IMG/VR virus record: IMGVR_UViG_2718217869_000004
Direction: 5' to 3' (one strand)
DNA length: 43,551 nucleotides
Origin: a virus
Taxonomy: Duplodnaviria; Heunggongvirae; Uroviricota; Caudoviricetes
Part shown: piece after piece, positions 1 through 43,551 of the stretch
Layout of the letters: each line of letters starts with the position of its first letter
How positions within the stretch are numbered: position 1 is the stretch's first letter
Program-made: the position numbers and the translations under genes
Notes under the pieces: generated by a model
The model's database searches: none
What the model was told of the DNA's origin: nothing
The model's input: only the letters and a program-made list of their open reading frames with translations

Positions 1-459
1 TTACTTACGGCCCGTAAACGGGCTGCCCGGATAGGGAATCGATAACTGCTCTCCCATTTTATCCTCTTCAAGCTGGTGCTTTATGTAGTCCTGTATCTTC
101 GCCGTGTTCTTACCCACCGTATCGACATAGTACCCTCGGCACCAGAACTCCCTGTTTCTGTATTTGAATTTCAAATCCCCAAACTGCTCGTAAAGCATCA
201 GACTGCTTTTCCCTTTCAGATATCCCATAAAGCCGGATACGCTCATTTTGGGTGGGATTTCCACAAGCATATGGATATGATCTGCGCGGCACTCTGCTTC
301 CAGAATCCGTACGCTTTTCCACTCACACAGCTTTCTCAAAATACTGCCTATCGCCCTACGCTTCTCTCCGTAAAACGCCAGTCTTCGGTATTTCGGCGCA
401 AAAACTATGTGATATTTACAGTTCCAGCGGGTGTGCGCTAAGCTCTTTTCGTCCCCCAT
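1..459 (-). CDS. tnpA: IS200 transposase TnpA (HUH/Y1 type, 152 aa)
   Basis: Translation MGDEKSLAHTRWNCKYHIVFAPKYRR... matches IS200 TnpA; start at second Met of the ORF gives 152 aa; stop codon at window positions 1-3. Confidence 0.9.
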   Translation of the reverse strand: MGDEKSLAHTRWNCKYHIVFAPKYRRLAFYGEKRRAIGSILRKLCEWKSVRILEAECRADHIHMLVEIPPKMSVSGFMGYLKGKSSLMLYEQFGDLKFKYRNREFWCRGYYVDTVGKNTAKIQDYIKHQLEEDKMGEQLSIPYPGSPFTGRK

Positions 460-650
460 TGGGACCCCCTTTTGATTTCTTGTTTGACACTTGCAGTTGC
501 CAGACCGCAAGGTGTTTTAACAAATCAAAAGGGGTTTTAATAACTGGCTCAAAGCTGAAAGCTTTCCGGAACCCCCAGCCTAGCTGGGGGTTTTCTGTGC
601 ACAAAAACAACGGGCGTATAACACGCCCGTTTCAATATTTAACACATGTA
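1..650 (-). mobile_element. IS200 (IS200/IS605 family) insertion sequence; right end cut by window edge, left end with subterminal hairpins abutting the icd fragment stop
   Basis: tnpA ORF plus about 190 bp of structured non-coding left end (hairpins cccccagcctagctggggg and aacgggcgtataacacgcccgtt); exact left boundary estimated. Confidence 0.8.
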
Positions 651-653
651 GAG

Positions 654-835
654 ATTACATGTTCTTGATGATCGCATCACCAAACTCTGAACATTTCAGC
701 AGTTTAGCGCCATCCATCAGACGCTCGAAGTCATAGGTTACAGTCTTGGCGTTGATTGCGCCTTCCATACCTTTAACAATCAGGTCTGCGGCTTCAGTCC
801 AGCCCATATGGCGCAGCAGTAGTTAGATGGTTCAT
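654..835 (-). pseudogene. icd: 3' fragment of isocitrate dehydrogenase gene (icdC-like att-site duplication at prophage end)
   Basis: Minus-strand translation ...[54 protein letters not shown] is the Icd C-terminus; similarity stops abruptly near 835. Confidence 0.85.
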
Positions 836-1263
836 ATACAACCGCATGATAAATAAAAATAATCCTATAATTTTATTGTAAATCAACTGGCTTTTATCTT
901 TCCCCTAACCTATTGATTATCAATGTATGTTTTTTGGTTTTGATAACCGTTTTAGAGGGCAAAAACAAGTGCCTGTACCTATCAGCCCCTTCACGGCAAA
1001 GGGATTTTAAATCATGCGTGTTTTCACAAACTATCAATGGCTTAACTAAATTTTTCGCCAATAACGTACGCTGTGAGTGAGAGGTGGATATGAAGTTACA
1101 CACTCCCGGAAAATAAAGAATTGAGCGTTATCTCATGCTATTAATGAAAAGTGTTTGCTTAATAGATTACATATAACTATGATTCAAGCCCAATTAAAGT
1201 CGTGTGTCTTTGGCTTAAATTGGCAAACAAACAATCAAGTCAAGAATATAAAGGAACTATTCA

Positions 1264-2232
1264 ATGAATAAGAATTATAAAACGTTTAAACTTGAACTAT
1301 GGGAGAAGTTTAAGCATCAATGTGCTTACTGTGGCACTAAACTTTATGAACCATTGATGGCGGATGTTGATCGTTTTTTCCCAAAATCAAAGTATACTGA
1401 CTTCCAAGATGCTACAGACAACCTGCTCATCGCTTGTAAGGCATGTAGCATGATTAAAAAAGATCAGTTTCCTCTCGATGAAAATGGCAAACCATTACTT
1501 CTAAATCCTTTAAATGAAAGTTTTTCAGAACATATAAAACAAAATAAAAATGGATATTTAGAAGGTTTAACTGAGCGAGGACATGCGACTATAGATATAT
1601 TACAGTTGAATAGACCTTCATTAATTGAACAGCGCATTCTAGATGTTATTGATATGCAGTACTCTGATGATCGAACGCTATCTGAACGAGATGTCTATAT
1701 GACATTCCAAAATAGTATGCAGAACGCCATAAAACTAAATGATGCTCAGTTAAAAATTGATAGCACTTTACAAATACAAATGTCGTATATGCTATATGCC
1801 AATACAATAACTTCCTTGGAAACATATTTATGTGACAGATTTATTTCCCTAATTCATGGTAGCCAAACTAATTTGAGAAATTTTGTTGAAACCTTCAAAG
1901 ATTACAATACAGAAAAATTCTTACTTTCTGAATTATTTATAAGGCATGAACAAATAGAGTCTCAAGCGATAGAGTCTATGAAGAGTGTTCTTTATCATAA
2001 TCTGCCAAAAGTAAGTGGCATGTATCGAGATACCTTTGGTATTAAATTCCCTGTTTTCACAGAAGTTTATAAAAGCGTGTTAATTAGGCATGACTTAGTT
2101 CATCGAGCAGGTAAAACAAAAAATGGTAATTTTCATAAGTTAGATTCAGAGTCAGTTAAAGATGTTATCAAAAAATGCTGTGACTTGGTTGAACAACTAG
2201 AAAAAGAGCTTAAAGATTGTGCATCATTCTAG
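1264..2232 (+). CDS. HNH-like nuclease-fold protein (322 aa) with degenerate N-terminal HNH motif and unknown C-terminal domain; AT-rich cargo gene
   Basis: CAYCGTKL...VDRFFPKSKY...DNLLIACKACSMIKKD resembles a C-x2-C...(D/E)H..P.S...NL..C..C HNH finger but with Arg in place of the His and no Asn; strong AT bias versus phage core. Confidence 0.75.
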   Translation: MNKNYKTFKLELWEKFKHQCAYCGTKLYEPLMADVDRFFPKSKYTDFQDATDNLLIACKACSMIKKDQFPLDENGKPLLLNPLNESFSEHIKQNKNGYLEGLTERGHATIDILQLNRPSLIEQRILDVIDMQYSDDRTLSERDVYMTFQNSMQNAIKLNDAQLKIDSTLQIQMSYMLYANTITSLETYLCDRFISLIHGSQTNLRNFVETFKDYNTEKFLLSELFIRHEQIESQAIESMKSVLYHNLPKVSGMYRDTFGIKFPVFTEVYKSVLIRHDLVHRAGKTKNGNFHKLDSESVKDVIKKCCDLVEQLEKELKDCASF

Positions 2233-2428
2233 GTAATTGCCACCAAATCGAAGGTGATCGCGCTTGCGGTCACCAAAAGTAATAAACTATTCATTCCCAT
2301 TCGATCATCTGAACCAACACAATTTTATTTAATAAAGTTGACCTACTTCATTATTTGATACCCATCCAATGTGCGCAAGGGCTGCTTCTGGCACATGGTT
2401 ACCCTTGATGAGAAGGTAGATCACCGCC

Positions 2429-2546
2429 ATGGGGTGTCGGGGGCGGAGGTTCAAATCCTCTCGTGCTGACCAAAAATCCTCGAAGAACCAGCCTGTTACG
2501 GCTGGTTTTTTTTGCCTGTTTTCTGAACGGGGAAGCAATGGGGAAA
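2429..2546 (+). repeat. Direct repeat copy 1: tRNA-Pro-like 3' fragment (T-arm GGTTCAAATCC, acceptor 3' strand, CCA) plus downstream hairpin/T-run
   Basis: atggggtgtcgggggcggaggttcaaatcctctcgtgctgacca followed by ccagcc-tgttac-ggctgg-ttttttt; near-identical copy at 3600-3716; no 5' tRNA half upstream. Confidence 0.75.
2486..2513 (+). terminator. Rho-independent terminator-like hairpin inside direct repeat copy 1
   Basis: aaccagcc tgttac ggctggtt followed by a T8 run. Confidence 0.55.
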
Positions 2547-2735
2547 TTAGCTTACGGTTGACCCCACTGCGAAAAGCGCAGATTTTTATCAATGGACGTA
2601 CATAGGGTAGATAAGGCACAATACTGCTTCAATGTCGTCTGATGGTATTGTAATACTAATTACATCAGATGATTTAACTAGATTAGTTCTTTATAGAAAT
2701 CATTCTTGAATATTAATTGGCTGACTGAGGTTTTT

Positions 2736-3521
2736 ATGGATGAAAAATACAGAAGATTTGTTGATGAGGTTGACTTTTCAAGACAATTATTAGGCATAGG
2801 GCTCACTTCCCTAAGGAAAGCAAATTTTGCAAGTAGAGGATTGTATTTTCAAGCATTATCCGGCATCAGTTTAGGATTAGAAAGGCTTATGAAACTTTGC
2901 CTTATGCTTGATGATTATAATAAAAATGGAAAATATACATCACGCAAAAAATTAAGAGATTACGGTCATAACTTAAGCAAGTTATTCAACCTAGTCATTG
3001 AGAGAGTTGATTCTCCCTCTGGCTTAAATGAAATTCACTACAGAGTGATGGAGTTGTTAACTAATTTTGCAAATTCATCAAGATATAGTAATATTGATTT
3101 CATTACTAATGACAACGACAATGATCCCATGAAGCAATGGTATAATGAAATCGATAAGAGCATTTACGATGAAATATTAACAAAAAGACAAAAAAATATA
3201 ATTGATAAAAAATGCGAGCAATACCGAAGCTATGGTGAAACACTGCCATGCTATGTGCTTGGATATTATGATGAAGACAGAAACCATATAAACTCTGCAG
3301 GGGATTTAAATTATTTACTTAAAAGAAGTGAAATGCTTGCTGGTTATCGCACTTTATTAGTTATTCATATCATAGAATGCATCTATAACATATTAGACTC
3401 AATGACAGTTCAAGCAAAAGATAATCACTTCCACCATCTTGAATTAGGTCGTTTTTTTGCAACCATCATTTATGGCTCTGATAGAGACAAAATCAATAGA
3501 AAAAATTTTATCCGTATGTGA
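2736..3521 (+). CDS. Hypothetical protein (about 261 aa), AT-rich, unrecognised family; candidate accessory/defence gene
   Basis: Long ORF with GAGG RBS 6 nt upstream of ATG at 2736; sits exactly between the two tRNA-fragment direct repeats. Confidence 0.7.
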   Translation: MDEKYRRFVDEVDFSRQLLGIGLTSLRKANFASRGLYFQALSGISLGLERLMKLCLMLDDYNKNGKYTSRKKLRDYGHNLSKLFNLVIERVDSPSGLNEIHYRVMELLTNFANSSRYSNIDFITNDNDNDPMKQWYNEIDKSIYDEILTKRQKNIIDKKCEQYRSYGETLPCYVLGYYDEDRNHINSAGDLNYLLKRSEMLAGYRTLLVIHIIECIYNILDSMTVQAKDNHFHHLELGRFFATIIYGSDRDKINRKNFIRM

Positions 3522-3599
3522 GACTACGAAGCGACCGACGAATGATGCTATCAACTTACTGTAGACGCATATAGGCCATCAGAATATTAGCACGACACT

Positions 3600-3716
3600 A
3601 TGGGGTGTCGGGGGGCGGAGGTTCAAATCCTCTCGTGCCGACCAAAAATCCTCGAAGAACCAGCCTGTTACGGCTGGTTTTTTTGCCTGTTTTCTGAACG
3701 GGGAAGCAATGGGGAA
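3600..3716 (+). repeat. Direct repeat copy 2: tRNA-Pro-like 3' fragment plus terminator hairpin
   Basis: atggggtgtcggggggcggaggttcaaatcctctcgtgccgacca...ccagcctgttacggctggttttttt; differs from copy 1 by a few indels/substitutions. Confidence 0.75.
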
Positions 3717-4111
3717 TTACAGGGGAAAAACCCCGTCAAATGTTGCCCCCGTATCGCTAGCACACAATGATTAAGTATCTTTTTCACTTTCGGAATTCAT
3801 CAATTCACAAAACCATCATTCCGATTTACCTTACATGCTCCTTTTAAATCTTTAACGGTGTGCACCACTTTTTCTAACTGCCCTATACTTTCAGTCTGAC
3901 ATACGGCTGGAGGTTTCTATGTGTGGACGCTTTTCACAGTCAATGACCCGTGAAGATTATCTTGCCCTTCTCGCTGATGAATCAGAACGCGATATTCCAT
4001 ACGATCCAGAACCCATCGGAAGATTCAACGTAGCGCCAGGAACAAAAGTTCTGCTTCTGAGCGAACGTGATGAGCAGTTGCATCTTGATCCAGTTATCTG
4101 GGGATACGCCC

Positions 4112-5450
4112 CATAAGCGCTAACTTAAGGGTTGTGGTATTACGCCTGATATGATTTAACGTGCCGATGAATTACTCTCACGATAACTGGTCAGCAATTC
4201 TGGCCCATATTGGTAAGCCCGAAGAACTGGATACTTCGGCACGTAATGCCGGGGCTCTAACCCGCCGCCGCGAAATTCGTGATGCTGCAACTCTGCTACG
4301 TCTGGGGCTGGCTTACGGCCCCGGGGGGATGTCATTACGTGAAGTCACTGCATGGGCTCAGCTCCATGACGTTGCAACATTATCTGACGTGGCTCTCCTG
4401 AAGCGGCTGCGGAATGCCGCCGACTGGTTTGGCATACTTGCCGCACAAACACTTGCTGTACGCGCCGCAGTTACGGGTTGTACAAGCGGAAAGAGATTGC
4501 GTCTTGTCGATGGAACAGCAATCAGTGCGCCCGGGGGCGGCAGCGCTGAATGGCGACTACATATGGGATATGATCCTCATACCTGTCAGTTCACTGATTT
4601 TGAGCTAACCGACAGCAGAGACGCTGAACGGCTGGACCGATTTGCGCAAACGGCAGACGAGATACGCATTGCTGACCGGGGATTCGGTTCGCGTCCCGAA
4701 TGTATCCGCTCACTTGCTTTTGGAGAAGCTGATTATATCGTCCGGGTTCACTGGCGAGGATTGCGCTGGTTAACTGCAGAAGGAATGCGCTTTGACATGA
4801 TGGGTTTTCTGCGCGGGCTGGATTGCGGTAAGAACGGTGAAACCACTGTAATGATAGGCAATTCAGGTAATAAAAAAGCCGGAGCTCCCTTTCCGGCACG
4901 TCTCATTGCCGTATCACTTCCTCCCGAAAAAGCATTAATCAGTAAAACCCGACTGCTCAGCGAGAATCGTCGAAAAGGACGAGTAGTTCAGGCGGAAACG
5001 CTGGAAGCAGCGGGCCATGTGCTATTGCTAACATCATTACCGGAAGATGAATATTCAGCAGAGCAAGTGGCTGATTGTTACCGTCTGCGATGGCAAATTG
5101 AACTGGCTTTTAAGCGGCTCAAAAGTTTGCTGCACCTGGATGCTTTGCGTGCAAAGGAACCTGAACTCGCGAAAGCGTGGATATTTGCTAATCTACTCGC
5201 CGCATTTTTAATTGACGACATAATCCAGCCATCGCTGGATTTCCCCCCCAGAAGTGCCGGATCCGAAAAGAAGAACTAACTCGTTGTGGAGAATAACAAA
5301 AATGGTCATCTGGAGCTTACAGGTGGCCATTCGTGGGACAGTATCCCTGACAGCCTACAAAACGCAATTGAAGAACGCGAGGCATCGTCTTAACGAGGCA
5401 CCGAGGCGTCGCATTCTTCAGATGGTTCAACCCTTAAGTTAGCGCTTATG
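4112..5450 (+). mobile_element. IS186 (IS4 family), 1339 bp, with 23-bp terminal inverted repeats and 10-bp target duplication
   Basis: Ends CATAAGCGCTAACTTAAGGGTTG ... CAACCCTTAAGTTAGCGCTTATG; flanking direct repeat GGATACGCCC at 4102-4111 and 5451-5460. Confidence 0.9.
4167..5279 (+). CDS. IS186 transposase (370 aa)
   Basis: Translation MNYSHDNWSAILAHIGKPEELDTSARNAGAL... matches the IS186 transposase; lies between the IRs. Confidence 0.9.
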   Translation: MNYSHDNWSAILAHIGKPEELDTSARNAGALTRRREIRDAATLLRLGLAYGPGGMSLREVTAWAQLHDVATLSDVALLKRLRNAADWFGILAAQTLAVRAAVTGCTSGKRLRLVDGTAISAPGGGSAEWRLHMGYDPHTCQFTDFELTDSRDAERLDRFAQTADEIRIADRGFGSRPECIRSLAFGEADYIVRVHWRGLRWLTAEGMRFDMMGFLRGLDCGKNGETTVMIGNSGNKKAGAPFPARLIAVSLPPEKALISKTRLLSENRRKGRVVQAETLEAAGHVLLLTSLPEDEYSAEQVADCYRLRWQIELAFKRLKSLLHLDALRAKEPELAKAWIFANLLAAFLIDDIIQPSLDFPPRSAGSEKKN

Positions 5451-5936
5451 GGATACGCCCCCGGTTGGTGGGATAAACCGCCGCTCATTAATGCACGGTC
5501 TGAAACTGCTGCCACCAGCAGAATGTTTAAACCACTCTGGCAGCATGGCCGCGCAATTTGCTTTGCTGATGGATGGTATGAGTGGAAAAAGGAAGGCGAC
5601 CAAAAACAACCCTACTTTATTCACCGGGCAGACGGTCAGCCGATTTTTATGGCGGCGATCGGCAGCACACCATTCGAACGTGGAGATGAAGCAGAAGGTT
5701 TCCTGATAGTTACAGCTGCAGCTGACAAAGGACTGGTTGATATTCACGACAGACGACCACTGGTACTGCTACCGGAAGCCGCGCGTGAATGGATGAGGCA
5801 GGATGTTGGAGGGAAAGAAGCAGCGGAAATTGCAGCCGACGGTGTTGTACCGGCTGATAAATTTATATGGCACGCCGTAACGCGTGCCGTCGGGAATGTG
5901 AAAAATCAGGGCGCCGAACTAATAACGCCAATATGA

Positions 5937-6358
<422 letters not shown>

Positions 6359-6360
6359 GG

Positions 6361-6603
6361 CTAAAGTCCTCCGTTTGGATTGAACAGCTGAAAGGTTCGG
6401 TTCTCGCCTTCCTGCGTTGATACATCGCGGAATGTTGTCACATAACATTCTATCCAATCGTTGGCCTGCTTCATCGTCCAGTGCCAGTTAACCTTACCCA
6501 GTTCCTGGACAAACCGCTGTGTGGTGACAGTCTTCCGGCCATTCGGTTCTCGCTGTATCGAAGCATGCCAGGCTATTTCAATATCGCTACGTTGTGGCAT
6601 CAT
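6361..6603 (-). CDS. Hypothetical small protein (about 80 aa) immediately upstream of and translationally coupled to the UmuD-like gene; possibly ImpC-like
   Basis: ORF MMPQRSDIEIAWHASIQREPNGRK...; its stop is 2 nt from the UmuD-like ATG; LexA box 40 bp upstream; start codon choice uncertain. Confidence 0.5.
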   Translation of the reverse strand: MMPQRSDIEIAWHASIQREPNGRKTVTTQRFVQELGKVNWHWTMKQANDWIECYVTTFRDVSTQEGENRTFQLFNPNGGL

Positions 6604-6642
6604 TAACCCCTTCTTGAACACTGGATAAAAAAACAGCATAAG

Positions 6643-6662
6643 CACTGTGTATCCATCCAGTA
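6643..6662. promoter_or_regulatory. LexA (SOS) box between divergent dinI-like and small-ORF/umuD-like units
   Basis: cACTGTgtatccatcCAGTa fits CTG-N10-CAG consensus TACTGT(AT)4ACAGTA; 16 bp upstream of the dinI-like start. Confidence 0.65.
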
Positions 6663-6677
6663 AAGAGGCAATAAGCA

Positions 6678-6920
6678 ATGTTCGTGGAACTCGTTTATGA
6701 CAAAAGGAATTTTGATGGCCTGCCCGGTGCAAAAGATATCATTCTGGGCGAATTGACTAAGAGGGTTCACCGGGTCTTCCCTGATGCTGATGTCCGGGTA
6801 AAACCGATGATGACACTGCCGGCGATCAACACTGACGCCAGCAAGCATGAGAAGGAACAGATAAGCCGTACTGTTCAGGAAATGTTTGAAAAGGCTGATA
6901 TGTGGCTGGTTTCAGATTAA
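6678..6920 (+). CDS. dinI: DinI family protein (DNA damage-inducible protein I homologue, 80 aa)
   Basis: Size and C-terminal ...QISRTVQEMFEKADMWLVSD resemble DinI (...QRISEILQETWESADDWFVSE); AGAGG RBS; LexA box upstream. Confidence 0.8.
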   Translation: MFVELVYDKRNFDGLPGAKDIILGELTKRVHRVFPDADVRVKPMMTLPAINTDASKHEKEQISRTVQEMFEKADMWLVSD

Positions 6921-7048
6921 ACGCCTTGAACCGTCATATTGCTTAAGTACAATCCGCCGTGACTGGCAATCATTCAATACTCGCACTATCGAACGTTCGC
7001 CAGTTCGTCGCCGCCCGTTCTTGCATACGACGACGCGGTGGCGTTTTC

Positions 7049-7600
7049 TCAACGCCGCGCAGGAAATTTTTTGTATAGCGTCGACACCCCTACATCATAA
7101 ATTATAGCCACACGTTTTCTAGACTCACCTGCAGCAATCAACCTTCCAGCCTGAGCCCACTCTTCTGCGGTTAACTTTGGTCGTCTGCCGCCGATCCGAC
7201 CATCTTCGCGCGCAGCAGCTAAGCCAGCCCGTGTTCGCTTAACAATAAGCTCTCTTTCCATCTCGGCAAGCGCCCCCATGACATGAAAGAAAAAGCGCCC
7301 CATTGGTGTTGAGGTATCTATACTGTCGGTCAGGCTACGGAAGTTTACCCCTCGCTCCCTCATTTCTTCGACCAGCACGACAAGATGCCGCATGCTGCGA
7401 CCGAGGCGATCCAGCTTCCAGACAACCAGAGTGTCACCTTCCGATAATGTCCTGAGCAGTTTTTTCAATCCCGGCCTTTCGGACTTTGTACCGCTTATCT
7501 TGTCTTCAAAAATCAGCTCGCATCCTGCACAGTTCAGCGCATTACGTTGTAGATCTGTGTTCTGGTCATTTGTTGACACACGTACATAGCCAATAAGCAT
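7049..7600 (-). CDS. pin: Pin/Gin-family DNA invertase (serine recombinase)
   Basis: MLIGYVRVSTNDQNTDLQRNAL...VVWKLDRLGRSM...HTH tail; typical resolvase/invertase motifs; next to the invertible tail-fibre segment. Confidence 0.9.
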   Translation of the reverse strand: MLIGYVRVSTNDQNTDLQRNALNCAGCELIFEDKISGTKSERPGLKKLLRTLSEGDTLVVWKLDRLGRSMRHLVVLVEEMRERGVNFRSLTDSIDTSTPMGRFFFHVMGALAEMERELIVKRTRAGLAAAREDGRIGGRRPKLTAEEWAQAGRLIAAGESRKRVAIIYDVGVSTLYKKFPARR

Positions 7601-7654
7601 GGTAGATCTCCCTGACAAAAGCAGGGATGATGCCATTTGCTCGTTATTTCTGCA

Positions 7655-7680
7655 TTTTCATAAATGTTGGTTTGGGAGAA
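7655..7680. other. Inversion crossover site 1 (gix/pix-like 26-bp site)
   Basis: TTTTCATAAATGTTGGTTTGGGAGAA; reverse complement shares half-site TCTCCCAAACC-AA with site 2 and resembles gix TTATCCAAAACC. Confidence 0.65.
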
Positions 7681-8169
7681 GGCTCTGCATTACCTGTTGG
7701 TGTCCCTGTTCCGTGGCCCTCAGCCACTCCGCCAACAGGCTGGCTAAAATGCAACGGAGCAGCTTTTTCTGCTGAAGAATATCCGGAACTGGCAAAGGCT
7801 TACCCGACAAATAAATTGCCTGATTTACGCGGTGAATTTATCCGTGGCTGGGATGACGGGCGTGGTATTGATGCTGTACGTGCCTTGCTAAGTCTTCAGA
7901 ATGGAGGAGTGGAATCACACACCCACCAAGGGCAGCTCTTCAGAGTTAGTGATTATCGTACAAAAGAAATACCAGCATCAGAAGTTATGGGAAGAGGATA
8001 TATTGCAAGCCTGACGCCGGGTGCTGATAGCCCACTTGATTTTGATGATTATTCTGTATCTTCTAATCCAAATGGATATTTTGTCGGGAATCAGAGAACA
8101 ACAGCATATGGGATAAATGAAACCCGTCCACGGAATATTGCATTTAACTATATCGTGAGGGCTGCATAA
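7669..8169 (+). CDS. Alternative tail-fibre C-terminal variable segment (silent in current orientation)
   Basis: ORF ...GAAFSAEEYPELAKAYPTNKLPDLRGEFIRGWDDGRGID... typical fibre tip; frame at the crossover site matches the constant fibre N-terminus after inversion. Confidence 0.7.
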   Translation, partial: GLGEGSALPVGVPVPWPSATPPTGWLKCNGAAFSAEEYPELAKAYPTNKLPDLRGEFIRGWDDGRGIDAVRALLSLQNGGVESHTHQGQLFRVSDYRTKEIPASEVMGRGYIASLTPGADSPLDFDDYSVSSNPNGYFVGNQRTTAYGINETRPRNIAFNYIVRAA

Positions 8170-8771
8170 TGGATAATGCTGTATTAAATAGCGAGTTTAT
8201 TGCTACAAAGGCGGGGAATATTACCGTCTATAACTATGATGGCGAAACACGGGAATATATTTCCACATCAACTGAATATCTTGCCGTTGGTGTCGGTATC
8301 CCTGCATATTCCTGTTTAGATGCCCCTGGCACATACAAAGCTGGTTATGCAATCTGCCGATCTGTAGATTTTAACTCATGGGAATATGTGCCAGACCATC
8401 GCGGTGAAATCGTCTTTAGCACCGAAACAGGAGAATCAAAAGAAATCACAGCTCCGGGTGATTACCCTGATAATACAACCACTATCGCCCCGTTAACGCC
8501 ATACGATAAATGGGATGGTGAGAAATGGGTGACGGATACCGAAGCACAGCATAGCGCCGCAGTAGATGCAGCAGAAGCACAGCGCCAGTCACTGATTGAT
8601 ACTGCAATGGCTTCAATCAGTCTGATTCAGCTGAAATTGCAGGCCGGACGTAAACTGACGCAGGCAGAAACAACCAGCCTTAACGCTGTGCTGGATTACA
8701 TTGACGCGGTGACGGCAACAGATACCAGCACCGCGCCGGATGTCATCTGGCCTGAACTGCCGGAGGCGTAG
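8169..8771 (+). CDS. tfa: Tail fibre assembly protein (Tfa, alternative cassette)
   Basis: MDNAVLNSEFIATKAGNITVYNYDGETREY... Tfa-like; conserved C-terminal ...DAVTATDTSTAPDVIWPELPEA shared with the other Tfa. Confidence 0.8.
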   Translation: MDNAVLNSEFIATKAGNITVYNYDGETREYISTSTEYLAVGVGIPAYSCLDAPGTYKAGYAICRSVDFNSWEYVPDHRGEIVFSTETGESKEITAPGDYPDNTTTIAPLTPYDKWDGEKWVTDTEAQHSAAVDAAEAQRQSLIDTAMASISLIQLKLQAGRKLTQAETTSLNAVLDYIDAVTATDTSTAPDVIWPELPEA

Positions 8772-19236: not shown

Positions 19237-19797
19237 TCAGGAAGGAAGGGTTATTTCGGTGTGATGTTCGATATCGCCGTCAGGCCCGTTACCGGGCTCG
19301 AGATAATCAACATCAATCGCCAGCGTTTGCAGTTCATCCAGACTGTTCAGATCATCCTGCTGGCGGGTATCGTCTTCGGTCAGCTCGCTGATGATCGAAA
19401 AATCGAACTGATAAATCAGCTCATGACGATTCAGATCCAGCAGCGTGCCGCCGTCATAGGTAATCGGGTTACCGCACGCTTCCGGGTTCCAGCCCAGCAG
19501 AGCCTTAAAGAGCATCTGCCGGACATCGTCCACCACATCATACGAGGCAAACTGACCGCGCTCATCACGCCCGTTACTCAGTATGACAACCACGGAGAAG
19601 CCCTCTTTCAGCTCCTGCCAGTAGTCGGTCTGGCTTTTGTTTTCTCCCGGAGAGTCATCACCCGGTACCACATACGCCGCCGGGAGTCTCAGCTTTCCGA
19701 CCTCCGGCAGATTTTTGAACTGTGCCGCGCCTGCCACCCGGTTTTCAAAATACGGGCAGCGGGCACGCAGCGCAGCAATAACAGGCGTCAGTTTCAT
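19237..19797 (-). CDS. Mu gp37-like virion/tail protein
   Basis: 186-aa ORF upstream of the sheath; synteny with Mu-like tail modules. Confidence 0.65.
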   Translation of the reverse strand: MKLTPVIAALRARCPYFENRVAGAAQFKNLPEVGKLRLPAAYVVPGDDSPGENKSQTDYWQELKEGFSVVVILSNGRDERGQFASYDVVDDVRQMLFKALLGWNPEACGNPITYDGGTLLDLNRHELIYQFDFSIISELTEDDTRQQDDLNSLDELQTLAIDVDYLEPGNGPDGDIEHHTEITLPS

Positions 19798-20300
19798 CTG
19801 CGTCGTCGCTCCGGCTTCAGTGATTTACGTAATTCCCGCGCCAGAAAATAGCGTGTCCAGCTGCGGTTCTTTTCAAGAGTTTCCACCATAAAGTTATTAC
19901 GTGGAGCCAGCCGCCAGCCGCTGCCACCGGATGCACCACGATGATGACTACGACGACGTTTTGCTCCTCCCCGGACACCAAAAAACAGAAACGCCGGATA
20001 GAAGTCACCAGAGATCATCCGGTTCCCCTTCCCGTTGCGCTGGTTAGGGGCAATGCGTGTCATAAAACCGGCTCGCTTTTTACTGGCTCCCGGCACCATG
20101 TAACCAATCGAACGAGCCAGGCGTCCGGTCTGATAACCGGGGTTTTCACCCGGTGCCGACCGCGCACGGCGCATCACCAGCCGACGAGCATCACGCATAT
20201 GACGCTGCCCAATCGTGACAAACGCCCGCCGGACACGGGCGCGGTTAAAGCGCATCTCCGCGGGCTGCTGAACATCAACGTGAAAAAAGGGAGTCGCCAT
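19794..20300 (-). CDS. HK97 gp10-like tail-completion / virion morphogenesis protein
   Basis: ORF starting MATPFFHVDVQQ... (internal Met of the 191-aa ORF); position after the head-tail adaptor. Confidence 0.6.
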   Translation of the reverse strand: MATPFFHVDVQQPAEMRFNRARVRRAFVTIGQRHMRDARRLVMRRARSAPGENPGYQTGRLARSIGYMVPGASKKRAGFMTRIAPNQRNGKGNRMISGDFYPAFLFFGVRGGAKRRRSHHRGASGGSGWRLAPRNNFMVETLEKNRSWTRYFLARELRKSLKPERRRR

Positions 20301-20685
20301 TGCTGCCTCCGTGACTCTGCGTAAATTCGCCCAGCTCCGTACACTCCAGCAGCAGAAAGCGCCGCGCACCGTTCAGATCGCGCTGACGTTTCACCCGGTA
20401 CACACTGTCACCGCAGACCACCTCATAATCAGCGGTGATCCCCCGGCGGTAGCGAATGGTGATGTAATGGGTGATGGCGTCTCCGGTCTGCGCGGTTTCC
20501 TGCCAGGTGGTGGCACTGGTCTGGACAACCTTCGCCCATGCCCGGAACGCAACCGGGTATTGAGGCTCCACGCCAAAGTTATCCGCGGGCATATCCACCC
20601 GCTGGCGGATCAGGACGCGTTTATTCAGTTCGCCGGGGTCCGGCAGAATGTAGGTTGCGCTGGTCTGCGCCTGACGAATTTTCAT
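20275..20685 (-). CDS. Head-tail adaptor / head closure protein
   Basis: 136-aa ORF in the head-tail joining block. Confidence 0.65.
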   Translation of the reverse strand: MKIRQAQTSATYILPDPGELNKRVLIRQRVDMPADNFGVEPQYPVAFRAWAKVVQTSATTWQETAQTGDAITHYITIRYRRGITADYEVVCGDSVYRVKRQRDLNGARRFLLLECTELGEFTQSHGGSNGDSLFSR

Positions 20686-21005
20686 TGCGGAAAGTACCTG
20701 TACGGGCCAACAAGCCAGCCAAAACTCTGCGGCATGTCGAGTTTCTCCACTTCCGTAACCGACGAGCGGTTTTCGTAAAAATGGCTGATAAGCATCAGCA
20801 TCCCCAGACGAATATCATCCGGCAGGTGTAGTCCGTCCGGGTCGCTGTCCGGAATGGTTTCATCCGGTGCATAGAGCTTCCGGTTCAGATACGTTTCCGT
20901 CCGCTTTTGCGCCGCACAGGCCAGCAGTTGCAGATGGCGGTCATCAGCATCGAAATCCTCATCCAGCCGGAGTTGGGCTTTAATCTCTTCCATTGTCAGA
21001 AGCAT
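20682..21005 (-). CDS. Head-tail connector protein (gp6-like)
   Basis: 107-aa ORF MLLTMEEIKAQLRLDEDFDADDRHLQLL...; position after the capsid gene. Confidence 0.65.
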   Translation of the reverse strand: MLLTMEEIKAQLRLDEDFDADDRHLQLLACAAQKRTETYLNRKLYAPDETIPDSDPDGLHLPDDIRLGMLMLISHFYENRSSVTEVEKLDMPQSFGWLVGPYRYFPQ

Positions 21006-21007
21006 AC

Positions 21008-21208
21008 TCAGCCCTCTTTACTGGTCGTGGCTTTTTTCTCTTTTGTCGCTTTACTGCTTTTTGCACTGGTTCCGCGCTCTGCTAACCCGGCCTGAAGTGC
21101 AATCTCCTGCACCCGGGCAGGAAGCGCCCCGTCGTCATACTCACCGGCCCGAATGACCTCAACACGCATACCGTCCGGTGACCATTTCAGATCTTGTTTC
21201 AGGATCAT
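21008..21208 (-). CDS. Small hypothetical phage protein (66 aa) with Lys-rich tail
   Basis: ORF between capsid and connector genes. Confidence 0.45.
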   Translation of the reverse strand: MILKQDLKWSPDGMRVEVIRAGEYDDGALPARVQEIALQAGLAERGTSAKSSKATKEKKATTSKEG

Positions 21209-21256
21209 GATTCTTCACCCTTCAGAACAGGGGCGCGGTTCAGCGCCCCTGAGTGA

Positions 21257-22462
21257 TTACGCCGCTGCAATCTTCAGCAGTTTGATGGCCTGCGAATCGA
21301 CCAGCATCCCGCCGGTGCGCTTGGTGGTATAAAAACCGACAAACGGTTTATTGGTGTACGGGTCGCGCAGAATGCGGGTGCCGATACGGTCAACGATGGT
21401 GTAACCCCGTTTGAAGTTACCAAATGCAATGGCTTTCGCATCAGCGGCGATATCCGGCATCTGTTCGTTTTCAGCGATACCGTAACCCGCCAGAGAGGAC
21501 GGCTGCCCCAGTTCCAGCCCCGGACGCCACAGATAGTTACCCTCGGTGTCTTTCAGCAAACGGATGGCAAACAGGCTGTTGTTGTTCATCATGAACTTCG
21601 CGCCGGTGCGGTGTGCCTTTCGCAGCGTGTAAATCAGTTTGATAATGGCGTCTGCGGTCACCCCCGTCGCTTCGCCGGATACAATATGCTGAAGTTTGCC
21701 GAACGCCCGGACCTTATCGGTTTCATCGGTGGATTCATACGCCAGGAACCCTTTCGGCTTCTTGGTACCATCGCCTGAGGTAAAGGCAATTTCTTCCTGT
21801 TCGGCAAATTCGGTTGCCAGCTCGCTGTTGATCCAGGCCTCCACGTTGAAGAAGGCATCGTCCAGCATTTTCTGGGTAGCCTGCGGGTTGCCGTAGATTT
21901 CCCCCATGAGAGGTTCAATCAGCTCCAGTCTGGAGGTGGCAGTCTGGGATCGCGTATCCGTTTCCCCCACCCATCCGGAAGCCGTACCGCCCAGATTCAC
22001 CAGTTTTTTGTAGTCGGAACCGCCAACGGTGATCACCGTGGCTTCCTGACGCATCACCACTTCATCTTTCAGCAGGTTAAGAATGTTGCGATCCAGTTCT
22101 TCCGGCACGGCGTAGCCACCGTCTTCATCGGTGCCCACCTGCAATGCCTTACGCTCCAGATCGCGCAGACCGTCTTCACGGCCTTTACGCAGGAAGCCCA
22201 CAAACGCCTCTTTATGCTCGGTGGCCAGTTTATTTTGCGCTCCACCTGCCGGACGTTTCAGCTCAAGCAGCTCTTTTTCAAGATCGCTTTTGAGGTTTTC
22301 CAGCTCGCTGAGTTTCCCGTTCAGGGTTTCCACCTGCCCGGCAAGTTTGCCTTTTTCCTGCTCAATCGCATCCACGCGCTTGTCGTTCTTTGCTTTGAAG
22401 TCGTCAAACTTCTGCTGCAGCTCCTGCGCGACCTGTTCGACATCTTTAATATCAACCGCCAT
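21257..22462 (-). CDS. Major capsid protein (HK97 fold) with N-terminal coiled-coil scaffolding (delta) domain
   Basis: 401 aa; N-terminal heptad-rich region then a capsid-like body; follows the prohead protease. Confidence 0.9.
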   Translation of the reverse strand: MAVDIKDVEQVAQELQQKFDDFKAKNDKRVDAIEQEKGKLAGQVETLNGKLSELENLKSDLEKELLELKRPAGGAQNKLATEHKEAFVGFLRKGREDGLRDLERKALQVGTDEDGGYAVPEELDRNILNLLKDEVVMRQEATVITVGGSDYKKLVNLGGTASGWVGETDTRSQTATSRLELIEPLMGEIYGNPQATQKMLDDAFFNVEAWINSELATEFAEQEEIAFTSGDGTKKPKGFLAYESTDETDKVRAFGKLQHIVSGEATGVTADAIIKLIYTLRKAHRTGAKFMMNNNSLFAIRLLKDTEGNYLWRPGLELGQPSSLAGYGIAENEQMPDIAADAKAIAFGNFKRGYTIVDRIGTRILRDPYTNKPFVGFYTTKRTGGMLVDSQAIKLLKIAAA

Positions 22463-22476
22463 CGTATTTCTCCTGA

Positions 22477-23127
22477 TTAGAAGTTCAGATTTTTCAGTGC
22501 ATTCAGTGCAGAGCCCACATCCTCAGCGTCGCGCAGGGACAGTGCGCCATAGCCCCCGGCCATGAATGCTTTGGCCTGGGTACGGGAGAGTCCGACATCA
22601 CGCAGGACTCTTTCGATTTTTTTCTGTTCGGGGATTTCCCCGCGGGCCAGTGCGTTCTTGACGTCGCTGATCCGCGCCTCGTCGTTAGACGGGAACGTCA
22701 CCAGGCTGACTTCCCAGAGGTCGATTTCTTTCAGCAGAAAGGCTTCTTTGCTCCGGTCGTATTCCCAGTCTTTCAGGACGTACCCAATAGAAAGGCCGGT
22801 TAACGAACCGGCCTTCATGTGTGCATGTGCGCGTTTTGCGAGGGGATCATCATCAATAAGCAACCGTCCCCTGACGTAAAGCCCGACATCGTCTTCCTTC
22901 ATTTCGGTGTAAACACCGATGGGTTCATCCATGCGGTGCTGCCAGAGCAGCGCAGGTAACGCTTTTCTGTCACTCCACGCCCGCAGGGAAGCAGCAAATG
23001 CCCCGGACATCACCACATCATCGTGGCTGTCCTTTACACCAAAGACGGAGCCATACCCTTCAAACTCACCGGAGTCACTGACAGATTTCAGACTCAGCGG
23101 TACATCAAGACGTTGTTTCGTCTGCAT
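22477..23127 (-). CDS. Prohead protease (HK97 family)
   Basis: Start chosen at internal Met with AAGGA RBS; located between portal and capsid genes. Confidence 0.8.
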   Translation of the reverse strand: MQTKQRLDVPLSLKSVSDSGEFEGYGSVFGVKDSHDDVVMSGAFAASLRAWSDRKALPALLWQHRMDEPIGVYTEMKEDDVGLYVRGRLLIDDDPLAKRAHAHMKAGSLTGLSIGYVLKDWEYDRSKEAFLLKEIDLWEVSLVTFPSNDEARISDVKNALARGEIPEQKKIERVLRDVGLSRTQAKAFMAGGYGALSLRDAEDVGSALNALKNLNF

Positions 23128-24346
23128 TGGCGTTATCCTTCTGCTTACCGGCTTTACTGCCATCGGAGGGTTTCGTGGTCATGTTCATCGGTGTGAGATA
23201 GACATCACCACCGGGACGCGGATTCATATCTTCCAGGTCGCGGCAGTCATTGGGAGAGTAAATTCCCCAGTTGATCCCGGTGGCGTAGGCTTCAAAACGG
23301 GACTTCATATCCCCGCGCAGTAACGCCCCGGCGTTAAATTTGGCGTAATAAACGCCCTGCTTACTTTTTCGTACCAGTCCGGTGTTGATCCGCTGTTCGA
23401 TGCGGGTCAGATACGGCACCAGTGAATAGTTGATAAATCCGAGCCCCAGTTCTTCGATATTGTTGAAGGTGGCGCGATCGGTGTTCTGCACCATGTGCAA
23501 CGGTACCCGGAACAGACGACAGATTTCTTCAAGCTGAAACTTGCGGGTTTCCAGGAACTGGCTGTCCTCGGCGTTCAGCGCCATCGACTTCCAGTCCAGC
23601 CCCATCTCAAGGATCATCGGGCGGTGAGCATTGCCAAGCCCGGTGTGACGCTCCTCAAAATCTTTCTTCAGGCGCTCATAAGCCTGATCTGACAGCGTCT
23701 GCTCTGTACGCAACACACCCGACGTCACCGCACCATTGCTGAACAGTCTGGCCCCGTGCTCTTCAGTCGCTGCCGCCAGCGATATTGCCTCGCGGGCATA
23801 GGCGATGGGATTCAGCCCCACCAGTCCGTCCAGCGTCAGCGTGCGCACATGCCAGATATCCTCCTGGCTCAGCACATCCGTGGAGCCGTCCGGGAATGTG
23901 ACCTGATAGACCGGCTCCCAGCTACTGTTAAGCTTCGGTACCACACAGCCGGGATCGACGGGCAGCAGTTCAGCCACTTCGCCAAATGCTTTCACTTTGT
24001 AGGCGTAAAAGTTTCCCCTCAGGCACAGACAGGTGACCACCAGCTCCCAGAACTCCTGCGGCGTCATATAGCCATTGGGATGCGTGGAGATCAGCTTATG
24101 CAGACGTTCGCCGGTGGCTCTCTGCTTCAGGCTGCCGTTCAGGTGATACAGATTGCAGGGCAACATCCCGACCGACTCTGCCAGCACTCTGACGCAGGAA
24201 AAAACCGCCGTCAGTCGCATGGCCCGCTGACTGCTGATCTGCTTTCCGGTATAGGTGTCGTAGGACAACCCGATGGCATCCGCCAGCTCTGCTGGCGTGG
24301 TCACCGGTGCGTCACTTTTTCGTTGAAATAATCCCGAAAAGAACAC
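23105..24346 (-). CDS. Portal protein (HK97 family)
   Basis: 413-aa ORF following the terminase large subunit. Confidence 0.9.
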   Translation of the reverse strand: MFFSGLFQRKSDAPVTTPAELADAIGLSYDTYTGKQISSQRAMRLTAVFSCVRVLAESVGMLPCNLYHLNGSLKQRATGERLHKLISTHPNGYMTPQEFWELVVTCLCLRGNFYAYKVKAFGEVAELLPVDPGCVVPKLNSSWEPVYQVTFPDGSTDVLSQEDIWHVRTLTLDGLVGLNPIAYAREAISLAAATEEHGARLFSNGAVTSGVLRTEQTLSDQAYERLKKDFEERHTGLGNAHRPMILEMGLDWKSMALNAEDSQFLETRKFQLEEICRLFRVPLHMVQNTDRATFNNIEELGLGFINYSLVPYLTRIEQRINTGLVRKSKQGVYYAKFNAGALLRGDMKSRFEAYATGINWGIYSPNDCRDLEDMNPRPGGDVYLTPMNMTTKPSDGSKAGKQKDNANADETTS

Positions 24347-24528
24347 TATTTACCTCCGCCGACAGACGGCTGTGTACGGTCGAGATATCGCGCCACCAGC
24401 CACGACCAGAACAGGCACAACGCCCCGGCAACAACAAACCCCGCCGGGGGATAAATCAGCCAGGCACCATACGCCAGCAAAAGCGCCCCCAGCACGCCCA
24501 CCAGAGGCGCGAGAATCAGCATGATCAT
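24346..24528 (-). CDS. Small hydrophobic protein (60 aa)
   Basis: ORF with two predicted transmembrane stretches between terL and portal. Confidence 0.4.
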
Positions 24529-24539
24529 AATTACCTCAG

Positions 24540-26273
24540 TTAAAGCGAGCGGATCCCATAGGACTCAATGTGGTCAGACAGCGTGTCTTCTTTCTCGTAC
24601 AGCATGGCTCTGCCAACCGCCATAATCAGCGCAACTGCACCATCGATTTTGTTTTCCGCCTGCTCTTTGACGGGCTTCACCACATCATCGTTACCCGGAA
24701 TGGTTTTGCCGACCACGTTGCCAATACACCAGGTCATGATGGGATTGCCATCATGATGAAAGCGCCCCGATTCAATTGCCGCTTCCAGCTCTTTCATCGG
24801 GTCGGACGTGTTGGTGTAGTTCTGAATGATAGTGATGGGGTTCAGGTCTTCATCAGCAAGGTCATGTGACAACCCGGTCGCCCCGAAGGGGTCGATGGGT
24901 GACTCACTGACCGGACTGATTTTGTTCGCCGCTTTGGCCTCCTCGAGGATGTAGCGATAATCCACCTCCGCACCATCGGTAACGGTCAGAACGCCCATTT
25001 CCACCCATTTCTGAAAGCGTTCGGCTGTCCGGCGATCTTCATTTTTCTCGACGCTGTACACCGTGTCATACGGTACCCAGAAACGCGGGGCCACACTGTA
25101 GTAATGCGTTTTACCGTCAATCTCGCGGGTATAAAGTCGCGCCATGCTGTTCATATCCAGCTTACGCGCCAGGTCAAAGGCCAGAATGCACGGCTGCCCC
25201 TCGAACTGCTCAAGAGTCAGTGATTTATCCTCGCAGCTCTGCCAGCTCACCAGGTTGAAATACGCCGAACGCGCCGACACCCAGATATTGAGGTGTTTTG
25301 TTTTAAAGACGTTTGCCAGACGGGCGTTATTTTTCGCACGCTGCTGCTGACTTAACAAAAATTCGCGATAAACCGACACGCCAATATTCGGGTTAGCTTT
25401 TTCCAGCACCTGCGGGTCGGTCCAGTCATCGCCTTCGTCAACGGTATAGATGATCCCGAACAGTTCATCGTTAGGCACCGAGCCATTGAGCATCTCGATG
25501 ACTTCCCGCCGCTTGTCGTAGCACGGCCCCTCAATGTTGTACCCGGCGGTGGTGATAGCCCACATCAGTGGCTGACGTCGCGCCCCCATCCCGGTAAGCA
25601 TCGTGGTGTAAAGCGCATCGGTGGCGTGCTCGTGATATTCATCCACCACCGCACAGTGGGGTGATGAACCATCACCGGGGTTACCGATCAGCGGTTCAAA
25701 CCGCGCGCCATCCTCCGGACGATTCATGTTTGAGGCGTTAACCTCAATCCCGAACGCTTCCGTCAGCATGGGTGTGCGTTTACACATCAGTCGCGCCGGG
25801 CGAAAGACTTCCCACGCCTGTTTCTCTGTCGTGGCACCGGAATACACTTCCGCGCCAAACTCGTTATCACAGGCAAAACAATACAGGGCAACACCGGCAG
25901 AGATTGCCGATTTGCCGTTCTTACGGGGGATTTCGGTATACACCTCCCGGAAGCGGCGCAGCCGGGACCCTTTATTGACCCAGCCAAACGCACAGCAGAC
26001 CACAAATAGCTGCCACGGCTCCAGCGTGATGGGCATCCTCTTGAATGCCCACTCACCCTTGGTGTGCGGCAACAGCTGAATAAATTTGGCGGCCCGTTCA
26101 GCCAGGTCCTTGTCGAAGCGGTAACGAAACGACTTACTTTTTTCCGCCATCAGGTCATCAAGATGGCGCTGGCAGGCCTGAATCACAAACTGGCAGGCCA
26201 CAATCTTTCCGCGCACAACATCACGGGCATACTGATTGGCAGCATTTACGTTGGGGTAAGATTTCCGGCTCAT
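24540..26273 (-). CDS. Terminase large subunit
   Basis: 577-aa ORF with ATPase and nuclease halves typical of TerL. Confidence 0.9.
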
Positions 26274-26773
26274 GACTCGATGATTTTCAGAAACGGGTTA
26301 GTGGCTTTCTTCTGCCCCGCCAGGCCAATCAGACGCTGGCGGCTGCTGGGGTCGAGTCCGAGCATTGCCCCCGTGCTGCTCATCTCGGACTCCTGTTCTT
26401 TTTTGGCGGTCAGCTCCGGATTTTTGACCCTGCCGCCCATTGCACCGGTGATGGTGTTGCCCTGTATGGCAATATTTTTCACGGCACGTCGCCAGAACTC
26501 GTAGGCCACGCACCACCGCTCAAGCACCGCGAGGTCAGTCACGCACAGCAGGCCCTGACCGCAGAGTTCTTTGGTTGTCAGTTGCCACATGATCGTGGCG
26601 AGAGGGAGATCTTCTTCAGCGAACCACTCCGGTGGCTCAACACCTTTGATGGGCGTAAAAACAGGTTCATCTTTATTCAGGGCTCGCTTGCCGGGGTTTC
26701 CGGCCAGCGCCTTGCGCGCCGTTGGCTTGGGGCGACGCCCGGAACGCCCCGCCGTTCCAGCCATATGCGGCAC
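26270..26773 (-). CDS. Terminase small subunit (P27-type)
   Basis: 167-aa ORF immediately upstream of terL, overlapping by 4 nt. Confidence 0.8.
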
Positions 26774-26889
26774 TCCTGGTTAAATTTCATTTTTCGCGGG
26801 TATAAAAAAACGATGGGGCGGGCAGTCCGGAAGACGTCAGGTCACAGGGATTTGACCCGCCCCTCCCCTCTGGCAGTGGGAACTGGTTC
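26774..26889. other. Candidate cos / packaging-site region between HNH endonuclease and terS
   Basis: Non-coding gap with GC-rich inverted repeat GGGGCGGG...CCCGCCCC; HNH-cos-terS arrangement as in HK97-like phages. Confidence 0.4.
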
Positions 26890-27240
26890 TTACTTCAGCC
26901 GTTCACGGGCCGTCTTCGCCTTATGACACGGCCAGCACAAACTCTGCAGATTACTGTCGACATCAGTGCCGCCATGCGATTTAGGGTTGATGTGGTCAAC
27001 GGTCTTCGCCTCACGCACCACACCAGCACGCAGACATAACTGACACAGGCCTTTGTCACGCTTGAGCACACGTTCACGGATAACATCCCATTTCGAACCA
27101 TAACCGCGCTGGTGTCGGGACTGGCCCGGCTTGTATTGTTTCCAGCCTTCGCTTTTGTGGCTTTCGCAATAGCCTGACGGGTCAGTCGTGGTATGGCGGC
27201 AGCCGCGAACACGGCAGGCTTTTGGGATTCGTGATGGCAT
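26890..27240 (-). CDS. Phage HNH endonuclease (terminase-associated)
   Basis: CRVRGCRHTT...CESH...DHINPKSHGGTDVDSNLQSLCWPCHKAKT is a canonical HNH/zinc finger; start at MPSRIPKACRVRGC. Confidence 0.85.
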   Translation of the reverse strand: MPSRIPKACRVRGCRHTTTDPSGYCESHKSEGWKQYKPGQSRHQRGYGSKWDVIRERVLKRDKGLCQLCLRAGVVREAKTVDHINPKSHGGTDVDSNLQSLCWPCHKAKTARERLK

Positions 27241-27765
27241 ATGTACTCCAATGAAGAAGCCACCGACATAGCCTCCTCCATTCATCGTGAAACTATTTTC
27301 ATCTACGCAGTCATGAATTCTTTGTAGAGTTGTGATCAATACAACTCACTAATGGAGAGGCTTGTCCAACACGTTGGACAAGTTTCCTGTTTGATTTACT
27401 GGACACTATAGAAGGACAGAATGCCTTCCTCACTCGAATAACATCAATTAAGGAGGTTCAACATGTTTCATTCCACAAATCATCAGGCTGTAATTATGGC
27501 TGCATCAGTTTGTGCCACAGACCTTTTCCGCTTCACTTTGAGCCTGATTCATTTCTACCTGACCGGCTCGCCTCTATCTTTTTAATCCCCGCTTTATCCA
27601 AATTGCATTGCCAGAATGCCGACAACAGACCGACATTCAAATCCTGACTACCTCCAATAGTCTGACCGTACACCTATATAGTTTTAATTTTCATCAATCC
27701 ATTTAACTATCGTTTAATTGTTGTCACATAGGATTCTGCCGTTTTTAACAATGCAGGATAATAAG

Positions 27766-28059
27766 ATGAAAAAAATGTTGTTTTCTGCCGCTCTGGCAAT
27801 GCTTATTACAGGATGTGCTCAACAGACGTTTACTGTTGGAAACAAACCGACAGCAGTAACACCAAAGGAAACCATCACCCATCATTTCTTCGTTTCGGGA
27901 ATTGGACAGGAGAAAACTGTTGATGCAGCCAAAATTTGTGGCGGCGCAGAAAATGTTGTTAAAACAGAAACCCAGCAAACATTCGTAAATGGATTGCTCG
28001 GTTTTATTACTTTAGGCATTTATACTCCGCTGGAAGCGCGTGTGTATTGCTCACAATAA
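27766..28059 (+). CDS. bor: Bor lipoprotein (lambda Bor-like outer-membrane lipoprotein)
   Basis: MKKMLFSAALAMLITGC lipobox, 97 aa, Bor-like sequence; opposite strand next to Rz as in lambda. Confidence 0.9.
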   Translation: MKKMLFSAALAMLITGCAQQTFTVGNKPTAVTPKETITHHFFVSGIGQEKTVDAAKICGGAENVVKTETQQTFVNGLLGFITLGIYTPLEARVYCSQ

Positions 28060-28090
28060 TTGCATGAGTTGCCCATCGATATGGGCAGCT

Positions 28091-28552
28091 CTATCTGCAC
28101 TGCTCATTAATATACTTCTGGGTTCCTTCCAGTTGTTTTTGCATAGTGATCAGCCTCTCTCTGAGGGTGAAATAATCCCGTTCAGCGGTGTCTGCCAGTC
28201 GGGGGGTGGCTGCATTATCCACGCCGGAGGCGGTGGTGGCTTCACGCACTGACTGACAGACTGCTTTGATGTGCAACCGACGACGACCAGCGGCAACATC
28301 ATCACGCAGAGCATCATTTTCAGCTTTCGCATCAGCTAACTCCTTCGTGTATTTTGCATCGAGCGCAGCAACATCACGCTGGCGCACTTGCATGTCAGTA
28401 ATTGTCGAGTTCGCCAGCTTCAGTTCTCTGGCATTTTTGTCGCGCTGGGCTTTGTAGGTAATGGCGTTATCGCGGTAATGATTAACAGCCCATGACAGGC
28501 AGACGATGATGCAGATAACCAGAGCGGAGATAATCGCGGTTACTCTGCTCAT
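28091..28552 (-). CDS. Rz: Spanin, inner-membrane subunit Rz
   Basis: 153 aa with N-terminal TM and coiled-coil; follows endolysin. Confidence 0.9.
28150..28332 (-). CDS. Rz1: Spanin, outer-membrane lipoprotein subunit Rz1 (embedded in Rz in another frame)
   Basis: [20 protein letters not shown] lipobox then Pro-rich [15 protein letters not shown]; embedded in Rz. Confidence 0.85.
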
Positions 28553-29025
28553 ACCTCAATCTCTCTGACCGTTCCGCCTGCTTCTTTGAATTTTGCAATC
28601 AGGCTGTCAGCCTTATGCTCGAACTGACCATAACCAGCACCCGGCAGTGAAGCCCAGATATTGCTGCAACGGTCAATTGCCTGACGAATATCACCGCGAT
28701 CAATCATCGGTAAAGCGCCACGCTCCTTAATCTGCTGCAATGCCACAGCGTCCTGGCTTTTCGGAGAGAAGTCTTTCAGAGCAAGCTGCTTACGGTAAGC
28801 ATCCCACCAGCGTGAAAGAAGCTGATAACGTCCGGCGGCTGTTGATTTTAGTTTTGGGTTTAGTGTGACAAGTTTGCGAGGATGATCGGAGTAATCAGTA
28901 AATAGCTCTCCGCCTACAATGACGTCATAACCATGATTTCTGGTTTTCTGCCGTCCGTTATCCGTTCCTTCTGACCATGCCACCATATCGAGGAAAGCTT
29001 TACGCTGGGAATTTAGTATCTGCAT
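28549..29025 (-). CDS. R: Endolysin (lambda R-like lytic transglycosylase)
   Basis: 158 aa, ...[33 protein letters not shown]... resembles lambda R. Confidence 0.9.
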
Positions 29026-29028
29026 AAA

Positions 29029-29364
29029 TTACTCCTTAGAGCCACTAAACTTATTACCGATTACTCGCATTGCAGCTCCACGAATGGCATCAACACCGAT
29101 CAGCCCAACGCCACCACCAATGGCAACAGAAAGCGATTTAGGCCATCCGACATACTCAAGCGCGGATGCAAAAGTCAGCGTCAGAGCACCACAGAGCAAA
29201 ATCTCGAGCGTTTTTCGCTTCCAGCCACCACCTCCGCCAAAATAGGCGATACGCAAACCAGCCATAACGATCGACATAATCACTGCCCCCAGCGGGGTGT
29301 CTCCACGCCACCAGCTCTGGAACAACTCCAGCCAGTCCGGCCAAGTATTTGGGTTATGAGGCAT
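29029..29364 (-). CDS. Putative holin
   Basis: 111-aa ORF with hydrophobic helices immediately upstream of endolysin. Confidence 0.6.
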   Translation of the reverse strand: MPHNPNTWPDWLELFQSWWRGDTPLGAVIMSIVMAGLRIAYFGGGGGWKRKTLEILLCGALTLTFASALEYVGWPKSLSVAIGGGVGLIGVDAIRGAAMRVIGNKFSGSKE

Positions 29365-29410
29365 TTGTAGTTATCTCTCACCTGCGATTATTTGCGGGTG
29401 CTGTGTTGGA

Positions 29411-29436
29411 AATAAAAAGGCCACCCGAAGGCAGCC
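29411..29436 (-). terminator. Rho-independent terminator after the ATPase moron
   Basis: Minus strand GGCTGCC-TTCG-GGTGGCC hairpin followed by TTTTTATTT. Confidence 0.6.
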
Positions 29437-29460
29437 TGATTTAATTATTCACATTAATCG

Positions 29461-30852
29461 TCACTTAATAGGATTTGGTTTTATGTCGTCAAGCCAGTCG
29501 TTATCACCTCTTAGCTTGGCTACTCGTCCTTCAACATTAGTTAATGGTTTATAAGCAGAGTATTTGCCTATAGCCCTAGCAGAATGCTCTCCAGCAACAC
29601 GATAATTTTGGAAGTCCAACTCAAGTCCATGCTGCTCCGCTCTCATTCGAATATAACCACGAAGCATGTTTTCTCTAAATCGAAACCAAGATGGACGATT
29701 CCCTAAAGCAGGGATGATGATGCATCCAAATGTCGGTTTCTTCAATGCGTTGAACTTTCGCTCAAACGTGGATTTATCTAAAGGTGTTACATCAAGCGAT
29801 TTGCAAATTTTAACGTACGATTCTGATATATGAGTCTTATGTCTGGTCAAATCAGCCATATCGGACATAGCCCAAAGAATATGCTTATATGACTCATCAC
29901 GTCCCTCTGTTGCATCCGTGTAACTTTGCCTTAAAGTTTCCGAGACTGAATCAATTGCATCATTTAACCCTTTAATGAAAAGGTTGTAATCAACAGAGCT
30001 ATATTCACGTATTGAGCTTTGACATGTTAAAAGGATTTTTTCACAAATAAGATGAATGTAGTTCGGGAACCCGTCACTAAGACCCGCAATTTTATAGCGG
30101 ACAGAATCATCGACAGTCAGGCCAAACTCATCGAAAGCATTATCAATTATTTGAAAACGACCATTCCATGGTAAACTATCGAGATGTACCTGATGTATTT
30201 GTCGCTCACTTGATTTATGCCCTCCGATTAAAGTAACGAGAGAATCACCAATCCCCGTAAAAATTAATTTTACTTCACACGCCTGATCACCAAGTTGCTT
30301 AATGAGTGATCCAAACTTTTGTCGTTCTTCATCAGAGTCAATTTGGTCAAACTCATCGATAACTATATAAGGAATCTTTGAGTGAACTTTAGTTAAAAAT
30401 TGCAACGCCCGAACGGCTGCAGAAACTGAGTCAATTTTCAGTTCTGGATAATTATATTTTTGATTTTGACCAGCATTGATACCACCAATTCCAGCCACAT
30501 TTAAGCCAAAGCTCCATCCCTGTGTATCGATTTTCTTATCCTGAGGTGTGCCTCGCAAAATAATGTCATTCATGACACTTGAAAAAGTGGATTCTTTCTC
30601 GCAGCCAACCAAAATAGGTTCAGCATCTTCCTGCAGCTTAAAAGCAACAGTTTGCGCTAAGGATGTCTTTCCTACTCCGCGATCACCATAAATGAAAGCA
30701 TGCCGACCTGTAGCATAAAGCGCCAATTCGAGATCGGTTACATGTTTTTCACGTCCAAATAACAGTTCCATAGAAACAACTGGACCCGTTGGTCGCAAAA
30801 CTTTATGCAGTTTATGCATAAAGTCTCGCAAAGAAAGACCTCCACAGAGCAT
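29461..30852 (-). CDS. P-loop NTPase (AAA+-like ATPase, 463 aa) moron; AT-rich
   Basis: Walker A GDRGVGKTS and Walker B YIVIDEFD; codon usage and AT content differ from flanking phage genes; own terminator downstream. Confidence 0.8.
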   Translation of the reverse strand: MLCGGLSLRDFMHKLHKVLRPTGPVVSMELLFGREKHVTDLELALYATGRHAFIYGDRGVGKTSLAQTVAFKLQEDAEPILVGCEKESTFSSVMNDIILRGTPQDKKIDTQGWSFGLNVAGIGGINAGQNQKYNYPELKIDSVSAAVRALQFLTKVHSKIPYIVIDEFDQIDSDEERQKFGSLIKQLGDQACEVKLIFTGIGDSLVTLIGGHKSSERQIHQVHLDSLPWNGRFQIIDNAFDEFGLTVDDSVRYKIAGLSDGFPNYIHLICEKILLTCQSSIREYSSVDYNLFIKGLNDAIDSVSETLRQSYTDATEGRDESYKHILWAMSDMADLTRHKTHISESYVKICKSLDVTPLDKSTFERKFNALKKPTFGCIIIPALGNRPSWFRFRENMLRGYIRMRAEQHGLELDFQNYRVAGEHSARAIGKYSAYKPLTNVEGRVAKLRGDNDWLDDIKPNPIK

Positions 30853-30913
30853 TTTTATTCTCCTGCATTTTTTTCGAAAACTATAACATCATTCTTTTTG
30901 GCAAGCCTTTCCT

Positions 30914-30940
30914 AAACGCAAAAACCCGCACAATGGCGGG
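30914..30940 (-). terminator. Rho-independent terminator-like hairpin downstream of the Q-like gene
   Basis: Minus strand CCCGC-cattgt-GCGGG followed by TTTTTGCGTTT. Confidence 0.5.
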
Positions 30941-30991
30941 TTCTTACTATTATGTTGCTCAGTTCGCTTTTCGTCCCGAGCTTATCACAAT

Positions 30992-31570
30992 TCAAGCACT
31001 TTCTTGCTCACTTTGCAATTTAAATCTGTCGCTATTTGTGCCAAACGCATCACATAGTGGAGCGTACAGGAGCGATTCGGCCAAACTTATCCATGTGTCA
31101 ACTCGGCGGCGACAGGTAATGAGCGCCCAGTCAGGATGTTTAATATGAAGCTCATTGGCCATTTGCAACTTGCTCTTACGCAGACGATACCGGCCAACAA
31201 TCACACCGTATAGAGAACGGTAATCATTATTCATCAGCACCGAGGCGATCACACCGTCAATCTTCAGGCCTTCATCGTCCGAGCAAAACGCCAGACTACT
31301 TTTGTTTTTACTGTTGAGTATTTCGCGCAAATAAGCTTCGAGCTCTGGTTTCGTAATGCCTGACTTTTTCATACGGCGCAGCGCATCGTTGATTGCAGTT
31401 TTGGTAATTTTGCTGGATACAAGCAGTTGGTTAAACATGTTACCGCTAGTCCCTCCACTGATATAAGACCAACGCCCCCACATGCGGAGCTTCCCCTGAA
31501 CCCAGATACTTTCCAGAGTACGAAGACGAACCATTTCACCCGTTTTGCCAATTTCAGAAGGATTAATCAT
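30992..31570 (-). CDS. Putative late-gene antiterminator (Q-like)
   Basis: 192-aa ORF upstream of the lysis cassette and downstream of RusA/DUF968; family assignment unverified. Confidence 0.45.
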   Translation of the reverse strand: MINPSEIGKTGEMVRLRTLESIWVQGKLRMWGRWSYISGGTSGNMFNQLLVSSKITKTAINDALRRMKKSGITKPELEAYLREILNSKNKSSLAFCSDDEGLKIDGVIASVLMNNDYRSLYGVIVGRYRLRKSKLQMANELHIKHPDWALITCRRRVDTWISLAESLLYAPLCDAFGTNSDRFKLQSEQESA

Positions 31571-31584
31571 TTAGAGTTCTCCAC

Positions 31585-32580
31585 TTACGCCAGCACGCCA
31601 ATTGCCAGCGCACGATCAATAAAACGAAATATCAGCTCCAACTGGGAGCCATACTTCTCTTCAAATACCACGGTATCCGCATGCAGCTCGTCGTGATGCT
31701 TTCTGCACAAAGGCAACACAAAAAGGTCATGCGCTTTTGTACCCATTCCACCCTGACCGTGACCTATCAGGTGGTGGGCATCATCAGCAGGCTTTCCACA
31801 ACATGCGCACGGCTGCGTCTTAACCCAGCGCGTGTACTTTTCATTAACCCAGCGGCGACGTTTTGGGCGTAACATAAAAGACTCCGGCGACTCCGGATCC
31901 ACTTTCAGCGCCAGCACCTTTTTCGCTTTATCCTGGATGATGCTGGTGGAAGGAACCGAAGGCACAAGGTCACTTTCCCGGGTGACAGATGGCACAACAG
32001 GCTTCGGTAATCTCAGTGCCTTACGGGCTGCACTTTCCGGTAAGGCATCCGCCAGGTCATTACGAACCAGCCACCAGCACAGTTCCGGCATTGTCACAAC
32101 GTGACTATCATTAAAACCGAGATCCCGACGCACGACAGATAACACCCACCGGGCACAGTTATCCGTTGCCATTGATTCCAGCCGTTCCGTGAACTGATCG
32201 CGCAGCTGGTTATCACAGTGCCAGCACAGACGGATTGCGCCCGGCGCGTGTCGCATTGTGGTCATGTTCTCGCTGTGCCAGTCGGAATGAGGCCACTGGC
32301 AGCCTTTTTCACGAAGTAACCAGCTTTCAAGACATTCCACCCCACCAGCACGACGAATCACTGCCTCATTACGGAACACGGCCCGAACGACAGGATCATC
32401 CGCCAGCGGTTGTGATGCCGCGGGAACGGCACCACTGGCGAAAGATGAATAATGCTCCGGCTCAGGCTCCAGCAGGACACGCCCCTGCATAAACAGGGGC
32501 ATCAGCTCTGAACCTGGTCTGAACAATACGATCCCCATACGCGGGGCAATTTCAGGGGTCAGTAGTGCTCTCACGGTCAC
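31585..32580 (-). CDS. DUF968-like phage protein with C-terminal His/Cys-rich nuclease-like motif
   Basis: ...CACCGKPADDAHHLIGHGQGGMGTKAHDLFVLPLCRKHHDELH... Confidence 0.7.
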   Translation of the reverse strand: MTVRALLTPEIAPRMGIVLFRPGSELMPLFMQGRVLLEPEPEHYSSFASGAVPAASQPLADDPVVRAVFRNEAVIRRAGGVECLESWLLREKGCQWPHSDWHSENMTTMRHAPGAIRLCWHCDNQLRDQFTERLESMATDNCARWVLSVVRRDLGFNDSHVVTMPELCWWLVRNDLADALPESAARKALRLPKPVVPSVTRESDLVPSVPSTSIIQDKAKKVLALKVDPESPESFMLRPKRRRWVNEKYTRWVKTQPCACCGKPADDAHHLIGHGQGGMGTKAHDLFVLPLCRKHHDELHADTVVFEEKYGSQLELIFRFIDRALAIGVLA

Positions 32581-32581
32581 C

Positions 32582-33424
32582 TCAATGAACGGTATCGAGC
32601 AGCTTTAACAGCTCAGGGAATCGGGATTCGAAAAAGTGCGGCTGCGTCTCGCGCGGATTTGCGGGACTGGTGATGTTCTTGCCGAACATGCAGCCTTTCG
32701 CTGTCAGCGACCAGAATTTTTTGATGTTGTTAATCGCGGTACGGCTGTATCGTTCGCGCTGTTCGACGATCCCCAGCTTCACCATCTGGTGATATGCCTG
32801 ATTAGCCGTAAGGCGGATACCATACTGCTTCAGCAGTGCACTCAATGATAGCGTAGGGCGGCTTGAGCCATCGAGTGCATCAGCAGGAGCATCAATGGCA
32901 TAGCGCGGTGCCAGATTCGGTAAGCCAACAGCCTCCTGGAGTTTCTGACAGGCACCAAGCACAGATGAGTTAGACAGGTTTAACTCCCGACGCATAAAGT
33001 CCAGCAGAATCACACCAGCCTGCATCTTGTCAGCAGCCTGTCCGGATAATTTTTCCGGTGCGCTGGTTACCATGTCGAAAGTACGGATCACCTTCAGATG
33101 GAATGACGGGCTGATCCACATTGCATAGGCATACACCAGTTCCTTGCAGACATAAGTTCCCCGTTCATTTCCCCCATGAATCACACTCACCGGGTCAACA
33201 CCCAAATTCTGGGTGTTGGTCAATTCATGAACGAGTTCAACAGTTTGTTGGCTGGAAAGAAACTTTCCTGGCTCCTTGGTTCTGGCATTTGCACCAGATG
33301 CTACTGCTGCGCGATGCAGATCGTTCAGGCTGTAACGCCCATAAGCATCACGACGAACTTCAATACCATCAATGACCATCAGATTATTCATACTTCGTTT
33401 CTCCTCTTGATCAGGCGGCTGCAC
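32582..33424 (-). CDS. KilA-N domain protein (antirepressor-like); alternative start at 33391
   Basis: N-terminal MNNLMVIDGIEVRRDAYGRYSLNDLHRA...GTYVCKELVYAYAMWISP resembles the KilA-N DNA-binding domain. Confidence 0.7.
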   Translation of the reverse strand: MQPPDQEEKRSMNNLMVIDGIEVRRDAYGRYSLNDLHRAAVASGANARTKEPGKFLSSQQTVELVHELTNTQNLGVDPVSVIHGGNERGTYVCKELVYAYAMWISPSFHLKVIRTFDMVTSAPEKLSGQAADKMQAGVILLDFMRRELNLSNSSVLGACQKLQEAVGLPNLAPRYAIDAPADALDGSSRPTLSLSALLKQYGIRLTANQAYHQMVKLGIVEQRERYSRTAINNIKKFWSLTAKGCMFGKNITSPANPRETQPHFFESRFPELLKLLDTVH

Positions 33425-33800
33425 CCGCCGTTTTCTCGTACTTACTGATAGTGATCTCGACCTTCCCTTCCGGGATAACCGGTCCCCACTCCACCAGCAT
33501 TCTTTTCACCTGGCTGTCGTCTTCCCACACACCCGCGTGGGTCAGGGCGTCAAACAGTGCCTTGTTATAGTTGTCCAGATCGCGGATCCGGTTATCCGGA
33601 GGAAACAACACAATCTCCACTGAAGCAGGTGCCGACGTTGGTTTCGGCAGACGACGTAACTGCTCAACTATTGCTGCGCACGCCGCGCTCTGGAATTTTC
33701 GCCCCGCCGCACTTATCAGGCTCTTACCAGCAAATGCCCCTTTGTTGGGGTGTCGCCAGTAGGTGTTCACGCTGGGTGGAAAAGGCAGAATCAGCTTCAT
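33411..33800 (-). CDS. rusA: RusA Holliday-junction resolvase
   Basis: MKLILPFPPSVNTYWRH...DLDNYNKALFDALTHAGVWEDDSQV... matches RusA motifs. Confidence 0.85.
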   Translation of the reverse strand: MKLILPFPPSVNTYWRHPNKGAFAGKSLISAAGRKFQSAACAAIVEQLRRLPKPTSAPASVEIVLFPPDNRIRDLDNYNKALFDALTHAGVWEDDSQVKRMLVEWGPVIPEGKVEITISKYEKTAGAAA

Positions 33801-34123
33801 ACTTTCAGCCCCCTCTCATGTAACCAGTGGGTTGCACGCAGCCTGGCGTTTTCCTCACCGGCAAGCAGTGAGCGGATAATCCCGACCGCCTCGCTGTCGT
33901 CATCCTTCACCGCGGTATGAAGCGTGATGCCCCGGGCCACGCCACGCTTTATCGTGATGACGCCTTTTTTCTCCAGTGCGCGAAGATGCTCCACCGCTGC
34001 ATTCACTGAACGGTATCCCAGCATGGTTGCCACCTCCTGATTGGTTGGCGGGAAGCCACGTTCTTTCTGATAAGAAATCAGCATATCCAGCACCTGCTGC
34101 TGGCATTGAGTTAACGTCGTCAT
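33797..34123 (-). CDS. LexA-like N-terminal winged-helix DNA-binding domain protein (no peptidase domain)
   Basis: ...QQQVLDMLISYQKERGFPPTNQEVATMLGYRSVNAAVEHLRALEKKGVITI... parallels LexA residues 1-70; ORF ends after about 108 aa. Confidence 0.7.
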   Translation of the reverse strand: MTTLTQCQQQVLDMLISYQKERGFPPTNQEVATMLGYRSVNAAVEHLRALEKKGVITIKRGVARGITLHTAVKDDDSEAVGIIRSLLAGEENARLRATHWLHERGLKV

Positions 34124-34773
34124 GCCGCCATCTCCCTGACCAGTTTTTCTGCCTGCTGGCGAACCTGCGCCAGAAAGGCCTCACCACATGCCTCAAGTTC
34201 ATCGCGCCCGATGTAGCTGATTGCCGGTCCCTTCCAGGTCTTGTCGAAAACAGCAATAGCACCAGCGAAGAAAGCGCCTGTCGGCACCTGCTTCTCATCC
34301 TTCGGGATAAACCAGGCAGGCAGTTCAAAACCAATACGCCCGCGAATAAAAGCAATATGATCTGCATCTTCCGGCCACCACACTTCGCTGGTGGCAACTT
34401 TGATCAGGAAAACATAGCGCCCACCTTTATCACGCATGGCACTGGCATGCTTCATGATGTAACGCATGCCTGTGATGTATTGCCCCTCATGCTGACTGGC
34501 GCGGCTGTATGGGGGATTACCAAAGGCAGCACCTTTAAGCTCCGCAAGACGTTCTGACCAGTCATGCGCCAGCGCGTTGTCTTCCGCCGTGTAATACGCG
34601 GCACATTTGGCGTTACCACCGTCGGTGAACAGATCCAGAACAAACGGGCCAAACAGGGTGTTAATTCCCCAGAAAATGTTGTCCGGCGTGCGCCACTGAT
34701 CGCCCACTTCCTTCAGTTCATGGGCTGGTTTGTTCCGCAGCTCCACCAGCGCCTGGCAATATTTATTACTCAT
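34120..34773 (-). CDS. Phage N6-adenine DNA methyltransferase (Dam-like)
   Basis: GNPPY catalytic motif (...AAFGNPPYSRA...); start coupled (TAATG) to the upstream gene stop. Confidence 0.8.
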   Translation of the reverse strand: MSNKYCQALVELRNKPAHELKEVGDQWRTPDNIFWGINTLFGPFVLDLFTDGGNAKCAAYYTAEDNALAHDWSERLAELKGAAFGNPPYSRASQHEGQYITGMRYIMKHASAMRDKGGRYVFLIKVATSEVWWPEDADHIAFIRGRIGFELPAWFIPKDEKQVPTGAFFAGAIAVFDKTWKGPAISYIGRDELEACGEAFLAQVRQQAEKLVREMAA

Positions 34774-35267
34774 TAAGCCCCCACGTAATTCCCTGACAGA
34801 TACCACTCTTCACCCGATGCAGCGCGCTTGCTGCTTTTCCGTAAGCACCGCTCACGACGCGCCAGAAAATTGTTTCGTTCTGGCTGGGAGTGGCTTTCAC
34901 GGAATGCCGCCATCCACACGGTTGCAGCACGACGAAATAAGCCCCTGGACTCCAGTTCTTCCGCCTGGCGGGCCAGGTACAAAATCACCCGCGGGTCGTT
35001 AGTGCCGACATAGAAATTGCGCACAGGTCTGGTTTCACGAACTGGTTGCCGTTCCGCCTCCGGCGATATCTTTGTCTGGCGCGGGAAATGTCTGCGTGTA
35101 TCCCCTTCACAACGGTGAGCCACACGCCCACTCTGACGTAACTTGCTTGCTGACTGCAGAACGCGCTGCCGTGAGTAACCTGCAAAAGCATCCGCAATGT
35201 CACCGGAAGTACACCCCGGATGGGCTTCAATGAATTTCTGAACGTCATTTAACAGACTCATGATCAC
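34773..35267 (-). CDS. Hypothetical phage protein (YfdN-like, 164 aa)
   Basis: ORF between the replication gene and the methylase; Arg-rich C-terminus. Confidence 0.55.
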   Translation of the reverse strand: MIMSLLNDVQKFIEAHPGCTSGDIADAFAGYSRQRVLQSASKLRQSGRVAHRCEGDTRRHFPRQTKISPEAERQPVRETRPVRNFYVGTNDPRVILYLARQAEELESRGLFRRAATVWMAAFRESHSQPERNNFLARRERCLRKSSKRAASGEEWYLSGNYVGA

Positions 35268-36205
35268 CCCCTGAATCCTGCCGGGATCTGGCTGTAGTCC
35301 ACGTTGTCGTAACTGGCTTTGAAGTACGGGTCCTCGCGTTTTTCGGTGTACGTACTTACGGACGGCGATAAGCGCAGGGAAAGCTCATCCCATTTTTCCC
35401 GCAGCTTCGACGGGCTGAGCACGTTACGGCACCAGAACGGATCGCGGCTGACGCGGCTGTACATCTCGCAGATTTGTTTGTGAGTACGACCATCCTGCAC
35501 ACACATCAGGCGAATTTCGTTTGCCCAGGCTGTCCAGTTCGGTTCTTTGGGACGAACCACCTCGCCGTCACATTCGGCAGCCTGCTCGTACAGGGCGATG
35601 ATTTTTTTCCAGAGCCACTGTGCGCAGGTCAAATCATCCTGCGTTCCCCACTGGCGCTTTTTAGGGCTGAATACAACAGCATCAGGATGGCGAGTTAAAA
35701 ACTCCTGTTCAGCCGTCTGCGTGTCCGGTTGCGAAGCGTCCGGACGAGAAGTTTTTTTATCTGACGGATCATGTTTTGATTTTACTGACGGATCCCCGCC
35801 AGATTCTGACGGGTGAAAACCCGCTTTTTTGCCAGATTTCGACGCATCAAATTTTGACGGGGCAGATTTTGATGCGTCAGATTTTGACGGGTCAGAATCT
35901 GACAGTTGAGAAAATGCCGCTGCCTGAAGCTTCGCAACGTTAAGCTGATAAACATTCGACGCATTGCGGTTACCCTGGCGACGCGCCTTACGCGTTAACC
36001 AGCCTTCTGCTTCCAGCCGTGCGATAGCCGTTCTGACGGTACTCATCCCCGCGCCAATCTGGCGGGCAATGGTTTCAATTGATGGCCAGCACACACCTTC
36101 GTCATTACTGAAATCAGCCAGGCGGGCCATAATTGCCACGCTGGATAACTTCATGCCTGACGCAGCGCAACCATCCCATACATAGCCGGTTAATTTAGTG
36201 CTCAT
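35264..36205 (-). CDS. Replication initiator protein (N-terminal HTH, O-like) containing the iteron array
   Basis: N-terminal ...CWPSIETIARQIGAGMSTVRTAIARLEAEGWLT wHTH; central low-complexity SKSDASKS region encoded by iterons. Confidence 0.75.
   Translation of the reverse strand: MSTKLTGYVWDGCAASGMKLSSVAIMARLADFSNDEGVCWPSIETIARQIGAGMSTVRTAIARLEAEGWLTRKARRQGNRNASNVYQLNVAKLQAAAFSQLSDSDPSKSDASKSAPSKFDASKSGKKAGFHPSESGGDPSVKSKHDPSDKKTSRPDASQPDTQTAEQEFLTRHPDAVVFSPKKRQWGTQDDLTCAQWLWKKIIALYEQAAECDGEVVRPKEPNWTAWANEIRLMCVQDGRTHKQICEMYSRVSRDPFWCRNVLSPSKLREKWDELSLRLSPSVSTYTEKREDPYFKASYDNVDYSQIPAGFRG
35755..35909. repeat. Iteron array (about 8 copies of a 15-bp AGATTTTGACGGgTC-like unit): putative origin of replication inside the initiator gene
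   Basis: Direct read of tandem imperfect repeats ttttactgacggatc / agattctgacgggtg / aaattttgacggggc / agattttgatgcgtc / agattttgacgggtc / agaatctgacagttg. Confidence 0.7.
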
Positions 36206-36214
36206 GACCGACCT

Positions 36215-36553
36215 CTATTTCCCTGAATTTACGACGAAACTGTTCGAGCGGGCTGAAGCACTCATGCTCATAGCCTTCGCGGAGGTAGATAACCCGTTGT
36301 GTTTCCGGCTCCCAACGAATGACTCTGACGGGCACTCCGTAGTGATCTTTGAACCAGCGGTTAACTTGTCGCAAAGGACTGTCTCCTTCTGCCGGTTGAA
36401 ATCACCCACAGCCCACTCTGCAAAGCTGTGGGTTACAATTTCCCTGTCACCTGGTACATTTACTGCATAGCAATACTCCACCTTCGCTTTTCCACCCGGT
36501 ACAGGAAGCGCAATCAGTTGCGAGCGACGGTAGTGTGTTGTTAAACTGTTCAT
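36215..36553 (-). CDS. Hypothetical protein; C-terminal half looks low-complexity and a plus-strand ORF overlaps, so the call is uncertain
   Basis: Minus-strand ORF in a minus-strand operon context. Confidence 0.3.
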
Positions 36554-37158
36554 GCGTTAGTTTCTCCACAGTCACGACACGCCACGGCGCCCGGAGCTGC
36601 ACACTCGCGGGCGTCATTACTTTCTGAAATGCAAAAAATTTTGTAGACCAGTGCTGCATGCTCCTGCAGCTTCGAAATTGAGAGGTACAGCTCGTCGTTA
36701 ATTGCTGTCTTCTCATGCGGTTCCACTACACCGTCTTCAATTGCTGAACGAATCTGTTTTGAATAACTGCCGATCTGTTCAATGACTTCCAGCAGGCGCT
36801 GGTTAATATCGGCGTTGTCCACATCCTCGACGTCAGGAAGAGACACAAAGACGCCATTTGCAGACTGCGCCACAGCGTCAGCAATGAAGTGAGTTCCACC
36901 AGCACGTTGCAAAATCATTGCCCATCCCAGCGGGAAAATCTGATCGCCATCGGCACGAAGGCGGTTAAATAATGCGTTCTCTGTTACATCCAGCCAGTCA
37001 GCTGCTTCAGCGTAACCACCCGGCAACTTTGCGATAGTTTTTCTGACAGCTTTCACGTACCACTCAGGCTGTTTTTCTACTTTCCAGTGATGCTTACCCA
37101 CGGTTAGCCTCATCGTTCTGTGGTTTCTGTTAATCGATTTATCCATTAGATTTTTCAT
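36550..37158 (-). CDS. Phage regulatory protein, CII-like
   Basis: Position immediately downstream of cro-like gene; family call from memory, start codon uncertain (37146 or 37158). Confidence 0.5.
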
Positions 37159-37339
37159 AAAGCTCAGGTTTAAATGGCAACCGTCCGCAAGTTCTATATG
37201 CAGCTTCTGCTGCACGTCCTTTTGGAATTAACTGGCCCGGACGGTTTCGCCACTGATAAACGGCTTCAGTTGTTATGCCGAAAAAAGCAGCAACTTTCTC
37301 AATACTGCCGAAGTAGCTTTCGATATCGTCAGTTGTCAT
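37139..37339 (-). CDS. cro: Cro-like HTH regulator
   Basis: 66 aa, ...GSIEKVAAFFGITTEAVYQWRNR... HTH; divergent from the CI-like repressor. Confidence 0.75.
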   Translation of the reverse strand: MTTDDIESYFGSIEKVAAFFGITTEAVYQWRNRPGQLIPKGRAAEAAYRTCGRLPFKPELYEKSNG

Positions 37340-37436
37340 ACGCCCTCCAAACTAAGTTTTATTAGATGCTAATTACAAATCTATCTTTGGTCAATAAAAA
37401 CTAAGATTACTTAGTAATTAAAGAAATGGTGCTCCT
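37340..37436. promoter_or_regulatory. Divergent immunity promoter/operator region (between cro-like and cI-like genes)
   Basis: AT-rich 97 bp with repeated ACTAAG half-sites: ACTAAGattaCTTAGT palindrome at 37400-37415 and actaagttttattagat at 37351-37367. Confidence 0.6.
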
Positions 37437-38063
37437 ATGGAAACGGTTGGTCAGCGTATAAAAGCTCTGAGAAGAGTTACCAGAACGTCCCAGAAAGAAT
37501 TGGGTAAATTTTGTGGAGTAAGCGACGTTGCTGTGGGGTACTGGGAGAAAGACATCAATACCCCTGGTGGGGAGGCACTTTCGAAATTAGCGAAGTTCTT
37601 CAATACGTCAATAGATTACATTCTTTATGGTGCTGAGTTTGAAGGCAAACTCGTCACAAACATGCGCAGAGTTCCTGTAATATCGTGGGTTCAGGCTGGG
37701 CAGTTTACTGAGTGCAGGGCAGCAGAAGTGTTTAGTGAAGTGGACAAGTGGGTAGATACATCATTAAAGATTGGTGATAACTCATTTGCATTAGAGGTTA
37801 AAGGTGACTCCATGACTAACCCTAATGGCCTCCCAACAATACCAGAAGGCGCAACAGTGATTGTAGATCCAGATGCAGAACCTCGTCATGGAAAAATAGT
37901 CATCGCTCGACTTGATGGAACAAACGAAGCTACAGTAAAAAAATTAGTCATCGATGGCCCTCAAAAGTTTTTAGTGCCATTAAATCCTCGGTATCCCAAC
38001 ATCCCTATCAATGGTAATTGCCTTATCATTGGTGTAGTCAAAGGAGTTCAATACGAACTCTAA
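37437..38063 (+). CDS. cI: CI-like repressor (HTH plus S24 LexA-type autopeptidase domain)
   Basis: N-terminal HTH (...SQKELGKFCGVSDVAVGYWEK...), C-terminal ...GDSMTNPNG...KIVIARLDGTNEATVKKL with Ser/Lys dyad. Confidence 0.9.
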   Translation: METVGQRIKALRRVTRTSQKELGKFCGVSDVAVGYWEKDINTPGGEALSKLAKFFNTSIDYILYGAEFEGKLVTNMRRVPVISWVQAGQFTECRAAEVFSEVDKWVDTSLKIGDNSFALEVKGDSMTNPNGLPTIPEGATVIVDPDAEPRHGKIVIARLDGTNEATVKKLVIDGPQKFLVPLNPRYPNIPINGNCLIIGVVKGVQYEL

Positions 38064-38248
38064 GACCTCTCTTCTCTAACTAAGGCACCGAACTAAGAAA
38101 AGTTTGGTGTTTTCTCTTGCCATAACAACTAAGTTAAGTTAGATTTTATGTCAAAGATAACGAACAGGCAGGACGCCCACGAAGTAGCCGCCTGGGGCAT
38201 ATGAAGTCCAAGATGATTCGTTGAGTCATGTTGTGCCACTAGGCACTC

Positions 38249-38545
38249 ATGTTAAAGCAGGTGTATGAAATGAAAGTCCAGATTTTAAACAATAACTGTG
38301 AAGTCGTTTGGTCATACGACATAGCCGCCCATGTAGATCAGAGCGGCGATAGCTGGGCCAATGGGAAACATCAGATTATGGCTGGAGTTGTATTCTCTTT
38401 ACGCCGTGCTTTAGAACAGGCTGAAGTCTTTCCATCAGACCCTGAATGGAAATGGCCTTTTTCTATTTGTCCAAATTCGGAGAGTACATTTCAGAAAATT
38501 GGTCAGAAAGTCGCACTCGAAGAGCATCAGCCAACTGTTTCCTGA
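38249..38545 (+). CDS. Hypothetical protein (about 91-98 aa)
   Basis: ORF downstream of the cI-like gene; 3' end overlaps the convergent ORF. Confidence 0.4.
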   Translation: MLKQVYEMKVQILNNNCEVVWSYDIAAHVDQSGDSWANGKHQIMAGVVFSLRRALEQAEVFPSDPEWKWPFSICPNSESTFQKIGQKVALEEHQPTVS

Positions 38546-38708
38546 TTTTTTCAGGTAACTCGTCGGCATCGCAGAAACAACAACGCTCGATCATGTTGAA
38601 AGCCGATTCGTAGAACTGTTTTTGCTGAGTGTCGCTGAGACAGGAAAAGAGCGACGTTACGATGATTTTATTAATTGCATTATCAAGTTCTTTTTCATCA
38701 AAAGTCAT
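38463..38708 (-). CDS. Hypothetical protein (81 aa)
   Basis: ORF MTFDEKELDNAINKIIVTSLFSCLSD...; convergent with and overlapping the preceding ORF by 83 nt. Confidence 0.4.
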   Translation of the reverse strand: MTFDEKELDNAINKIIVTSLFSCLSDTQQKQFYESAFNMIERCCFCDADELPEKIRKQLADALRVRLSDQFSEMYSPNLDK

Positions 38709-38817
38709 TTGATTTTCCTTTTATGTATACGGGCTTAAAAGGATACCACCGAGCCTGAAGTGGTGAAAAGACAGGCACATAACAGCTAAGTATTTTCAAC
38801 CAGAGAGAATCCTTAGC

Positions 38818-39097
38818 GTTGTGGTGAATGCGGCTCAGCGCACGCGGGTTAAGGTTGAGGCTGACAGTCGACCTTCTGTGGATACCCACCCGCCTGGTGT
38901 GCAACCTTCGCCAGGCACCGGGAGGCACCCGGCACCACAACTTTATGCTGTGTGTAGTCCTGGCGGTACCAGTTTGTACACTTGCTTCCGGCTGGTACCG
39001 CTCTTTTTACAAAACAGAGAAGAGCATCACCGGACGACGGGCTCATAACCCAATCCATCCGGGCGGCTGCCACCGCAGGTGTTCTTCTCTGTTTTGT
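38818..39097. ncRNA. Candidate structured non-coding RNA or DNA element (GC-rich, multi-hairpin), upstream of the yfdP-like gene
   Basis: No credible ORF; 9-bp helix GTTGTGGTG/CACCACAAC (38818-38826 with 38934-38942) enclosing sub-hairpins, 10-bp perfect stem 38963-38972/38992-39001, 18-bp stem 39009-39026/39080-39097. Confidence 0.35.
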
Positions 39098-39145
39098 GGA
39101 GAAACTAATCGGCCTTGCAGGGTCGATATGATGAGGAGCAACAAA

Positions 39146-39508
39146 ATGGCTAGCGAACGCAGTACTGATGTGCAGGCATTTATCGGGGAGCTGGACGGCG
39201 GCGTATTTGAAACAAAAATCGGCGCAGTTCTCAGTGAAGTCGCTTCCGGTGTGATGAACACGAAAACCAAAGGTAAGGTCTCACTCAACCTGGAAATCGA
39301 ACCATTTGATGAGAACCGTGTGAAAATCAAACACAAACTCTCATATGTTCGCCCGACTAACCGCGGGAAAATTTCCGAAGAAGACACCACCGAAACGCCG
39401 ATGTATGTCAATCGCGGTGGTCGCCTGACTATTCTGCAGGAAGACCAGGGGCAATTACTGACTCTTGCCGGTGAACCTGACGGAAAACTCCGCGCAGCAG
39501 GTCATTAA
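39146..39508 (+). CDS. YfdP-like phage protein (120 aa)
   Basis: ORF from MASERSTDVQAFIGELDGG...; upstream in-frame extension is GC-rich non-protein-like sequence. Confidence 0.65.
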   Translation: MASERSTDVQAFIGELDGGVFETKIGAVLSEVASGVMNTKTKGKVSLNLEIEPFDENRVKIKHKLSYVRPTNRGKISEEDTTETPMYVNRGGRLTILQEDQGQLLTLAGEPDGKLRAAGH

Positions 39509-39573
39509 TATCGTTCTTAATTAACTGATTATTTATCTCATCACTGAATATCTTTATATAGTGAGGACTTATT

Positions 39574-40398
39574 ATGTCTCAGAACTTAGACGCAACCGCA
39601 ATTAATCAAATCCATGCCCTTATTTCTGCTCAGGGTGTTAATGAAATTATCAGTAAGATTGGTGCCGATGCTGTGGCATTGCCTGAGAATTTCCGCATTC
39701 ATGATCTGGAAAAATTTAATTTAAATCGTTTCCGTTTCCGTGGTGCGCTTTCCACTGCCAGCATCGATGACTTTACCCGTTATTCTAAAGATCTTGCAGA
39801 TGAAGGCACCCGCTGCTTTATCGATGCCGATAATATGCGTGCCGTCAGTGTGCTTAACCTGGGTACTATTGATGAGCCAGGTCACGCAGATAACACTGCC
39901 ACTCTCAAACTGAAAAAGACAGCACCGTTCTCTGCTCTGTTGTCTGTTAATGGCGAGCGTAACTCCCAGAAGTCACTGGCAGAATGGATTGAAGACTGGG
40001 CCGACTACCTTGTGGGCTTTGATGCTAATGGTGACACCATTCAGGCAACCAAAGCGGCTGCGGCGATCCGTAAAATCACAATTGAAGCGAACCAGACCGC
40101 TGATTTTGAAGATAATGACTTCAGCGGCAAACGCTCCCTGATGGAGTCTGTCGAAGCGAAGACCAAAGACATTATGCCAGTGGCATTTGAATTTAAATGC
40201 GTTCCGTTTGAAAGCCTGAAAGAACGTCCGTTTAAATTACGCCTCAGCATTATCACTGGCGATCGTCCTGTACTGGTTCTGCGCATTATTCAGCTGGAAG
40301 CAGTGCAGGAAGAAATGGCTAACGAATTTCGTGATCTGCTTGTTAAGAAATTCAAGGACAGCAAAGTAGAAACCTTTATTGGTACTTTCACCGCCTGA
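39574..40398 (+). CDS. YfdQ-like protein (DUF2303 family, 274 aa)
   Basis: Full-length ORF with RBS; yfdP-yfdQ-yfdR gene order as in CPS-53-type prophages (from memory). Confidence 0.75.
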
Positions 40399-40525
40399 TT
40401 TCATTACTGCAAATGCCCCTGCGGGGGCATTTATGGAAACGTAATTGACTCAATAATCGCCGGATGGTGAGGGCTTCCTTTTACCAGAATTCAGCGCGGT
40501 GCAGCGCATATACGTGGAGAACAAA

Positions 40526-41062
40526 ATGTCATTTATTAAAACTTTTTCCGGGAAGCATTTTTATTATGACAGGATAAATAAAGACGACATCGTTATTAAC
40601 GATATCGCGGTTTCTCTTTCAAATATCTGTCGCTTTGCAGGACATCTTTCACATTTCTACAGCGTCGCCCAACATGCGGTGCTTTGCAGCCAACTGGTAC
40701 CGCAGGAATTTGCTTTTGAAGCGTTAATGCATGATGCAACAGAAGCGTATTGCCAGGACATCCCCGCTCCACTGAAACGCCTTCTTCCTGACTATAAACA
40801 GATGGAAGAAAAAATAGACGCCGTAATCCGTGAGAAATACGGGTTACCCCCGGTTATGAGTACGCCCGTGAAATATGCCGATCTCATCATGCTGGCAACA
40901 GAACGCCGCGATCTCGGGCTAGATGATGGCTCTTTCTGGCCTGTGCTAGAAGGTATCCCGGCAACAGATATGTTCAAAGTGATTCCAGTGGCACCAGGGC
41001 ATGCCTACGGGATGTTTATGGAACGTTTTAAAGAGCTGCATAAGATACATAAGCAATCCTGA
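40526..41062 (+). CDS. YfdR-like HD-domain phosphohydrolase (5'-deoxynucleotidase-like)
   Basis: HD motif ...FAGHLSHFYSVAQHAV...MHDATEAY...; GGAGAA RBS before MSFIKTF start. Confidence 0.8.
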   Translation: MSFIKTFSGKHFYYDRINKDDIVINDIAVSLSNICRFAGHLSHFYSVAQHAVLCSQLVPQEFAFEALMHDATEAYCQDIPAPLKRLLPDYKQMEEKIDAVIREKYGLPPVMSTPVKYADLIMLATERRDLGLDDGSFWPVLEGIPATDMFKVIPVAPGHAYGMFMERFKELHKIHKQS

Positions 41063-41117
41063 CAGCGAAATTAACTAGTGAAATAGTTTTGTAGCAAAAG
41101 AAATGAGGTTATCAAAA

Positions 41118-41363
41118 ATGCTTCAAATGCTGACACTTGAGGAATGGGCTGCAGAAAAATTTAGGAGTAATCCTCCAAGTGTGTCCACATTGCGTCGTTA
41201 TGCTAAGCAGAATTTATTTTGTCCACCGGCAATGAAACAAGGTCGACTGTGGCGAGTACGTGAGGACGCAGAGTTAGTTGGGGAATTAGTTACTCCAGTA
41301 ATCAAGAAAAGTGATTCTATTATTCTGCAAAGGATTTTAAGCAATGGCAGCCAGACCACGTAA
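41118..41363 (+). CDS. xis: Excisionase (Xis)
   Basis: 81-aa ORF immediately upstream of and overlapping int; ...LTLEEWAAEKFRSNPPSVSTLRRYAK... excisionase-like. Confidence 0.8.
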   Translation: MLQMLTLEEWAAEKFRSNPPSVSTLRRYAKQNLFCPPAMKQGRLWRVREDAELVGELVTPVIKKSDSIILQRILSNGSQTT

Positions 41364-42471
41364 AAATAATGTTTCAGTACCTAACTTGTATCCGCTTTAT
41401 AGCAGAAAAGTAAATAAAGTCTATTGGCGATATAAGCATCCAGTGACCGGGAAATTTCATTCGTTGGGCACAAATGAAGCTGAAGCTATTGCTATTGCCA
41501 CTGAAGCTAACACTCGTCTGGCTGAGCAAAGAACCCGGCAGGTTCTAGCTATCAGTGATAGGATCGCAACCAGCAAAGGAAAAACTATAACAACATCATC
41601 ATGGTTAGAGCGTTACCAAGCTATTCAGGATGACAGGCTGAAAAGTGGTGATATAAAGCTCAACACCTATAAACAGAAAGCCAAACCAGTATCCTTGCTC
41701 AGGGAACGAGCAGGAATGAAGTTAATTTCATCCGTTGATGTAAGGGATATCGCACAATTGCTTGACGAGTATATCACTGCCGGGCAACCGAGGATGGCGC
41801 AAGTAGTCCGCTCCGTTCTAATTGATGTATTCAAGGAGGCACAACACTATGGGGAGGTCCCTCCTGGCTATAATCCAGCATTAGCGACCAAACAGCCCAG
41901 AAGAAAAATTACCCGACAACGGTTAAGTCTTGAAGAATGGCAAAAAATCTTTGATATCGCAGATGCCAGTCATCGTTATATGGGGAATGCCATGCTGTTA
42001 GCACTGGTTACCGGTCAGAGGTTAGGTGATATCTCGCGTATGAAATTTAGCGATATTTGGGATGATCATCTTCACGTCATCCAGGAAAAAACCGGGAGCA
42101 AAATCGCCATCCCGCTTTCCCTGCGCCTCAATGCAATTAACTGGAGTTTACGCGATGTAGTAGCCCGCTGCCGTGACTATGCAGTCAGCCCATACCTTGT
42201 ACATTTTTTTCGTACGACTTCACAGGCTGAACGTGGCGCGCAGGTTAAAGCCAATACATTGACGATGAATTTCACTAAAGCGAGGGATTTGGCGGGAATT
42301 GATTGGGGGGATGGAACTCCTGCAACATTCCATGAACAACGGTCTTTATCTGAACGTCTATACAAAGAACAGGGGTTAGACACACAAAAGTTGCTGGGAC
42401 ATAAATCACCTAACCAAACAGCTCGATACCATGATGATCGTGGGAAAGATTGGGTTAAAGTAGCCCTCTGA
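41344..42471 (+). CDS. int: Tyrosine integrase (lambda Int family, e14 IntE-like)
   Basis: 375 aa, MAARPRKNNVSVPNLYPLYSRKVNKVYWRYKHP...; C-terminal catalytic region ...HEQRSLSERLY...LGHKSPNQTARYHDD. Confidence 0.9.
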   Translation: MAARPRKNNVSVPNLYPLYSRKVNKVYWRYKHPVTGKFHSLGTNEAEAIAIATEANTRLAEQRTRQVLAISDRIATSKGKTITTSSWLERYQAIQDDRLKSGDIKLNTYKQKAKPVSLLRERAGMKLISSVDVRDIAQLLDEYITAGQPRMAQVVRSVLIDVFKEAQHYGEVPPGYNPALATKQPRRKITRQRLSLEEWQKIFDIADASHRYMGNAMLLALVTGQRLGDISRMKFSDIWDDHLHVIQEKTGSKIAIPLSLRLNAINWSLRDVVARCRDYAVSPYLVHFFRTTSQAERGAQVKANTLTMNFTKARDLAGIDWGDGTPATFHEQRSLSERLYKEQGLDTQKLLGHKSPNQTARYHDDRGKDWVKVAL

Positions 42472-42504
42472 CAAATGAAGGCTACTAGATAGCAGAAGAC
42501 ACAT

Positions 42505-43551
42505 TTAGCGTACCGCTGGTTCTGCTTGAGCTGGCGGATCATTAGGTATGATCAAATTAAACTGACCACGAGCAACATGTCCGTTTTCGGTCACTTCTAA
42601 ATAGCTAATTCTTACTACCTCACCAGTCACAATAGCGGAGGCAAGCGCCTGTAACTCAACCGGGCGAGCAATATCCTCAGCTACTTTTATAGTAAAACTC
42701 TCTCCATTACTGACCCGGATCACACTTAAGTTTAACTCAGAGCTTGATATTCCGGATCGAGAGAGCCCCTTAATATAAAAGTTATCAAAGCGTTCTGTTC
42801 TTTCTCTGTCAACACTTTGCCTGTTTCGATAATCCTGAAGGGCTGCACCATCATATTGTTGATTTCCGATCTTTACGGACTCAGCATCTGACGCGACCGA
42901 TTTAAGCAAAGAGGACTTTCCATCTTCACCATGTGCTTCAATTTCGCGGCTAAGACTAGTTTCTCCCCTACGTTTGACCTCTCTCCCCAACTCAAATGAG
43001 CGTGTCATACCATCTACTACCGTTTGAGTCGTCTGAGTTTGAGCATTTAAGTCTGCGGCATGATCTTGGCTATTTGTGTACAAATAATAGCAACCACCTA
43101 CCGTCAAAGCGGTAATCAGTGCTAGCAAAATTGTCATTTTCTGAACGCCAGTCATACCTTCAAACGCTCCCGTGAGGAATGCAAGAAACTGATTAATGGT
43201 ACCTGACCAGTCAGTCTCTGAATCAGTAGAACCTTCCTTTATTTTAAATATAACATCCAAAGACTGTTTATCTTCATTAGTCAGCCTTTGTAAATTTGAG
43301 GTGCCATACTTCGCCAATGCATAAGCACGTTGAAATGACTCATGCATACTCGCCAAGCCATACACCATAGAGCTAGTCAGTGAAGAATGAAATTTTTCAC
43401 CTTTTACATTGATATGAAGATTCGGCCACCCTTGAAAATCTATATCTGCAGGTATATCAGCACCGGGATGTTCGGTTTCCTTTTGTAGAAAATCATCCAC
43501 AACGTTCCAAAATGTTTCTGCATTCTCAATAACAATTGCTGCATCAGTCAT
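42505..43551 (-). CDS. Hypothetical membrane-anchored protein (at least 348 aa; N-terminus at window edge, may be truncated); AT-rich cargo next to int
   Basis: Single central hydrophobic helix MTILLALITALTVGGCYYLY between two soluble domains; convergent with int. Confidence 0.7.
   Translation of the reverse strand: MTDAAIVIENAETFWNVVDDFLQKETEHPGADIPADIDFQGWPNLHINVKGEKFHSSLTSSMVYGLASMHESFQRAYALAKYGTSNLQRLTNEDKQSLDVIFKIKEGSTDSETDWSGTINQFLAFLTGAFEGMTGVQKMTILLALITALTVGGCYYLYTNSQDHAADLNAQTQTTQTVVDGMTRSFELGREVKRRGETSLSREIEAHGEDGKSSLLKSVASDAESVKIGNQQYDGAALQDYRNRQSVDRERTERFDNFYIKGLSRSGISSSELNLSVIRVSNGESFTIKVAEDIARPVELQALASAIVTGEVVRISYLEVTENGHVARGQFNLIIPNDPPAQAEPAVR

Follow-up and report, generated by a model that had tools for sequence, protein, structure and literature searches.

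The left end of the window, by which we mean the whole 43,551-nt stretch of DNA analysed here, joins an insertion sequence to a fragment of the isocitrate dehydrogenase gene (icd) and to a large prophage, which raises the question of why an IS200 copy lies at exactly this point and what its arrival did to the flank. Our answer, held with a probability of roughly 90%, is that an intact-looking IS200, oriented like icd, was inserted exactly where the T-tract of the icd terminator ends, and that positions 1-603 hold its left 603 bp. That figure refers to the reading as a whole: the identity of the element, the terminator site, the independence of the insertion from the prophage, and a GC-rich hairpin followed by oligo-T as the usual target of IS200.

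Identity and left end of the element

IS200 is the smallest autonomous bacterial insertion sequence and belongs to the single-strand 'peel-and-paste' type with Y1/HUH transposases. In the window, tnpA runs from an ATG at 459-457 to a stop codon that occupies the very first three bases. The match of the 152-aa ORF to the Pfam profile Y1_Tnp ('Transposase IS200 like'; E 7.9e-37, 126.5 bits, cutoff 23) covers positions 2-121 of a profile 121 positions long. Its relatives in the PDB are the TnpA proteins of IS608 and ISDra2 (2a6m, IS608 TnpA, at 2.6e-19; 2vhg at about 3e-19), and both the HUH motif 'HIH' and the tyrosine of 'GYY' are visible in the translation. The single ORF of the element is a Y1/HUH transposase of the class of about 150 aa, as is characteristic of the IS200/IS605 family. 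RefSeq labels the same sequence IS200/IS605-family tnpA, and a megablast search of 5426 complete E. coli genomes finds it adjoining icd in many of them. The element is an ordinary, already known one, and the initial annotation was right to place an IS200 here, as the Y1_Tnp profile, the Rfam family STnc490 and the RefSeq annotation all indicate. The features of the locus are collected in table 1.

Table 1. Positions of the annotated features, in window coordinates
Feature	Position	Strand	Basis
IS200 tnpA, complete 152-aa Y1 (HUH) transposase ORF	1..459	-	ORF list, Pfam, PDB relatives, motifs
IS200 left end (IS nt 1-144), tnpA 5′UTR and antisense art200 region	460..603	-	Rfam, published coordinates, empty-site comparison
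5′UTR stem-loop (IS nt 69-138), sequesters the tnpA Shine-Dalgarno	466..535	-	inverted repeat, fold, literature
Left-end hairpin (IS nt 12-34)	570..592	-	10-bp perfect inverted repeat, also in predicted RNA fold
Junction: icd terminator T-tract (A-run on + strand) abutting IS200 'GTGCAC'	603..607	-	
Native icd intrinsic terminator hairpin (predicted), outside IS200	609..631	-	terminator scan; kept in IS-free strains
icd 3′ fragment, 54 codons and stop (655-657), displaced icdC-like remnant	655..819	-	Pfam Iso_dh C-terminus, alignment
Prophage DNA: e14-like junction, PtuB-like HNH nuclease, SRAP, DinI, Pin, myovirus-type structural genes	820..43551	.	

Upstream of tnpA, STnc490, the Rfam family of IS200 left-end RNAs, matches 469-592 with 146 bits (E 4.9e-31, gathering score 56); the match is to the tnpA-sense strand, although art200 is antisense. 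The RNA fold of the 206-nt region (z = -5.5) recovers both left-end hairpins, the long stem, with its inverted repeat arms at 466-481 and 519-534, appearing in the MFE as well as in the centroid structure. The IS200 coordinates published for the terminator hairpin (nt 12-34) and for the second inverted repeat (nt 69-138; PMC4513863) map to window 592-570 and 535-466, respectively. Since they fall onto the inverted repeats found there, IS200 nt 1 corresponds to window 603. When a 171-nt query across the junction is used, the match to IS-free icd flanks starts at 603/604, and that to IS200 copies elsewhere ceases at 607-617. The copies at cof (CFT073), at galU (on a plasmid) and in the ymgK-ymgL spacer have in common the sequence up to 'GTGCAC' (window 597-602) and the A-run, and diverge beyond it. 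Three lines of evidence drawn from sequence comparison thus agree on a terminus at 603 ± 2 nt, the margin of about 2 nt being due to an A/T run that is common to the element and its target.

The left-end hairpin has been described as a bidirectional Rho-independent terminator that halts about 85% of impinging transcripts, and TnpA synthesis is held very low by the combined action of the 5′UTR stem, Hfq and the antisense RNA art200 (PMC4513863, PMC5435999). The two ends of IS200 are unlike each other, the left one reading GTGCAC... and the right one, as read in homologous loci, ...GGATATTTATTT.

Between the element and the icd stop codon lie 51 nt (604-654) of native icd 3′ flank. The terminator scan reports a match at 631-609, whose 10-bp stem contains 6 GC pairs and precedes GTTTTTG on the icd strand. 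Both the hairpin at 609-631 and its flank are kept in the icdC-iraM spacer of K-12 and in fEC.1, neither of which carries the IS, and the hairpin is therefore native rather than borne by IS200. Accordingly placed outside the element, it is a predicted intrinsic (Rho-independent) terminator of icd, consisting of a GC hairpin and a T-tract and conserved irrespective of the IS. The initial annotation had set IS200 immediately beside the icd stop, with the left-end hairpins ending within a few bp of it; in fact the element ends 51 nt off and a complete native terminator segment intervenes. Of the hairpins then given to IS200, the one at 570-592 and the 466-535 stem do belong to it, and the one nearest the stop, at 609-631, belongs to icd. 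The stop codon, formerly put at 654-656, also shifts by one position.

Terminator T-tracts as the probable target of IS200

To see how far this position is typical of IS200, the sites of other copies have to be considered. A left-end scan of GTDB species representatives yielded 69 loci across many Enterobacterales. Next to the left end there is, at almost all distinct sites, an A-run and then a GC-rich hairpin, so that the IS strand reads hairpin, T-tract, IS. A GC hairpin lies 0-7 nt from the IS end in 61 of the 64 distinct left-end flanks (about 95%), compared with 9.4% of A5 sites in the same loci and 4.3% of random positions, the hairpin control pooling intergenic and coding A5/T5 runs. 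The flank profile, built from 73 sites, has T at positions -1 and -2 throughout (73/73) and at positions -4 to -6 in 64-72 of the 73; positions -8 to -14 are GC-rich. In ten of ten contexts of the exact window TnpA, the IS is preceded, at a distance of 36-56 nt, by the end of a co-oriented gene. The Kluyvera copy (L069), an independent IS200, also follows an icd terminator. Both register and orientation are fixed at the sampled sites (L006-L074, L082-L091). The icd position is explained because the usual target of IS200 is a GC-rich hairpin and then oligo-T, on the IS top strand. We infer from these patterns that terminators are the preferred target of IS200, possibly as mimics of its right end. 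Some general interest attaches only to this wider pattern, in which left ends abut terminator T-tracts at about 95% of the sites sampled.

How such a preference could arise is a matter on which we are more tentative. IS200 could be a terminator-homing element, to which we give somewhat less than an even chance: its Y1 transposase would integrate at the T-tract end of host terminators that are exposed as single-stranded DNA and mimic the element's own right end. The structure recognised would be a terminator-like one resembling that end, namely a hairpin and ATATTTATTT. If true, homing of this kind would explain the icd site, the paralogous site at ymgL, the tandem copies and the fact that IS200 is almost always both silent and harmless. 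In the tandem copies (ES1, L002 4880-4900; 22AR0747, L080) the left end directly follows the neighbour's right end, ...GGATATTTATTT, and this register is consistent with a right-end hairpin and T-rich end serving as target mimic.

The post-terminator position could also result from a preference for T-runs combined with purifying selection, the observed copies being harmless intergenic survivors and no hairpin being recognised. We regard this as unlikely, though it is the strongest of the alternatives. In its favour, T is all but invariant at positions -1, -2 and -4 to -6, and the known IS200/IS605 relatives IS608 and ISDra2 choose short sequence targets. Terminator-like sequences upstream of IS200/IS605 elements have moreover been reported before, and the association was read as a niche limiting transposase expression (PMC13548323). 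On the other hand, hairpins accompany only 9.4% of the A5/T5 runs in the same loci against 95% of the IS200 sites, register and orientation are fixed, and in tandem pairs the insertion point lies behind the right end of another copy, which bears a hairpin. As a statistical association with terminator-like sequences the pattern is in the literature (PMC13548323), and novelty would be limited to the exact register and the mechanism of structural mimicry; the papers searched give neither an exact IS200 target nor a terminator register.

Two further sets of sites deserve mention. First, IS200 'insertions in icdA' are reported to have arisen twice independently in Salmonella Typhimurium, including strain 14028S (PMC3853940); these may represent the same terminator or prophage-fragment situation and not gene disruption. 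Second, the ymgK-ymgL spacer of K-12 contains a 43-nt paralogue of the icd terminator, 84% identical to it (L003 1950-2000 versus 1085-1130; L001 5020-5070), and some strains carry IS200 at both terminator copies in the same register. At the icd terminator itself, two IS200 sequence types that are 96.4% identical occupy the identical site in different strains (window 1-603 against L001 6001-6603 and L002), and both are present in tandem in ES1, which implies either independent insertions at a hotspot or the resolution of a tandem pair.

Insertion between icd and iraM

The window begins inside IS200, at the tnpA stop, and the right end and left flank of this copy lie beyond it; the type of insertion was therefore read from relatives. 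The closest complete genome is Ecol_545, in which the flank 604-819 is identical at 216 of 216 positions and the prophage side (query 1-18255) at 99.6%. Its gene order is bluF-bluR-ycgX-ymgL-[IS200]-ymgK-iraM-[IS200]-terminator-icd fragment-HNH gene, which is the K-12 order (iraM-ymgK-ymgL-ycgX-bluR-bluF) plus two IS200 copies. The right end of the icd-proximal copy has '...tccacataaaaaaa' on its left, and then iraM follows. The strains fEC.1 and GF161 share the prophage end and the HNH protein and have no IS200; in them the icd fragment lies 102 nt from iraM. A 600-nt query made of the joined flanks spans 1312 nt in H109, corresponding to a 712-bp insert with one IS between the flanks. At the ymgL site, the occupied sequence and the empty one of K-12 reconstruct exactly, giving a 712-bp insert and no duplication. 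Among homologous loci the length of IS200 is about 707-712 bp, with a right end of about 105-110 bp that reads ...tatcctccggcatagccggaggtttttcaaatgcgcc...gttac on the + strand and whose hairpin CCTCCGGCATAGCCGGAGG lies at L001 5901-5919. As far as these comparisons go, the closest genome has simply gained about 712 bp of IS200 between the icd terminator and iraM, and nothing was replaced.

At the icd site the comparison is less sharp. The IS-free site in K-12 and fEC.1 is TTTTATTT, which is reconstructed imperfectly from the occupied site (TTTTT...TTTTTTT), the T/A runs leaving 3-4 nt of ambiguity between occupied and empty sequences. In IS sense, the empty site (K-12, L003 1118-1135; fEC.1, L075 at about 1470-1485) reads GTTG-T-TTTATTT-ATGT and holds the terminal heptamer of the IS200 right end, TTTATTT, exactly at the position of the IS in other strains. 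It may be a footprint of IS200 excision or a coincidence.

The initial annotation had proposed that IS200 abuts the icd stop, replaced whatever native sequence lay downstream and marks a rearranged flank. This is now very improbable. The window does show nothing to the left of tnpA, and among relatives there are some with tandem IS200 copies and some, such as LH85-a, that lack iraM-ymgK beside the IS. The left end is joined to the icd flank in 215 of the 5426 complete E. coli genomes (about 4%), and only 101 of the 215 have iraM retained directly beside the IS right end. However, the stop codon and the IS are separated by 51 nt of native sequence that contain the icd terminator, and the flanks of Ecol_545 and ES1 are collinear with K-12. 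In Ecol_545 the element is inserted cleanly between sequences that are contiguous in fEC.1, GF161 and K-12, and in these strains without IS200 the icd terminator passes directly into the iraM spacer. Absence of iraM-ymgK, finally, is also seen in many IS-free genomes and need not stem from the IS.

A simple insertion thus remains the preferred reading, and the variation of the flank can be described in its own right. The genomes without iraM beside the IS number at most 114 (215 minus 101). A count of 158 obtained with a 1601-nt ymgL-IS200-icd query is irreconcilable with that difference and can be taken as an upper bound only; it probably also takes in genomes with the IS at the ymgL site only, since BLAST pieces are joined. 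LH85-a has the arrangement ymgL-IS200-icd, with iraM-ymgK absent according to the annotation and a flank that reads '...catatttataaataaa' before ymgL, and ten single-piece full-length matches share it. The ymgL flank is joined to the icd terminator in 1133 of the 5426 complete genomes, the sampled ones being single-piece and without an annotated IS. The iraM-ymgK block between the two terminator copies measures 866 bp and is absent from about 1133 of the 5426 genomes; judged from these alignments, it is an old indel bounded by terminator repeats. Because many genomes lack both the block and the IS, the absence of iraM beside the IS need not be the work of IS200. For the same reason, that absence cannot simply be put down to recombination between two IS200 copies. 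Direct IS200 repeats around iraM-ymgK could nevertheless mediate loss of iraM, the gene of an RpoS anti-adaptor, in some strains.

The number of copies varies as well. Three copies are present in ES1 (ST38), a tandem pair behind icd, in which the right end of the icd-adjacent copy has '...gtgcacaaataaa', the second copy, on its left, and one near ymgL; 22AR0747 (L080) has a tandem pair and lacks iraM-ymgK. The copy in the window is identical at 600 of 603 positions (99.5%) to the icd-adjacent copy of ES1 and at 581 of 603 (96.4%) to the IS200C-type copy of Ecol_545. Because its type differs from that of Ecol_545, the source genome may carry an ES1-like tandem or another arrangement, and to the left of the window it may resemble ES1.

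For the function of the locus the consequences appear to be small. The icd gene is undisturbed and its terminator intact. With its position behind the icd terminator and terminator-like hairpins at both of its own ends, the insertion is expected to be silent with regard to the transcription of icd and iraM.

Relation to the prophage

The region 655-819 encodes the last residues of isocitrate dehydrogenase and has the same length, 165 nt, as icdC of K-12; its homologue is annotated in RefSeq as a partial dehydrogenase. Compared with the intact icd and flank of ES1, window 604-819 is identical at 215 of 216 positions, and the alignment ends at 818/819. From 819 on, the window shares 'tagttagatg' with the e14 junction of K-12. 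The locus has the properties of a displaced fragment of the icdC type, namely about 165 nt nearly identical to the icd 3′ end, an att junction and a retained native flank. An icdC-like remnant at the prophage end had been recognised before, and it holds good, icd homology ceasing at 818/819 and phage structural genes (tape measure, sheath, portal, capsid) lying beyond. The 165-nt remnant was displaced by the integration of an e14-like prophage into the icd 3′ end; the working icd copy in lysogens is at the other prophage end. Neither a second copy of the icd fragment nor a second IS200 was found in the window, and because the fragment has no second copy there, the other att site lies outside it. 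ARAGORN found no tRNA in the whole window.

Two observations concern the icd sequences carried by prophages. The phage-borne icd 3′ end beside the integrase gene also carries the icd terminator (A1_181, L077; O157:H7, L078), the copy of A1_181 being 100% identical to window 604-690. In some genomes the integrase of a second, lambdoid prophage adjoins a 50-aa icd fragment beside the HNH end (L092-L094, 4136-5544), which indicates tandem prophages at icd.

Did the element come with the prophage? In 207 of the 215 genomes with the icd-IS200 junction, icd is contiguous across the att position, and in about eight (H1-H6, H9, H11) the IS is found together with an icd fragment. It follows from the uninterrupted icd of the 207 genomes that IS200 was inserted independently of the prophage. 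The IS is, as far as genome comparison can tell, a chromosomal lineage marker of the icd-iraM spacer that is independent of lysogeny, and the junction can be used as such a marker. Its insertion into the spacer would be older than, or independent of, the integration of a prophage that later entered 215 bp away. The opposite idea, in which IS200 arrived with or because of the prophage, either as phage-borne DNA or by insertion at the new junction after lysogeny, is highly improbable. It can draw on the distance of just 215 bp between the IS and the att junction and on the eight complete genomes in which IS and icd fragment are combined. Against it, icd is intact and no prophage is present there in the 207 genomes, the same prophage end is found without the IS in fEC.1 and GF161, and the IS lies on the chromosomal side of the junction. 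Moreover, IS200-flanked icd fragments adjoin differing prophage ends: of two fragment-bearing genomes read on the prophage side, 22AR0747 has mcrA/pinE and Ecol_545 has the HNH gene as in the window. Conversely, IS200 is present in only one of ten representative contexts of the HNH gene of this prophage end.

The annotation is to be corrected to a clean prophage/chromosome boundary and a hairpin at 609-631 that is the terminator of icd. That the whole stretch 460-650 with its hairpins is native icd terminator sequence and no IS200 is present, an outcome that had been named beforehand and that is right for the 609-631 hairpin and the flank 604-654, has practically no chance of being right for 460-603, which matches STnc490 at 469-592, recurs beside the same tnpA at cof, galU and other unrelated places, and is missing from the IS-free icd flanks of K-12 and fEC.1.

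Comparison with known elements

The closest counterpart of the element is the IS200 of Salmonella and E. coli (IS200C in RefSeq), which has the same 152-aa Y1 transposase, the hairpins at nt 12-34 and 69-138 and the STnc490/art200 region. The homologous copies also have a right-end hairpin and a length of about 707-712 bp and, as far as their differing ends show, no terminal inverted repeats. Nothing essential differs, and the window copy is a sequence variant that is 96.4% identical to IS200C. IS608 of Helicobacter pylori and ISDra2 of Deinococcus radiodurans, whose TnpA proteins are homologous, have subterminal hairpins at both ends and insert 3′ of a short target, which then adjoins the left end and is not duplicated. 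Their targets are a tetra- and a pentanucleotide (TTAC, TTGAT), and they carry tnpB. IS200 differs from them in the absence of tnpB and in sites that consist of oligo-T directly after a GC hairpin.

The possible homing to terminators has parallels among unrelated elements. Class C bacterial group II introns home to extragenic stem-loops and intrinsic terminators, which are 'safe' sites. ISPpu9 is a REP-targeting insertion sequence that is reported to insert in REPs (PMC8450116). The homing of both is similar to that considered for IS200, but the chemistry is unrelated (retrohoming in the one case, other transposases in the other), making this an analogy and not a shared membership.

At the prophage boundary, the right junction of e14 in K-12 has the same 165-nt icd remnant, stop and terminator and the same 'tagttagatg', with iraM as neighbour in the relatives of the window. 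K-12 differs in that its icdC-iraM spacer, of 102 nt, lacks IS200. The prophage itself differs from e14, being large and of the myovirus type, with a PtuB-like HNH gene in the position of mcrA.

Accessory genes next to the boundary

The HNH gene (1264-2232, + strand) encodes a 322-aa nuclease that has no Pfam match and that PADLOC matches as PtuB-like (1e-23), along with matches of type IV restriction-like character; it stands alone at the place where e14 carries mcrA. Further inward, two direct repeats of about 107 nt (2439-2545 and 3611-3716) are 99-100% identical. Each resembles a tRNA 3′ end (GGTTCAAATCC...GACCA) followed by a hairpin/T7 terminator, and no whole tRNA was found there. The repeats bracket a 271-aa ORF (2706-3521) without a Pfam or PADLOC match, and the whole arrangement may be a small cassette inserted in the accessory region of the prophage.

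Follow-up and report, generated by a model that had tools for sequence, protein, structure and literature searches.

An apparently complete SfV/SfII-type prophage at the e14 attachment site of Escherichia coli

Introduction

In Escherichia coli K-12, the 3′ end of icd is occupied by the 15.2-kb remnant e14, which raises the question of what an undeleted phage at this site would look like and whether a 43,551-nucleotide stretch of viral DNA (IMG/VR record IMGVR_UViG_2718217869_000004; hereafter the window) contains one. Our analysis indicates that the sequence running from position 819 to beyond the window end is very probably a single temperate phage genome, about 43.1 kb long, inserted in the icd 3′ end and assembled as a mosaic of SfII/SfV and e14. 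This is apparently an ordinary and complete SfV/SfII-type E. coli prophage at the e14 attachment site and, because it enters icd by means of the e14 integrase, it looks like an undeleted form of the K-12 remnant. Homology groups the modules for tail, head and packaging, together with most early genes, with SfII/SfV; the e14-like portion comprises the integrase and excisionase, the attachment site in icd and the Pin-invertible fibre cassette. The reading is not new: near-identical copies at icd are already present in public complete genomes, the relationship between e14, SfV and SfI is in print (PMC3636060), SfV, SfII and e14 are all well described, and the architecture at icd has previously been annotated (GF8 and others).

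A single element in the 3′ end of icd

The window opens in host DNA with a partial IS200C on the minus strand (1–603; tnpA, 1–459; 5′ leader RNA STnc490, 469–592), which lies outside the prophage and is assigned by the RefSeq annotation of the Ecol_545 genome, which maps onto 1–603, and by Rfam RF01405 (146 bits). The sister prophage in GF8, without this IS, begins matching the window at 604. An icdC-like pseudogene fragment follows on the minus strand (654–818), representing the displaced host icd 3′ end and the host-side att copy. It aligns to the last 164 nt plus 1 of icd with 157 of 165 positions identical, which bears out the icd 3′ duplication proposed in the initial annotation. In the prophage-free strain ES1, the match covers window positions 1–818 and ends exactly at 818, inside an intact icd; the prophage therefore starts at 819. 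The boundary range of 818–835 given initially accommodates this junction (818|819), but a prophage start at 835 does not agree with it. Because both icd copies are identical over 28 nt (791–818), the crossover must fall there. At one codon the icdC-like fragment has GAT (Asp) and the lysogen icd has GAA (Glu), a replacement likewise reported for e14 (PMC6379469). Within the left prophage arm (819–1263), positions 819–953 are homologous to the e14 mcrA–icdC spacer (blastn against e14 aligns 604–953 at 82.6%), and a small minus-strand ORF (894–1103) is conserved in GF8 and in contig L019.

At its other end, the window terminates at the ATG of a cargo gene for a 348-aa protein (42505–43551, minus strand). 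Since Ecol_545 and GF8 place this gene between intE and icd, the second att copy and icd proper should lie beyond the window, at an estimated 190–350 bp past base 43551, and the prophage itself would extend some 350 bp further than the window. The right limit of 43551 drawn initially is thus superseded, and the element is longer (about 43.1 kb) than 835–43551 suggests.

Tandem occupancy of icd does occur: in two independent contigs, L016 and L018, a prophage whose integrase is 60% identical abuts an icd 3′ copy, beyond which lies the left-arm type seen here. The window could, on this precedent, join an e14-like remnant to a separate phage, but we find this barely credible. It contains one icd-like copy and one phage gene set, in which int, cI, the terminase and the head and tail sets each occur once, and searches of the window for a second integrase or terminase, an internal att or an icd-like copy beyond 654–818 found none. 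With just one icd-like copy and no duplicated module, the window is best read as holding a single element and not a tandem pair.

Tail, head and packaging modules of the SfII/SfV kind

The genes of the element were compared one by one, for identity and for coverage of the full length, with those of SfV, SfII, e14, GF8 and 689R6. The tail, head and packaging genes described here lie on the minus strand. The Mu-like contractile tail module (9918–19228) encompasses gp48/YmfQ, gp47, gp46, gp45, gp44, gp43 (DNA circulation), tape measure, assembly chaperone, tube, sheath and a DUF2635 protein, with 98–100% amino acid identity over full length to SfV and SfII. It is followed by the head–tail joining genes (19237–21208; tail terminator, Neck1, head closure, adaptor and a 66-aa ORF; PHROGs; 91–100% to SfII) and an HK97-type head module (21257–24528; major capsid protein, prohead protease, portal and YmfR; 98–100% to SfII). 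The SfV head proteins are only 25–28% identical to those of the element; e14 BeeE matches portal residues 1–139 at 99% and e14 YmfR is 98% identical. The packaging module (24540–27240) comprises TerL (24540–26273) and the P27-family TerS (26270–26773), both 97–99% identical to SfV and SfII, a putative cos region (26774–26889) within a spanning stretch that matches the joined SfII and SfV ends at 93–94% identity, and a packaging-associated HNH endonuclease (26890–27240; PHROG 144), after whose stop 20 nt of the putative cos region diverge from SfII and SfV. SfII aligns with window positions 9613–26877 in one block at 97.8% nucleotide identity, and from TerS through gp48 the packaging, head and tail proteins are all full length and 91–100% identical to their counterparts in the viable SfII.

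Lysis, replication, immunity and integration

The lysis cassette (28091–29364, minus strand; Pfam Phage_lysis, 1e-53) consists of a holin (29029–29364) and a GH24 endolysin (28549–29025), both 91–98% identical to SfV, as well as Rz (28091–28552) and an embedded Rz1 (28150–28332), recognized in translation by its lipobox VVVGC. It is flanked on one side by an iss/bor lipoprotein moron (27766–28059, plus strand; Pfam Lambda_Bor, 6e-31; ‘Iss’ in RefSeq). Further along the minus strand lie a late antiterminator Q of the DUF1133 type (30992–31570; DUF1133, 5e-89, profile 1–176/176; Phage_antitermQ, 3e-8) and a nin-like region (31585–35267) with genes for DUF968, KilA-N, RusA, a LexA-DNA-binding-domain protein, Dam methylase and PerC/YfdN (86–100% to SfV/SfII; Pfam).

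The O-like replication initiator (35264–36205, minus strand; Pfam HTH_36 and DnaD_N) is 99% identical to the SfII protein, and its residues 1–79 are 99% identical to e14 oweE. Inside its gene, about four 15-bp iterons (35833–35896; TRF period 15, 4.3 copies) probably mark the replication origin. Homologues of ymfM (36215–36553; 98% to K-12 YmfM) and the CII-like ymfL (36550–37101; 94% to K-12 YmfL; Pfam Phage_CP76) precede cro (37139–37339; Pfam P22_Cro), all on the minus strand, and a 97-bp operator region with CTAAG..CTTAG palindromes (37340–37436) separates cro from the plus-strand cI (37437–38063; Pfam HTH_3 and Peptidase_S24). The cI sequence keeps the HTH, the Ala-Gly cleavage motif, GDSM and Lys. 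In comparisons with the immunity regions of e14, SfV and SfII, that of the element (37139–38063) was not homologous to any of them. The early-left operon (38249–41062, plus strand; orf98, a 226-aa ORF including yfdP, yfdQ and the HD hydrolase gene yfdR) is 95–99% identical to SfV, and the integration module consists of xisE (41118–41363; Pfam Exc) and intE (41344–42471; Pfam Arm-DNA-bind_1 and Phage_integrase), both on the plus strand.

A putative invertible fibre segment next to pin

The serine DNA invertase gene pin (7049–7600, minus strand; Pfam Resolvase, 1e-50, plus HTH_7) adjoins a putatively invertible segment of about 1.96 kb (7662–9630), bounded by inverted crossover sites at 7662–7679 and 9613–9630 (TCTCCCAAACCAAGGTTT). 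The tail fibre gene (9234–9914, minus strand; PHROG tail fibre families) combines a constant N-terminus (9631–9914) with the currently joined variable C-terminus (9234–9612), accompanied by tfa in the same, expressed orientation (8743–9231). On the plus strand, in the silent orientation, lie an alternative C-terminus (7680–8169) and its partner, a second tfa (8169–8771). Inverting the segment in silico yields a fibre of 263 aa, in frame, with a Tfa of 200 aa behind it. Homology with SfII, GF8 and e14 stops exactly at 9613, and fibre conservation in relatives covers only residues 1 to about 100–120. Protein identity to e14 is 94% for Int (K-12 IntE), 91% for Xis (XisE), 91% for Pin (PinE) and 90% for TfaE, in line with the e14-like character first ascribed to integrase, excisionase, pin and fibre segment.

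Cargo genes

Uncharacterized cargo genes sit at four insertion spots of the prophage. At the left end, a 322-aa HNH nuclease that resembles both PtuB and type IV restriction enzymes (1264–2232, plus strand; PADLOC PtuB, 1e-23, and mREase_IV, 2e-11) and a 261-aa protein (2736–3521, plus strand) occupy the place of mcrA in e14; a Pfam search of the proteins encoded in 1264–3521 returned zero hits, and tblastn with K-12 mcrA gave no match to the element. A plus-strand gene for an SOS-response-associated peptidase (SRAP/YedK-like; 3919–5936), present in GF8 as an uninterrupted 669-bp gene, is split by IS421 (4113–5449, 1337 bp), whose inverted ends and 12-bp target duplication (GGGATACGCCCC on both sides) were read directly. 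Next to it, a humD/umuD′-like S24 gene (5937–6474, minus strand) is frameshifted within a perfect (GCTG)11 tract (6250–6293; TRF). This tetranucleotide repeat varies in copy number among sister prophages, with 13 and 14 copies against the 11 here, and the Nissle 1917 orthologue of the gene is intact (148 aa) and without a long tract. The adjoining DinI-family gene (6678–6920, plus strand), named from RefSeq annotation of orthologous loci, encodes a protein 100% identical to that of GF8.

Between Q and the holin gene, a low-GC stretch (GC 0.40–0.44) holds a cargo gene for a 463-aa STAND/AAA_16-type NTPase (29461–30852, minus strand; Pfam AAA_16, AAA_22 and nSTAND1) that is absent from SfV, SfII, GF8 and e14; its family is widespread (665 clusters). 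The 348-aa protein between int and icd, placed by its RefSeq context, takes the position of lit/ymfD/ymfE in e14. It had no hit in Pfam, NCBIfam or PADLOC, belongs to a family of 57 clusters found in Enterobacterales only, and its AF2 model (pLDDT 76) resolves only an OB-like C-terminal domain.

Is the prophage functional?

All essential phage genes are undisrupted: in keeping with the initial annotation, uninterrupted ORFs make up the modules for head, tail, lysis and regulation, and the TerS–gp48 proteins align end to end with SfII. Lysis, Q, replication and an SOS-cleavable cI, its cleavability being predicted from motifs, are intact at the ORF level, and the only damaged genes are the cargo genes for SRAP (IS421) and the humD-like protein (frameshift). 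Inducibility is plausible, and on balance we lean slightly towards the prophage actually producing infectious particles.

A prophage complete in ORFs could nonetheless be cryptic, excising without yielding infectious particles, which we regard as possible although somewhat doubtful. The estimated length of 43.1 kb includes the 1337 bp of IS421 and exceeds SfII (41.5 kb) by 4% and SfV (37.1 kb) by 16%; the cos-proximal region diverges over its first 20 nt; Q, Rz/Rz1 and the immunity region derive from other lambdoid lineages; and the cargo pseudogenes imply that the element has been resident long enough to decay. Possible causes of such a failure would be an over-length genome (IS421), an altered cos, a mismatch of Q with the late promoter or of immunity, or point mutations invisible to homology. 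The phage collection searched contains no isolated phage with an e14-type integrase: at 90% identity or above, this integrase occurs in one record only, a PHASTER-predicted prophage region including host genes. Conversely, the proteins from TerS through gp48 retain full length and high similarity to viable SfII, SfII itself is viable despite two IS elements in accessory regions, damage here is confined to accessory genes, and the cI autocleavage motifs are kept. A metagenome contig contains a relative (Int 86%, cI 90%) in attP configuration, which suggests that phages of this type occur in unintegrated form, or else as tandem lysogens.

A further point against a single temperate phage comes from the closest complete genome, Ecol_545, where an inversion involving a sister prophage divides the element. 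Ecol_545 carries two sister prophages with arms exchanged by a large inversion, and window identity alternates along its length between the two copies, as it would if the contiguous order seen here were no single natural phage but had arisen by recombination, or by chimeric assembly, from two SfV-like sister prophages (at icd and ssrA) in one genome. We consider this very unlikely. GF8 has the same icd-to-icdC order with each module once, matches in CDF6, AH01, fEC.1 and 22AR0747 cover an equal span, and patchy identity is expected from gene conversion between co-resident sister prophages, under which gene order stays functional.

For a single functional prophage, well-characterized homologues suggest the following cycle. 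The phage would supply the terminal 165 bp of icd from its own genome, so that icd stays functional when IntE integrates the genome and displaces the host copy (654–818). The S24-type cI repressor would silence the prophage until cleaved, as expected, during the SOS response; Xis and Int would then excise the genome, and O with its iterons would replicate it. Q would activate the late operon, whose transcription would cross the cargo NTPase gene before reaching those for lysis, terminase, head and tail, and Pin would flip the 1.96-kb segment, switching between two fibre C-termini, each with its chaperone, and so alternating host range.

Comparison with known systems

The element and e14 share the attachment site and the 165-bp icd 3′ duplication, and YmfL, YmfM, the O N-terminus, the TerL C-terminus, YmfR, the portal N-terminus, the gp47 C-terminus and YmfQ are colinear and 92–99% identical. 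By this colinearity, K-12 e14 is this backbone with two internal segments of 12.7 and 10.3 kb deleted, corresponding to window positions 11281–23938 and 25677–35971, with 3–4 bp of overlap at the junctions; this agrees with the initial view of a full-size mosaic phage at the e14 site. By contrast with the element, e14 lacks most tail and head genes, the TerL N-terminus, TerS, lysis, Q and the nin region. Its cargo (mcrA, lit, ymfD and ymfE) differs from the PtuB-like HNH nuclease, 261-aa protein, SRAP, humD-like protein, DinI, 463-aa NTPase, iss and 348-aa protein found here, and its cI/cro are unrelated (cI 42% identity, C-terminal domain only). The e14-likeness claimed at first thus holds for int, xis, pin, fibre and att, and does not extend to mcrA and lit, which are absent, or to immunity.

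SfII, SfI, SfIV and SfV are viable cos-packaging serotype-converting myoviruses of Shigella flexneri. SfII shares O, YmfM, the nin region, holin and endolysin with the element besides the TerS–gp48 block, and SfV shares the tail, terminase and early-left genes. Unlike the element, these phages integrate at thrW via an unrelated integrase, carry gtr O-antigen modification genes, have a fixed fibre without pin or an invertible segment, and differ in immunity, Q and Rz regions; SfV further has a different portal–protease–capsid set (25–28% identity).

Close relatives are the annotated sister prophages at icd in the complete E. coli genomes GF8, GF75, GF161, CDF6, AH01, fEC.1 and Ecol_545, together with the PHASTER-derived ‘vB_EcoM-689R6’. 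They have the same site and module order and are 96–100% identical over most of their length, including the 348-aa gene, intE, the immunity region, structural genes and left-end cargo. The GF8 prophage, contiguous from icd to icdC, differs in having no IS421 or IS200, other fibre cassettes and another Q/lysis module, and in lacking the 463-aa NTPase and iss.

Intact prophages at icd are documented (PMC12803456). Phage 21 and NC-SV-type lambdoid prophages likewise target icd, with a class of integrase 60% identical to the window Int, but, as siphoviruses, they have structural genes of the lambda type, and their integrases belong to another specificity class. Finally, as in the Gin/Cin/Hin/Pin systems (the Mu G, P1 C and e14 P segments), a serine invertase gene adjoins a segment with inverted AAACC-AA-GGTTT-type sites in a fibre gene, the segment holding a choice of two fibre C-termini and an assembly chaperone for each; here, by contrast, the system belongs to an otherwise complete SfV-type phage, in which it is predicted to switch.

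Integration at icd and the prophage boundaries

The window opens with host DNA: an IS200C element at 1-603 (tnpA at 1-459 and the leader RNA STnc490, matched in Rfam, at 469-592) forms the host flank, and at 654-818 on the minus strand the 3' end of icd is present as a copy of 165 bp, of which 157 positions match. ES1, a strain with an intact, empty icd, aligns to window 1-818 and its alignment ends exactly at 818, 164 nt from the icd stop codon; the prophage therefore starts at 819. The initial annotation had placed this boundary at 818-835, which was essentially right, with the empty-site comparison now setting the exact break at 818/819. The cryptic remnant e14 of K-12 is annotated likewise, with a 165-bp icdC and with e14 taken to include the final 165 bp of icd. 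Because the window fragment carries GAT (Asp) where the icd of lysogens carries GAA (Glu), it represents the displaced host copy of the gene end; the same conservative Asp/Glu replacement has been reported for e14 (PMC6379469). The two icd copies are identical across the 28 nt adjoining position 818, and we infer from this identity that the crossover would have to fall within that stretch.

At the other end, the last base of the window belongs to the ATG of a gene for a 348-aa protein. In Ecol_545, the closest complete genome, and in GF8, a genome with a sister prophage, this gene lies between intE and icd, 188 bp from the icd stop codon, so that the right att copy and icd itself lie beyond the window end. 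Only one att copy is contained in the window, in which no second icd-like copy was found, and its partner is seen in the relatives (Ecol_545 and GF8). The estimated length of the prophage is 43,086 bp.

A probably full set of phage genes

Gene content is very probably complete. The RefSeq annotation of the Ecol_545 prophage loci and of GF8 provided a first gene map, which was then checked by translating every window gene; none of the translations contained an internal stop. Uninterrupted genes are present for integration and excision, repressor and switch, replication, late activation, lysis, packaging, head and tail. SfII, a viable Shigella serotype-converting phage, matches window 9613-26877 in one piece at 97.8%, and SfII counterparts cover the whole length of all proteins from TerS through gp48 at 91-100%. 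The P27-type TerS, TerL with its adjacent HNH gene, the HK97-type head and the Mu-like sheath, tube and baseplate follow the order of SfV/SfII phages; SfV shares the tail and terminase genes but differs in the portal-protease-capsid set (25-28% identity). Head-tail connectors, packaging HNH, fibre and fibre chaperone were confirmed by PHROGs, and the small tail ORFs, encoding a DUF2635 protein and a chaperone, are open.

The lysis set comprises a holin, a GH24 endolysin, Rz and an embedded Rz1 with a lipobox, and late control is represented by a full-length DUF1133/Q antiterminator. The replication gene is O-like and contains about four 15-bp repeats at 35833-35896 (also readable as two 30-bp units), which by analogy with lambda are probably origin iterons; in SfII the O-like gene and the order of its neighbours are the same. 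The cI repressor combines an HTH with an S24 domain in which the Ala-Gly, GDSM and Lys motifs are present. The switch further includes a P22-type Cro and a CII-like YmfL, and a 97-bp operator region with CTAAG/CTTAG palindromes separates cI from cro. A strict scan for LexA boxes found none near the switch or the SOS-type cargo. With their ORFs open, the head, tail, lysis and regulatory modules appear as complete as the initial annotation had proposed.

Two points of annotation emerged from the translations. A 112-aa ORF at 36215-36553 (minus strand), a ymfM homolog 98% identical to the K-12 cell-division inhibitor YmfM, overlaps in another frame a 59-aa DUF4222 ORF at 36195-36374 (minus strand; Pfam, 9e-19), and it is the latter that PGAP annotates. 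A continuous 226-aa ORF at 38828-39508 (plus strand) covers both a RefSeq 'frameshifted hypothetical' gene and yfdP; since the same frame is open in SfV, at 99% identity, the RefSeq pseudogene call is probably an annotation artefact.

Invertible fibre segment

Inverted crossover sites at 7662-7679 and 9613-9630 bound a 1.96-kb segment and share an AAACC-AA-GGTTT core typical of Gin/Hin/Pin sites. The element also encodes a serine invertase with Resolvase and HTH_7 domains. Inversion in silico places a second C-terminus in frame behind the 95 constant residues of the fibre N-terminus, giving a 263-aa fibre followed by its own Tfa chaperone of 200 aa. An invertase, two inverted sites and in-frame alternative ends together make this a predicted Pin/Gin-type fibre switch. 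SfII, GF8 and e14 all lose their homology to the window precisely at 9613, and this crossover site is therefore also a mosaic joint.

Cargo genes and candidate defence slots

The uncharacterised cargo genes sit at the positions that McrA and Lit hold in e14 and stx in Stx phages. The slot of e14 mcrA holds a 322-aa HNH nuclease followed by a 261-aa conserved protein (1264-3521, plus strand), a pair that recurs in GF8, in CDF6 (another genome with a sister prophage) and in two public contigs (L016 and L017). The nuclease resembles PtuB (PADLOC, 1e-23) and a type IV restriction enzyme (2e-11), a resemblance limited to its HNH domain. It was considered as a possible McrA, an assignment rejected when tblastn gave no match to K-12 mcrA.

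Adjoining pin is a cluster of SOS-related cargo consisting of SRAP, DinI and humD-like genes. The SRAP/YedK-like gene (3919-5936) is split by IS421 (4113-5449; 1337 bp), flanked by a 12-bp target duplication, GGGATACGCCCC. The humD/umuD'-like gene (5937-6474, minus strand) is put out of frame by a perfect (GCTG)11 tract at 6250-6293. The tract has 13 units in CDF6 and 14 in GF8, both near-identical sisters; the intact Nissle 1917 ortholog has no long tract. Tracts of 9, 12 or 15 units would restore the frame to give an ORF of 167-171 aa or longer. The locus may be a contingency locus subject to slipped-strand mispairing, in which case the tract would render the humD-like gene phase-variable, or else a pseudogene in decay.

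A low-GC gene at 29461-30852 (minus strand), between Q and the holin gene, encodes a 463-aa STAND/AAA_16-type NTPase. This gene is absent from SfV, SfII, GF8 and e14, and its product belongs to a widespread family of ~450-aa proteins. Searches with it returned generic P-loop/STAND matches and no PADLOC system. Its slot is the one occupied by stx in Stx phages, where the toxin genes lie between Q and the holin gene. The 348-aa protein (42505-43551, minus strand), between intE and icd, takes the position of e14 lit/ymfD/ymfE. It has no family matches, and its homologs form 57 clusters, all from Enterobacterales; the AF2 model (pLDDT 76) predicts only an OB-like C-terminal domain. In Yersinia, one homolog is encoded in a moron island that separates the lambda-like tail genes K and I. 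The three cargo positions, one adjoining attR, one between Q and the holin gene and one between int and attL, might be exchangeable anti-phage defence slots in which at least one candidate is an undescribed defence gene, a reading that we put forward tentatively and consider on the doubtful side. Three loci come into question for this role: the gene pair for the PtuB-like HNH nuclease and the 261-aa protein, the STAND-type NTPase gene, and the gene for the 348-aa OB-fold protein.

Excision and the question of viability

No isolated phage in the phage collection carried an e14-type integrase at 90% identity or above. An exact search with the left junction retrieved two contigs in IMG/VR and three metagenome contigs, comprising two ordinary host junctions, two tandem double lysogens and one attP-form contig of a relative. 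This exact phage was found among public contigs only in integrated forms, and its own attP junction was not found there.

The attP-form contig, L019 (OIWQ01002060.1; 21.9 kb, metagenomic), derives from a relative with 86% identity in Int and 90% in cI. Its order is cI, xis, int, spacer, one icd 3' copy (with 88.6% identity to that of E. coli), left arm, cargo and fibre, with the attP part at 95-5094. This order fits the attP expected of free or packaged DNA, and tandem lysogens would give the same order. Unless L019 comes from such lysogens, it would be evidence that phages integrating in the e14 manner also occur free of the chromosome; for excision and particle production on induction, this contig of a relative is the one piece of indirect support. 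Double lysogens in tandem at icd were themselves observed in two independent contigs, L016 (4474-5914) and L018. In both, a lambdoid prophage (gam, recT, yqaJ) with an integrase 60% identical to IntE, presumably of the phage-21 class, ends at an icd 3' copy, directly after which comes a left arm of the window phage type.

Damaged genes are confined to cargo, namely the SRAP gene (IS421) and the humD-like gene (frameshift), and since SfII carries IS elements in its accessory DNA yet is viable, such insertions there are compatible with viability. Three points nevertheless raise doubt. IS421 adds 1.3 kb, bringing the genome to 104% of SfII's length. The putative cos region includes 20 divergent nt after the HNH stop codon, within a junction-spanning stretch otherwise 93-94% identical to SfII and SfV. 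Finally, the Q and immunity modules may be mismatched in this combination. Weighing these points, we lean slightly towards the production of infectious particles. The element is a candidate live phage combining SfV-type virions, Pin-driven fibre switching and icd integration, and the host strain would possibly harbour an inducible phage carrying an iss/bor serum-survival gene and several candidate defence genes.

Mosaicism, relatives and prevalence

The closest relatives change along the element. The int/xis region and fibre switch are of e14 type; the tail, terminase, early-left and nin regions are of SfV/SfII type; the head is of SfII/e14 type; and the immunity region is common only to the sister prophages at icd. 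None of SfV, SfII, GF8 and e14 provides a close relative for Q, Rz/Rz1, iss or the 463-aa NTPase. phiP27 is more distant, with 78.6% across a portion of the structural genes. The element has neither the serotype conversion genes (gtrABC or oac) nor the thrW integration of SfV/SfII-like phages: the proteins of the window find no counterpart in the gtr or int regions of SfV or SfII.

Among 5426 complete E. coli genomes, intE is present in 494 and the K-12-type e14 deletion junction in 284, which leaves about 200 that have intE but not the deletion. Full-size sisters at icd occur in the complete genomes GF8/75/161, CDF6, AH01, fEC.1, 22AR0747 and WR3-3. The record 'phage vB_EcoM-689R6' was rejected as an isolated phage, being a prophage copy predicted by PHASTER whose span takes in icd and further host genes. 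In the SfI genome paper, which draws on a 19-kb 'e14' region from strain S88, e14-type prophages are already described as closely related to SfI and SfV (PMC3636060); NC-SV is one documented case of an intact prophage at icd (PMC12803456). Our finding is correct but ordinary: the phage family, attachment site and invertase switch are already well described, and near-identical prophages have been deposited and annotated, leaving current understanding unchanged.

In Ecol_545, window 1-19074 is 99.5% identical to one locus and window 22001-43551 is 99.8% identical to another. There, the prophage has swapped arms with an SfV-like sister at ssrA through a large chromosomal inversion (loci L001, L002 and L008), and in the record ~1.7 Mb separates the remaining prophage halves. 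The window is identical alternately to one Ecol_545 copy and then to the other, in blocks of several kb, a pattern that suggests gene conversion between co-resident sister prophages. As Ecol_545 shows, the element can also serve as a substrate for large inversions of the host chromosome that involve a sister prophage.

Relationship to e14

The initial annotation's description of the integration module and fibre switch as e14-like was confirmed and extends to the backbone. Protein identities to e14 are 94% for Int, 91% for Xis, 91% for Pin, 90% for TfaE, 94% for YmfL, 98% for YmfM and 98% for YmfQ. The orthology to IntE and XisE holds over full length (94% and 91% aa), with arm-binding, catalytic and Exc domains present. 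e14 pseudogenes are 98-99% identical to the window's O N-terminus, TerL C-terminus, YmfR and portal N-terminus. The DNA of e14 is colinear with the window except for 11281-23938 (12.66 kb) and 25677-35971 (10.3 kb), and at both deletion junctions the aligned blocks overlap by 3-4 bp. The K-12 remnant is therefore a form of this phage type from which two segments have been deleted.

The two elements differ in cargo and immunity. The e14 cargo genes mcrA and lit and the YmfK/CohE repressor immunity belong to e14 and are absent from the window element; tblastn with K-12 mcrA and lit gave no match in the window. The window cI shares 42% identity with e14 in the C-terminal domain only and cro has no match; the cI/cro pair is unrelated to that of e14. 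The element displays, in one sequence, e14 before its decay, with the two deletions mapped to the base.

What the first reader, a model, noticed from the sequence alone, without database searches (positions are those of the whole stretch)
1264..2232. AT-rich degenerate-HNH protein occupies the slot where e14 carries mcrA: candidate novel nuclease-type defence or exclusion gene
Between pin and the icd att fragment, where e14 carries the HNH restriction enzyme McrA, this element has a different 322-aa protein. Its HNH-like finger is N-terminal (CAYCG...DRFFPKS...DNLLIACKACSMIKK) with Arg replacing the catalytic His and no metal-binding Asn, followed by an unrecognised 240-aa domain. Strong AT bias indicates recent horizontal acquisition.
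Basis: partly seen in the sequence, partly recalled or inferred. Interest (0 to 1): 0.7.

Follow-up and report, generated by a model that had tools for sequence, protein, structure and literature searches.

The report
Prophage HNH-zinc-finger plus HEPN RNase gene
This is a real, rare, horizontally acquired prophage gene that joins a Septu/retron PtuB-type HNH zinc-finger domain (its catalytic histidine naturally replaced by arginine) to an intact HEPN RNase domain related to one proven to block phages, so it is most likely a single-protein anti-phage suicide RNase of a new domain design, though this is untested.

Summary
The ORF at 1264-2232 (+, 322 aa) is real, 32% G+C, and lies beside the icd' attachment fragment of an E. 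coli Ecol_545 prophage, in the slot that mcrA fills in e14. Only 7 of 5,426 complete E. coli genomes carry it.

Residues 1-156 are a PtuB-type HNH domain with an invariant Cys4 zinc finger. Arg37 replaces the catalytic His and Ser62 the metal-binding Asn. The "unrecognised 240-aa domain" is the rest of the PtuB-like domain plus a RiboL-PSP-type HEPN domain with an invariant R275-x4-H280 motif.

That HEPN domain is 28% identical (E 6e-13) to the HEPN protein of validated system DS-33. There the HEPN protein alone defends, and mutating the equivalent Arg sharply reduces defence against T7.

Across 16 divergent full-length relatives the HNH His is missing in 6-7, while the four Cys and the HEPN motif are invariant. 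The Arg37 allele stayed under purifying selection (dN/dS 0.115).

Relatives are solitary cargo of prophages, a P4-like satellite and an integron-like array, with no PtuA partner.

Best reading: a stand-alone abortive-infection HEPN RNase whose dead HNH finger acts as a sensor. It is a new variant of a known kind, with no experimental test yet.

The parts
1070..1263 (+). Upstream region that travels with the gene (candidate native promoter and ribosome-binding site)
   Evidence: Window 1070-2396 aligns at 85.7% with the Serratia satellite locus L002, and 1048-2545 at 96% with Citrobacter L093. There is one sigma-70-like match at 1220-1247, TTGGCA-16-AAGAAT, but such matches are no more frequent here than chance. 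AGGA lies 8 nt before the ATG.
1264..2232 (+). CDS, 322 aa; PGAP 'HNH endonuclease' WP_032162444.1
   Evidence: The exact protein is seen on 463 contigs. The DNA is 100% identical in all 7 complete E. coli genomes that carry it.
1264..1731 (+). PtuB-like HNH (beta-beta-alpha-Me) domain with following helices, aa 1-156
   Evidence: PADLOC PtuB E 1.1e-23, aa 6-156. NCBIfam PtuB 6.6e-8, aa 9-155 matching profile positions 37-203 of 218, below cut-off. The family profile hits solved PtuB chains at 2.7e-7 to 1e-5. Foldseek of the AF2 model (pLDDT 86.7) has retron Ec78 and Septu PtuB as top hits.
1321..1332 (+). First CxxC pair of the zinc finger (C20, C23)
   Evidence: Invariant in 30/30 and 16/16 homologues. 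Corresponds to the C43/C46 pair of the Cys4 finger of Retron-Eco7 PtuB, which is essential for defence (PMC12673091).
1372..1374 (+). Arg37 codon (CGT) at the HNH general-base His position
   Evidence: His in 28/30 close homologues and 9/16 divergent clusters. Aligns with His of the group II intron maturase, 8w2z and McrA. Codon is CAC in Serratia and Enterobacter, CGC in Citrobacter, CGT here.
1435..1449 (+). Second CxxC pair (C58, C61) followed by Ser62 in place of the metal-ligand Asn
   Evidence: The Cys are invariant. Position 62 is N in 24/30 and 8/16. Codon AGC here against AAC in the closest His-bearing alleles.
1741..2223 (+). HEPN domain of the RiboL-PSP type, aa 160-320, all-helical
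   Evidence: Pfam PF18735 E 0.011 here (below cut-off), but 12/30 family members match, best 5.7e-9. phrog_29321 2.7e-19. 28% identity, E 6e-13, to the DS-33 HEPN protein. AF2 domain model pLDDT 92.8. PGAP names plasmid homologues 'HEPN domain-containing protein'.
2086..2106 (+). R275-H-D-L-V-H280-R281: HEPN Rx4H catalytic motif
   Evidence: Invariant in 30/30, 42/42 and 16/16 aligned homologues. R275 aligns with R258 of the DS-33 HEPN protein, whose R258A mutant cuts protection against T7 from 3.8 to 0.8 log.
2429..2545 (+). tRNA-Pro 3' fragment plus terminator, first copy (context: end of the cassette)
   Evidence: Direct repeats D1/D2/D8 with 3600-3716. This stretch matches annotated tRNA-Pro in other E. 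coli genomes. The Citrobacter locus ends its homology here and lacks the next gene.

Best explanation
The gene encodes a stand-alone defence protein carried by mobile elements. It most likely acts by abortive infection or superinfection exclusion.

Shown:
- It fuses an almost complete PtuB-type HNH/Cys4 zinc-finger domain (aa 1-156) to a RiboL-PSP/DS-33-type HEPN domain (aa 160-320).
- The zinc finger and the HEPN R275-x4-H280 motif are invariant across the family.
- In this allele the HNH general-base His is Arg and the Asn ligand is Ser.
- The allele has remained under purifying selection.
- No PtuA or other conserved partner gene accompanies it.

Inferred:
- The lysogen makes the protein constitutively from its own promoter.
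- The HNH-derived finger no longer cuts nucleic acid. It serves as the binding, sensing or regulatory module, as the zinc-finger domain does in RAZR.
- On infection by another phage the HEPN domains pair into a composite, metal-independent RNase site.
- This RNase cleaves cellular and phage RNA (tRNA, rRNA or mRNA), stops translation and aborts the infection, which protects the prophage-bearing clone.

The trigger and the RNA target are unknown.
For: Domains:
- N-terminus: PADLOC PtuB 1e-23, solved PtuB chains by profile and by fold.
- C-terminus: HEPN_RiboL-PSP in 12/30 family members, best 5.7e-9.

Functional anchor: the HEPN domain is 28% identical (E 6e-13) to WP_014639476.1 of DS-33.
- Wild type gives 3.3-5 log protection against T7, T3, Bas67 and Bas26.
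- Deleting the GNAT partner keeps defence.
- Deleting the HEPN gene abolishes it.
- R258A, which aligns with R275 here, cuts T7 protection to 0.8 log (PMC13092281 Table S7).

HNH activity is dispensable but its fold is essential:
- In 16 clusters that are at most 50% identical, His is replaced in 6-7 (R, N x3, A, S, C).
- In the same 16, the four Cys and R-H-D-x-x-H-R are 16/16.
- PtuB H57A abolishes Retron-Eco7 defence, so His is normally catalytic (PMC12673091).

This allele is not a pseudogene:
- The E. coli and Citrobacter copies both carry R37/S62 and differ by 20 synonymous and 10 non-synonymous changes.
- dN/dS is 0.115; P = 2.8e-8 against neutrality. One of the synonymous changes lies inside the Arg codon.

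Context: a solitary gene at prophage ends or int-proximal accessory regions in E. coli, Citrobacter, Enterobacter and Pantoea. It also sits at the end of a P4-like satellite beside a type I R-M island in Serratia, in an integron-like cassette array in Vibrio, and next to a TIR-TPR gene in Pseudomonas.

Modularity: the same HEPN module carries many alternative N-termini, with 494 clusters at E<=1e-30 and only about 17 carrying HNH. This is typical of sensor-effector immune proteins.

Architectural precedent: RAZR/PD-T7-4 is a zinc finger plus HEPN Abi RNase (PMC13017515).
Against: - No experiment exists on this protein or any full-length homologue.
- The window protein itself is below Pfam's and NCBIfam's curated cut-offs for HEPN_RiboL-PSP, PtuB and TIGR02646.
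- No PADLOC model covers the HEPN half.
- The sensing role of the HNH finger is purely an analogy.
- Most close relatives keep an apparently intact HNH, so the ancestral protein may need both nucleases and this allele could be weakened.
- All seven E. coli copies are identical, so they say nothing about selection.
- A candidate 'HNH1' (301 aa, an unrelated accession) was cloned for testing in DefensePredictor.
Confidence: 0.55

Rival explanations
1. It is a dual nuclease or restriction-like enzyme whose HNH domain is still the working DNA (or tRNA) nuclease in this allele. It would act like McrA or PtuB on invading nucleic acid, with HEPN secondary.
For: The N-terminal domain is homologous to PtuB, whose HNH is the effector of Septu and Retron-Eco7. 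PADLOC type IV REase model 2.3e-11. It occupies the e14 mcrA slot. 28/30 close homologues keep D/E-H and most keep N.
Against: Here the general base His is Arg and the Asn ligand is Ser. H-to-A at this position kills PtuB-dependent defence. His is lost repeatedly in the family while HEPN never varies. There is no McrA-like 5mC-binding domain and no similarity to McrA beyond the motif. No PtuA ATPase is nearby.
Confidence: 0.1
2. The E. coli/Citrobacter allele is a functionally dead or decaying remnant. H37R/N62S inactivated a protein that needs both nucleases, and the ORF merely persists in a young prophage lineage.
For: Two substitutions lie at catalytic positions, plus P45T at a 93%-conserved position. 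The neighbouring genes are decaying, with SRAP split by IS421 and the S24 peptidase frameshifted. All 7 E. coli copies are identical, so there is little time depth.
Against: Since acquiring R37/S62 the lineage shows 20 synonymous against 10 non-synonymous changes (dN/dS 0.115, P = 2.8e-8). HNH-domain dN/dS is 0.17 and HEPN 0.076, and the Arg codon itself changed synonymously. The ORF is intact in both species. Independent His losses in other clusters argue that His-less forms are viable designs.
Confidence: 0.12
3. It is a toxin that serves the mobile element rather than host immunity. It could be an addiction or post-segregational killing RNase, or a phage-encoded RNase used during lytic growth for host shut-off or competition.
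For: HEPN domains are common toxins of toxin-antitoxin modules (PMC3710099). HEPN-domain homologues occur in phage genomes such as Pseudomonas phage LKA5 and in phrog_29321. The gene always rides on mobile elements.
Against: No conserved small neighbour or MNT-type antitoxin appears in any of seven contexts. The gene sits in lysogenic accessory positions with its own upstream region, not inside lytic operons. Its closest characterised relative is a defence protein.
Confidence: 0.13

Closest known systems
DS-33 HEPN protein WP_014639476.1 (DefensePredictor, Science 2026, PMC13092281; working id 'GNAT')
   Same: Homologous C-terminal HEPN domain: 28% identity over 181 aa, E 6e-13. Its R258-x4-H263 aligns with R275-x4-H280 here. 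Similar size (320 aa) and from E. coli. The HEPN protein alone gives multi-log phage protection, which depends on the motif Arg.
   Different: Its N-terminus is a PF18870-like 'HEPN/RES NTD1'-type domain with no HNH or zinc finger. It is encoded next to a dispensable GNAT gene. Overall the two proteins are unrelated outside the HEPN half.
PtuB of Septu and of type I-A retrons (Retron-Eco7/Ec78)
   Same: Homologous HNH domain with the same Cys4 zinc finger and following helices (PMC12673091).
   Different: There is no PtuA ATPase partner and no retron. A HEPN domain is appended. The catalytic His (H57 in Eco7 PtuB) is Arg here. Scores are far below the NCBIfam equivalog cut-off (32.7 against 150 bits).
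RAZR / PD-T7-4 (ring-activated zinc-finger RNase; Nature 2026, PMC13017515)
   Same: A single polypeptide with an N-terminal Cys4 zinc-binding domain and a C-terminal HEPN RNase. It is an abortive-infection effector in which the zinc-finger domain sets specificity. It is often found next to integrases on mobile elements.
   Different: A different zinc domain (zinc ribbon, not HNH-derived) and a different HEPN family (DUF4145, not RiboL-PSP). No PADLOC PD-T7-4 hit was found. Ring-scaffold activation is not implied by any evidence here.
McrA (EcoKMcrA) of e14
   Same: The same chromosomal slot at the pin-proximal, icd' end of an icd-integrated prophage. It also contains an HNH motif.
   Different: No significant similarity (best E 0.15 over 28 aa). 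McrA's HNH is C-terminal and catalytically intact, with an N-terminal 5mC-reader domain and no HEPN.
PD-T4-2_B and other RiboL-PSP-HEPN proteins (Anantharaman et al. 2013, PMC3710099; Vassallo et al. 2022, PMC9519451)
   Same: The same Pfam HEPN family label (PF18735). PD-T4-2 is a validated E. coli defence system.
   Different: No PADLOC PD-T4-2 model matched the C-terminal domain. HNH fusion is not among the architectures listed for this family in the 2013 survey, which lists an L-PSP fusion and a ParB operon.

Membership tests
PtuB (Septu / retron I-A HNH effector; NCBIfam NF041761, TIGR02646) | HNH beta-beta-alpha-Me domain with Cys4 zinc finger homologous to PtuB | tested here: met
   PADLOC PtuB models down to 1.1e-23. 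The family profile hits solved PtuB chains at 2.7e-7. Foldseek top hits are PtuB. C20/C23/C58/C61 are invariant.
PtuB (Septu / retron I-A HNH effector; NCBIfam NF041761, TIGR02646) | Catalytic general-base His (H57 in Retron-Eco7 PtuB) | tested here: not met
   Arg37 occupies the column. Most relatives keep His.
PtuB (Septu / retron I-A HNH effector; NCBIfam NF041761, TIGR02646) | Adjacent PtuA ABC/SMC-type ATPase gene, and curated model score reached | tested here: not met
   No ATPase lies next to the gene in the window or in six other contexts. NF041761 scores 32.7 bits against a cut-off of 150; TIGR02646 scores 17.7 against 52.15.
HEPN superfamily, RiboL-PSP-HEPN family (Pfam PF18735) | Match to the family profile at the curated threshold | tested here: inconclusive
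   The window protein scores 16 bits against a cut-off of 28.4, E 0.011, covering 166-317 of the protein and 23-190/191 of the profile. 12 of 30 aligned homologues match at E<=0.01, best 5.7e-9.
HEPN superfamily, RiboL-PSP-HEPN family (Pfam PF18735) | Conserved Rx4-6H motif | tested here: met
   R275-HDLV-H280 is invariant in every alignment.
HEPN superfamily, RiboL-PSP-HEPN family (Pfam PF18735) | All-alpha HEPN fold similar to solved HEPN structures | tested here: inconclusive
HEPN superfamily, RiboL-PSP-HEPN family (Pfam PF18735) | Metal-independent RNase activity through a dimeric composite site | not testable with these tools
   Needs biochemistry or multimer modelling.
DS-33 (DefensePredictor) | Homologous HEPN effector with the catalytic Arg aligned | tested here: met
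   BLASTP 28% identity over 181 aa, E 6e-13; R275 aligns with R258.
DS-33 (DefensePredictor) | The same N-terminal domain and the adjacent GNAT gene | tested here: not met
   The alignment covers only aa 140-309. The N-terminus here is HNH. No GNAT gene is in the neighbourhood.
RAZR / PD-T7-4 | Zinc-ribbon ZFD plus DUF4145-type HEPN | tested here: not met
   No PD-T7-4 model appears among the PADLOC hits to the C-terminal half at E<=10. Pfam gives PF18735, not DUF4145. The zinc domain is HNH-derived.
McrA-type type IV restriction enzyme | N-terminal modified-cytosine reader plus catalytically intact C-terminal HNH | tested here: not met
   No similarity outside a 28-aa motif (E 0.15). The HNH is N-terminal and lacks His.

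The most novel reading that the evidence does not exclude
This may be a family caught in evolutionary transition. A PtuB-type HNH nuclease, freed from its PtuA partner and fused to a HEPN RNase, would be repeatedly losing its catalytic His while keeping its zinc-finger fold. On this reading it has been exapted as a catalytically dead sensor or gate that couples recognition of a phage-derived ligand (nucleic acid or protein assembly) to HEPN RNase activation. The E. coli/Citrobacter R37/S62 allele would then be a natural 'dead-HNH' version that still defends. That would give a ready-made separation-of-function system for asking what PtuB-like domains actually recognise.
Probability: 0.35. Interest if true: 0.6.

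Novelty: new variant of a known kind. Interest (0 to 1): 0.45.

Why it matters
If it defends, this would add a new single-protein architecture (PtuB-type HNH finger plus RiboL-PSP-type HEPN) to the E. coli immune repertoire. It would also show that the variable end of icd-integrated, e14-like prophages is a swap site for different defence genes, with mcrA in K-12 and this gene here.

Natural His-plus alleles (Serratia, Enterobacter) and His-minus alleles (E. coli, Citrobacter) are about 80-83% identical. That pair allows a clean test of whether the HNH domain acts as an enzyme or as a sensor. The answer bears on the unresolved question of how PtuB-type domains choose DNA or tRNA substrates (PMC12673091).

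Practically, PGAP's label 'HNH endonuclease' is misleading for this allele. The likely active site is the unannotated HEPN domain.

Tried and rejected
1. McrA orthology. Rejected: no similarity beyond the HNH motif.

2. A two-gene system with the downstream 261/271-aa gene. Rejected. The two genes are separated by a tRNA-Pro fragment. The Citrobacter locus has the target and the fragment but not the second gene. No other context carries it.

3. A conserved upstream partner, suggested by 406- and 407-aa ORFs upstream in Vibrio and Pseudomonas. Rejected: the two are unrelated and have no Pfam hits.

4. A hidden PtuA partner. None was found in any context.

5. Structural confirmation of the HEPN fold.
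- Foldseek against PDB and BFVD gave nothing significant.

6. tRNA and Rfam scans. There is no intact tRNA; the only Rfam hit is STnc490 inside IS200.

7. Literature searches.
- 'HNH-HEPN', 'HEPN_RiboL-PSP' and RiboL-PSP+HNH+HEPN returned nothing relevant.
- WP_032162444 is not in the held, partly truncated DefensePredictor tables.
- The tested candidate 'HNH1' (WP_252151320.1, 301 aa) could not be compared because its sequence is not held.

8. Promoter and terminator scan. Matches are no more frequent than in shuffled sequence, so no promoter is claimed.

9. Equating the Serratia position with the psu-int hotspot of P4 described by Rousset et al. Not claimed: there the gene lies after the primase gene, at the other end of the satellite.

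Full report
OBSERVATION

The window is the chromosome of E. coli Ecol_545 (100% match). It spans a roughly 42-kb prophage integrated in icd. An icd 3' fragment lies at 655-807 (-), and a lambda-type integrase at 41344-42471 abuts icd at 42505-43551.

The ORF at 1264-2232 (+) is as described. It is 322 aa with an ATG start and AGGA 8 nt upstream, and the protein contains the quoted strings. G+C is 0.31-0.35 across the gene against about 0.5 around it. PGAP calls it 'HNH endonuclease' WP_032162444.1.

In K-12 e14 the order at this end is pinE-mcrA-icdC, so the slot claim holds. Here, though, pin (7049-7636) is 4.8 kb away. Between it and the target lie:
- a second AT-rich gene;
- two tRNA-Pro 3' fragments;
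- an SRAP gene split by IS421;
- a frameshifted S24-peptidase gene;
- dinI.

WHAT THE PROTEIN IS

N-terminal half. Residues 6-156 match PADLOC PtuB models down to E 1.1e-23. They match NCBIfam PtuB at 6.6e-8, covering profile positions 37-203 of 218 but far below the equivalog cut-off. A profile of 30 homologues hits solved PtuB chains of retron I-A/Ec78 and Septu (2.7e-7 to 1e-5). The AlphaFold model (pLDDT 86.7) has those same chains as its only significant Foldseek hits in the PDB. According to the Retron-Eco7 structure paper, PtuB is an HNH domain with a Cys4 zinc finger. H57A and the Cys-to-Ala mutant both abolish defence (PMC12673091).

C-terminal half. Pfam gives HEPN_RiboL-PSP at E 0.011, sub-threshold, over residues 166-317 and nearly the whole profile. 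12 of 30 homologues match the same model, best 5.7e-9. phrog_29321, of unknown function, matches at 2.7e-19. The domain models confidently as all-helical (pLDDT 92.8).

EXPERIMENTAL ANCHOR

The supplement of the DefensePredictor paper (PMC13092281) holds the sequence of WP_014639476.1, the HEPN protein of validated system DS-33. Residues 140-309 of the window protein align to it at 28% identity, E 6e-13. R275/H280 align with R258/H263.

The plaque data of Table S7 show:
- wild type protects by 3.8 log (T7), 3.3 (T3), 4 (Bas67) and 5 (Bas26);
- deleting the GNAT partner leaves this intact;
- deleting the HEPN gene abolishes it;
- R258A cuts T7 protection to 0.8 log.

A homologous HEPN module is therefore necessary and sufficient for phage defence in E. 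coli, and that defence depends on the Arg that is conserved here. The N-termini differ, since DS-33 has a PF18870-like domain.

THE 'DEGENERATE HNH'

Among 30 homologues of at least 37% identity, C20, C23, C58 and C61 are invariant. Position 37 is His in 28, Arg only here and Gln once. Position 62 is Asn in 24. Pairwise alignments place Arg37 on the catalytic His of a group II intron maturase, of 8w2z and of McrA. They place Ser62 on the Asn of IscB.

It is not, however, a one-off lesion.
- A Citrobacter freundii copy (96% identical protein, also at icd') carries the same R37/S62.
- The two copies differ by 20 synonymous and 10 non-synonymous substitutions. dN/dS is 0.115 overall, 0.17 for the HNH half and 0.076 for the HEPN half. 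P is 2.8e-8 against neutrality.
- The Arg codon differs synonymously: CGT against CGC, with CAC in the Serratia and Enterobacter His alleles.
- An exhaustive HMM search of 1.84 billion representatives found 494 clusters at E<=1e-30. Only about 17 cover both domains.
- In 16 of these, His is replaced in 6-7 (R, N, N, N, A, S, and a shifted H/C) and Asn62 in 8. The four Cys and the HEPN R-H-D-x-x-H-R are 16/16.

The comparative pattern says the zinc-finger fold and the HEPN site are indispensable, while HNH catalysis is not.

CONTEXT

The gene is in 7 of 5,426 complete E. coli genomes, always at this locus and 100% identical. The exact protein occurs on 463 contigs of the large collection. No sequenced phage or plasmid record holds a full-length homologue. 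Those collections hold only HEPN-domain relatives, several of which PGAP names 'HEPN domain-containing protein'.

Homologues are always solitary cargo of mobile DNA:
- Serratia: after the primase gene of a P4-like satellite, beside a type I R-M island;
- Pantoea: between the immunity region and int of a lambdoid prophage;
- Vibrio parahaemolyticus: an integron-like cassette array;
- Pseudomonas koreensis: beside an integrase fragment and a TIR-TPR gene;
- Enterobacter: at a prophage end after umuDC-like genes;
- Citrobacter: between dinI and S24/dinI at icd'.

No PtuA ATPase, antitoxin-like gene or other conserved neighbour accompanies it. Two similarly sized upstream ORFs proved unrelated. 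A 1.3-kb module (window 1070-2396), including about 190 bp upstream, is 86% identical between E. coli and Serratia.

The HEPN module occurs with other N-termini, including zinc-ribbon-like CxxC domains and PF18870. This is the modular sensor-plus-effector pattern of immune proteins.

MECHANISM

Shown: the domain composition, the invariant zinc and HEPN residues, the loss of the HNH catalytic residues, purifying selection, and the solitary mobile context.

Inferred from established HEPN biology (PMC3710099) and from DS-33 and RAZR: the lysogen expresses the protein. An infecting phage supplies a trigger that is recognised through the HNH-derived finger. HEPN domains then pair into a composite RNase site, RNA cleavage halts translation, and the infection aborts.

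RAZR/PD-T7-4 is the best-understood architectural analogue. It is a zinc-finger plus HEPN Abi RNase whose finger sets specificity (PMC13017515). It uses a zinc ribbon and a DUF4145-type HEPN, and nothing here implies ring-scaffold activation.

I put 0.55 on this explanation. The rivals are:
- an HNH that is still active (0.10);
- a dead allele (0.12);
- a toxin that serves the element, or a lytic-cycle RNase (0.13).

COMPARISON AND NOVELTY

The protein is not a PtuB. It has no catalytic His and no PtuA, and it scores below cut-off. It is not McrA and not RAZR. It is not a DS-33 orthologue, because the N-terminus differs and there is no GNAT gene.

It shares one domain with PtuB and another with DS-33. 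The combination was not found in the literature searched. It is not listed among RiboL-PSP-HEPN architectures in the 2013 HEPN survey.

I class it as a new variant of a known kind: single-protein HEPN abortive-infection effectors with swappable N-terminal modules. Interest is moderate (0.45). The class is well populated and no phenotype exists. The recurrent natural loss of HNH catalysis under purifying selection is still an attractive, directly testable handle on what PtuB-like domains sense.

Noticed in passing
window 2706-3521 (+); PGAP start 2736: A second AT-rich orphan gene (261/271 aa, hypothetical WP_032162445.1). It belongs to a small family in Enterobacterales, Aeromonas and Pasteurellaceae with invariant E49-R50, G77-H78 and R116-Y-S-N119, and only a weak Pfam HEPN hit (E 0.18; one homologue has a precomputed PF05168 hit). 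In Klebsiella michiganensis its homologue sits in a P2-like prophage between tail gene S and baseplate gene V, a moron-type position. It may be another defence candidate.
   Followed up: partly
window 2429-2545 and 3600-3716: 117-nt direct repeats (99-100% identical) that consist of a tRNA-Pro 3' fragment plus its terminator hairpin. They bracket the 261/271-aa gene. In other E. coli genomes an intact tRNA-Pro is followed directly by the SRAP gene. The Citrobacter locus has one copy and no bracketed gene. This looks like the footprint of a small element that integrated into a tRNA-Pro-derived att sequence carried inside the prophage. ARAGORN finds no intact tRNA.
   Followed up: partly
window 3919-4116 and 5448-5936, with 4161-5279: An SOS-response-associated peptidase (SRAP/YedK-like) gene is split by an IS421 (IS4-family) insertion in this strain. 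It is intact in strains AH01 and GF8.
   Followed up: partly
window 5937-6457 (-) and dinI about 6650-6900: A UmuD-like S24 peptidase gene is frameshifted in all copies inspected, and a DinI-family gene lies next to it. Together they form an SOS-related accessory block between the defence-type genes and pin. Similar S24/DinI or UmuDC-like genes flank the target's homologues in Citrobacter and Enterobacter.
   Followed up: no
window 1-510 (-) and 469-592 (-): An IS200C tnpA (Y1 transposase) with the Rfam STnc490 Hfq-binding RNA (146 bits) in its 5' region. It is inserted between iraM and the icd' fragment in this strain only. A second IS200C copy lies 1.5 kb further out (L001).
   Followed up: no
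L002 10294-13135 (Serratia): Downstream of the Serratia homologue, beyond an integrase fragment, an AAA_21/AAA_15 ATPase (587 aa) and a 361-aa protein with no Pfam domain sit next to type I R-M genes. This is a separate, possibly OLD/Septu-like system on the opposite strand. It is not conserved in other contexts.
   Followed up: no
P0047, P0049, P0050, P0058, P0060 (homologues, not in window): The same HEPN module is fused to other N-termini. One is a CxxC...CxxC zinc-ribbon-like domain, giving a RAZR-like layout. Another is a PF18870-type domain, as in DS-33. About 480 of 494 strong clusters lack the HNH domain.
   Followed up: partly
window 7049-9231: A Pin-family invertase lies next to opposed tail-fibre and tail-fibre-assembly genes. 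This is an invertible host-range segment, as in e14, Mu and P1.
   Followed up: no

Follow-up and report, generated by a model that had tools for sequence, protein, structure and literature searches.

An AT-rich HEPN-fold gene between two direct repeats derived from a tRNA-Pro attachment site in an e14-like prophage

Introduction

Why would a single AT-rich gene lie between two near-identical repeats, each carrying the 3′ part of a tRNA gene, inside a phage genome? The initial annotation of this locus described a mini-island captured by a prophage, bounded by tandem attachment-site remnants and carrying a candidate defence gene. We examined the repeats, the enclosed gene and their relatives, taking as the window the whole 43,551 nt stretch of DNA that was analysed.

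Location of the repeats in a prophage at icd

The window consists of a complete e14-like myovirus prophage that has inserted into icd. Intact icd, with intE and xisE adjoining it, is at the end opposite the displaced icd fragment, and a location at proL was ruled out by this insertion in icd. The features that define the setting are:

655–822, − strand: icdC, the displaced icd 3′ fragment, which marks the boundary of the prophage on the chromosome side (annotated in RefSeq at the identical locus of strain C1)
1264–2232, + strand: cargo gene 1, encoding a 322-aa HNH nuclease and ending upstream of repeat copy 1
2736–3521, + strand: ORF261 (261 aa), enclosed by the repeats
2659–3523, + strand: mobile homology unit of cargo gene 2, made up of an upstream region of about 75 nt and ORF261, a stand-alone HEPN-fold protein
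3919–5936, + strand: SRAP (SOS-response-associated peptidase) gene, interrupted by IS421 (annotation; both halves match Pfam SRAP)
41344–42471, + strand: IntE-type tyrosine integrase, specific for icd and not proL (Pfam Arm-DNA-bind_1 and Phage_integrase; annotated intE/xisE beside icd)

IntE was the sole tyrosine integrase detected by Pfam and in the annotation, and no proL-type (cognate) integrase was found in the window. SRAP heads a conserved block consisting of SRAP, umuD-like, dinI and pin genes; Pin in the window is a serine invertase. IS421 occupies approximately 4113–5449 within SRAP, and metagenome contigs that lack the IS join 4112 to 5450. Both cargo genes have a GC content of 0.32, while the repeats (0.52–0.54) match the prophage body (0.52), and the placement of the repeats within prophage accessory DNA was as originally described.

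The N-terminus of the HNH protein is PtuB-like (PADLOC PtuB models, E 1e-23; mREase_IV, E 2e-11), and weak Pfam matches were to HNH_4 and to HEPN_RiboL-PSP, the latter reflecting a RiboL-PSP/HEPN-like C-terminus. Its gene was present in 8 of 5426 E. coli genomes, accompanied every time by ORF261, and the two genes with both upstream arms (see below) formed a single arrangement in all eight. The same arrangement was found in three IMG/VR contigs and two metagenome contigs. E. coli C1, AH01 and fEC.1 are examples of lysogens with this prophage. No empty site, deletion product, circle junction or other context was detected in the 5426 E. coli genomes, IMG/VR or the JGI metagenomes; in the latter two, empty-site and arm-specific search patterns returned only this arrangement. 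Relatives with a single unit and other cargo do exist and, as no intermediate was found, the order of events proposed below is drawn from these relatives only.

The repeats match the 3′ part of proL

A repeat finder and gapped alignment both recovered the two near-identical direct repeats that had been reported, here about 121 nt long (2429–2549 and 3600–3720) and 1171–1172 nt apart. Between the copies there are three single-base indels, all of which fall within homopolymer runs of G, T or A, and one substitution, a C/T difference on the 3′ strand of the acceptor; their likeness is far above chance. Each is the closest relative of the other among 60 related sites, and they share derived changes, namely loss of U47 and a missing A after the T-run. 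Their near-identity could stem from later gene conversion instead of the founding event. The features in and around the repeats are:

2384–2428, + strand: upstream arm of copy 1 (arm1), 45 nt, with conservation among relatives and a weak resemblance to the 5′ half of a tRNA
2429–2549, + strand: repeat copy 1, with tRNA-Pro(GGG) from A32 to CCA at 2429–2472, the shared core (a further 7 nt) to 2479, a terminator hairpin at approximately 2482–2512, and GGGGAA at 2529–2534 and 2540–2545
2567–2581, + strand: second small hairpin and T-run just past copy 1 (terminator-like scan), in the left flank of the putative inserted unit
3555–3599, + strand: upstream arm of copy 2 (arm2), diverged and with no P-arm features, resembling only the arm of contig L044 (z 4.4)
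3600–3720, + strand: repeat copy 2, with tRNA-Pro from A32 to CCA at 3600–3644, the shared core to 3651, a terminator hairpin at 3654–3683, and GGGGAA at 3700–3705 and 3711–3716
3717–3918, + strand: the rest of the P′ arm, with a third GGGGAA at 3722–3727, and the region upstream of SRAP, in continuity with copy 2 but not with copy 1

Over the stretch that begins at A32 in the anticodon loop and ends 7 nt beyond CCA, the two copies match K-12 proL, encoding tRNA-Pro(GGG), at 50/52 and 51/52 positions. The repeats do therefore match a tRNA 3′ end, and its identification as tRNA-Pro was correct, but as the match begins at A32 the tRNA-derived part is 44–45 nt long and starts in the anticodon loop rather than at the T arm. 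Downstream, the hairpin and T-run noted earlier are terminator-like in both copies. The 5′ tRNA half was said to be missing; there is indeed no native 5′ half, but the conserved arm at 2384–2428 aligns weakly to the tRNA model. Arm1 resembles the arms of L052 (z = 10) and MS6192 (z = 7.4), and 2384–2545 is 87% identical to six relatives.

The terminator and downstream DNA of native E. coli proL diverge from the repeat after CCAAAAATCC, which rules out the E. coli chromosomal proL as the source of the whole repeat. The same hairpin lies 3′ of native proL in Kluyvera, Enterobacillus and two further Enterobacteriaceae.

One explanation for the doubling is that the tRNA-like units are functional RNAs, each cargo gene needing its own, either as decoys (tRNA halves or tRNA-like RNAs) for anticodon nucleases or as 3′ processing signals for the cargo mRNAs. 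The 3′ part is almost intact across very different phages, Gifsy-2 among them, the equivalent in MS6192 is annotated as an 82-nt tRNA-Pro and has a cloverleaf-like fold, and each copy in the window lies at the 3′ end of a cargo gene, before a terminator. Against this, ARAGORN found no tRNA in the window, and the Rfam tRNA model gave a weak alignment with copy 1 (2407–2461; 20.9 bits, E 0.25, below the gathering score of 29) and no match with copy 2. The acceptor stem was closed in neither predicted fold, and fold energies were no better than those of shuffled sequences (z −0.5 and −1.8). A functional tRNA or tmRNA was ruled out on these grounds. The loss of U47 from both copies also speaks against an RNA role, and the apparent conservation, in part a product of the search pattern, would also follow from recombination with proL or attP. 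We consider a functional RNA of any kind very improbable.

Comparison with the attachment sites of related phages

In E. coli strain 100181, a related prophage is found at proL, and the intact proL is followed by the same terminator and spacer and then by SRAP. Copy 2 together with 3717–3918 aligns with the attL of this prophage (93.6% identity over 3717–3918), and 3717–3918 is also 92–95% identical to the DNA between proL, or a relic of it, and SRAP in L002, L003, L013, L024, L050 and L061. By these alignments, the attachment-site half in copy 2 is native to this phage family and is joined to SRAP just as at the attL of the relative. The derivation of the repeats from a tRNA-Pro attachment site is thus upheld by the proL match and by the attL continuity of copy 2, but this same continuity is at odds with capture of a foreign site. 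In copy 1, the homology to the P′ arm of the family ends with the repeat itself (about 120 nt matched), and its left flank (2547–2658) has no match beyond the one arrangement described above.

The likeness to attL and attP of the proL-integrating relatives (strain 100181, L002) extends to the tRNA identity, the stretch from the anticodon loop to beyond CCA, the phage-supplied replacement 3′ end with its terminator, and repeated short arm motifs; copy 2, like attL, continues into the same downstream phage gene. The GGGGAA motifs, two or three with 11-nt spacing in P′, are probably integrase arm sites, judging by their position and recurrence. Unlike its relatives, the prophage in the window is at icd, uses IntE and has neither an intact tRNA nor a cognate integrase, and the site is doubled inside the prophage with no opposite-handed partner. 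True attR junctions join native E. coli proL downstream DNA to the P arm, and the six found carry one GGGGAR approximately 130 nt upstream of the core. Neither the P arm nor the native B′ is present in either copy in the window, both of which have the order arm–core–P′, and GGGGAR is absent within 220 nt upstream of copy 2. With both copies in this configuration and without the P arm or GGGGAR, they do not represent an attL and attR pair.

In the relatives MS6192, L050, L024 and L013, the order is cargo, arm, core, P′, spacer and SRAP, and the arms are homologous to arm1. The cargo located 5′ of the site in relatives includes genes for TIR, DUF4062, DUF4209, GIY-YIG, REase-like, DUF2971 and DUF7014 proteins. 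Across the 60 sites, collected with a search pattern that excluded the junction part, 23 unrelated upstream sequences share one join nucleotide, immediately before ATGGGG. Physical linkage of the relic to the SRAP, umuD and dinI block is a feature of this phage family, in which the relic forms the inner edge of a variable slot for AT-rich defence-type genes.

ORF261 is a HEPN-fold protein and a defence candidate

As described initially, a single ORF of 261 aa and of unknown family lies between the repeats. No family was found for ORF261 in Pfam, nor in PADLOC 2.0 at E ≤ 1, and it is not a fragment of a housekeeping gene. A search of PDB sequences with the ORF261 family profile matched nothing, and tblastn detected no homologue in sequenced phages and a single weak match, from Vibrio, in plasmids. 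ORF261 is confidently predicted to have a HEPN-like fold that includes the HEPN four-helix core. Its own match to Pfam HEPN (PF05168) is below the cutoff (E 0.17; 12.5 bits, cutoff 22), and 6 of 16 family members match this model (best E 1.6e-5). No kinship was detected by hhalign with the HNH protein or with the HEPN protein encoded upstream of the MS6192 relic.

The family comprises approximately 1,100 clusters at 50% identity and has strictly conserved polar residues, with conservation at E49-R50-x2-K53, H78 and R116-Y-x-N119. The Rx4-6H catalytic motif is absent, as the invariant R116 is followed by YSNIDF with no His 4–6 residues on.

Homologues were found between gpS and gpV in one P2-like prophage and after ogr in a second, in a P4-like satellite and in a CP4-like island. 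The homology to these P2-like, P4-like and CP4-like copies spans 2659–3523 only. The repeats lie outside it and are therefore not part of the mobile unit of ORF261. One further homologue is located between hsdS and hsdR in a type I restriction operon and one adjoins a GmrSD-like gene. Among known systems, PrrC is encoded inside a type I restriction locus. One distant relative is found in a non-defence context, between mlaF and mlaE in the mla operon. No conserved partner gene was found for ORF261 and no sigma-70 consensus promoter was detected upstream of it. ORF261 has the characteristics of variable-slot cargo (a moron), namely low GC, its own upstream region and occurrence in the slots of unrelated elements.

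The HEPN-like fold, with homologues in variable slots and in a type I restriction operon, makes ORF261 a good, credible anti-phage candidate, in agreement with the earlier suggestion of defence cargo. It may instead be a HEPN-fold protein in another role, such as a regulator, an antitoxin-like protein or a nucleotide-binding protein, carried along as neutral or selfish cargo. The missing Rx4-6H motif, the position outside all PADLOC and Pfam families and the relative in the mla operon are consistent with this. However, recurrence in variable slots of three types of element, the restriction operon and GmrSD-like neighbours, the transfer of a single AT-rich gene together with its upstream region and the strict polar-residue conservation over so many clusters all argue against it, and we regard a non-defence role as somewhat unlikely. 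The known HEPN-superfamily abortive-infection and toxin proteins closest to ORF261 were AbiV (9bj5), the HepN/MNT toxin (5yep), the AbiA C-terminal domain (8oz7) and Csm6 (8jbc). Unlike the HEPN Abi and toxin proteins, ORF261 has approximately 130 extra residues as well as lacking the catalytic motif and any Pfam or PADLOC membership by sequence.

Origin of the cassette

When one repeat and the intervening DNA were removed in silico, the layout seen in the relatives (cargo, upstream arm, core, terminator arm, SRAP) was restored, which points to a 1.17-kb unit added to an existing relic site. The reading that we lean towards is that the icd prophage carries a proL-site relic to which the 1.17-kb ORF261 unit was added. 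The relic would be the tRNA-proximal half (core and P′ arm) of the site used by related proL-integrating phages, made up of the 52-nt proL-matching core, the proL-type terminator hairpin and the GGGGAA repeats. The ancestral state would have been a single unit of HNH gene, arm1, core, P′ and SRAP. To this would then have been added ORF261 with the DNA upstream of it, another arm and another core followed by 70 nt of P′, through either a single recombination within the common ~120 nt or an unequal exchange involving the genomes of two close phage relatives. The event may have been homologous or integrase-mediated and would have left ORF261 flanked by two same-handed copies. The deletion product would be expected to have the junction arm1-core-P′-GGGGAATTACAGGGG.

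Alternatively, the cassette may be an integrase-less mini-island (CIME-like), active or recently so, that entered the relic site as a 1.17-kb circle. Its integration would be the work of a proL-type integrase that a co-resident prophage provides in trans, and excision or movement could still occur by that route. The predicted 1,171-bp circle would have the junction arm2-core, then the copy 1 P′ tail ...GGGGAAATTAGC. The repeat-cargo-repeat layout suits this explanation, and the left edge of each repeat is exactly the family-wide anticodon-loop junction of the 23 different upstream sequences, which points to site-specific recombination as the usual maker of such junctions. E. coli has proL-integrating relatives, three direct copies separated by other cargo are present on the independent contig L031, and L042 carries a genuine 7-kb island with an integrase and tRNA-Pro cores at its bounds. 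However, both copies are of the arm–core–P′ type with no upstream P arm or GGGGAR, and the window has no proL-type integrase. Past the 52-nt core common to attB, the identity of the repeats continues for approximately 65 nt of phage-specific DNA, which makes the target a phage site and not a chromosomal tRNA. ORF261 is mobile elsewhere without the repeats, and the searches returned no empty site, circle junction or second context. We consider a mini-island unlikely.

The original description of tandem attachment-site remnants around a mini-island is therefore retained in part: the repeats are att-derived and a 1.17-kb unit appears to have been added, but they are not an attL/attR pair and no integrase accompanies them. 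The mobile unit of the gene (2659–3523) excludes them, and no empty site was found in the collections searched. The locus looks less like a functioning mini-island than like a recurrent cargo slot that has gained a cassette.

Under the favoured reading, in which the unit was added to the relic, each copy would today act as an intrinsic terminator for the cargo gene upstream of it. The repeats would allow RecA-type recombination to delete or exchange the cassette but would not allow canonical integrase excision, because the P arm and a proL-type integrase are both missing. ORF261, expressed in the lysogen, would be a single-protein HEPN-like effector acting against superinfecting phages by abortive infection, perhaps via RNA cleavage.

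Relationship to known systems and significance

CIMEs and tandem accretion at the att sites of ICEs and IMEs are covered in a review (PMC5704250, citing Pavlovic et al. 2004), and by definition CIMEs keep attL and attR (PMC5704250). The ORF261 cassette is like a CIME in being a short integrase-less segment with direct att-derived repeats (a tRNA 3′ end) in tandem with a larger integrative element. It differs in that both copies are of the same hand and lie in a phage genome with another integration site, not at the chromosomal tRNA locus; no sign of mobilisation was found.

The slot also resembles loci reported in 2022 (PMC9122126), which are small (~1–5 kb), with high gene turnover, beside conserved phage genes and with AT-rich nuclease, TIR and HEPN-type genes, and ORF261 homologues are found in P2-like and P4-like elements. 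Here, the phages are of another family (e14/SfV-like, and lambdoid Gifsy-2), and the inner anchor is a non-coding attachment-site relic, not a gene, and can recur between cargo genes.

In K-12 e14, the slot beside icdC at the prophage end is likewise occupied by a nuclease-type defence gene, mcrA. The slot in the window differs in containing the PtuB-like HNH protein gene and ORF261 with the attachment-site relic between them. In the literature examined, no specific account of a proL-relic module or of a defence hotspot in e14 was found.

A broader reading is that the tRNA-Pro relic is an integron-like docking platform common to temperate enterobacterial phages, at which the proL-type integrases of co-resident prophages would insert, stack and exchange relic-bearing, integrase-less cassettes, using the crossover in the anticodon loop. 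This would explain both the 23 upstream sequences at one join nucleotide and the arrays of two or three copies. Though we judge it improbable, if true, defence genes would spread by this means among unrelated phages (e14/SfV-like myoviruses and lambdoid Gifsy-2) whatever their integration site.

ORF261 is a testable single-gene anti-phage candidate from an uncharacterised family with a HEPN-like fold and a non-canonical conserved motif. The same-handed site halves, in a prophage sited elsewhere, provide a concrete case in which cargo stacking by homologous exchange can be set against stacking by a trans-acting integrase. In e14/SfV-like and Gifsy-type prophages, the tRNA-Pro 3′ part, terminator and GGGGAA repeats together form a non-coding landmark of the cargo slot. 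Defence genes could be mined from this landmark, just as conserved genes serve as anchors in P2 and P4.

The host prophage and the bracketed gene

Eight complete E. coli chromosomes contain the region with 100% identity. The gene order in strain C1 is bluR, ycgX, ymgL, IS200, icdC, an HNH endonuclease gene, a hypothetical protein gene (ORF261), an SOS-response-associated peptidase (SRAP) gene split by IS421, a umuD-like S24 peptidase gene, dinI, pinE, tail-fibre genes and Mu-type baseplate genes, and the opposite prophage end carries xisE, intE, a hypothetical gene and an intact icd. The two ends, icdC on one side and xisE, intE and intact icd on the other, identify the window as an entire e14-like prophage inserted in icd. 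Its sole tyrosine integrase is of the IntE type. Of 5426 E. coli genomes, just 8 carry the HNH gene or ORF261, and each of these has both.

Features of the window
1-650, IS200 transposase gene and adjoining STnc490-type Hfq-binding RNA (Rfam match at 469-592, 146 bits), lying as an insertion between ymgL and icdC, immediately beyond the prophage end
1264-2232, HNH nuclease gene (322 aa)
2384-2428, arm 1, upstream of copy 1
2429-2549, copy 1 of the repeat
2736-3521, ORF261 (261 aa; GC 0.32), the sole ORF between the repeats, as initially annotated
3555-3599, arm 2, upstream of copy 2
3600-3720, copy 2 of the repeat
about 4113-5449, IS421 (IS4-like), interrupting the SRAP gene
29461-30852 (-), gene for a 463-aa AAA_16/nSTAND1-type ATPase in a low-GC patch (0.40-0.44) within the prophage
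42505-43551 (-), 348-aa ORF between intE and icd

An IS-free version of the locus is present in two metagenome contigs (L073, L074) and some E. coli genomes. The 463-aa ATPase, which had only a weak PADLOC match (mad8, E 2e-4), may be a second defence-type cargo gene. The 348-aa ORF, with no match in Pfam or PADLOC, is in the cargo position of the other prophage end, which in K-12 e14 is occupied by lit/ymfD/ymfE.

Origin of the repeats

The two direct repeats of the initial annotation were recovered by the repeat finder as three contiguous blocks (15 + 74 + 39 nt), and a gapped alignment of 2429-2549 with 3600-3720 contained one substitution and three single-base indels, the latter all within homopolymer runs. 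The tRNA-Pro-like 3′ end described there was also found, with 50/52 and 51/52 identity to K-12 proL tRNA-Pro(GGG), but the tRNA-derived part starts at the anticodon loop and not at the T arm, because the proL match in both copies runs from anticodon-loop A32 to CCA plus seven bases. The reported hairpin and T-run are likewise present: the repeats' own hairpin (AACCAGCCTGTTACGGCTGG plus T-run) is terminator-like by scan score and related to that of E. coli proL, and divergence from the native terminator sets in after CCAAAAATCC. GGGGAA motifs with 11-nt spacing lie 3′ of the hairpin, completing what we call the relic. No tRNA gene was called in the window. The GC content is 0.52-0.54 in the repeats versus 0.32 in the enclosed ORF. 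Both copies lack U47 and the A after the T-run. Almost no other site has these derived changes, which would fit shared ancestry of the two copies as well as gene conversion at a later stage.

A related prophage with SRAP, umuDC, dinI, pin and tail fibres occupies proL in strain 100181, adjoining yejM. As the intact proL there runs through the same hairpin, GGGGAA repeats and 200-nt spacer into SRAP, copy 2 with its continuation 3717-3918 (the latter 93.6% identical in the two prophages) constitutes the core and P′ half of an attachment site of the proL type. An IMG/VR scan using only the T-arm/acceptor part as query detected 55 loci. At true attR junctions, taken as loci with the native E. coli proL flank downstream, the upstream P arm has a conserved GGGGAR-AAACC motif ~130 nt from the core. 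Three motifs of this type are present in the P′ arm. This layout resembles that of lambda-type arm sites, a role the motifs probably share. Among 60 sites compared, 23 unrelated upstream sequences share one breakpoint, immediately 5′ of ATGGGG, a part of the junction that the search pattern did not contain. Both repeats of the window have their left edge at this junction, which is common to the whole family.

The same hairpin is found 3′ of native proL in Kluyvera sichuanensis, Enterobacillus tribolii and two further Enterobacteriaceae, so the phage arm evidently holds a host-derived tRNA 3′ end and terminator from a non-E. coli lineage. In Gifsy-2, a lambdoid phage with another integration site, an unannotated stretch right of sseI (43996-44334 in the record) contains the T-arm-to-CCA part and the hairpin, as well as GGGG repeats and the beginning of an SRAP-like ORF. 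The hairpin is not proL-specific, as AACCAGCCTGTTACGGCTGG plus T-run also follows tRNA-like 3′ ends (…GGTTCGAATCCC…CCGCCA) in two Halomonas species (L076, L082).

The repeats derive from, and work like, a tRNA attachment site, and the earlier proposal of tandem att remnants of an integrative element is partly supported. A canonical island with a live att pair, or a CIME, fails the tests. Both copies have one and the same handedness, copy 2 has neither a P arm nor a GGGGAR motif upstream of it, the window has no proL-type integrase, and identity of the copies continues ~65 nt past the core common with attB. In IMG/VR and metagenomes both arms and both flanks were seen only in this arrangement, and no empty site was found. 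A CIME by definition retains attL and attR (PMC5704250), and the window's copies do not.

A cargo slot and the probable origin of its tandem relic

In relatives not at proL, variable genes precede the relic. They encode a HEPN protein and two hypothetical proteins in strain MS6192, and TIR, DUF4062, DUF7380/DUF4209, GIY-YIG, REase-like, DUF2971 and DUF7014 proteins in IMG/VR loci. One group has the order SRAP, cargo, relic, umuD, and the window's group has cargo, relic, SRAP, umuD. The slot is like the P2 and P4 hotspots (PMC9122126), but its anchor is non-coding and reiterable. An independent case of reiteration is L031 (IMG/VR 3300029641_000059), which adjoins purB and has three direct relic copies (1554, 2622, 6077) in the order relic, SRAP fragment (a truncated start), 252-aa gene, relic, SRAP, 606-aa DUF7380/DUF4209 gene, relic, umuD. 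A 7.2-kb contig (IMG/VR 3300013002_000194, 1-7232) has a tRNA-Pro core at both ends, 7081 nt apart, and encodes a tyrosine integrase, a RES-domain protein, two HNH nucleases and an RNase T-like exonuclease; it represents a true island of small size integrated at tRNA-Pro, or else a contig that is circular.

Arm 1 (45 nt) is homologous to an arm in 15 other loci and MS6192 (z = 10 and 7.4, the latter for MS6192; 87% identity), and the P′ extension and SRAP are continuous with copy 2 alone. The simplest reading would be addition of a 1.17-kb unit to a single pre-existing relic, because in-silico removal of one copy and the intervening DNA restores arm 1, core, P′, spacer and SRAP, the layout of MS6192 and of loci L050, L024 and L013. 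The added unit would comprise flank 2547-2658, gene unit 2659-3523, arm 2 and a second core with 70 nt of P′. A circle may have been inserted through one crossover in the ~120 nt that the copies have in common, by homologous recombination or by an integrase; alternatively, the unit may stem from unequal exchange between the genomes of two closely related phages.

The ORF261 family

ORF261 had no significant family in Pfam, NCBIfam, PHROG or PADLOC. A word-indexed search found 26 clusters in Enterobacterales, Aeromonas and Pasteurellaceae, and an exhaustive profile search gave 1,141 representatives (E <= 1e-3), of which the best 150 were almost all 250-285 aa long. Sampled members were annotated as hypothetical, without Pfam domains. 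The AlphaFold model of ORF261 is confident (pLDDT 89). Pfam HEPN was matched by 6 of 16 family members; the canonical Rx4-6H motif is absent, and E11, G47, E49-R50, K53, H78, F111, R116-Y117, N119 and W135 are conserved.

Homologues were found in P2-like prophages of Klebsiella (between gpS and gpV) and Proteus (at the prophage end, after ogr), adjoining the primase of a P4-like satellite, adjoining an AAA_21 ATPase pair in a CP4-like island, in Xenorhabdus close to HicAB and phage genes, in a Gallibacterium type I restriction operon between hsdS and hsdR, and adjoining a GmrSD-like gene in a spirochaete. One distant relative is in an odd, non-defence context, an Mla operon in which it separates the mlaF-like gene from mlaE (P0033, metagenome scaffolds L086/L087). 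The nucleotide unit common to homologues is 2659-3523, comprising ~75 nt of upstream region and the ORF without the repeats, and no conserved neighbour genes were found. In the Proteus mirabilis prophage (L009), the homologue and a 234-aa ORF are flanked by ogr and a second copy of its 3′ end (5854-5896 and 7649-7691, 43 nt, 81% identical), so that here too a duplicated flank encloses cargo.

We infer that ORF261 is a stand-alone, lysogen-expressed, HEPN-like candidate effector against superinfecting phages. On present evidence the locus is not a new kind of element; it is a real and moderately interesting variant of a cargo architecture already known from prophages, and its gene is a worthwhile candidate.

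Follow-up and report, generated by a model that had tools for sequence, protein, structure and literature searches.

IS186 insertion at a consensus target in a yedK-like SRAP gene of an e14-like Escherichia coli prophage

The SRAP protein YedK of Escherichia coli (PDB 2ICU, 6NUA, and 6KBS) is the bacterial homologue of human HMCES, and proteins of this kind crosslink abasic sites in single-stranded DNA through Cys2, acting with Glu105 and His160, in the form of a covalent thiazolidine. Insertion sequences of the IS4 family, IS186 among them, transpose by the DDE, cut-and-paste route. The K-12 copy IS186A has perfect 23-bp inverted repeats and a 10-bp duplication in a GC-rich GGGG(N6/N7)CCCC target, and 5'-GGGG(N6/N7)CCCC is given as the preferred IS186 target in PMC6925257, citing Chong 1985, SaiSree 2001, and Lee 2016. 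A known case is the lon promoter, where, according to literature cited in PMC6925257 and PMC3045373, IS186 is found in independent lineages repeatedly at one base. Phage P1, with its HumD/UmuD' system and DinI, an SOS cargo carried by temperate phages, is the closest described counterpart of the genes considered alongside. Here we describe a copy with the same sequence as IS186A whose target, unlike that at lon, lies within coding sequence, in a prophage-borne SRAP gene next to a HumD-family gene and a dinI-like gene.

The window (the whole 43,551-nt stretch of DNA that was analysed) is the reverse complement of sequence from E. coli Ecol_545 (NZ_CP018976.1), isolated from a human in Viet Nam. 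It carries a full-length e14-like prophage at icd, with the SRAP region at the att-proximal cargo end (Table 1). From left to right, an icd' fragment is followed by an HNH endonuclease gene, an unknown gene, the SRAP gene with IS186, the HumD-like gene (minus strand), the dinI-like gene (plus strand), the pin invertase gene (minus strand), invertible tail-fibre genes, and baseplate genes, beyond which lie head, lysis, regulatory, and integrase genes.

Table 1. Positions of features at the interrupted SRAP locus, numbered from the first base of the window.
Feature	Position	Strand	Remarks
tRNA-Pro 3' fragment	3600-3644	+	45 nt; start of SRAP cargo module
SRAP gene, 5' part	3919-4111	+	codons 1-64 and first base of codon 65
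Target-site duplication, left copy	4102-4111		GGATACGCCC; by script
IS186 (IS186/IS421, IS4 family)	4112-5450	+	inverted repeats 4112-4134 and 5428-5450
insL transposase gene	4167-5279	+	370 aa, intact; translation identical to K-12 InsL1
Target-site duplication, right copy	5451-5460		GGATACGCCC; by script
SRAP gene, 3' part	5461-5936	+	through stop codon
HumD-family (UmuD'-like, S24) gene	5937-6358	-	convergent with SRAP gene, abuts its stop codon
(CAGC)11 tetranucleotide repeat	6250-6293	-	on coding strand; TRF 11.0 copies, 100% match
Two LexA-box-like CTG-N10-CAG sites	6621-6636, 6645-6660 (CTGTGTATCCATCCAG)	+	candidates from pattern search; just upstream of dinI-like gene
dinI-like gene	6678-6920	+	80 aa, intact; same strand as SRAP gene

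The element at 4112-5450 is IS186. It is identical to K-12 IS186A at 1339/1339 bp, the two having the same length between inverted repeats, and a script matched its terminal repeats, which start CATAAGCGCTAACTTAAGGGTTG, at 23/23 positions. The InsL ORF matches Pfam DDE_Tnp_1 and NCBIfam transpos_IS4_1 (IS4 family), both above cut-offs; PGAP assigns the transposase to WP_001300563.1 under the name 'IS4-like element IS421 family', and the annotation of the identical K-12 protein is IS186/IS421 family. Judged by its intact ends and intact transposase gene, the copy is probably active. Three IS186 copies are present in the Ecol_545 chromosome and are possible donors.

Both flanks of the element carry a perfect 10-bp duplication; because G4101 is the same base as the final position of the IS, G5450, the sequence can equally well be read as a 1338-bp IS with an 11-bp duplication. 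The restored target, GGGGATACGCCCC (CT-GGGG-ATACGC-CCCC-GG), fits GGGG(N6/N7)CCCC. There is no second match to this consensus elsewhere in the 43.5-kb window, for which shuffles predict 0.87, so IS186 took the only consensus site that the prophage offered. The edges of the duplication fall two bases inside the ends of the G4...C4 motif (GG-GGATACGCCC-CC), a geometry in common with K-12 IS186A (GG-GGATCACTCC-CC) and with a site in ETT2 (GG-GGATTCTCCC-CC). In the SRAP gene the motif encodes the conserved W-G-Y-A-P-G-W (WGYAPGW) of SRAP proteins. The K-12 yedK version of the site, GGGGATATGCTCCC, specifies the same residues as TGG GGA TAT GCT CCC GGA and is without the consensus because synonymous codons (GCT CCC vs. 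GCC CCC in the prophage) leave three C's.

The ETT2 matches were considered as ancient SRAP remnants, 30 nt of SRAP flank plus the IS end being matched at 93.7% identity in many genomes. This was rejected: they belong to a separate locus, within the type III secretion region ETT2, with a target, CTGGGGATTCTCCCCC, that is only similar to the SRAP target. The ETT2 consensus site (4022-4041 in locus L004; about 2520-2540 in locus L091) is occupied by IS186 in many E. coli genomes, in either orientation depending on the genome, and the right-hand neighbouring gene is unlike in the two loci, making an IS-mediated deletion possible.

When IS186 and one duplicate are removed, the two parts of the SRAP gene join in frame, as confirmed by script, to give 669 nt encoding 222 aa and a stop, with the protein reading MCGRF...WGYAPGWWDKPP...ELITPI. 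The restored protein matches Pfam SRAP (PF02586; 173.3 bits, cut-off 27.1), the NCBIfam YedK subfamily PRK09951 (463.9 bits, cut-off 349), and the PDB YedK structure sequences (E about 1e-137). It has the same 222-aa length as E. coli YedK and is identical to it at 194/222 residues (87%), with Cys2, Asn75, Glu105, and His160 all conserved. K-12 yedK, however, is chromosomal and only 77% identical in DNA, whereas the Ecol_545 gene is a disrupted, prophage-borne paralogue. SRAP homologues also occur in temperate phages, including Escherichia phage PHB10 (86%) and Gifsy-2 (86% over a partial match). Our literature search returned no relevant report linking IS186 with yedK.

As it stands, the 5' ORF (3919-4116) encodes 65 aa, its TAA stop lying a few bases into the IS, and PGAP labels this part 'SOS response-associated peptidase family protein, incomplete'; the RefSeq annotation has two SRAP pseudogene fragments around the IS421/IS186 transposase gene. 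Cys2 is in the N-terminal fragment, from which Asn75, Glu105, and His160 are absent. Because the insertion parts Cys2 from the other catalytic residues, the gene should be null, and from what is known of YedK and HMCES the cell would lose an abasic-site-crosslinking protein. On the other side, an ATG at 5448, contributed by the IS end (...CTTATG), is in frame and opens a 162-aa ORF without Cys2. A scan for sigma-70-like promoters and a pattern search for an exact LexA box found neither upstream of the SRAP gene. Since the SRAP gene is monocistronic and converges with its neighbour, its disruption should have no polar effect.

The same module with an uninterrupted SRAP gene was found in six genomes (AH01, fEC.1, CDF6, GF8, GF75, and GF161) at 98.5-99% identity. 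AH01, the one of the six that was aligned across the insertion point, shows 0 differences from Ecol_545 over 600 nt (300 nt to either side), and its 669-nt SRAP gene differs at a single position (99.9% identical). Of 5426 complete E. coli genomes, 22 carry this type of allele; the site is empty in 20/22 and the SRAP-IS186 junction is present in 2/22, namely Ecol_545 and LP50-1. The insertion in the present prophage is found in 1/5426. A synthetic reversed-junction query detected no genome with IS186 in the opposite orientation at the SRAP site. The empty site is present in 45 viral and 31 metagenome contigs; the exact junction was found in none of the metagenome and viral contigs, a result of little weight as short-read assemblies break at IS copies.

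The insertion is not a chance artefact, since the element is identical to K-12 IS186A and the empty-site allele exists in other genomes. The almost unchanged empty site, the flawless duplication, and an IS that does not differ from the reference copy support a recent, lineage-specific event. The initial annotation had described a recent insertion of IS186, with a clean 10-bp target duplication, into an otherwise intact yedK-like SRAP gene in the cargo region of a prophage, and had called for comparison with relatives lacking the element; the empty-site alleles, the identity of the element, and the in-frame join bear this description out, and all its coordinates hold by sequence reading and script.

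In LP50-1, IS186 occupies the same base and points the same way, and neither the duplication nor the IS sequence differs (this copy is likewise identical to IS186A), but the prophage is one at tRNA-Pro. The restored SRAP genes of LP50-1 and Ecol_545 are 92.4% identical, and their flanks differ at 32/600 positions (12/300 left, 20/300 right), the first differences lying 26 nt left and 32 nt right of the IS. The closest empty-site relative of the LP50-1 allele, in AR_0128, matches it at 99.4% and is likewise located at tRNA-Pro. We infer two separate transpositions because both disrupted alleles are much nearer to an empty-site allele than to each other; by these comparisons shared ancestry is unlikely. 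Two hits at one base are explicable because IS186 target specificity is sharp, and two events in one orientation are too small a sample to call this site hotter than other consensus sites.

We hold with high confidence that a resident IS186 transposed recently into the sole consensus site of the prophage and inactivated its SRAP gene, LP50-1 having been hit independently. According to this reading, an IS186 resident in the Ecol_545 genome would have moved into the only consensus target of the prophage, GGGG-ATACGC-CCCC. Cuts staggered by 10 bp, each placed two bases in from an end of the G4...C4 motif, would have generated the duplication, and splitting of the SRAP gene at codon 65 would have abolished the crosslinking protein. 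Most simply, the event would be a neutral step in the decay of prophage cargo, although sequence alone cannot tell neutral decay from selected loss.

The HumD-like gene beyond the SRAP gene is marked 'frameshifted' by PGAP, and is out of frame in Ecol_545 because of its (CAGC)11 repeat. The in-frame 9-unit allele of fEC.1 matches the NCBIfam HumD equivalog with 207 bits (cut-off 120) over profile positions 1-129. The ORF starts MGFPSPA at the position of the UmuD' N-terminus and is without the cleavable N-terminal arm, as in a pre-truncated UmuD'. The dinI-like gene, which is divergent from the HumD-like gene, matches Pfam DinI with 73.6 bits (cut-off 24.2) and is a 'DinI family protein' according to PGAP. 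In GE3 a fuller module is present, in which the SRAP gene is followed by umuC and umuD on the opposite strand and then dinI. A short dinI-like fragment between the HumD-like and intact dinI-like genes (6481-6582, +), of a type annotated in SC476 as an incomplete DinI family protein, is left over from an earlier rearrangement of the module.

The HumD-family gene adjoining the SRAP gene, the intact dinI-like gene, and the two candidate CTG-N10-CAG sites ahead of the dinI-like gene agree with the SOS-themed cluster of the initial annotation. Its claim that the SRAP gene converges on UmuD-like and dinI-like genes is right for the S24 gene on the minus strand and wrong for the dinI-like gene, which is co-oriented with SRAP on the plus strand; the 'UmuD-like' gene is UmuD'-related, but belongs properly to the HumD family and is already frameshifted. 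The locus resembles the P1 HumD/UmuD' system with DinI in its match to the same HumD model, the adjoining dinI-like gene, and the LexA-box-like sites, and differs from such systems in having no adjoining Y-family polymerase gene and in the frame-breaking (CAGC)n of its HumD-like gene.

The number of repeat units varies among near-identical loci (at least 98.5% identity for complete genomes; loci L002, L012, L013, L014, L043, L061, and L078). Nine units, in fEC.1 and L078, leave an intact 137-aa ORF in frame, whereas the alleles with 8 units (L061), 11 units (Ecol_545 and AH01), 13 units (CDF6 and L043), and 14 units (GF8, GF75, and GF161) are out of frame; the SC476 homologue has no repeat and an intact ORF. 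(CAGC)n thus looks like a contingency-type repeat, which is to our knowledge unusual for E. coli, and this variable tetranucleotide repeat is a more unusual feature of the locus than the IS186 insertion. Of the three SOS cargo genes, Ecol_545 has lost two, by different hypermutable routes.

It is conceivable, though we consider it unlikely, that the SOS module of these e14/SfV-like prophages is built to switch, with (CAGC)n, as a true contingency repeat, toggling HumD and the IS186 consensus acting as a second, recurrent off-switch for SRAP. Nine units may then be the on state of a translesion-synthesis cofactor, and 8, 11, 13, and 14 units the off states. If so, lineages would differ heritably in abasic-site handling and mutagenesis.

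Less probable still is that the insertion was selected, either because SRAP loss is advantageous, for example through less interference with translesion synthesis or prophage induction, or because the IS gives outward transcription or an ATG, yielding a truncated SRAP protein or transcripts antisense to humD. The independent occupation of 2/22 carriers would accord with selection, but target specificity by itself explains the recurrence. Similarly, the in-frame ATG at 5448 has no Shine-Dalgarno-like sequence before it when the sequence is read by eye, and its truncated ORF is without the catalytic Cys2. As for outward transcription toward the UmuD-like gene, nothing promoter-like turned up in a simple consensus scan at the right end of the IS, and the HumD-like gene is already frameshifted in Ecol_545 as well as in AH01 with its empty site, so any read-out from the IS would be antisense to a dead gene.

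Alternatively, the sharing of position, orientation, duplication, and IS sequence between the two genomes could derive from a single ancestral insertion, the disrupted allele having been moved by recombination between prophages at icd (Ecol_545) and at tRNA-Pro (LP50-1). This alternative is very improbable and already close to refuted: the flanks are about 5% divergent from 26 nt left and 32 nt right of the IS outward, the empty-site sisters are closer (99.9% for AH01, 99.4% for AR_0128) than the occupied alleles are to each other (92.4%), and the shared IS sequence says nothing either way, as K-12 IS186A has it too. Mis-assembly is the least credible explanation, since, for all that repeats such as the three chromosomal IS186 copies can be mis-joined, a consensus target with a perfect 10-bp duplication is what true transposition leaves behind, each junction is unique sequence, and the independent LP50-1 assembly has the same structure.

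Recent transposition of IS186 into the SRAP gene, as preferred here, is a real and correctly read event, but an ordinary one that was already known in so far as it is visible in the RefSeq annotation, and, being a textbook case of IS186 entering its consensus target, it matters little in itself. It does provide a clean natural example of IS186 specificity sharp enough for the same base to be hit twice, in independent prophage lineages, and of synonymous codon choice deciding whether the conserved WGYAPGW motif is an IS target. Neat as they are, the recurrence in LP50-1 and the codon dependence of the target were to be expected. The locus also illustrates how prophage SOS cargo (SRAP, HumD) decays piecemeal.

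Regarding the origin of the cargo, the tRNA-Pro fragment at the start of the SRAP module differs by a single mismatch from the 3' end of the real tRNA-Pro ahead of this module in LP50-1, and in LP50-1, AR_0128, and GE3 the same module comes directly after a genuine tRNA-Pro. This placement next to a real tRNA-Pro elsewhere suggests that the SRAP module, and the cargo led by tRNA-Pro fragments, was acquired from relatives integrating at tRNA-Pro. ARAGORN found no complete tRNA in the window. A second tRNA-Pro 3' fragment (about 2429-2474) lies in tandem with the first, each preceding one cargo gene, and the 271-aa ORF between them (2706-3521, +) has no Pfam, NCBIfam, or PADLOC match. The HNH endonuclease (1264-2232, +; 322 aa), which presumably occupies the mcrA position of e14, has its best matches to PtuB-type HNH effectors of Septu/retron defence (PADLOC E = 1e-23) and matches a type IV restriction model less strongly.

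At about 41639-43551 (record 5007367-5009279), the integrase end of the prophage is followed in Ecol_545 by ypjA-side genes and not by icd, whereas icd' at the other end is followed by iraM and bluR, which suggests an inversion or a recombination between two prophages. The only Rfam match in the window is the IS200-associated STnc490 (469-592, -; 146 bits), a 5'-UTR RNA of an IS200C (1-592) that lies just outside the prophage end, and another IS200C is located about 1.5 kb further out in the chromosome (locus L001).

Follow-up and report, generated by a model that had tools for sequence, protein, structure and literature searches.

The DinI homologues of the Gifsy prophages have been placed under LexA and DNA-damage control by experiment (PMC3121763; PMC8072944). 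They were up 14- to 23-fold under nalidixic acid (PMC8072944, Table 1), mitomycin C led to accumulation of the Gifsy-2 DinI homologue, and replacement of the box-containing region upstream of Gifsy-2 dinI by araC-PBAD abolished mitomycin-dependent prophage activation (PMC3121763). [quoted passage not shown] In phage phiKO2, genes 22 (DinI-like) and 23 (UmuD-like) are divergent and situated next to tail-fibre genes, and for the stretch between them the GenBank record AY374448 lists a 'lexA; binding site' together with a rightward -35 and overlapping -10 signals. The phi80 dinL record likewise includes a 'predicted LexA binding site'. Small DinI-like proteins are likewise tied to SOS-controlled mobile-element operons in impCAB of plasmid TP110 and in Tum of phage 186. 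In impCAB, the DinI-like gene and the genes for the UmuD and UmuC homologues all run in one direction. In Tum, the DinI-like part is fused to an antirepressor (PMC3121763, Discussion).

Here we present the sequence analysis of a locus of this kind in a 43,551-nt stretch of Caudoviricetes DNA (IMG/VR record IMGVR_UViG_2718217869_000004), hereafter referred to as the window, which is identical to a sequence in Escherichia coli Ecol_545. Judging from its genes, the window is a complete-looking e14-like prophage with an integrase, a CI-like S24 repressor, ymfT/ymfL, lysis genes, terminase, capsid, contractile tail and a pin invertase. The module of interest is located at the accessory end, between the pin invertase/tail-fibre genes and the icd' attachment remnant, and is adjoined by an SRAP (YedK-like) gene and an HNH endonuclease gene. 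Divergent dinI-like and umuD'-like genes, one gap with predicted LexA operators and a position next to tail-fibre genes were all found here, as in phiKO2. The module therefore is, by sequence comparison, an ordinary member of the known LexA-controlled dinI/umuD' accessory modules of temperate phages, and the arrangement is real, though not new, as it can be found in the annotations of phages such as phiKO2. Particular to the window are seven clustered substitutions in the operator and a UmuD'-like gene frameshifted by a (CCAG)n tract. The 74-bp gap at 6604-6677 is, with high probability, a two-way, LexA-repressed control region of this accessory module. The features of the module are listed below by their positions in the window; HI denotes the LexA heterology index.

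5937-6358, minus strand: HumD/UmuD'-like gene, out of frame in the window and marked 'frameshifted' by PGAP
6250-6293, no strand assigned: (CCAG)10 tetranucleotide tract, as read on the coding strand, within the HumD-like gene
6361-6603, minus strand: orf80, 80 aa, phrog_3893, predicted winged-helix protein, first gene of the leftward operon, unannotated by PGAP
6614-6642, plus strand: putative rightward (dinI-like) promoter, -35 TTGAAC at 6614-6619, 17-nt spacer, -10 CATAAG at 6637-6642
6619-6638, no strand assigned: LexA box 1, CACTGGATAAAAAAACAGCA, HI 8.50, lineage-specific
6635-6664, minus strand: putative leftward (orf80/UmuD'-like) promoter, -35 TTTACT (complement of 6659-6664), 18-nt spacer, -10 TATGCT (complement of 6635-6640)
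6643-6662, no strand assigned: LexA box 2, CACTGTGTATCCATCCAGTA, HI 7.79, the site of an earlier note on this DNA
6678-6920, plus strand: DinI-like gene, 80 aa, intact, Shine-Dalgarno AAGAGG at 6663-6668

Gene products of the module

The rightward gene was labelled by PGAP as DinI family protein WP_024234288.1, and its membership of the DinI family was evident from the Pfam DinI model (E 1.6e-20; 73.6 bits against a gathering cut-off of 24.2). The NCBIfam equivalog of chromosomal E. coli DinI (NF007893) was not reached, at 41.7 bits against a cut-off of 111, and by its sequence the product is a phage-type DinI-like paralogue, 61-74% identical to its counterparts in Gifsy-2, phi80, HK225 and phiKO2. 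As in Gifsy-1, -2 and -3, the first gene is DinI-like and opens with the same N-terminus, its ATG lies 16-19 nt from a LexA box, and an accessory operon is under host LexA, which for the window is a prediction; the Gifsy-2 copy shares the N-terminus MFVELVYDKRN and the same 16-nt distance from box to ATG. The window departs from the Gifsy arrangement in that dinI has no gene behind it in its own direction, the pin gene being convergent, in that its partner operon is transcribed divergently, and in that the prophage encodes a CI-like S24 repressor. The proposal that the DinI-like product tunes RecA, and so prophage induction, is a matter of pure inference; such feedback is plausible given the CI-like S24 repressor of this prophage. 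In Gifsy-1 and Gifsy-3, induction was not significantly changed by non-polar deletion of dinI (PMC3121763, Discussion).

The first leftward gene, orf80, is a real gene of a conserved family, matching phrog_3893 at E 1.3e-36, and the index of the assembly collection lists the identical protein in 389 blocks. Its 103 homologues are mostly 79 aa long, and many of them are labelled 'DNA polymerase V'; this is a mislabelling. Nothing was returned for orf80 from Pfam, NCBIfam or PADLOC. The AlphaFold2 model, built on a 40-sequence alignment, has a pLDDT of 91 and a pTM of 0.81 with the element order helix-strand-helix-helix-strand-strand, and a winged-helix fold is confidently predicted for the family. 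Its C-terminus, FQLFNPNGGL, is nearly invariant; a by-eye reading of it as a beta-clamp-binding motif was dropped, as it does not fit the QL[SD]LF form of that motif. The partial 'hypothetical protein' that PGAP calls on the plus strand at 6481-6582 is probably spurious, with no family match and an antisense position to the conserved orf80.

Translational coupling of orf80 to the UmuD-like gene had been proposed earlier. The TAG stop of orf80 (6363-6361) stands 2 nt before the ATG (6358-6356), with GGAGG upstream; what the proposal had missed is that the UmuD'-like ORF is frameshifted. This ORF opens with MGFPSPASDY, and the C-terminal part of the S24 gene belongs to the HumD family (NCBIfam HumD, 154 bits against a cut-off of 120). 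An intact relative aligns with UmuD' (1umu) from the first residue of the chain (E 9e-24); as the protein begins at the UmuD' N-terminus, RecA-mediated cleavage would be unneeded. The residue aligned with the catalytic serine of UmuD, which we take to be Ser60, is a histidine, and the neighbouring lysine (Lys97) is retained. The alignment from the UmuD' start and the histidine at the serine position fit a pre-processed, non-cleaving UmuD' analogue, and such the HumD-like protein looks to be. It resembles phage P1 HumD and E. coli UmuD' in starting at the UmuD' N-terminus and in matching the HumD model, and differs from them in the histidine at the catalytic position, in the variable (CCAG)n tract and in being out of frame.

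Tandem Repeats Finder reported the tract at 6250-6293 as GCTG x 11.0 with 100% matches. With its ten CCAG units the frame of the window copy meets a stop after 60 codons, and consequently the leftward operon can here deliver only the 80-aa protein and a 60-aa stub. Among 16 near-identical assemblies the number of units was 8 (n=1), 9 (n=4), 10 (n=2), 11 (n=4), 12 (n=1) or 13 (n=4), where the count of 10 for strain AH01 was taken from its 100% identity to the window. Eight and 11 units restore the frame and yield proteins of 137 and 141 aa, respectively, and the gene is frameshifted in 11 of the 16 assemblies. Unit number thus varies among near-identical genomes across both in-frame and out-of-frame states, as expected of a contingency locus, and the ancestral tract in relatives has at most two units, read as ISQPAATYF. 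From its sequence, (CCAG)n looks like a slipped-strand on/off switch, which would be unusual for E. coli; a literature search for a tetranucleotide phase switch in an umuD-like gene of an E. coli prophage returned nothing relevant.

LexA boxes in the intergenic region

The earlier note had described one SOS box of the form CTG-N10-CAG at 6643-6662, 16 bp upstream of the dinI-like ATG and 40 bp upstream of the divergent 80-aa ORF. Re-reading of the sequence bore out the motif as well as both distances: the ATG is at 6678 with 15 nt in between, and the minus-strand start of orf80 is at 6603 (6643-6603 = 40). This operator account holds for box 2, and it had overlooked the second box at 6619-6638. 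The CTG-N10-CAG palindrome lies inside the 20-mer at both positions; the two boxes are spaced 24 bp from centre to centre and jointly form an imperfect 17-nt inverted repeat.

The bare CTG-N10-CAG pattern is unspecific, with 26 matches in the whole window against 10.5 expected, and HI scoring was therefore used instead. The HI matrix was recovered from 140 published pairs of sequence and HI for candidate boxes of E. coli K-12 (PMC12527982, Table S1) as a symmetric, additive fit that reproduces all 140 values with a largest residual of 6e-5, and it is exact for sites that retain CTG and CAG. Known E. coli boxes have HI values of 4.31 (recA), 6.98 (uvrA), 8.32 (lexA box 2) and 9.19 (ruvAB) (PMC12527982, Table S1), and the low-HI cluster, taken there as able to bind LexA, reaches about 13.6 (PMC12527982). 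The boxes of the Gifsy dinI homologues are given as 3.9-4.6 (PMC8072944, Table 1), and that of the Gifsy-2 dinI-like copy scored 2.94.

Matrix scoring, which had been suggested as a check on the site, gave box 2 an HI of 7.79, in the range of working SOS boxes, and together with the 8.50 of box 1 this keeps both boxes under the limit of about 13.6 for the LexA-binding range. Only two of the 26 CTG-N10-CAG sites in the 43.5-kb window fall below HI 16; they are adjacent to each other and both in the intergenic gap, and the third-ranked site stands at 16.45. By chance the whole window would be expected to hold about 0.005 sites at HI <=7.79 and about 0.009 at HI <=8.5. The CTG-N10-CAG match at 6464-6483 was ruled out as a LexA site (HI 21.4). 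Box 2 is a good predicted host-LexA operator, and this assignment is supported by comparison.

One line of comparison comes from 18 orf80 loci, namely 15 genome loci (from Citrobacter, Klebsiella, Pseudescherichia, Kluyvera, Erwinia, Kalamiella and Raoultella) and the phages HK225, Eeyore and phiES15. Of these, 17 have a box of HI<10 no more than 50 bp upstream of orf80, although the upstream flanks are for the most part unrelated, and elsewhere in 89.7 kb only three more such sites occurred. The recurrence of the box despite unrelated flanks provides independent comparative evidence for a LexA-controlled leftward operon. A UmuD'-like ORF (MGFPSPA.. or a close variant, about 92-129 aa) follows orf80 directly in 16 of the 18 loci. 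UmuD'-like genes were found without orf80 too, and orf80 without a nearby UmuD'-like gene was not found, except at two Erwinia-group loci with no called downstream ORF. The phage search gave no P1 match, and hence no orf80 homologue beside humD.

Another comes from relatives of the module; related S24/DinI modules are present in about 257 complete E. coli genomes. The ATG of the UmuD'-like gene directly abuts the same gap, without orf80, in Nissle 1917 and strain GDSC2BY4G; in isolate SC476 and in Citrobacter orf80 is present. The gap of the window can be aligned base by base to that of relatives in Nissle, in other E. coli and in Citrobacter, where box 2 is near consensus. It is homologous both to the single strong box of these relatives (typically TACTGTATATCCATCCAGTA, HI 3.3-4.95) and to the phiKO2 box (HI 2.82).

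Divergent promoters and proposed regulation

The consensus promoter/terminator scan found no promoter in the 6604-6677 gap, so that the promoter model rests on homology; the sole promoter-like match of the scan within 5900-7100 was at 6926-6953, downstream of dinI. No Rfam RNA family was matched in the module region. In six relatives the gap contains TTGAAT-17-TATAAA followed directly by a box of HI 2.5-5.9, and in phiKO2 TTGACA-17-TATAAA; the putative rightward hexamers of the window are homologous to both. On the opposite strand the relatives and phiKO2 have TTTACT-18-TATACT (9/12 consensus matches), with the box of the relatives inside the spacer, and the corresponding hexamers of the window, at 8/12, are under the scan threshold. 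The control DNA is thus homologous to that of phiKO2, but phiKO2 has one near-consensus box, stronger hexamers and no orf80, whereas the window has orf80 inserted, two medium boxes and the frameshifting repeat tract. The features annotated in AY374448 (rightward -35, both -10s and lexA site) are 18 nt off the motifs described here (phiKO2 locus L038, 1420-1490), and the leftward -35 agrees only if the record coordinate is 100 nt out, which we take to be a typing error.

If the homologous hexamers are the working ones, two sigma-70 promoters would face away from each other with overlapping -10 hexamers, of which four nucleotides are shared. Box 2 spans the expected rightward start site, fills the leftward spacer and overlaps the leftward -35; box 1, as its mirror image, overlaps the leftward -10 and start region. 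In an undamaged cell host LexA would occupy box 2, and in this lineage box 1 probably as well; with the boxes placed over both promoters the two transcripts would be shut off together. [quoted passage not shown] The rightward transcript would then supply a DinI-like protein that may bind RecA filaments, and the leftward transcript the 80-aa winged-helix protein. With the repeat tract in frame, the leftward transcript could also supply a ready-processed UmuD' analogue, which might join host UmuC for translesion synthesis.

Divergence of the operator and alternative explanations

The lineage of the window has an unusual operator. Relative to the nearest relative, divergence amounts to 1/243 in dinI, 1/128 in the downstream spacer and 10/74 in the gap, and seven substitutions unique to the lineage are clustered in 31 bp (6619-6649). 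They weaken the rightward -35, both -10s (TATAAA to CATAAG; TATACT to TATGCT) and box 2 (HI 3.9 to 7.8), such that the -10 hexamers and box 2 are weaker here than in every relative compared. At the box 1 position the relatives carry TACCGGATAAAAACACAGTA, with CCG in place of CTG, and one of the lineage substitutions (C to T) turns CCG into CTG, making box 1. As box 1 is absent from relatives, and its N10 spacing is disrupted by a 1-bp deletion in one near-identical assembly (L035), it may not matter. Among 5,426 complete E. coli genomes this operator allele occurred in 7 and the consensus type in 78, with no intermediates. The earlier view of a host-LexA-controlled accessory module at the prophage end is partly upheld by sequence comparison, with the reservations that the HumD-like gene is frameshifted and the promoter hexamers are weaker than those of relatives.

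These changes bear on the main rival explanation, namely that the gap descends from a working SOS operator in a module that is being lost, where LexA may bind while the promoters are too weak for meaningful output. A concentration of substitutions in both -10s, the rightward -35 and box 2 beside a nearly unchanged dinI would suit such decay, as would the failure of any promoter to pass the consensus scan, the frameshifted HumD-like gene of most assemblies and the IS4-split SRAP gene next to the module in this genome. Against it, the dinI-like and orf80 frames are intact across hundreds of assemblies, both boxes still have HI < 9, and the operator is identical in 15 of the 16 lineage assemblies examined; the new CTG, and with it a second box, looks like remodelling and not decay. 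We regard the loss of the module as unlikely on this balance, though it deserves the most weight among the alternatives.

The palindromes could also be operators of a phage-encoded LexA-family protein in place of host LexA, for which the prophage offers two candidates, its CI-like S24 repressor and a 108-aa 'LexA family transcriptional regulator'. However, the boxes match the host LexA matrix, the immunity region of the window has no other such site, and phiKO2, HK225, the Nissle prophage, Gifsy-2 and Erwinia prophages all carry the same box at the corresponding place. A single phage repressor common to such a range of phages and genera would be unlikely, and control by a phage-encoded regulator is very improbable. 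A chance match to a loose consensus, to which the 26 bare matches in the window might lend some colour, is hardly credible for two adjacent intergenic sites of HI < 9, against an expectation of 0.009, that are homologous to annotated LexA sites elsewhere.

Implications

On the preferred reading of a two-way control region, with LexA control predicted, the host SOS regulon would gain one more prophage operon. A lysogen suffering DNA damage would have an additional protein that binds RecA filaments, and some strains an additional ready-made UmuD' as well; this could alter the duration of the SOS response, the level of mutagenesis and possibly the timing of cleavage of the CI-like prophage repressor. 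The main value of the analysis is in annotation, with orf80 omitted by PGAP here and its homologues labelled 'DNA polymerase V'. More useful leads than the box itself are the conserved winged-helix protein with predicted SOS control and the hypervariable repeat in the UmuD'-like gene.

A bolder reading, which we hold to be rather improbable, would make orf80 and the UmuD'-like protein a working pair, in which an SOS-induced winged-helix partner directs or regulates the pre-processed UmuD', (CCAG)n switches the mutagenesis-related half and the operator substitutions are adaptive retuning. If true, LexA or UmuDAb would have in this pair a counterpart made of two pieces; alternatively, the pair would act as a targeting factor in translesion synthesis. 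Switching of (CCAG)n at high frequency, if true, would place mutability under a contingency locus, a rarity in E. coli.

Neighbouring features of the prophage end

The SRAP (YedK-like, SOS response-associated peptidase) gene at 3919-5936 is interrupted by an IS4-family element (IS421 according to PGAP, transposase at 4167-5279) and is whole (222 aa) in sister genomes. SRAP, DinI-like and HumD-like genes constitute a small DNA-damage-related gene cluster, with no LexA box of HI<16 near SRAP. On the other side of the module, at 7049-9231, the pin-type invertase lies beside tail-fibre genes and tail-fibre-assembly genes of opposite orientation; this is an invertible host-range segment of the usual kind, and its orientation or composition varies among sister genomes. 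The prophage attachment remnant is marked by an icd fragment at about 655-822, and the minus strand at 469-592 matches the Rfam family STnc490 (Hfq-binding sRNA) with 146 bits, adjoining an IS200C transposase gene at the start of the window.

Follow-up and report, generated by a model that had tools for sequence, protein, structure and literature searches.

The question raised by this locus was what a lone ATPase gene contributes to a prophage when it is placed between the Q-like antiterminator and the lysis genes. The window, by which is meant the whole stretch of DNA that was analysed (43,551 nucleotides), had previously been described as carrying at this point an autonomous P-loop ATPase moron. 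The following features, all on the minus strand, were annotated in and beside the interval.

29029 to 29364, minus strand: lambda-family holin, the downstream neighbour and first gene of the lysis cassette, identified by profile matches (Pfam, PHROG)
29409 to 29437, minus strand: downstream intrinsic terminator, immediately before the holin; hairpin 29437-29418, then UUUUUAUUU
29461 to 30852, minus strand: stand-alone ATPase coding sequence, intact, 463 aa, ATG start; sequence identical to E. coli WP_021562676.1, there labelled 'ATP-binding protein'
30860 to 30864, minus strand: Shine-Dalgarno AGGAG, 7 nt 5' of the ATPase ATG, read from the sequence
30880 to 30888, minus strand: candidate extended -10 promoter TGtTATAGT, read by eye, with an implied 5'UTR of about 21 nt
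30914 to 30947, minus strand: upstream intrinsic terminator, tR'-like and part of the Q module; hairpin at about 30947-30918, then a U-tract
30992 to 31570, minus strand: Q-like antiterminator, the upstream neighbour (DUF1133, 5e-89; Phage_antitermQ, 34.1 bits against a cut-off of 26; PHROG 753 'Q-like')

Both neighbours were identified by profiles, which places the gene between a Q-like gene and a holin as the preliminary description had stated, and the open reading frame of a 463-aa Walker A/B NTPase was likewise found intact. Walker A (GDRGVGKTS) occupies residues 56-64 (30687-30661) and Walker B (IVIDEFD) residues 163-169 (30366-30346). The protein was matched by Pfam AAA_16 above its cut-off (E=8.3e-10; 39.8 bits against 32.6), by AAA_22 (E=6.6e-07) and, over its full length, by PHROG 6841 (6e-103). 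Because of these matches, together with the 665 full-length relatives that were found, the Walker motifs are not attributed to chance. The ATPase gene was the sole credible ORF of the Q-to-holin interval in the ORF list of the window, and an Rfam search of the whole window gave no match in the ATPase region. The reported AT-richness was also seen, the GC content being 0.37-0.42 against 0.47-0.57 in the flanks, a composition unlike that of the backbone.

A search of 5426 complete E. coli genomes found the gene in 56, all copies being at least 99% identical and all lying in the Q-to-holin slot; prophages bearing it include those of E. coli O25b:H4-ST131 isolates. In relatives with the same Q module the slot was empty or held a small ORF of no known function, and in relatives with the same holin it held a DNA methyltransferase (SfV and mEp460), a KAP NTPase (PifA-like, matching PADLOC PDC-S20 at 1e-175), DarT-NADAR, or nothing. 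The ATPase gene is thus optional cargo, a moron in the Q-to-lysis slot as first proposed; the E. coli prophage that carries it is SfV/e14-like and integrated at icd. The other cargoes are one- or two-gene accessory units at the same position in sibling prophages, and several have known or proposed anti-phage roles; none is homologous to the ATPase, so that the analogy is positional only.

The two terminators had been read as the gene's own and hence as a mark of autonomy. Both hairpins are real, the upstream one folding at -18.6 kcal/mol (z = -3.56) and the downstream one at -13.1 kcal/mol (z = -2.82), with 0 of 200 shuffles folding as well in either case, but their assignment to the gene did not hold. 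Since cargo-free relatives retain the upstream terminator and about 75 nt preceding it, with homology ending just past the T-tract, this terminator is a Q-linked, tR'-like element of the late operon. The downstream terminator has its 3' arm and T-tract in common with SfV, in whose slot a methyltransferase lies, and it is therefore a backbone or junction element at the recombination junction of the cargo slot. The homology breakpoints coincide with the two terminators. Expression of the ATPase independently of the late operon would rest on the candidate extended -10 and not on the terminators. That candidate was missed by a consensus two-hexamer promoter scan, which found no site between the upstream terminator and the ATG, and it is conserved as TGgTATAGT in the orthologous locus of Enterobacter kpr-6. 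Being inside the late operon, the gene could alternatively serve the phage's own lytic cycle.

The protein was divided into the following parts using alignment of conserved columns, Pfam and an AF2 model (pLDDT 83.8).

30178 to 30765, minus strand: AAA+ nucleotide-binding domain, residues ~30-225, from conserved columns, structure model and Pfam; landmarks are the GRE motif (R34), Walker A (56-64), Walker B (163-169), the sensor-1 region FTG (198-200) and conserved H212, S214 and R217, the last a box VII-like Arg
30433 to 30552, minus strand: hypervariable, predicted-disordered loop, residues ~101-140, between helix 2 and the helix preceding Walker B
29908 to 30168, minus strand: helical lid, residues ~229-315, from alignment and model; invariant G261 and P263 form a GxP motif ('SDGFPNY')
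29632 to 29895, minus strand: winged helix, residues ~320-407, with conserved wing residues R386, W389, E394, R398, G399 and R402
29461 to 29631, minus strand: C-terminal tail, residues 408-463, of low model confidence

What had been taken for a large unrecognised C-terminal region was resolved by alignment, AF2 model and Foldseek into an AAA+ lid, which bears a GxP motif, and a winged helix. Residues K62, D166, E167, R217, G261 and P263 were invariant in 44 relatives. The best Foldseek matches were Cdc6/Orc1, RFC and plant NLR/Apaf-1/CED-4; a sequence search of PDB chains gave just P-loop-level matches to ClpA and ArsA (E>0.3), and the BFVD viral fold library gave generic clamp-loader/AAA+ matches alone (TM about 0.3-0.4). 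As modelled, the ATPase is one ORC/Cdc6- or STAND-like nucleotide-switch module consisting of an AAA+ domain, a GxP lid and a winged helix. It corresponds to the bare core common to ORC/Cdc6 initiators and STAND/NLR immune receptors, with neither a fused effector nor a repeat sensor.

Variation was unevenly spread over this module. The loop showed the lowest conservation in the protein and, among relatives listed at 72-87% identity, a substitution density of 0.54 where the rest of the protein had about 0.1-0.2; its residues 106-134 were modelled at pLDDT <50. A helix of the winged helix, residues 361-380, ranked second in variability. Variability focused on one loop and one winged-helix helix is the pattern expected of a specificity surface; ORC/DnaA-type AAA+ proteins have an initiator-specific motif at the position of that loop. 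The tail carries a motif, Y-[KRQ]-P-L-T-x-[VI]-E, that is conserved in the gammaproteobacterial subfamily only.

The ORC1/Cdc6 proteins share with the ATPase the three-domain order (AAA+, lid, C-terminal winged helix), with 1fnn, 2qby and 7tjh as top Foldseek matches, as well as a box VII-like SxxR followed by a hydrophobic strand and a conserved basic wing in the winged helix. They differ in that the ATPase has the GxP motif in place of the sensor-2 arginine and belongs to the accessory cargo, with a frequency of 1% among E. coli genomes and varying contexts elsewhere, instead of being an essential origin-linked gene. Scores against the ORC1/Cdc6 HMMs lay below the cut-offs (TIGR02928, 35.6 bits against 181.3, with the N-terminal 90 residues alone aligning; NF001625, 15.6 against 501).

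In STAND NTPases (nSTAND1; Avs, bNACHT, NLR-like) the nucleotide-binding, helical and winged-helix domains of the ATPase find their match in the NOD core. The GxP motif lies in the helical domain that follows the nucleotide-binding domain, plant NLR, Apaf-1 and CED-4 are among the fold matches, and the family occurs in defence islands and prophage cargo slots. The ATPase itself scored 22.4 bits against the nSTAND1 cut-off of 27.1, while 30 of 44 relatives matched at E<=1e-5. The tripartite STAND build was, however, not found, since the N-terminal effector and the C-terminal TPR, WD40 or other sensor are absent from the ATPase and from all listed relatives, and past the winged helix the 463-aa protein has merely a disordered tail. 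A STAND survey (PMC12803255), in which sensors of at least 400 aa were clustered, focuses on large-sensor STANDs; the ATPase has no such sensor.

Other families were more distant. Archaeal Walker-type ATPases of PF01637 (ATPase_2), namely PABY2304 (PDB 2qen) and SSO1545 (PDB 2fna), are 15-17% identical to the ATPase, which scored 24.7 bits against the family cut-off of 33.2; they supply a fold but not a mechanism, and to our knowledge have no established function. The MuB/TnsC/TniB transposition switches, unlike the ATPase, are without a C-terminal winged helix. A comparison with defence NTPase families using PADLOC v2.0.0 and the NCBIfam antiphage models gave no match beyond the P-loop, with aligned stretches of only about 30 residues (mad8 at 2e-4, PDC-S01, IetA, DS41_1 at 15.8 against 370, and IteA). 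Matches to BREX BrxC, MADS mad8 and IetA covered part of the nucleotide-binding domain only, and those proteins act in conserved operons, whereas the ATPase gene has no conserved neighbours. The accession WP_021562676 was not found in the literature searched. The family is not mentioned in the accessible text of DefensePredictor, a domain-centric screen, the serine-recombinase marker paper and Kaur et al. 2020, nor in the main text of the STAND survey (PMC12803255); Brenes & Laub 2025 and Makarova et al. 2011 lay outside this search. The domain-centric screen excludes single-gene systems.

The family comprises at least 972 clusters (50% identity, E<=1e-30). In searches of 5.8 billion sequences and 1.84 billion representatives no fused effector domain was found among the approximately 270 listed relatives on which the build was judged; these were of about 410-470 aa or fragments, apart from one of 576 aa that has no additional Pfam domain. 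Further accessory slots of temperate phages, in Edwardsiella, Vibrio, Photobacterium and Enterobacter, also held relatives. Mycobacteriophage Kevin1 gp30 is a full-length relative (hhalign probability 99.9%) in the same orientation as the integrase and repressor genes, and its site is the cluster N central variable region, which has been tied to prophage-mediated defence (PMC6544188). Contexts that do not resemble defence were also noted, the Nitrogeniibacter gene following rtcB and the relative on Yersinia pestis pMT1 adjoining parAB.

Neighbours were surveyed at 86 loci of other bacteria and clustered all-vs-all. No partner gene was conserved across them, the commonest neighbour cluster, a serine recombinase, occurring at 14 of the 86. 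With no effector fusion among the listed relatives either, this agrees with the single-gene unit originally suggested. Neighbours over these loci included Kiwa, Gabija, Thoeris, CBASS, Septu, PARIS, retrons, Ssp, restriction systems, recombinases and integrases, and in Pseudomonas a relative adjoins Gabija. Large neighbours within 6 kb matched KwaB, Ppl, type IIG R-M, NsnA, DrmMI, Avs4, PD-T4-2, GajA and McrBC. A second set of neighbours gave matches to ThsA with ThsB, a CBASS SAVED-HNH effector, PtuA, SoFic, AriA and PDC-S06, and a third to retron RTs, SspF, TRIP13 and a type IV REase. This tally is an aggregate across loci with no per-locus score and no background control. The association with known defence genes makes a defence role of the ATPase plausible.

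The cargo ATPase is read here as a stand-alone nucleotide switch that is most likely, at about an even chance, a single-gene anti-phage protein conferring superinfection immunity, its role in defence being drawn from association. Four other explanations were weighed against this. An accessory of mobile elements with no part in defence, that is, an ATP-dependent DNA-binding regulator (a MalT/AfsR-type STAND or a MuB/TnsC/TniB-like protein) of host or element transcription, replication, maintenance or lysogenic conversion, is unlikely but deserves consideration. It would have to be reconciled with contexts too diverse for a single regulatory target, with the lack of any conserved target operon, and with enrichment near defence genes and in recognised defence slots of prophages, which favours immunity (by aggregate counts lacking a background control). 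Its TniB/MuB-like form was rejected, as no transposase adjoins the gene or clusters among the conserved neighbours, and the TniB score was 15.4 bits against a cut-off of 22.4. That the protein is half a system, a bare switch that detects infection and acts through an unlinked partner (for instance a host nuclease, a protease or a different defence system), seems rather improbable. STAND and AAA+ modules commonly regulate something else, every listed relative is without an effector domain, and the gene often stands beside complete defence systems; yet no neighbour is conserved at the 86 loci, and lone transfer among phages, plasmids and islands of distant phyla would require a universally conserved host partner.

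Late, Q-dependent expression could instead shield the induced phage from the immunity of the host or of a rival element. Such a counter-defence role draws on the position of the gene, which follows the Q-linked terminator inside the late transcription unit, and on the tendency of anti-defence genes likewise to cluster with defence genes (ArdA and a methylase lie near the pMT1 relative). It is nevertheless considered very unlikely, because most of the known anti-defence proteins are small and made early, the orientation of Kevin1 gp30 with integrase and repressor suggests lysogenic expression, and chromosomal copies in defence islands have no phage to protect. Hardly credible is a core ATPase of phage replication, recombination or packaging, although the clamp loader and Sak4 PHROGs gave weak profile matches (6e-05 and 3e-03) and the fold resembles RFC, DnaA and Cdc6. 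Siblings that share the Q module or the holin lack the gene, the prophage's own replication and terminase genes are located elsewhere, synteny is not conserved, and relatives were found in only 3 of 50,697 phage records. A replication or packaging ATPase with conserved synteny, the outcome that would have overturned the original proposal, is contradicted by this pattern of presence and absence, and the role was rejected.

For the single-gene anti-phage switch a speculative course of events can be drawn. In the lysogen the extended -10 promoter of the gene would drive weak production of the ATPase, and induction would add Q-antiterminated transcripts reading through from the late promoter, as the place of the gene between the Q-linked terminator and the holin suggests. 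The resting protein would be a nucleotide-bound monomer. A ligand of the infecting phage, either a DNA structure or a protein, may be sensed by the hypervariable loop and the variable surface of the winged helix, and recognition would lead to ATP-dependent oligomerisation on DNA or on a target protein. The assembly might then act by occupancy or sequestration, and not as an enzymatic toxin, to prevent the phage from replicating or packaging its DNA; as the ATPase has no effector domain, the manner of stopping the phage is conjecture.

A bolder and doubtful version takes the effector-less ORC/Cdc6-like NOD module for a complete immune system, which would recognise the genome of an incoming phage, or an intermediate of its replication, and halt it through nothing but ATP-dependent assembly on DNA; in this 'origin-recognition-like' blockade the hypervariable loop and the winged helix would determine specificity. 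If true, this would be a class of immunity mechanistically apart from the sensor-plus-toxin logic of known STAND defences, found in defence islands of several phyla as well as in prophages and on plasmids, Y. pestis pMT1 among them. Should the ATPase protect against phages by whatever route, a widespread family would join the defence catalogue, the capability of a bare ORC/Cdc6-NLR NOD core with neither effector nor repeat sensor would be demonstrated, and the finding would bear on the evolution of STAND immune receptors from DNA-handling AAA+ ATPases.

From the comparison of siblings, the Q-to-holin junction of SfV/e14-like prophages further emerges as a hotspot of defence cargo with the two terminators as its exchange points, and this terminator-bounded junction provides a practical handle for the discovery of further cargo.

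The window was identical to an SfV/e14-like prophage integrated beside icd in E. coli Ecol_545, in which the gene under study is annotated as 'ATP-binding protein' and nothing more. Its position between a Q-like gene and a holin gene was confirmed, the three being arranged as follows.

30992..31570, minus strand: Q-like antiterminator gene (DUF1133), upstream of the ATPase gene
29461..30852, minus strand: ATPase gene, intact, encoding 463 aa from an ATG
29029..29364, minus strand: lambda-family holin gene, downstream of the ATPase gene

A Shine-Dalgarno sequence (AGGAG) was read 7 nt 5' of the ATG. The GC content of the gene was 0.37-0.42 versus 0.47-0.57 in its surroundings, which bore out its preliminary description as AT-rich. 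Walker A (GDRGVGKTS) and Walker B (IVIDEFD) were present where that description had placed them, at residues 56-64 and 163-169. These motifs are not chance occurrences, because the protein matched Pfam AAA_16 (8.3e-10, above the cut-off) and AAA_22, was covered end to end by PHROG 6841 (function unknown; 6e-103), and had 665 full-length relatives.

An AlphaFold2 model of the protein was built on 44 relatives (mean pLDDT 83.8), and the following parts were distinguished.

Residues about 30-225: AAA+ nucleotide-binding domain
Residues about 229-315: helical lid, with invariant G261 and P263 forming a GxP motif
Residues about 320-407: winged helix, with a conserved basic wing
After the winged helix: C-terminal tail, modelled at low confidence

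What had been taken for a large unrecognised C-terminal region is replaced by the last three of these. K62, D166, E167 and R217 were invariant in the alignment of relatives, which indicates a nucleotide switch with intact catalytic residues. Matches at E<=1e-5 among the 44 relatives were to AAA_16 (43), ATPase_2 (31) and nSTAND1 (30). In build the protein resembles the ORC/Cdc6 initiators as well as the NOD core found in STAND receptors. It scored, however, under the curated HMM cut-offs of the ATPase_2, nSTAND1 and ORC1/Cdc6 models and lacks the origin linkage of the initiators. It is therefore one bare nucleotide-switch module at the ORC/Cdc6-STAND border. The same applies to the family: the best 120 relatives of a 5.8-billion search and, from 1.84 billion representatives searched, the best 150 of 972 strong hits were about 410-470 aa or fragments. 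The sole exception in length among those listed had 576 aa, and no extra Pfam domain was found in it. Among relatives listed at 72-87% identity, substitutions were concentrated at residues 101-140 (density 0.54), a predicted-disordered loop positioned like the initiator-specific motif, and at winged-helix residues 361-380 (0.35), versus about 0.05-0.2 elsewhere.

The ATPase gene was present in 56 of 5426 complete E. coli genomes, several of them with O25b:H4-ST131 in the strain name; all copies were at least 99% identical, annotated intact and located in the Q-to-holin slot. The claim that the gene is a moron held, as prophages with the same Q module or the same holin had the slot empty or otherwise filled. 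With the same Q module, the slot held no gene in prophages GF60 and 2017C-4173W12 and a 126-aa ORF of no known function in ARL09/232. With the same holin, it held a DNA methyltransferase in CT30 and mEp460, no gene in A1_136, and a KAP NTPase in E. coli M7424 (L099 4134-5465, positions local to the locus; PADLOC PDC-S20 1e-175, PifA-like 4.5e-18). In CFSAN061772 (L101 4617-5933) DarT-NADAR, flanked by integrase genes, was found just 5' of the same holin, and no Q gene was annotated within the stretch fetched. In sibling prophages the slot behaves as a defence hotspot.

The gene had also been described as bracketed by an upstream terminator and its own downstream one, and so as autonomous. Both fold as real hairpins with U-tracts (upstream -18.6 kcal/mol, z -3.56; downstream -13.1 kcal/mol, z -2.82; 0 of 200 shuffles as good in either case), but neither is the gene's own. 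The upstream terminator, the tR'-like terminator of the late operon, is part of the Q module and not of the cargo, because about 75 nt after the Q stop codon, together with the hairpin and T-tract, were conserved in an alignment of same-Q-module prophages, with homology stopping directly past the T-tract. At the other end, homology to SfV extended from the 3' arm of the downstream hairpin into the holin; in SfV, orf47 and a DNA methyltransferase occupy the interval between terminators of these two kinds. The two terminators are thus exchange points of the cargo slot, not insulation provided by the ATPase gene.

By the logic of lambdoid late operons, the ATPase gene, placed as it is after the Q-linked terminator and before the holin, would be transcribed by Q-modified polymerase, which must pass through it en route to the lysis genes. 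For expression in the lysogen the sole candidate promoter, read by eye, was an extended -10 element (TGtTATAGT, 30888-30880), kept as TGgTATAGT in the Enterobacter sp. kpr-6 locus; a two-hexamer promoter scan did not report this site. Within 30948-31044 (minus strand), the approximately 75 nt from the Q stop to the terminator were near-identical in five phages with different downstream cargo, and a promoter-like TTGGCA-16-TAAATT (31044..31017) was seen within the Q 3' end. A DUF1133-type Q appears to have its late promoter, its Q-utilisation site and a short leader RNA in this segment; the putative leader would be about 95 nt, terminating at the upstream terminator.

One genome per species was scanned, and a relative was found in at least 251 species; 80 loci were kept, from alpha-, beta- and gammaproteobacteria, Planctomycetota, Bacteroidota and one actinomycete MAG. 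ORFs were called in 86 loci and all neighbours clustered. No conserved partner gene was found, in agreement with the proposal of a single-gene unit. The commonest neighbour was a serine recombinase (14 of 86 loci, position varying), followed by two tyrosine-integrase clusters (7 and 6 loci) and a cI-like repressor (5). In 70 loci, taken in three batches, neighbours of at least 250 aa within 6 kb were screened with PADLOC (E<=1e-10). The first batch gave KwaB, Ppl (2), type IIG R-M, NsnA, DrmMI, Avs4, PD-T4-2_A and GajA, with McrBC by Pfam; the second ThsA with ThsB, a CBASS SAVED-HNH effector, PtuA, SoFic, AriA (2) and PDC-S06; and the third retron reverse transcriptases (2), SspF, TRIP13, a type IV restriction enzyme, PDC-S35 and PDC-S68. 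A known defence protein seems to lie close to the gene in roughly one third of the loci or more, an estimate from aggregate counts with no background control. In two sets of neighbour proteins from loci L014-L060 (A3 and A5), the PADLOC MADS models mad3 and mad8 matched 5 and 4 proteins, either true MADS components or a generic domain.

The closest locus fetched, in Enterobacter sp. kpr-6 (92% identity in the best aligned segment), had the gene flanked by a DUF1133 gene on one side and, judging from ORF layout only, a putative lysis cassette on the other. This prophage appears to stack several defence cargos (L014 3498-6721): KwaB of Kiwa (PADLOC 2e-148), a 201-aa ORF overlapping the KwaB end and, a few kb upstream, a DpnII/MboI-like nuclease. 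Relatives adjoined GajA and GajB in an integrase island (Pseudomonas), lay beside HxsD and radical-SAM genes in an integrative element (Pectobacterium), near cI with HipA_2 and DUF3037 in a prophage (Edwardsiella), and beside DUF968, 5' of lysis genes, in prophages of Vibrio and Photobacterium. Other contexts were less defence-like. In Nitrogeniibacter aestuarii (L009 6735-9365) the relative begins about 30 nt past rtcB, in the same orientation and 3' of rtcR, an RNA-repair context accounted for by none of the readings offered. On Y. pestis CO92 pMT1 (L102 7001-8392) a 44%-identical full-length relative, WP_002211751.1, directly follows parA/parB, with RelE/Phd, a serine recombinase, a DNA methylase and ArdA in the vicinity; it occurs on 63 Yersinia plasmid records, those listed all being Y. 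pestis. Only 3 of 50,697 phage records, from two phages, held relatives. Mycobacteriophage Kevin1 gp30 belongs to the family over its full length (hhalign probability 99.9%, E 1.5e-35) and is situated between lysis genes and integrase/repressor genes and co-oriented with the latter, in the cluster N central variable region. The Kevin1 genome announcement linked this region to prophage-mediated defence and termed gene 30 an orpham (PMC6544188).

The ATPase gene moves by itself among prophages, plasmids and islands, where it is accessory cargo and often amid defence genes. It qualifies as a genuine single-gene moron and, with its unusually minimal architecture, as a credible defence candidate; to this extent the initial interpretation stands. 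We put the chance that it is a single-gene superinfection-immunity factor at about even, and that of the following mode of action considerably lower. A phage-derived ligand would engage the winged helix and the variable loop; oligomerisation, driven by ATP binding, would follow on a phage protein or on DNA, and the assembly would block replication or packaging by occupancy, like ORC, MuB or TnsC, not by a toxin. Such a protein would be a form of NTPase-based prophage immunity. Outside the P-loop it matched nothing among the PADLOC v2.0.0 and NCBIfam antiphage models, no paper was found for accession WP_021562676 (a relative may have been tested earlier), and the family was not mentioned in those parts of recent discovery papers reached by term searches.

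That no effector or repeat sensor was found in the protein, the domains that STAND receptors carry, would also suit a sensor dependent on an unlinked partner, which we regard as improbable. Also unlikely, though a little less so, is a role for mobile elements outside defence, either as a DNA-binding regulator or in maintenance. A counter-defence factor, which would be expressed late as transcription by Q-modified polymerase would allow, is very unlikely. A core replication or packaging ATPase is the least likely reading and is contradicted by the presence/absence pattern.

Further elements were recorded elsewhere in the prophage.

1264..2232, plus strand: 322-aa ORF matching PADLOC PtuB-type (Septu nuclease subunit) and HNH models (best 1.1e-23), with no Pfam match
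2706..3521, plus strand: 271-aa ORF of unknown function, after the 322-aa ORF
4161-5279: IS; a DDE transposase follows the 271-aa ORF
7049..7636: Pin-like invertase gene
27718-28059, plus strand: Bor/Iss lipoprotein gene (PF06291 1e-30; iss in the Ecol_545 annotation)
469-592, minus strand: STnc490 Hfq-binding sRNA (Rfam, 146 bits versus a gathering score of 56)

The very AT-rich segment 1264-3521 (plus strand, GC 0.30-0.35), which lies beyond the Pin-like invertase gene as seen from the structural genes, may represent a further defence cargo. The prophage has another moron in the Bor/Iss gene, which comes directly after the oppositely oriented Rz-like gene.

Follow-up and report, generated by a model that had tools for sequence, protein, structure and literature searches.

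A phage-encoded LexA DNA-binding domain without a cleavage domain in an SfV-like lambdoid prophage, and its enterobacterial relatives

The LexA DNA-binding domain alone binds and represses its operators weakly unless it is dimerised, a property that is exploited in LexA-based two-hybrid systems. The autocleavage fragment comprising residues 1–84, like the non-cleavable LexA(Ind-) mutants, keeps operator binding and would repress in a RecA-insensitive manner; the natural N-terminal fragment is a weak monomeric binder and is removed by ClpXP via its newly exposed C-terminus. The residues by which LexA contacts DNA are Ser39, Asn41, Ala42, Glu44 and Glu45 (PMC3091678).

A truncated LexA homologue of phage origin was described by Fornelos et al. 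(2018, PMC6182141) in GIL01, a tectivirus of Bacillus thuringiensis. This protein, gp6, is 44% identical to host LexA's DNA-binding domain and is encoded in an early operon that is LexA-repressed and SOS-controlled; it binds a palindrome of its own, GaCACAnnTGTGaC, and activates the late promoter (PMC6182141).

The protein considered here, referred to as mini-LexA, belongs with the known phage-encoded truncated LexA homologues. It is encoded in what we call the window, i.e. the whole 43,551-nucleotide stretch of viral DNA that was analysed (IMG/VR record IMGVR_UViG_2718217869_000004), which is a lambdoid, SfV-like prophage. Mini-LexA is already in the databases as annotated sequence, under a name that is annotation-level only: phage records call it ‘LexA DNA binding domain protein’, ‘LexA-like protein’ or ‘transcriptional repressor’, and the PGAP name in E. 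coli genomes is ‘LexA family transcriptional regulator’. In a survey of Stx phages it is given as a pham only (PMC8136144), and a full-text literature search found no functional or experimental study of the enterobacterial mini-LexA family.

The gene and the operon around it

The gene lies on the minus strand, among the following features of the window.

33797..34123, minus strand: mini-LexA gene, encoding a protein with only the LexA DNA-binding domain (open reading frame with ATG start, 108 aa)
34120..34806, minus strand: dam-type N6-adenine methyltransferase gene, the upstream neighbour (PF05869, E 1.1e-44; PADLOC MTase_II)
33411..33800, minus strand: rusA Holliday-junction resolvase gene, the downstream neighbour (PF05866)
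37366..37394, minus strand: PR-like sigma-70 promoter, TTGACC-17-TAGCAT, opposite cI (promoter scan)
37437..38063, plus strand: prophage cI repressor gene (HTH_3 and Peptidase_S24)

The open reading frame at 33797–34123 is a genuine gene. Its ATG overlaps the TGA of dam in an ATGA at 34120–34123, its TGA overlaps the ATG of rusA in a second ATGA at 33797–33800, and mini-LexA would, on this arrangement, be translationally coupled between the two neighbours. Purifying selection on the gene is clear from the codon comparisons, with dN/dS at 0.12–0.19 against distant relatives, for which dS is saturated, and with 238 synonymous against 13 non-synonymous codon differences across 33 alleles, a biased set that was picked by protein identity.

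Read from 5' to 3', the early-right operon on the minus strand comprises the PR-like promoter, a cII-like gene, an O-like replication gene, a PerC-like gene, dam, mini-LexA, rusA, a KilA-N gene, DUF968 and a Q-like antiterminator gene; neighbouring genes abut or overlap all the way from 37215 to 31585. No promoter-like site was seen on the minus strand between the PR-like promoter and the mini-LexA gene, which, together with the ATGA overlaps on both sides, places mini-LexA in the PR operon. The PR-like promoter would be the source of its transcript, and mini-LexA is most probably a delayed-early gene whose product is made after induction or infection. The cI protein carries Peptidase_S24, so the prophage is itself RecA-inducible.

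Across 80 viral loci, mini-LexA is co-inherited with the block of genes running from DUF968 to cII (about 31600–37200 in the window) and assorts independently of the immunity region and of Q and the late modules. This independent assortment makes an operator specific to one phage module unlikely and favours a generic target, while the near lack of non-coding DNA in the co-inherited block makes a private operator travelling with mini-LexA hard to place. A search of this block for an alternative operator, covering CTGT/ACAG half-sites at spacings of 0–14 as well as perfect palindromes, gave nothing above chance.

Anatomy of the protein

The original prediction, made from the DNA letters and their translations, held that the 108-aa open reading frame reproduces the N-terminal region of LexA and ends before any S24 domain, leaving a non-cleavable protein. 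The parts of the protein are as follows.

33920..34123, minus strand: codons 1–68, LexA-type winged helix-turn-helix (Pfam, structure match and model)
33899..33919, minus strand: codons 69–75, acidic low-confidence linker, which aligns with the LexA hinge
33800..33898, minus strand: codons 76–108, two-helix tail, conserved and standing where the S24 domain would be

Residues 1–65 of mini-LexA match the whole of the LexA_DNA_bind profile PF01726 (positions 1–65 of 65; E 2.9e-19) at 69 bits, above the cutoff of 23.7 bits over the entire domain model. A BLASTP comparison with E. coli LexA aligns 90 aa at 43% identity (E 8e-22), and in a search of the sequences of solved structures the top matches are all LexA (1lea, 1jhh and 3jso; E about 1e-15). 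Superposed on the LexA–DNA crystal structure 3JSO, the AlphaFold model (mean pLDDT 79.7) gives an rmsd of 1.3 Å and about 50% identity across 68 residues. The whole-model Pfam match, the BLASTP alignment and the superposition thus agree in bearing out the first part of the prediction, and the alternative named with it, a generic winged helix unrelated to LexA, was not upheld once the N-terminal domain model had been matched over its full length; that mini-LexA is specifically LexA-derived is supported. A resemblance of the winged helix to a CARF model (PADLOC, E 3.6e-4) was weak and was dismissed as generic.

As to the second part, a Pfam search gave no match to Peptidase_S24 (PF00717) anywhere in the 108 residues, and rusA begins at the mini-LexA stop codon, so that no S24 remnant lies downstream. 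The LexA equivalog model TIGR00498 is covered at positions 1–91 of 203 only, with a score of 70.8 bits where 110.95 is required; being below this cutoff and having no S24 domain, mini-LexA is not a LexA proper. A protein without the autopeptidase domain and its Ser/Lys active site would not undergo RecA*-driven self-cleavage and, judged by its sequence, mini-LexA is structurally incapable of it, just as had been anticipated.

Within the modelled winged helix, helices occupy residues 6–22, 28–35 and 40–52, followed by a beta hairpin at 56–59/65–68. Linker residues 71–75 have pLDDT below 50, beyond which the tail is modelled as two helices, 75–87 and 93–103, at a pLDDT of about 88. The tail motif IIRALLAGEENARLRAxHWLHERG is conserved in members from Escherichia, Salmonella, Citrobacter and Hafnia and is still discernible in alignments with distant relatives at 41–52% identity, which makes the tail a defining part of the family as opposed to read-through junk; protein length, tail and gene position are maintained down to 41% identity. 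Since the LexA domain is weak without dimerisation, the tail is read here as what may be a replacement dimerisation element. On these sequence features we define the enterobacterial phage mini-LexA family as proteins of about 105–135 aa in which a conserved two-helix tail follows a LexA DNA-binding domain and whose genes lie just upstream of rusA/DUF968/antiterminator; the gene in the window has all of these features.

One short stretch of the tail recalls the LexA cleavage site: in HMMER and BLASTP alignments, Ala88-Gly89-Glu90 of mini-LexA pairs with the Ala84-Gly85-Glu86 cleavage-site segment of LexA. The pair is Ala-Asn in Citrobacter variants and differs again in distant members, and the model confidently gives the segment as a helix, not as an extended loop; Ala88-Gly89 is accordingly a pair that we do not regard as a probable cleavage site. 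A second BLASTP segment, AVGIIRS against LexA 192–198 (E 0.37), was put down to chance.

Four of the five LexA contact positions are kept in mini-LexA, which has Ser39, Asn41, Ala42, Val44 and Glu45, and its recognition helix reads RSVNAAVEHL against RSPNAAEEHL in LexA. Glu44 is replaced in every member of the family seen in the alignments, and Arg28 of LexA is Asn in mini-LexA. Family members show the helix variants NAAVEH, NSAVEH, NTIAGH, NAATDM, NGAFEH, NAAAEH, NAVLLH, YAAYEH and NTVFIH, whereas the LexA-type sequences retrieved retain NAAEE or NAAED. The mini-LexA of the window clade looks competent for a CTGT-like half-site, and its occupancy of SOS boxes is plausible; the family overall would seem not to be locked onto the SOS box.

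Relatives, distribution and SOS boxes

Of 5426 complete E. coli genomes, 2232 contain mini-LexA DNA, with up to four copies in a single genome. Among phages, carriers include SfV, SfII, SfIV, cdtI, mEp460, several Stx2c and Stx2a phages, SKA5 and Kati, and 50 of the 61 matching phage records encode proteins that are 95–100% identical; identity is 100% in SKA5, Kati and Stx2c phages, and in mEp460 over residues 1–107. All 108 residues align with the whole of PHROG 362, a phage ‘transcriptional repressor’ profile (positions 1–106 of 106; E 1.1e-59). When genome contigs were scanned with a profile from a narrower alignment, nearly everything found was host lexA; one true family member, from Buttiauxella, was among the matches.

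In 10 of 11 diverged lineages rusA, with or without a 66-aa open reading frame before it, comes directly downstream of the mini-LexA gene; the lineage denoted L173 has a 67-aa open reading frame and no rusA. A KilA-N or Rha/ANT gene may come next, then DUF968 and an antiterminator gene, and on the upstream side there are usually DNA methyltransferase or PerC genes. The window has no counterpart of the small open reading frames by which mini-LexA is flanked in distant relatives.

SOS boxes were scored with an approximate weight matrix, derived from some 26 known E. coli boxes, whose training median is 19.9 bits. The strong sites found in the window, and the gene next to them, are as follows.

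6619..6662, divergent promoter region: two tandem SOS boxes (matrix scan)
6678..6920, plus strand: dinI-like gene, with the SOS boxes directly upstream (PF06183, E 1.6e-20)

The box at 6619–6638, CACTGGATAAAAAAACAGCA, scores 21.1 bits and that at 6643–6662, CACTGTGTATCCATCCAGTA, scores 19.9 bits, about the training median, against 8.3 bits for the next-best site in the window and 16.4 bits for the best site in 50 shuffles. The LexA box that had been proposed at 6643–6662 is therefore real, and it has a tandem twin at 6619–6638. The pair is flanked by the dinI-like gene and by a divergent small open reading frame, beyond which lies a umuD-like gene; no other strong LexA site was found in the window by the matrix, which makes the two boxes candidate targets of mini-LexA. 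An exact search found no perfect CTGT-N8-ACAG in the window, the box at 6643–6662 included, and nothing in the window matched the 20-mer SOS consensus with three or fewer mismatches. An excess of CTG-N10-CAG in the window (26 observed against 10.5 expected) was discounted as a signal on the ground that codon preference favours CTG and CAG, a bias not preserved by dinucleotide shuffles. As for co-inheritance of the dinI/SOS-box moron with mini-LexA, three partial phage matches were all that was found, and the two are not linked.

In the four most distant lineages (L091, L092, L173 and L174), a near-perfect SOS box heads the gene cluster that contains mini-LexA.

L091, position 3560: SOS box ACCTGTACATTCATACAGTA, 20.4 bits
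L092, position 3561: SOS box TACTGTTTATATATACAGTG, 27.1 bits
L173, position 513: SOS box TACTGTTTATTTATACAGTA, 27.3 bits
L174, position 3242: SOS box TACTGTATAAAAATACAGTT, 26.1 bits

In L174 a second box of 17.3 bits, at 3258, overlaps the first. When the sequence is read by eye, a promoter-like -35/-10 pair lies at or just before the box in L091, L092 and L173; the promoter scan flagged such a pair in L091 only, and none in L092. The first gene of the SOS-box unit encodes a DinI homologue in L173 (E 2.6e-25) and a 95-aa protein with a RecA_C domain in L174 (E 9e-10). By gene order, the string continues to a Q-type antiterminator in L091, L092 and L173, and to DUF968 and an unannotated open reading frame in L174.

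Within the E. coli clade, strong SOS boxes near mini-LexA recur in three settings: between rusA and the KilA-N gene (5 loci), at a methylase gene's 5' end (25 loci) and within one cI allele (21 loci). The sequence around mini-LexA holds 61 matches, representing 10 distinct boxes, in 1.254 Mb, and an equal length around lambda-type ninG holds 12 matches and 3 distinct boxes, about fivefold fewer; as the control is a single set (with mini-LexA at none of its loci) and the loci are related and not independent, this enrichment near mini-LexA is suggestive only. No SOS box was found in the locus sequence of 38 of the 80 mini-LexA carrier loci. The boxes beside divergent relatives stay canonical despite the changed recognition helices, and this combination of variable helices and invariant boxes suggests that it is host LexA which uses the adjacent boxes, and that the specificity of the phage proteins may have diversified.

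Possible functions and comparison with known systems

Considering what such a protein might do, we tentatively favour, at somewhat below even confidence, the view that mini-LexA is a RecA-insensitive substitute for LexA which, once host LexA has been cleaved, re-imposes or re-times repression at SOS-box promoters. Transcribed with the PR delayed-early operon, it would appear after induction or infection; its tail would supply dimerisation, and the dimer would bind CTGT-type, SOS-like operators, replacing the destroyed host LexA while being insensitive to RecA. Its targets would be phage-borne SOS-box promoters, such as the divergent promoter of the dinI-like and umuD-like genes at 6619–6662, and possibly host SOS genes. 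This view is drawn from the SOS-themed neighbourhoods, the contact residues that have been kept and the outcome of the operator search, in which no private operator came to light. Set against it are the family-wide loss of Glu44, the variable helix and the change of Arg28 to Asn, and also the different palindrome bound by gp6, the unlinked dinI moron and the 38 of 80 loci without a box. The original prediction also raised an antirepressor-type role, for which nothing was found in favour; the antirepressor-like gene of this region is the KilA-N gene, two genes downstream of mini-LexA.

The main rival, which we regard as possible though doubtful, is that mini-LexA is a captured lexA domain that has drifted to an operator of its own and activates or represses a phage promoter so as to time expression after SOS induction. 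GIL01 gp6 provides the precedent, with its own palindrome and its activation of a late promoter, and the four most distant lineages show a parallel logic in which an SOS-box promoter leads to a truncated LexA and a Q antiterminator (to DUF968 in the L174 string); moreover, loss of Glu44 and a variable helix are what diversifying specificity typically looks like, and the helix varies beside canonical boxes that do not change. Such an operator would, however, have to be sought in a co-inherited block that is essentially without intergenic DNA and in which no candidate was found, and the gene assorts independently of the Q, immunity and late modules. Late transcription in mini-LexA phages is already served by a Q-type antiterminator, and the window clade retains four of the five LexA contact residues. 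A quite different proposal, and an improbable one, is that mini-LexA is not a transcription factor but a DNA-binding accessory of recombination or replication partners, i.e. RusA, the HNH-like DUF968 protein or the methyltransferases. The position of rusA, alone or behind the 66-aa open reading frame, directly downstream in 10 of 11 diverged lineages speaks for this, as do the DUF968 gene that follows, the DNA methyltransferase genes that often precede and the translational coupling of rusA in the window; but lambdoid nin-region gene order is conserved irrespective of functional coupling, many RusA phages, to our knowledge, have no mini-LexA gene, and L173 has mini-LexA without rusA, while a LexA-type recognition helix and SOS-themed neighbours favour regulation.

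It is more improbable still that mini-LexA serves as a decoy or pseudo-substrate, whose LLAGE segment, in the hinge and tail, would sit in the active site of LexA, CI or UmuD, or occupy RecA*, or would be cleaved in trans. The alignment of LLAGE with the LexA cleavage site VAA-GE, and a TIGR00498 match that reaches position 91, gave rise to this idea, against which stand the non-conservation of the Ala-Gly pair in the family, the confident modelling of the segment as a helix and its equally weak alignment to LexA 192–198, which makes the similarity to the cleavage site not significant. Lastly, mini-LexA resembles a truncation of lexA, as would be expected of a decaying remnant of a captured gene or of a spurious open reading frame without function, yet the low dN/dS, the preponderance of synonymous differences, the conservation of length, tail and position and the gene's occurrence in E. 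coli genomes (2232 of 5426) leave this explanation effectively refuted.

If mini-LexA does stand in for cleaved host LexA, a wider picture can be drawn, which as a whole we consider unlikely. Prophages in about 40% of E. coli genomes would carry a RecA-proof mini-LexA that binds SOS boxes and silences or re-times the LexA regulon (host genes as well as SOS-box genes of its own and of rival prophages) during phage development; mini-LexA would form an ‘SOS control’ toolkit with phage DinI-like and RecA_C-like proteins and, in distant relatives, would exert negative feedback on the SOS-box promoter that drives Q. The carriers include Shiga-toxin phages and Shigella serotype-converting phages, and the SOS response governs mutagenesis, persistence, release of Stx and colicins, and induction of co-resident prophages. 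Were SOS boxes occupied by a non-cleavable mini-LexA, prophages could mute or reshape the DNA-damage response of their host, which would bear on responses to antibiotics and on competition between prophages. Should drift have given the protein a private operator, this would be a second, independent LexA domain captured by phages as a regulator of their own, after GIL01 gp6. The observation of a truncated LexA is in itself ordinary, and its potential significance comes from its prevalence and from the association with SOS boxes, DinI and RecA_C in relatives.

Compared with E. coli LexA (1LEA, 1JHH, 3JSO), mini-LexA has a homologous winged helix, and Ser39, Asn41, Ala42, Glu45 and the RG wing motif are common to both. 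LexA, however, possesses an S24 peptidase/dimerisation domain with Ser119 and Lys156, which mini-LexA lacks, while mini-LexA has Val for Glu44, Asn for Arg28 and a 33-residue helical tail; and LexA is an autoregulated host gene, whereas mini-LexA is found in a phage early operon. Mini-LexA is roughly the genetically encoded equivalent of the LexA 1–84 fragment but ends in GLKV and carries the additional conserved tail, which may restore dimerisation. The lambdoid-phage proteins of PHROG 362 belong to the same family, being 95–100% identical and encoded in the same context (dam/PerC, the gene itself, rusA), and by these measures the protein of the window is a typical member. The closest characterised analogue is GIL01 gp6, likewise phage-encoded, consisting of a DNA-binding domain without a peptidase and similar in its level of identity to host LexA. 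Unlike mini-LexA, gp6 is only 66 aa long and lacks a helical tail, and its phage is without CI or Q; BLASTP gave no alignment between the two proteins at E values up to 100, which points to an independent capture of the lexA domain.

SOS-box-headed clusters and tandem LexA domains

The four most distant relatives of the mini-LexA (the 108-aa LexA DNA-binding-domain protein without an S24 domain) share an arrangement in which an SOS box region heads the nin-region gene cluster, located as follows.

L091, 3507-3580: SOS box region heading the nin-region gene cluster
L092, 3476-3580: the same
L173, 487-532: the same
L174, 3242-3277: the same

Promoter-like -35/-10 elements can be read from the sequence at, or just 5' of, the SOS box in L091, L092 and L173, with a terminator-like hairpin 5' of the promoter in the first two of these. 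The SOS box is followed, in L173 and L174, by a gene for a DinI or RecA_C-domain protein, and the order in all four loci is then a conserved 75-aa ORF, mini-LexA, a 66-aa ORF, rusA and DUF968, except that the 66-aa ORF is missing in L092 and rusA in L173. The Q antiterminator comes next in three of the four, and such a unit would wire late-gene control directly to host LexA.

Among the representative proteins with LexA DNA-binding domains, several (P0132, P0133, P0149, P0152 and others) carry two of these domains in tandem per chain, without an S24 domain; this would be another route to a dimer-like, non-cleavable LexA.

SOS boxes and a possible dam cassette around the mini-LexA gene

SOS boxes also occur near the mini-LexA gene in loci of the E. 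coli-type clade. A near-perfect box, TACTGTTTTTACATACAGTA, lies inside the coding sequence of a cI allele (L001 5586-5605; 25.3 bits on an approximate matrix of about 26 known E. coli boxes), in the part that encodes the linker joining the HTH domain to the S24 domain. About 20 other related loci have this box too, and it may reflect either coincidence or intragenic LexA control. A strong box, T/CACTGTAAAAATAAACAGTG, is found at, or just 5' of, the beginning of a gene for an N6/N4 DNA methyltransferase (L002 15000-15019; L092 6739-6758); its occurrence in 25 E. coli-type loci and one distant relative suggests a LexA-regulated phage methylase. A third box, TACTGTATTTATGAACAGTG, is intergenic between rusA and KilA-N, with rusA separating it from the mini-LexA gene upstream (L055 10628-10647; also L051, L054 and L074), which suggests that the antirepressor-like KilA-N gene is LexA-controlled in these loci; this box is absent from the window.

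The dam gene (window 34120-34806) is cleanly missing from some relatives (cf. L001 8511-8544 and L055 9831-9864). The same leader, MVSVRELRGGLM, opens the next ORF both with dam, in the window, and without it, in L001 and L055, which indicates a putative cassette-like gain or loss of dam at a shared translation-initiation region.

The prophage end and neighbouring genes in the window

The matrix scan placed two SOS boxes, whose centres are separated by 24 bp, within a region of divergent promoters in the window.

4161-5279: IS transposase (DDE_Tnp_1)
5448-5936: SRAP/YedK-like ORF
5937-6457, minus strand: umuD-like gene
6361-6606, minus strand: 81-aa ORF
6619-6662: two tandem SOS boxes
6678-6920, plus strand: dinI-like gene
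7049-7636, minus strand: Hin/Gin-type serine invertase gene
7627-8169, plus strand: tail-collar/tail-fibre gene

The dinI-like gene flanks the boxes on one side and the 81-aa ORF, with the umuD-like gene next, on the other; 6361-6920 with its tandem boxes is a predicted SOS-regulated moron cluster at the end of the prophage. The umuD-like gene, whose S24 match is weak, contains a perfect (GCTG)11 tetranucleotide repeat (6250-6293), and its reading frame is broken into two ORFs (6176-6457 and 5937-6236), which would fit either a pseudogene arising from a frameshift or a gene subject to phase variation. The SRAP/YedK-like ORF, which lacks the first ~60 profile positions, was probably truncated by the adjoining IS. 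The serine invertase gene abuts the tail-fibre gene, which suggests that 7049-8169 may be a host-range segment that can invert, like those of Mu and P1.
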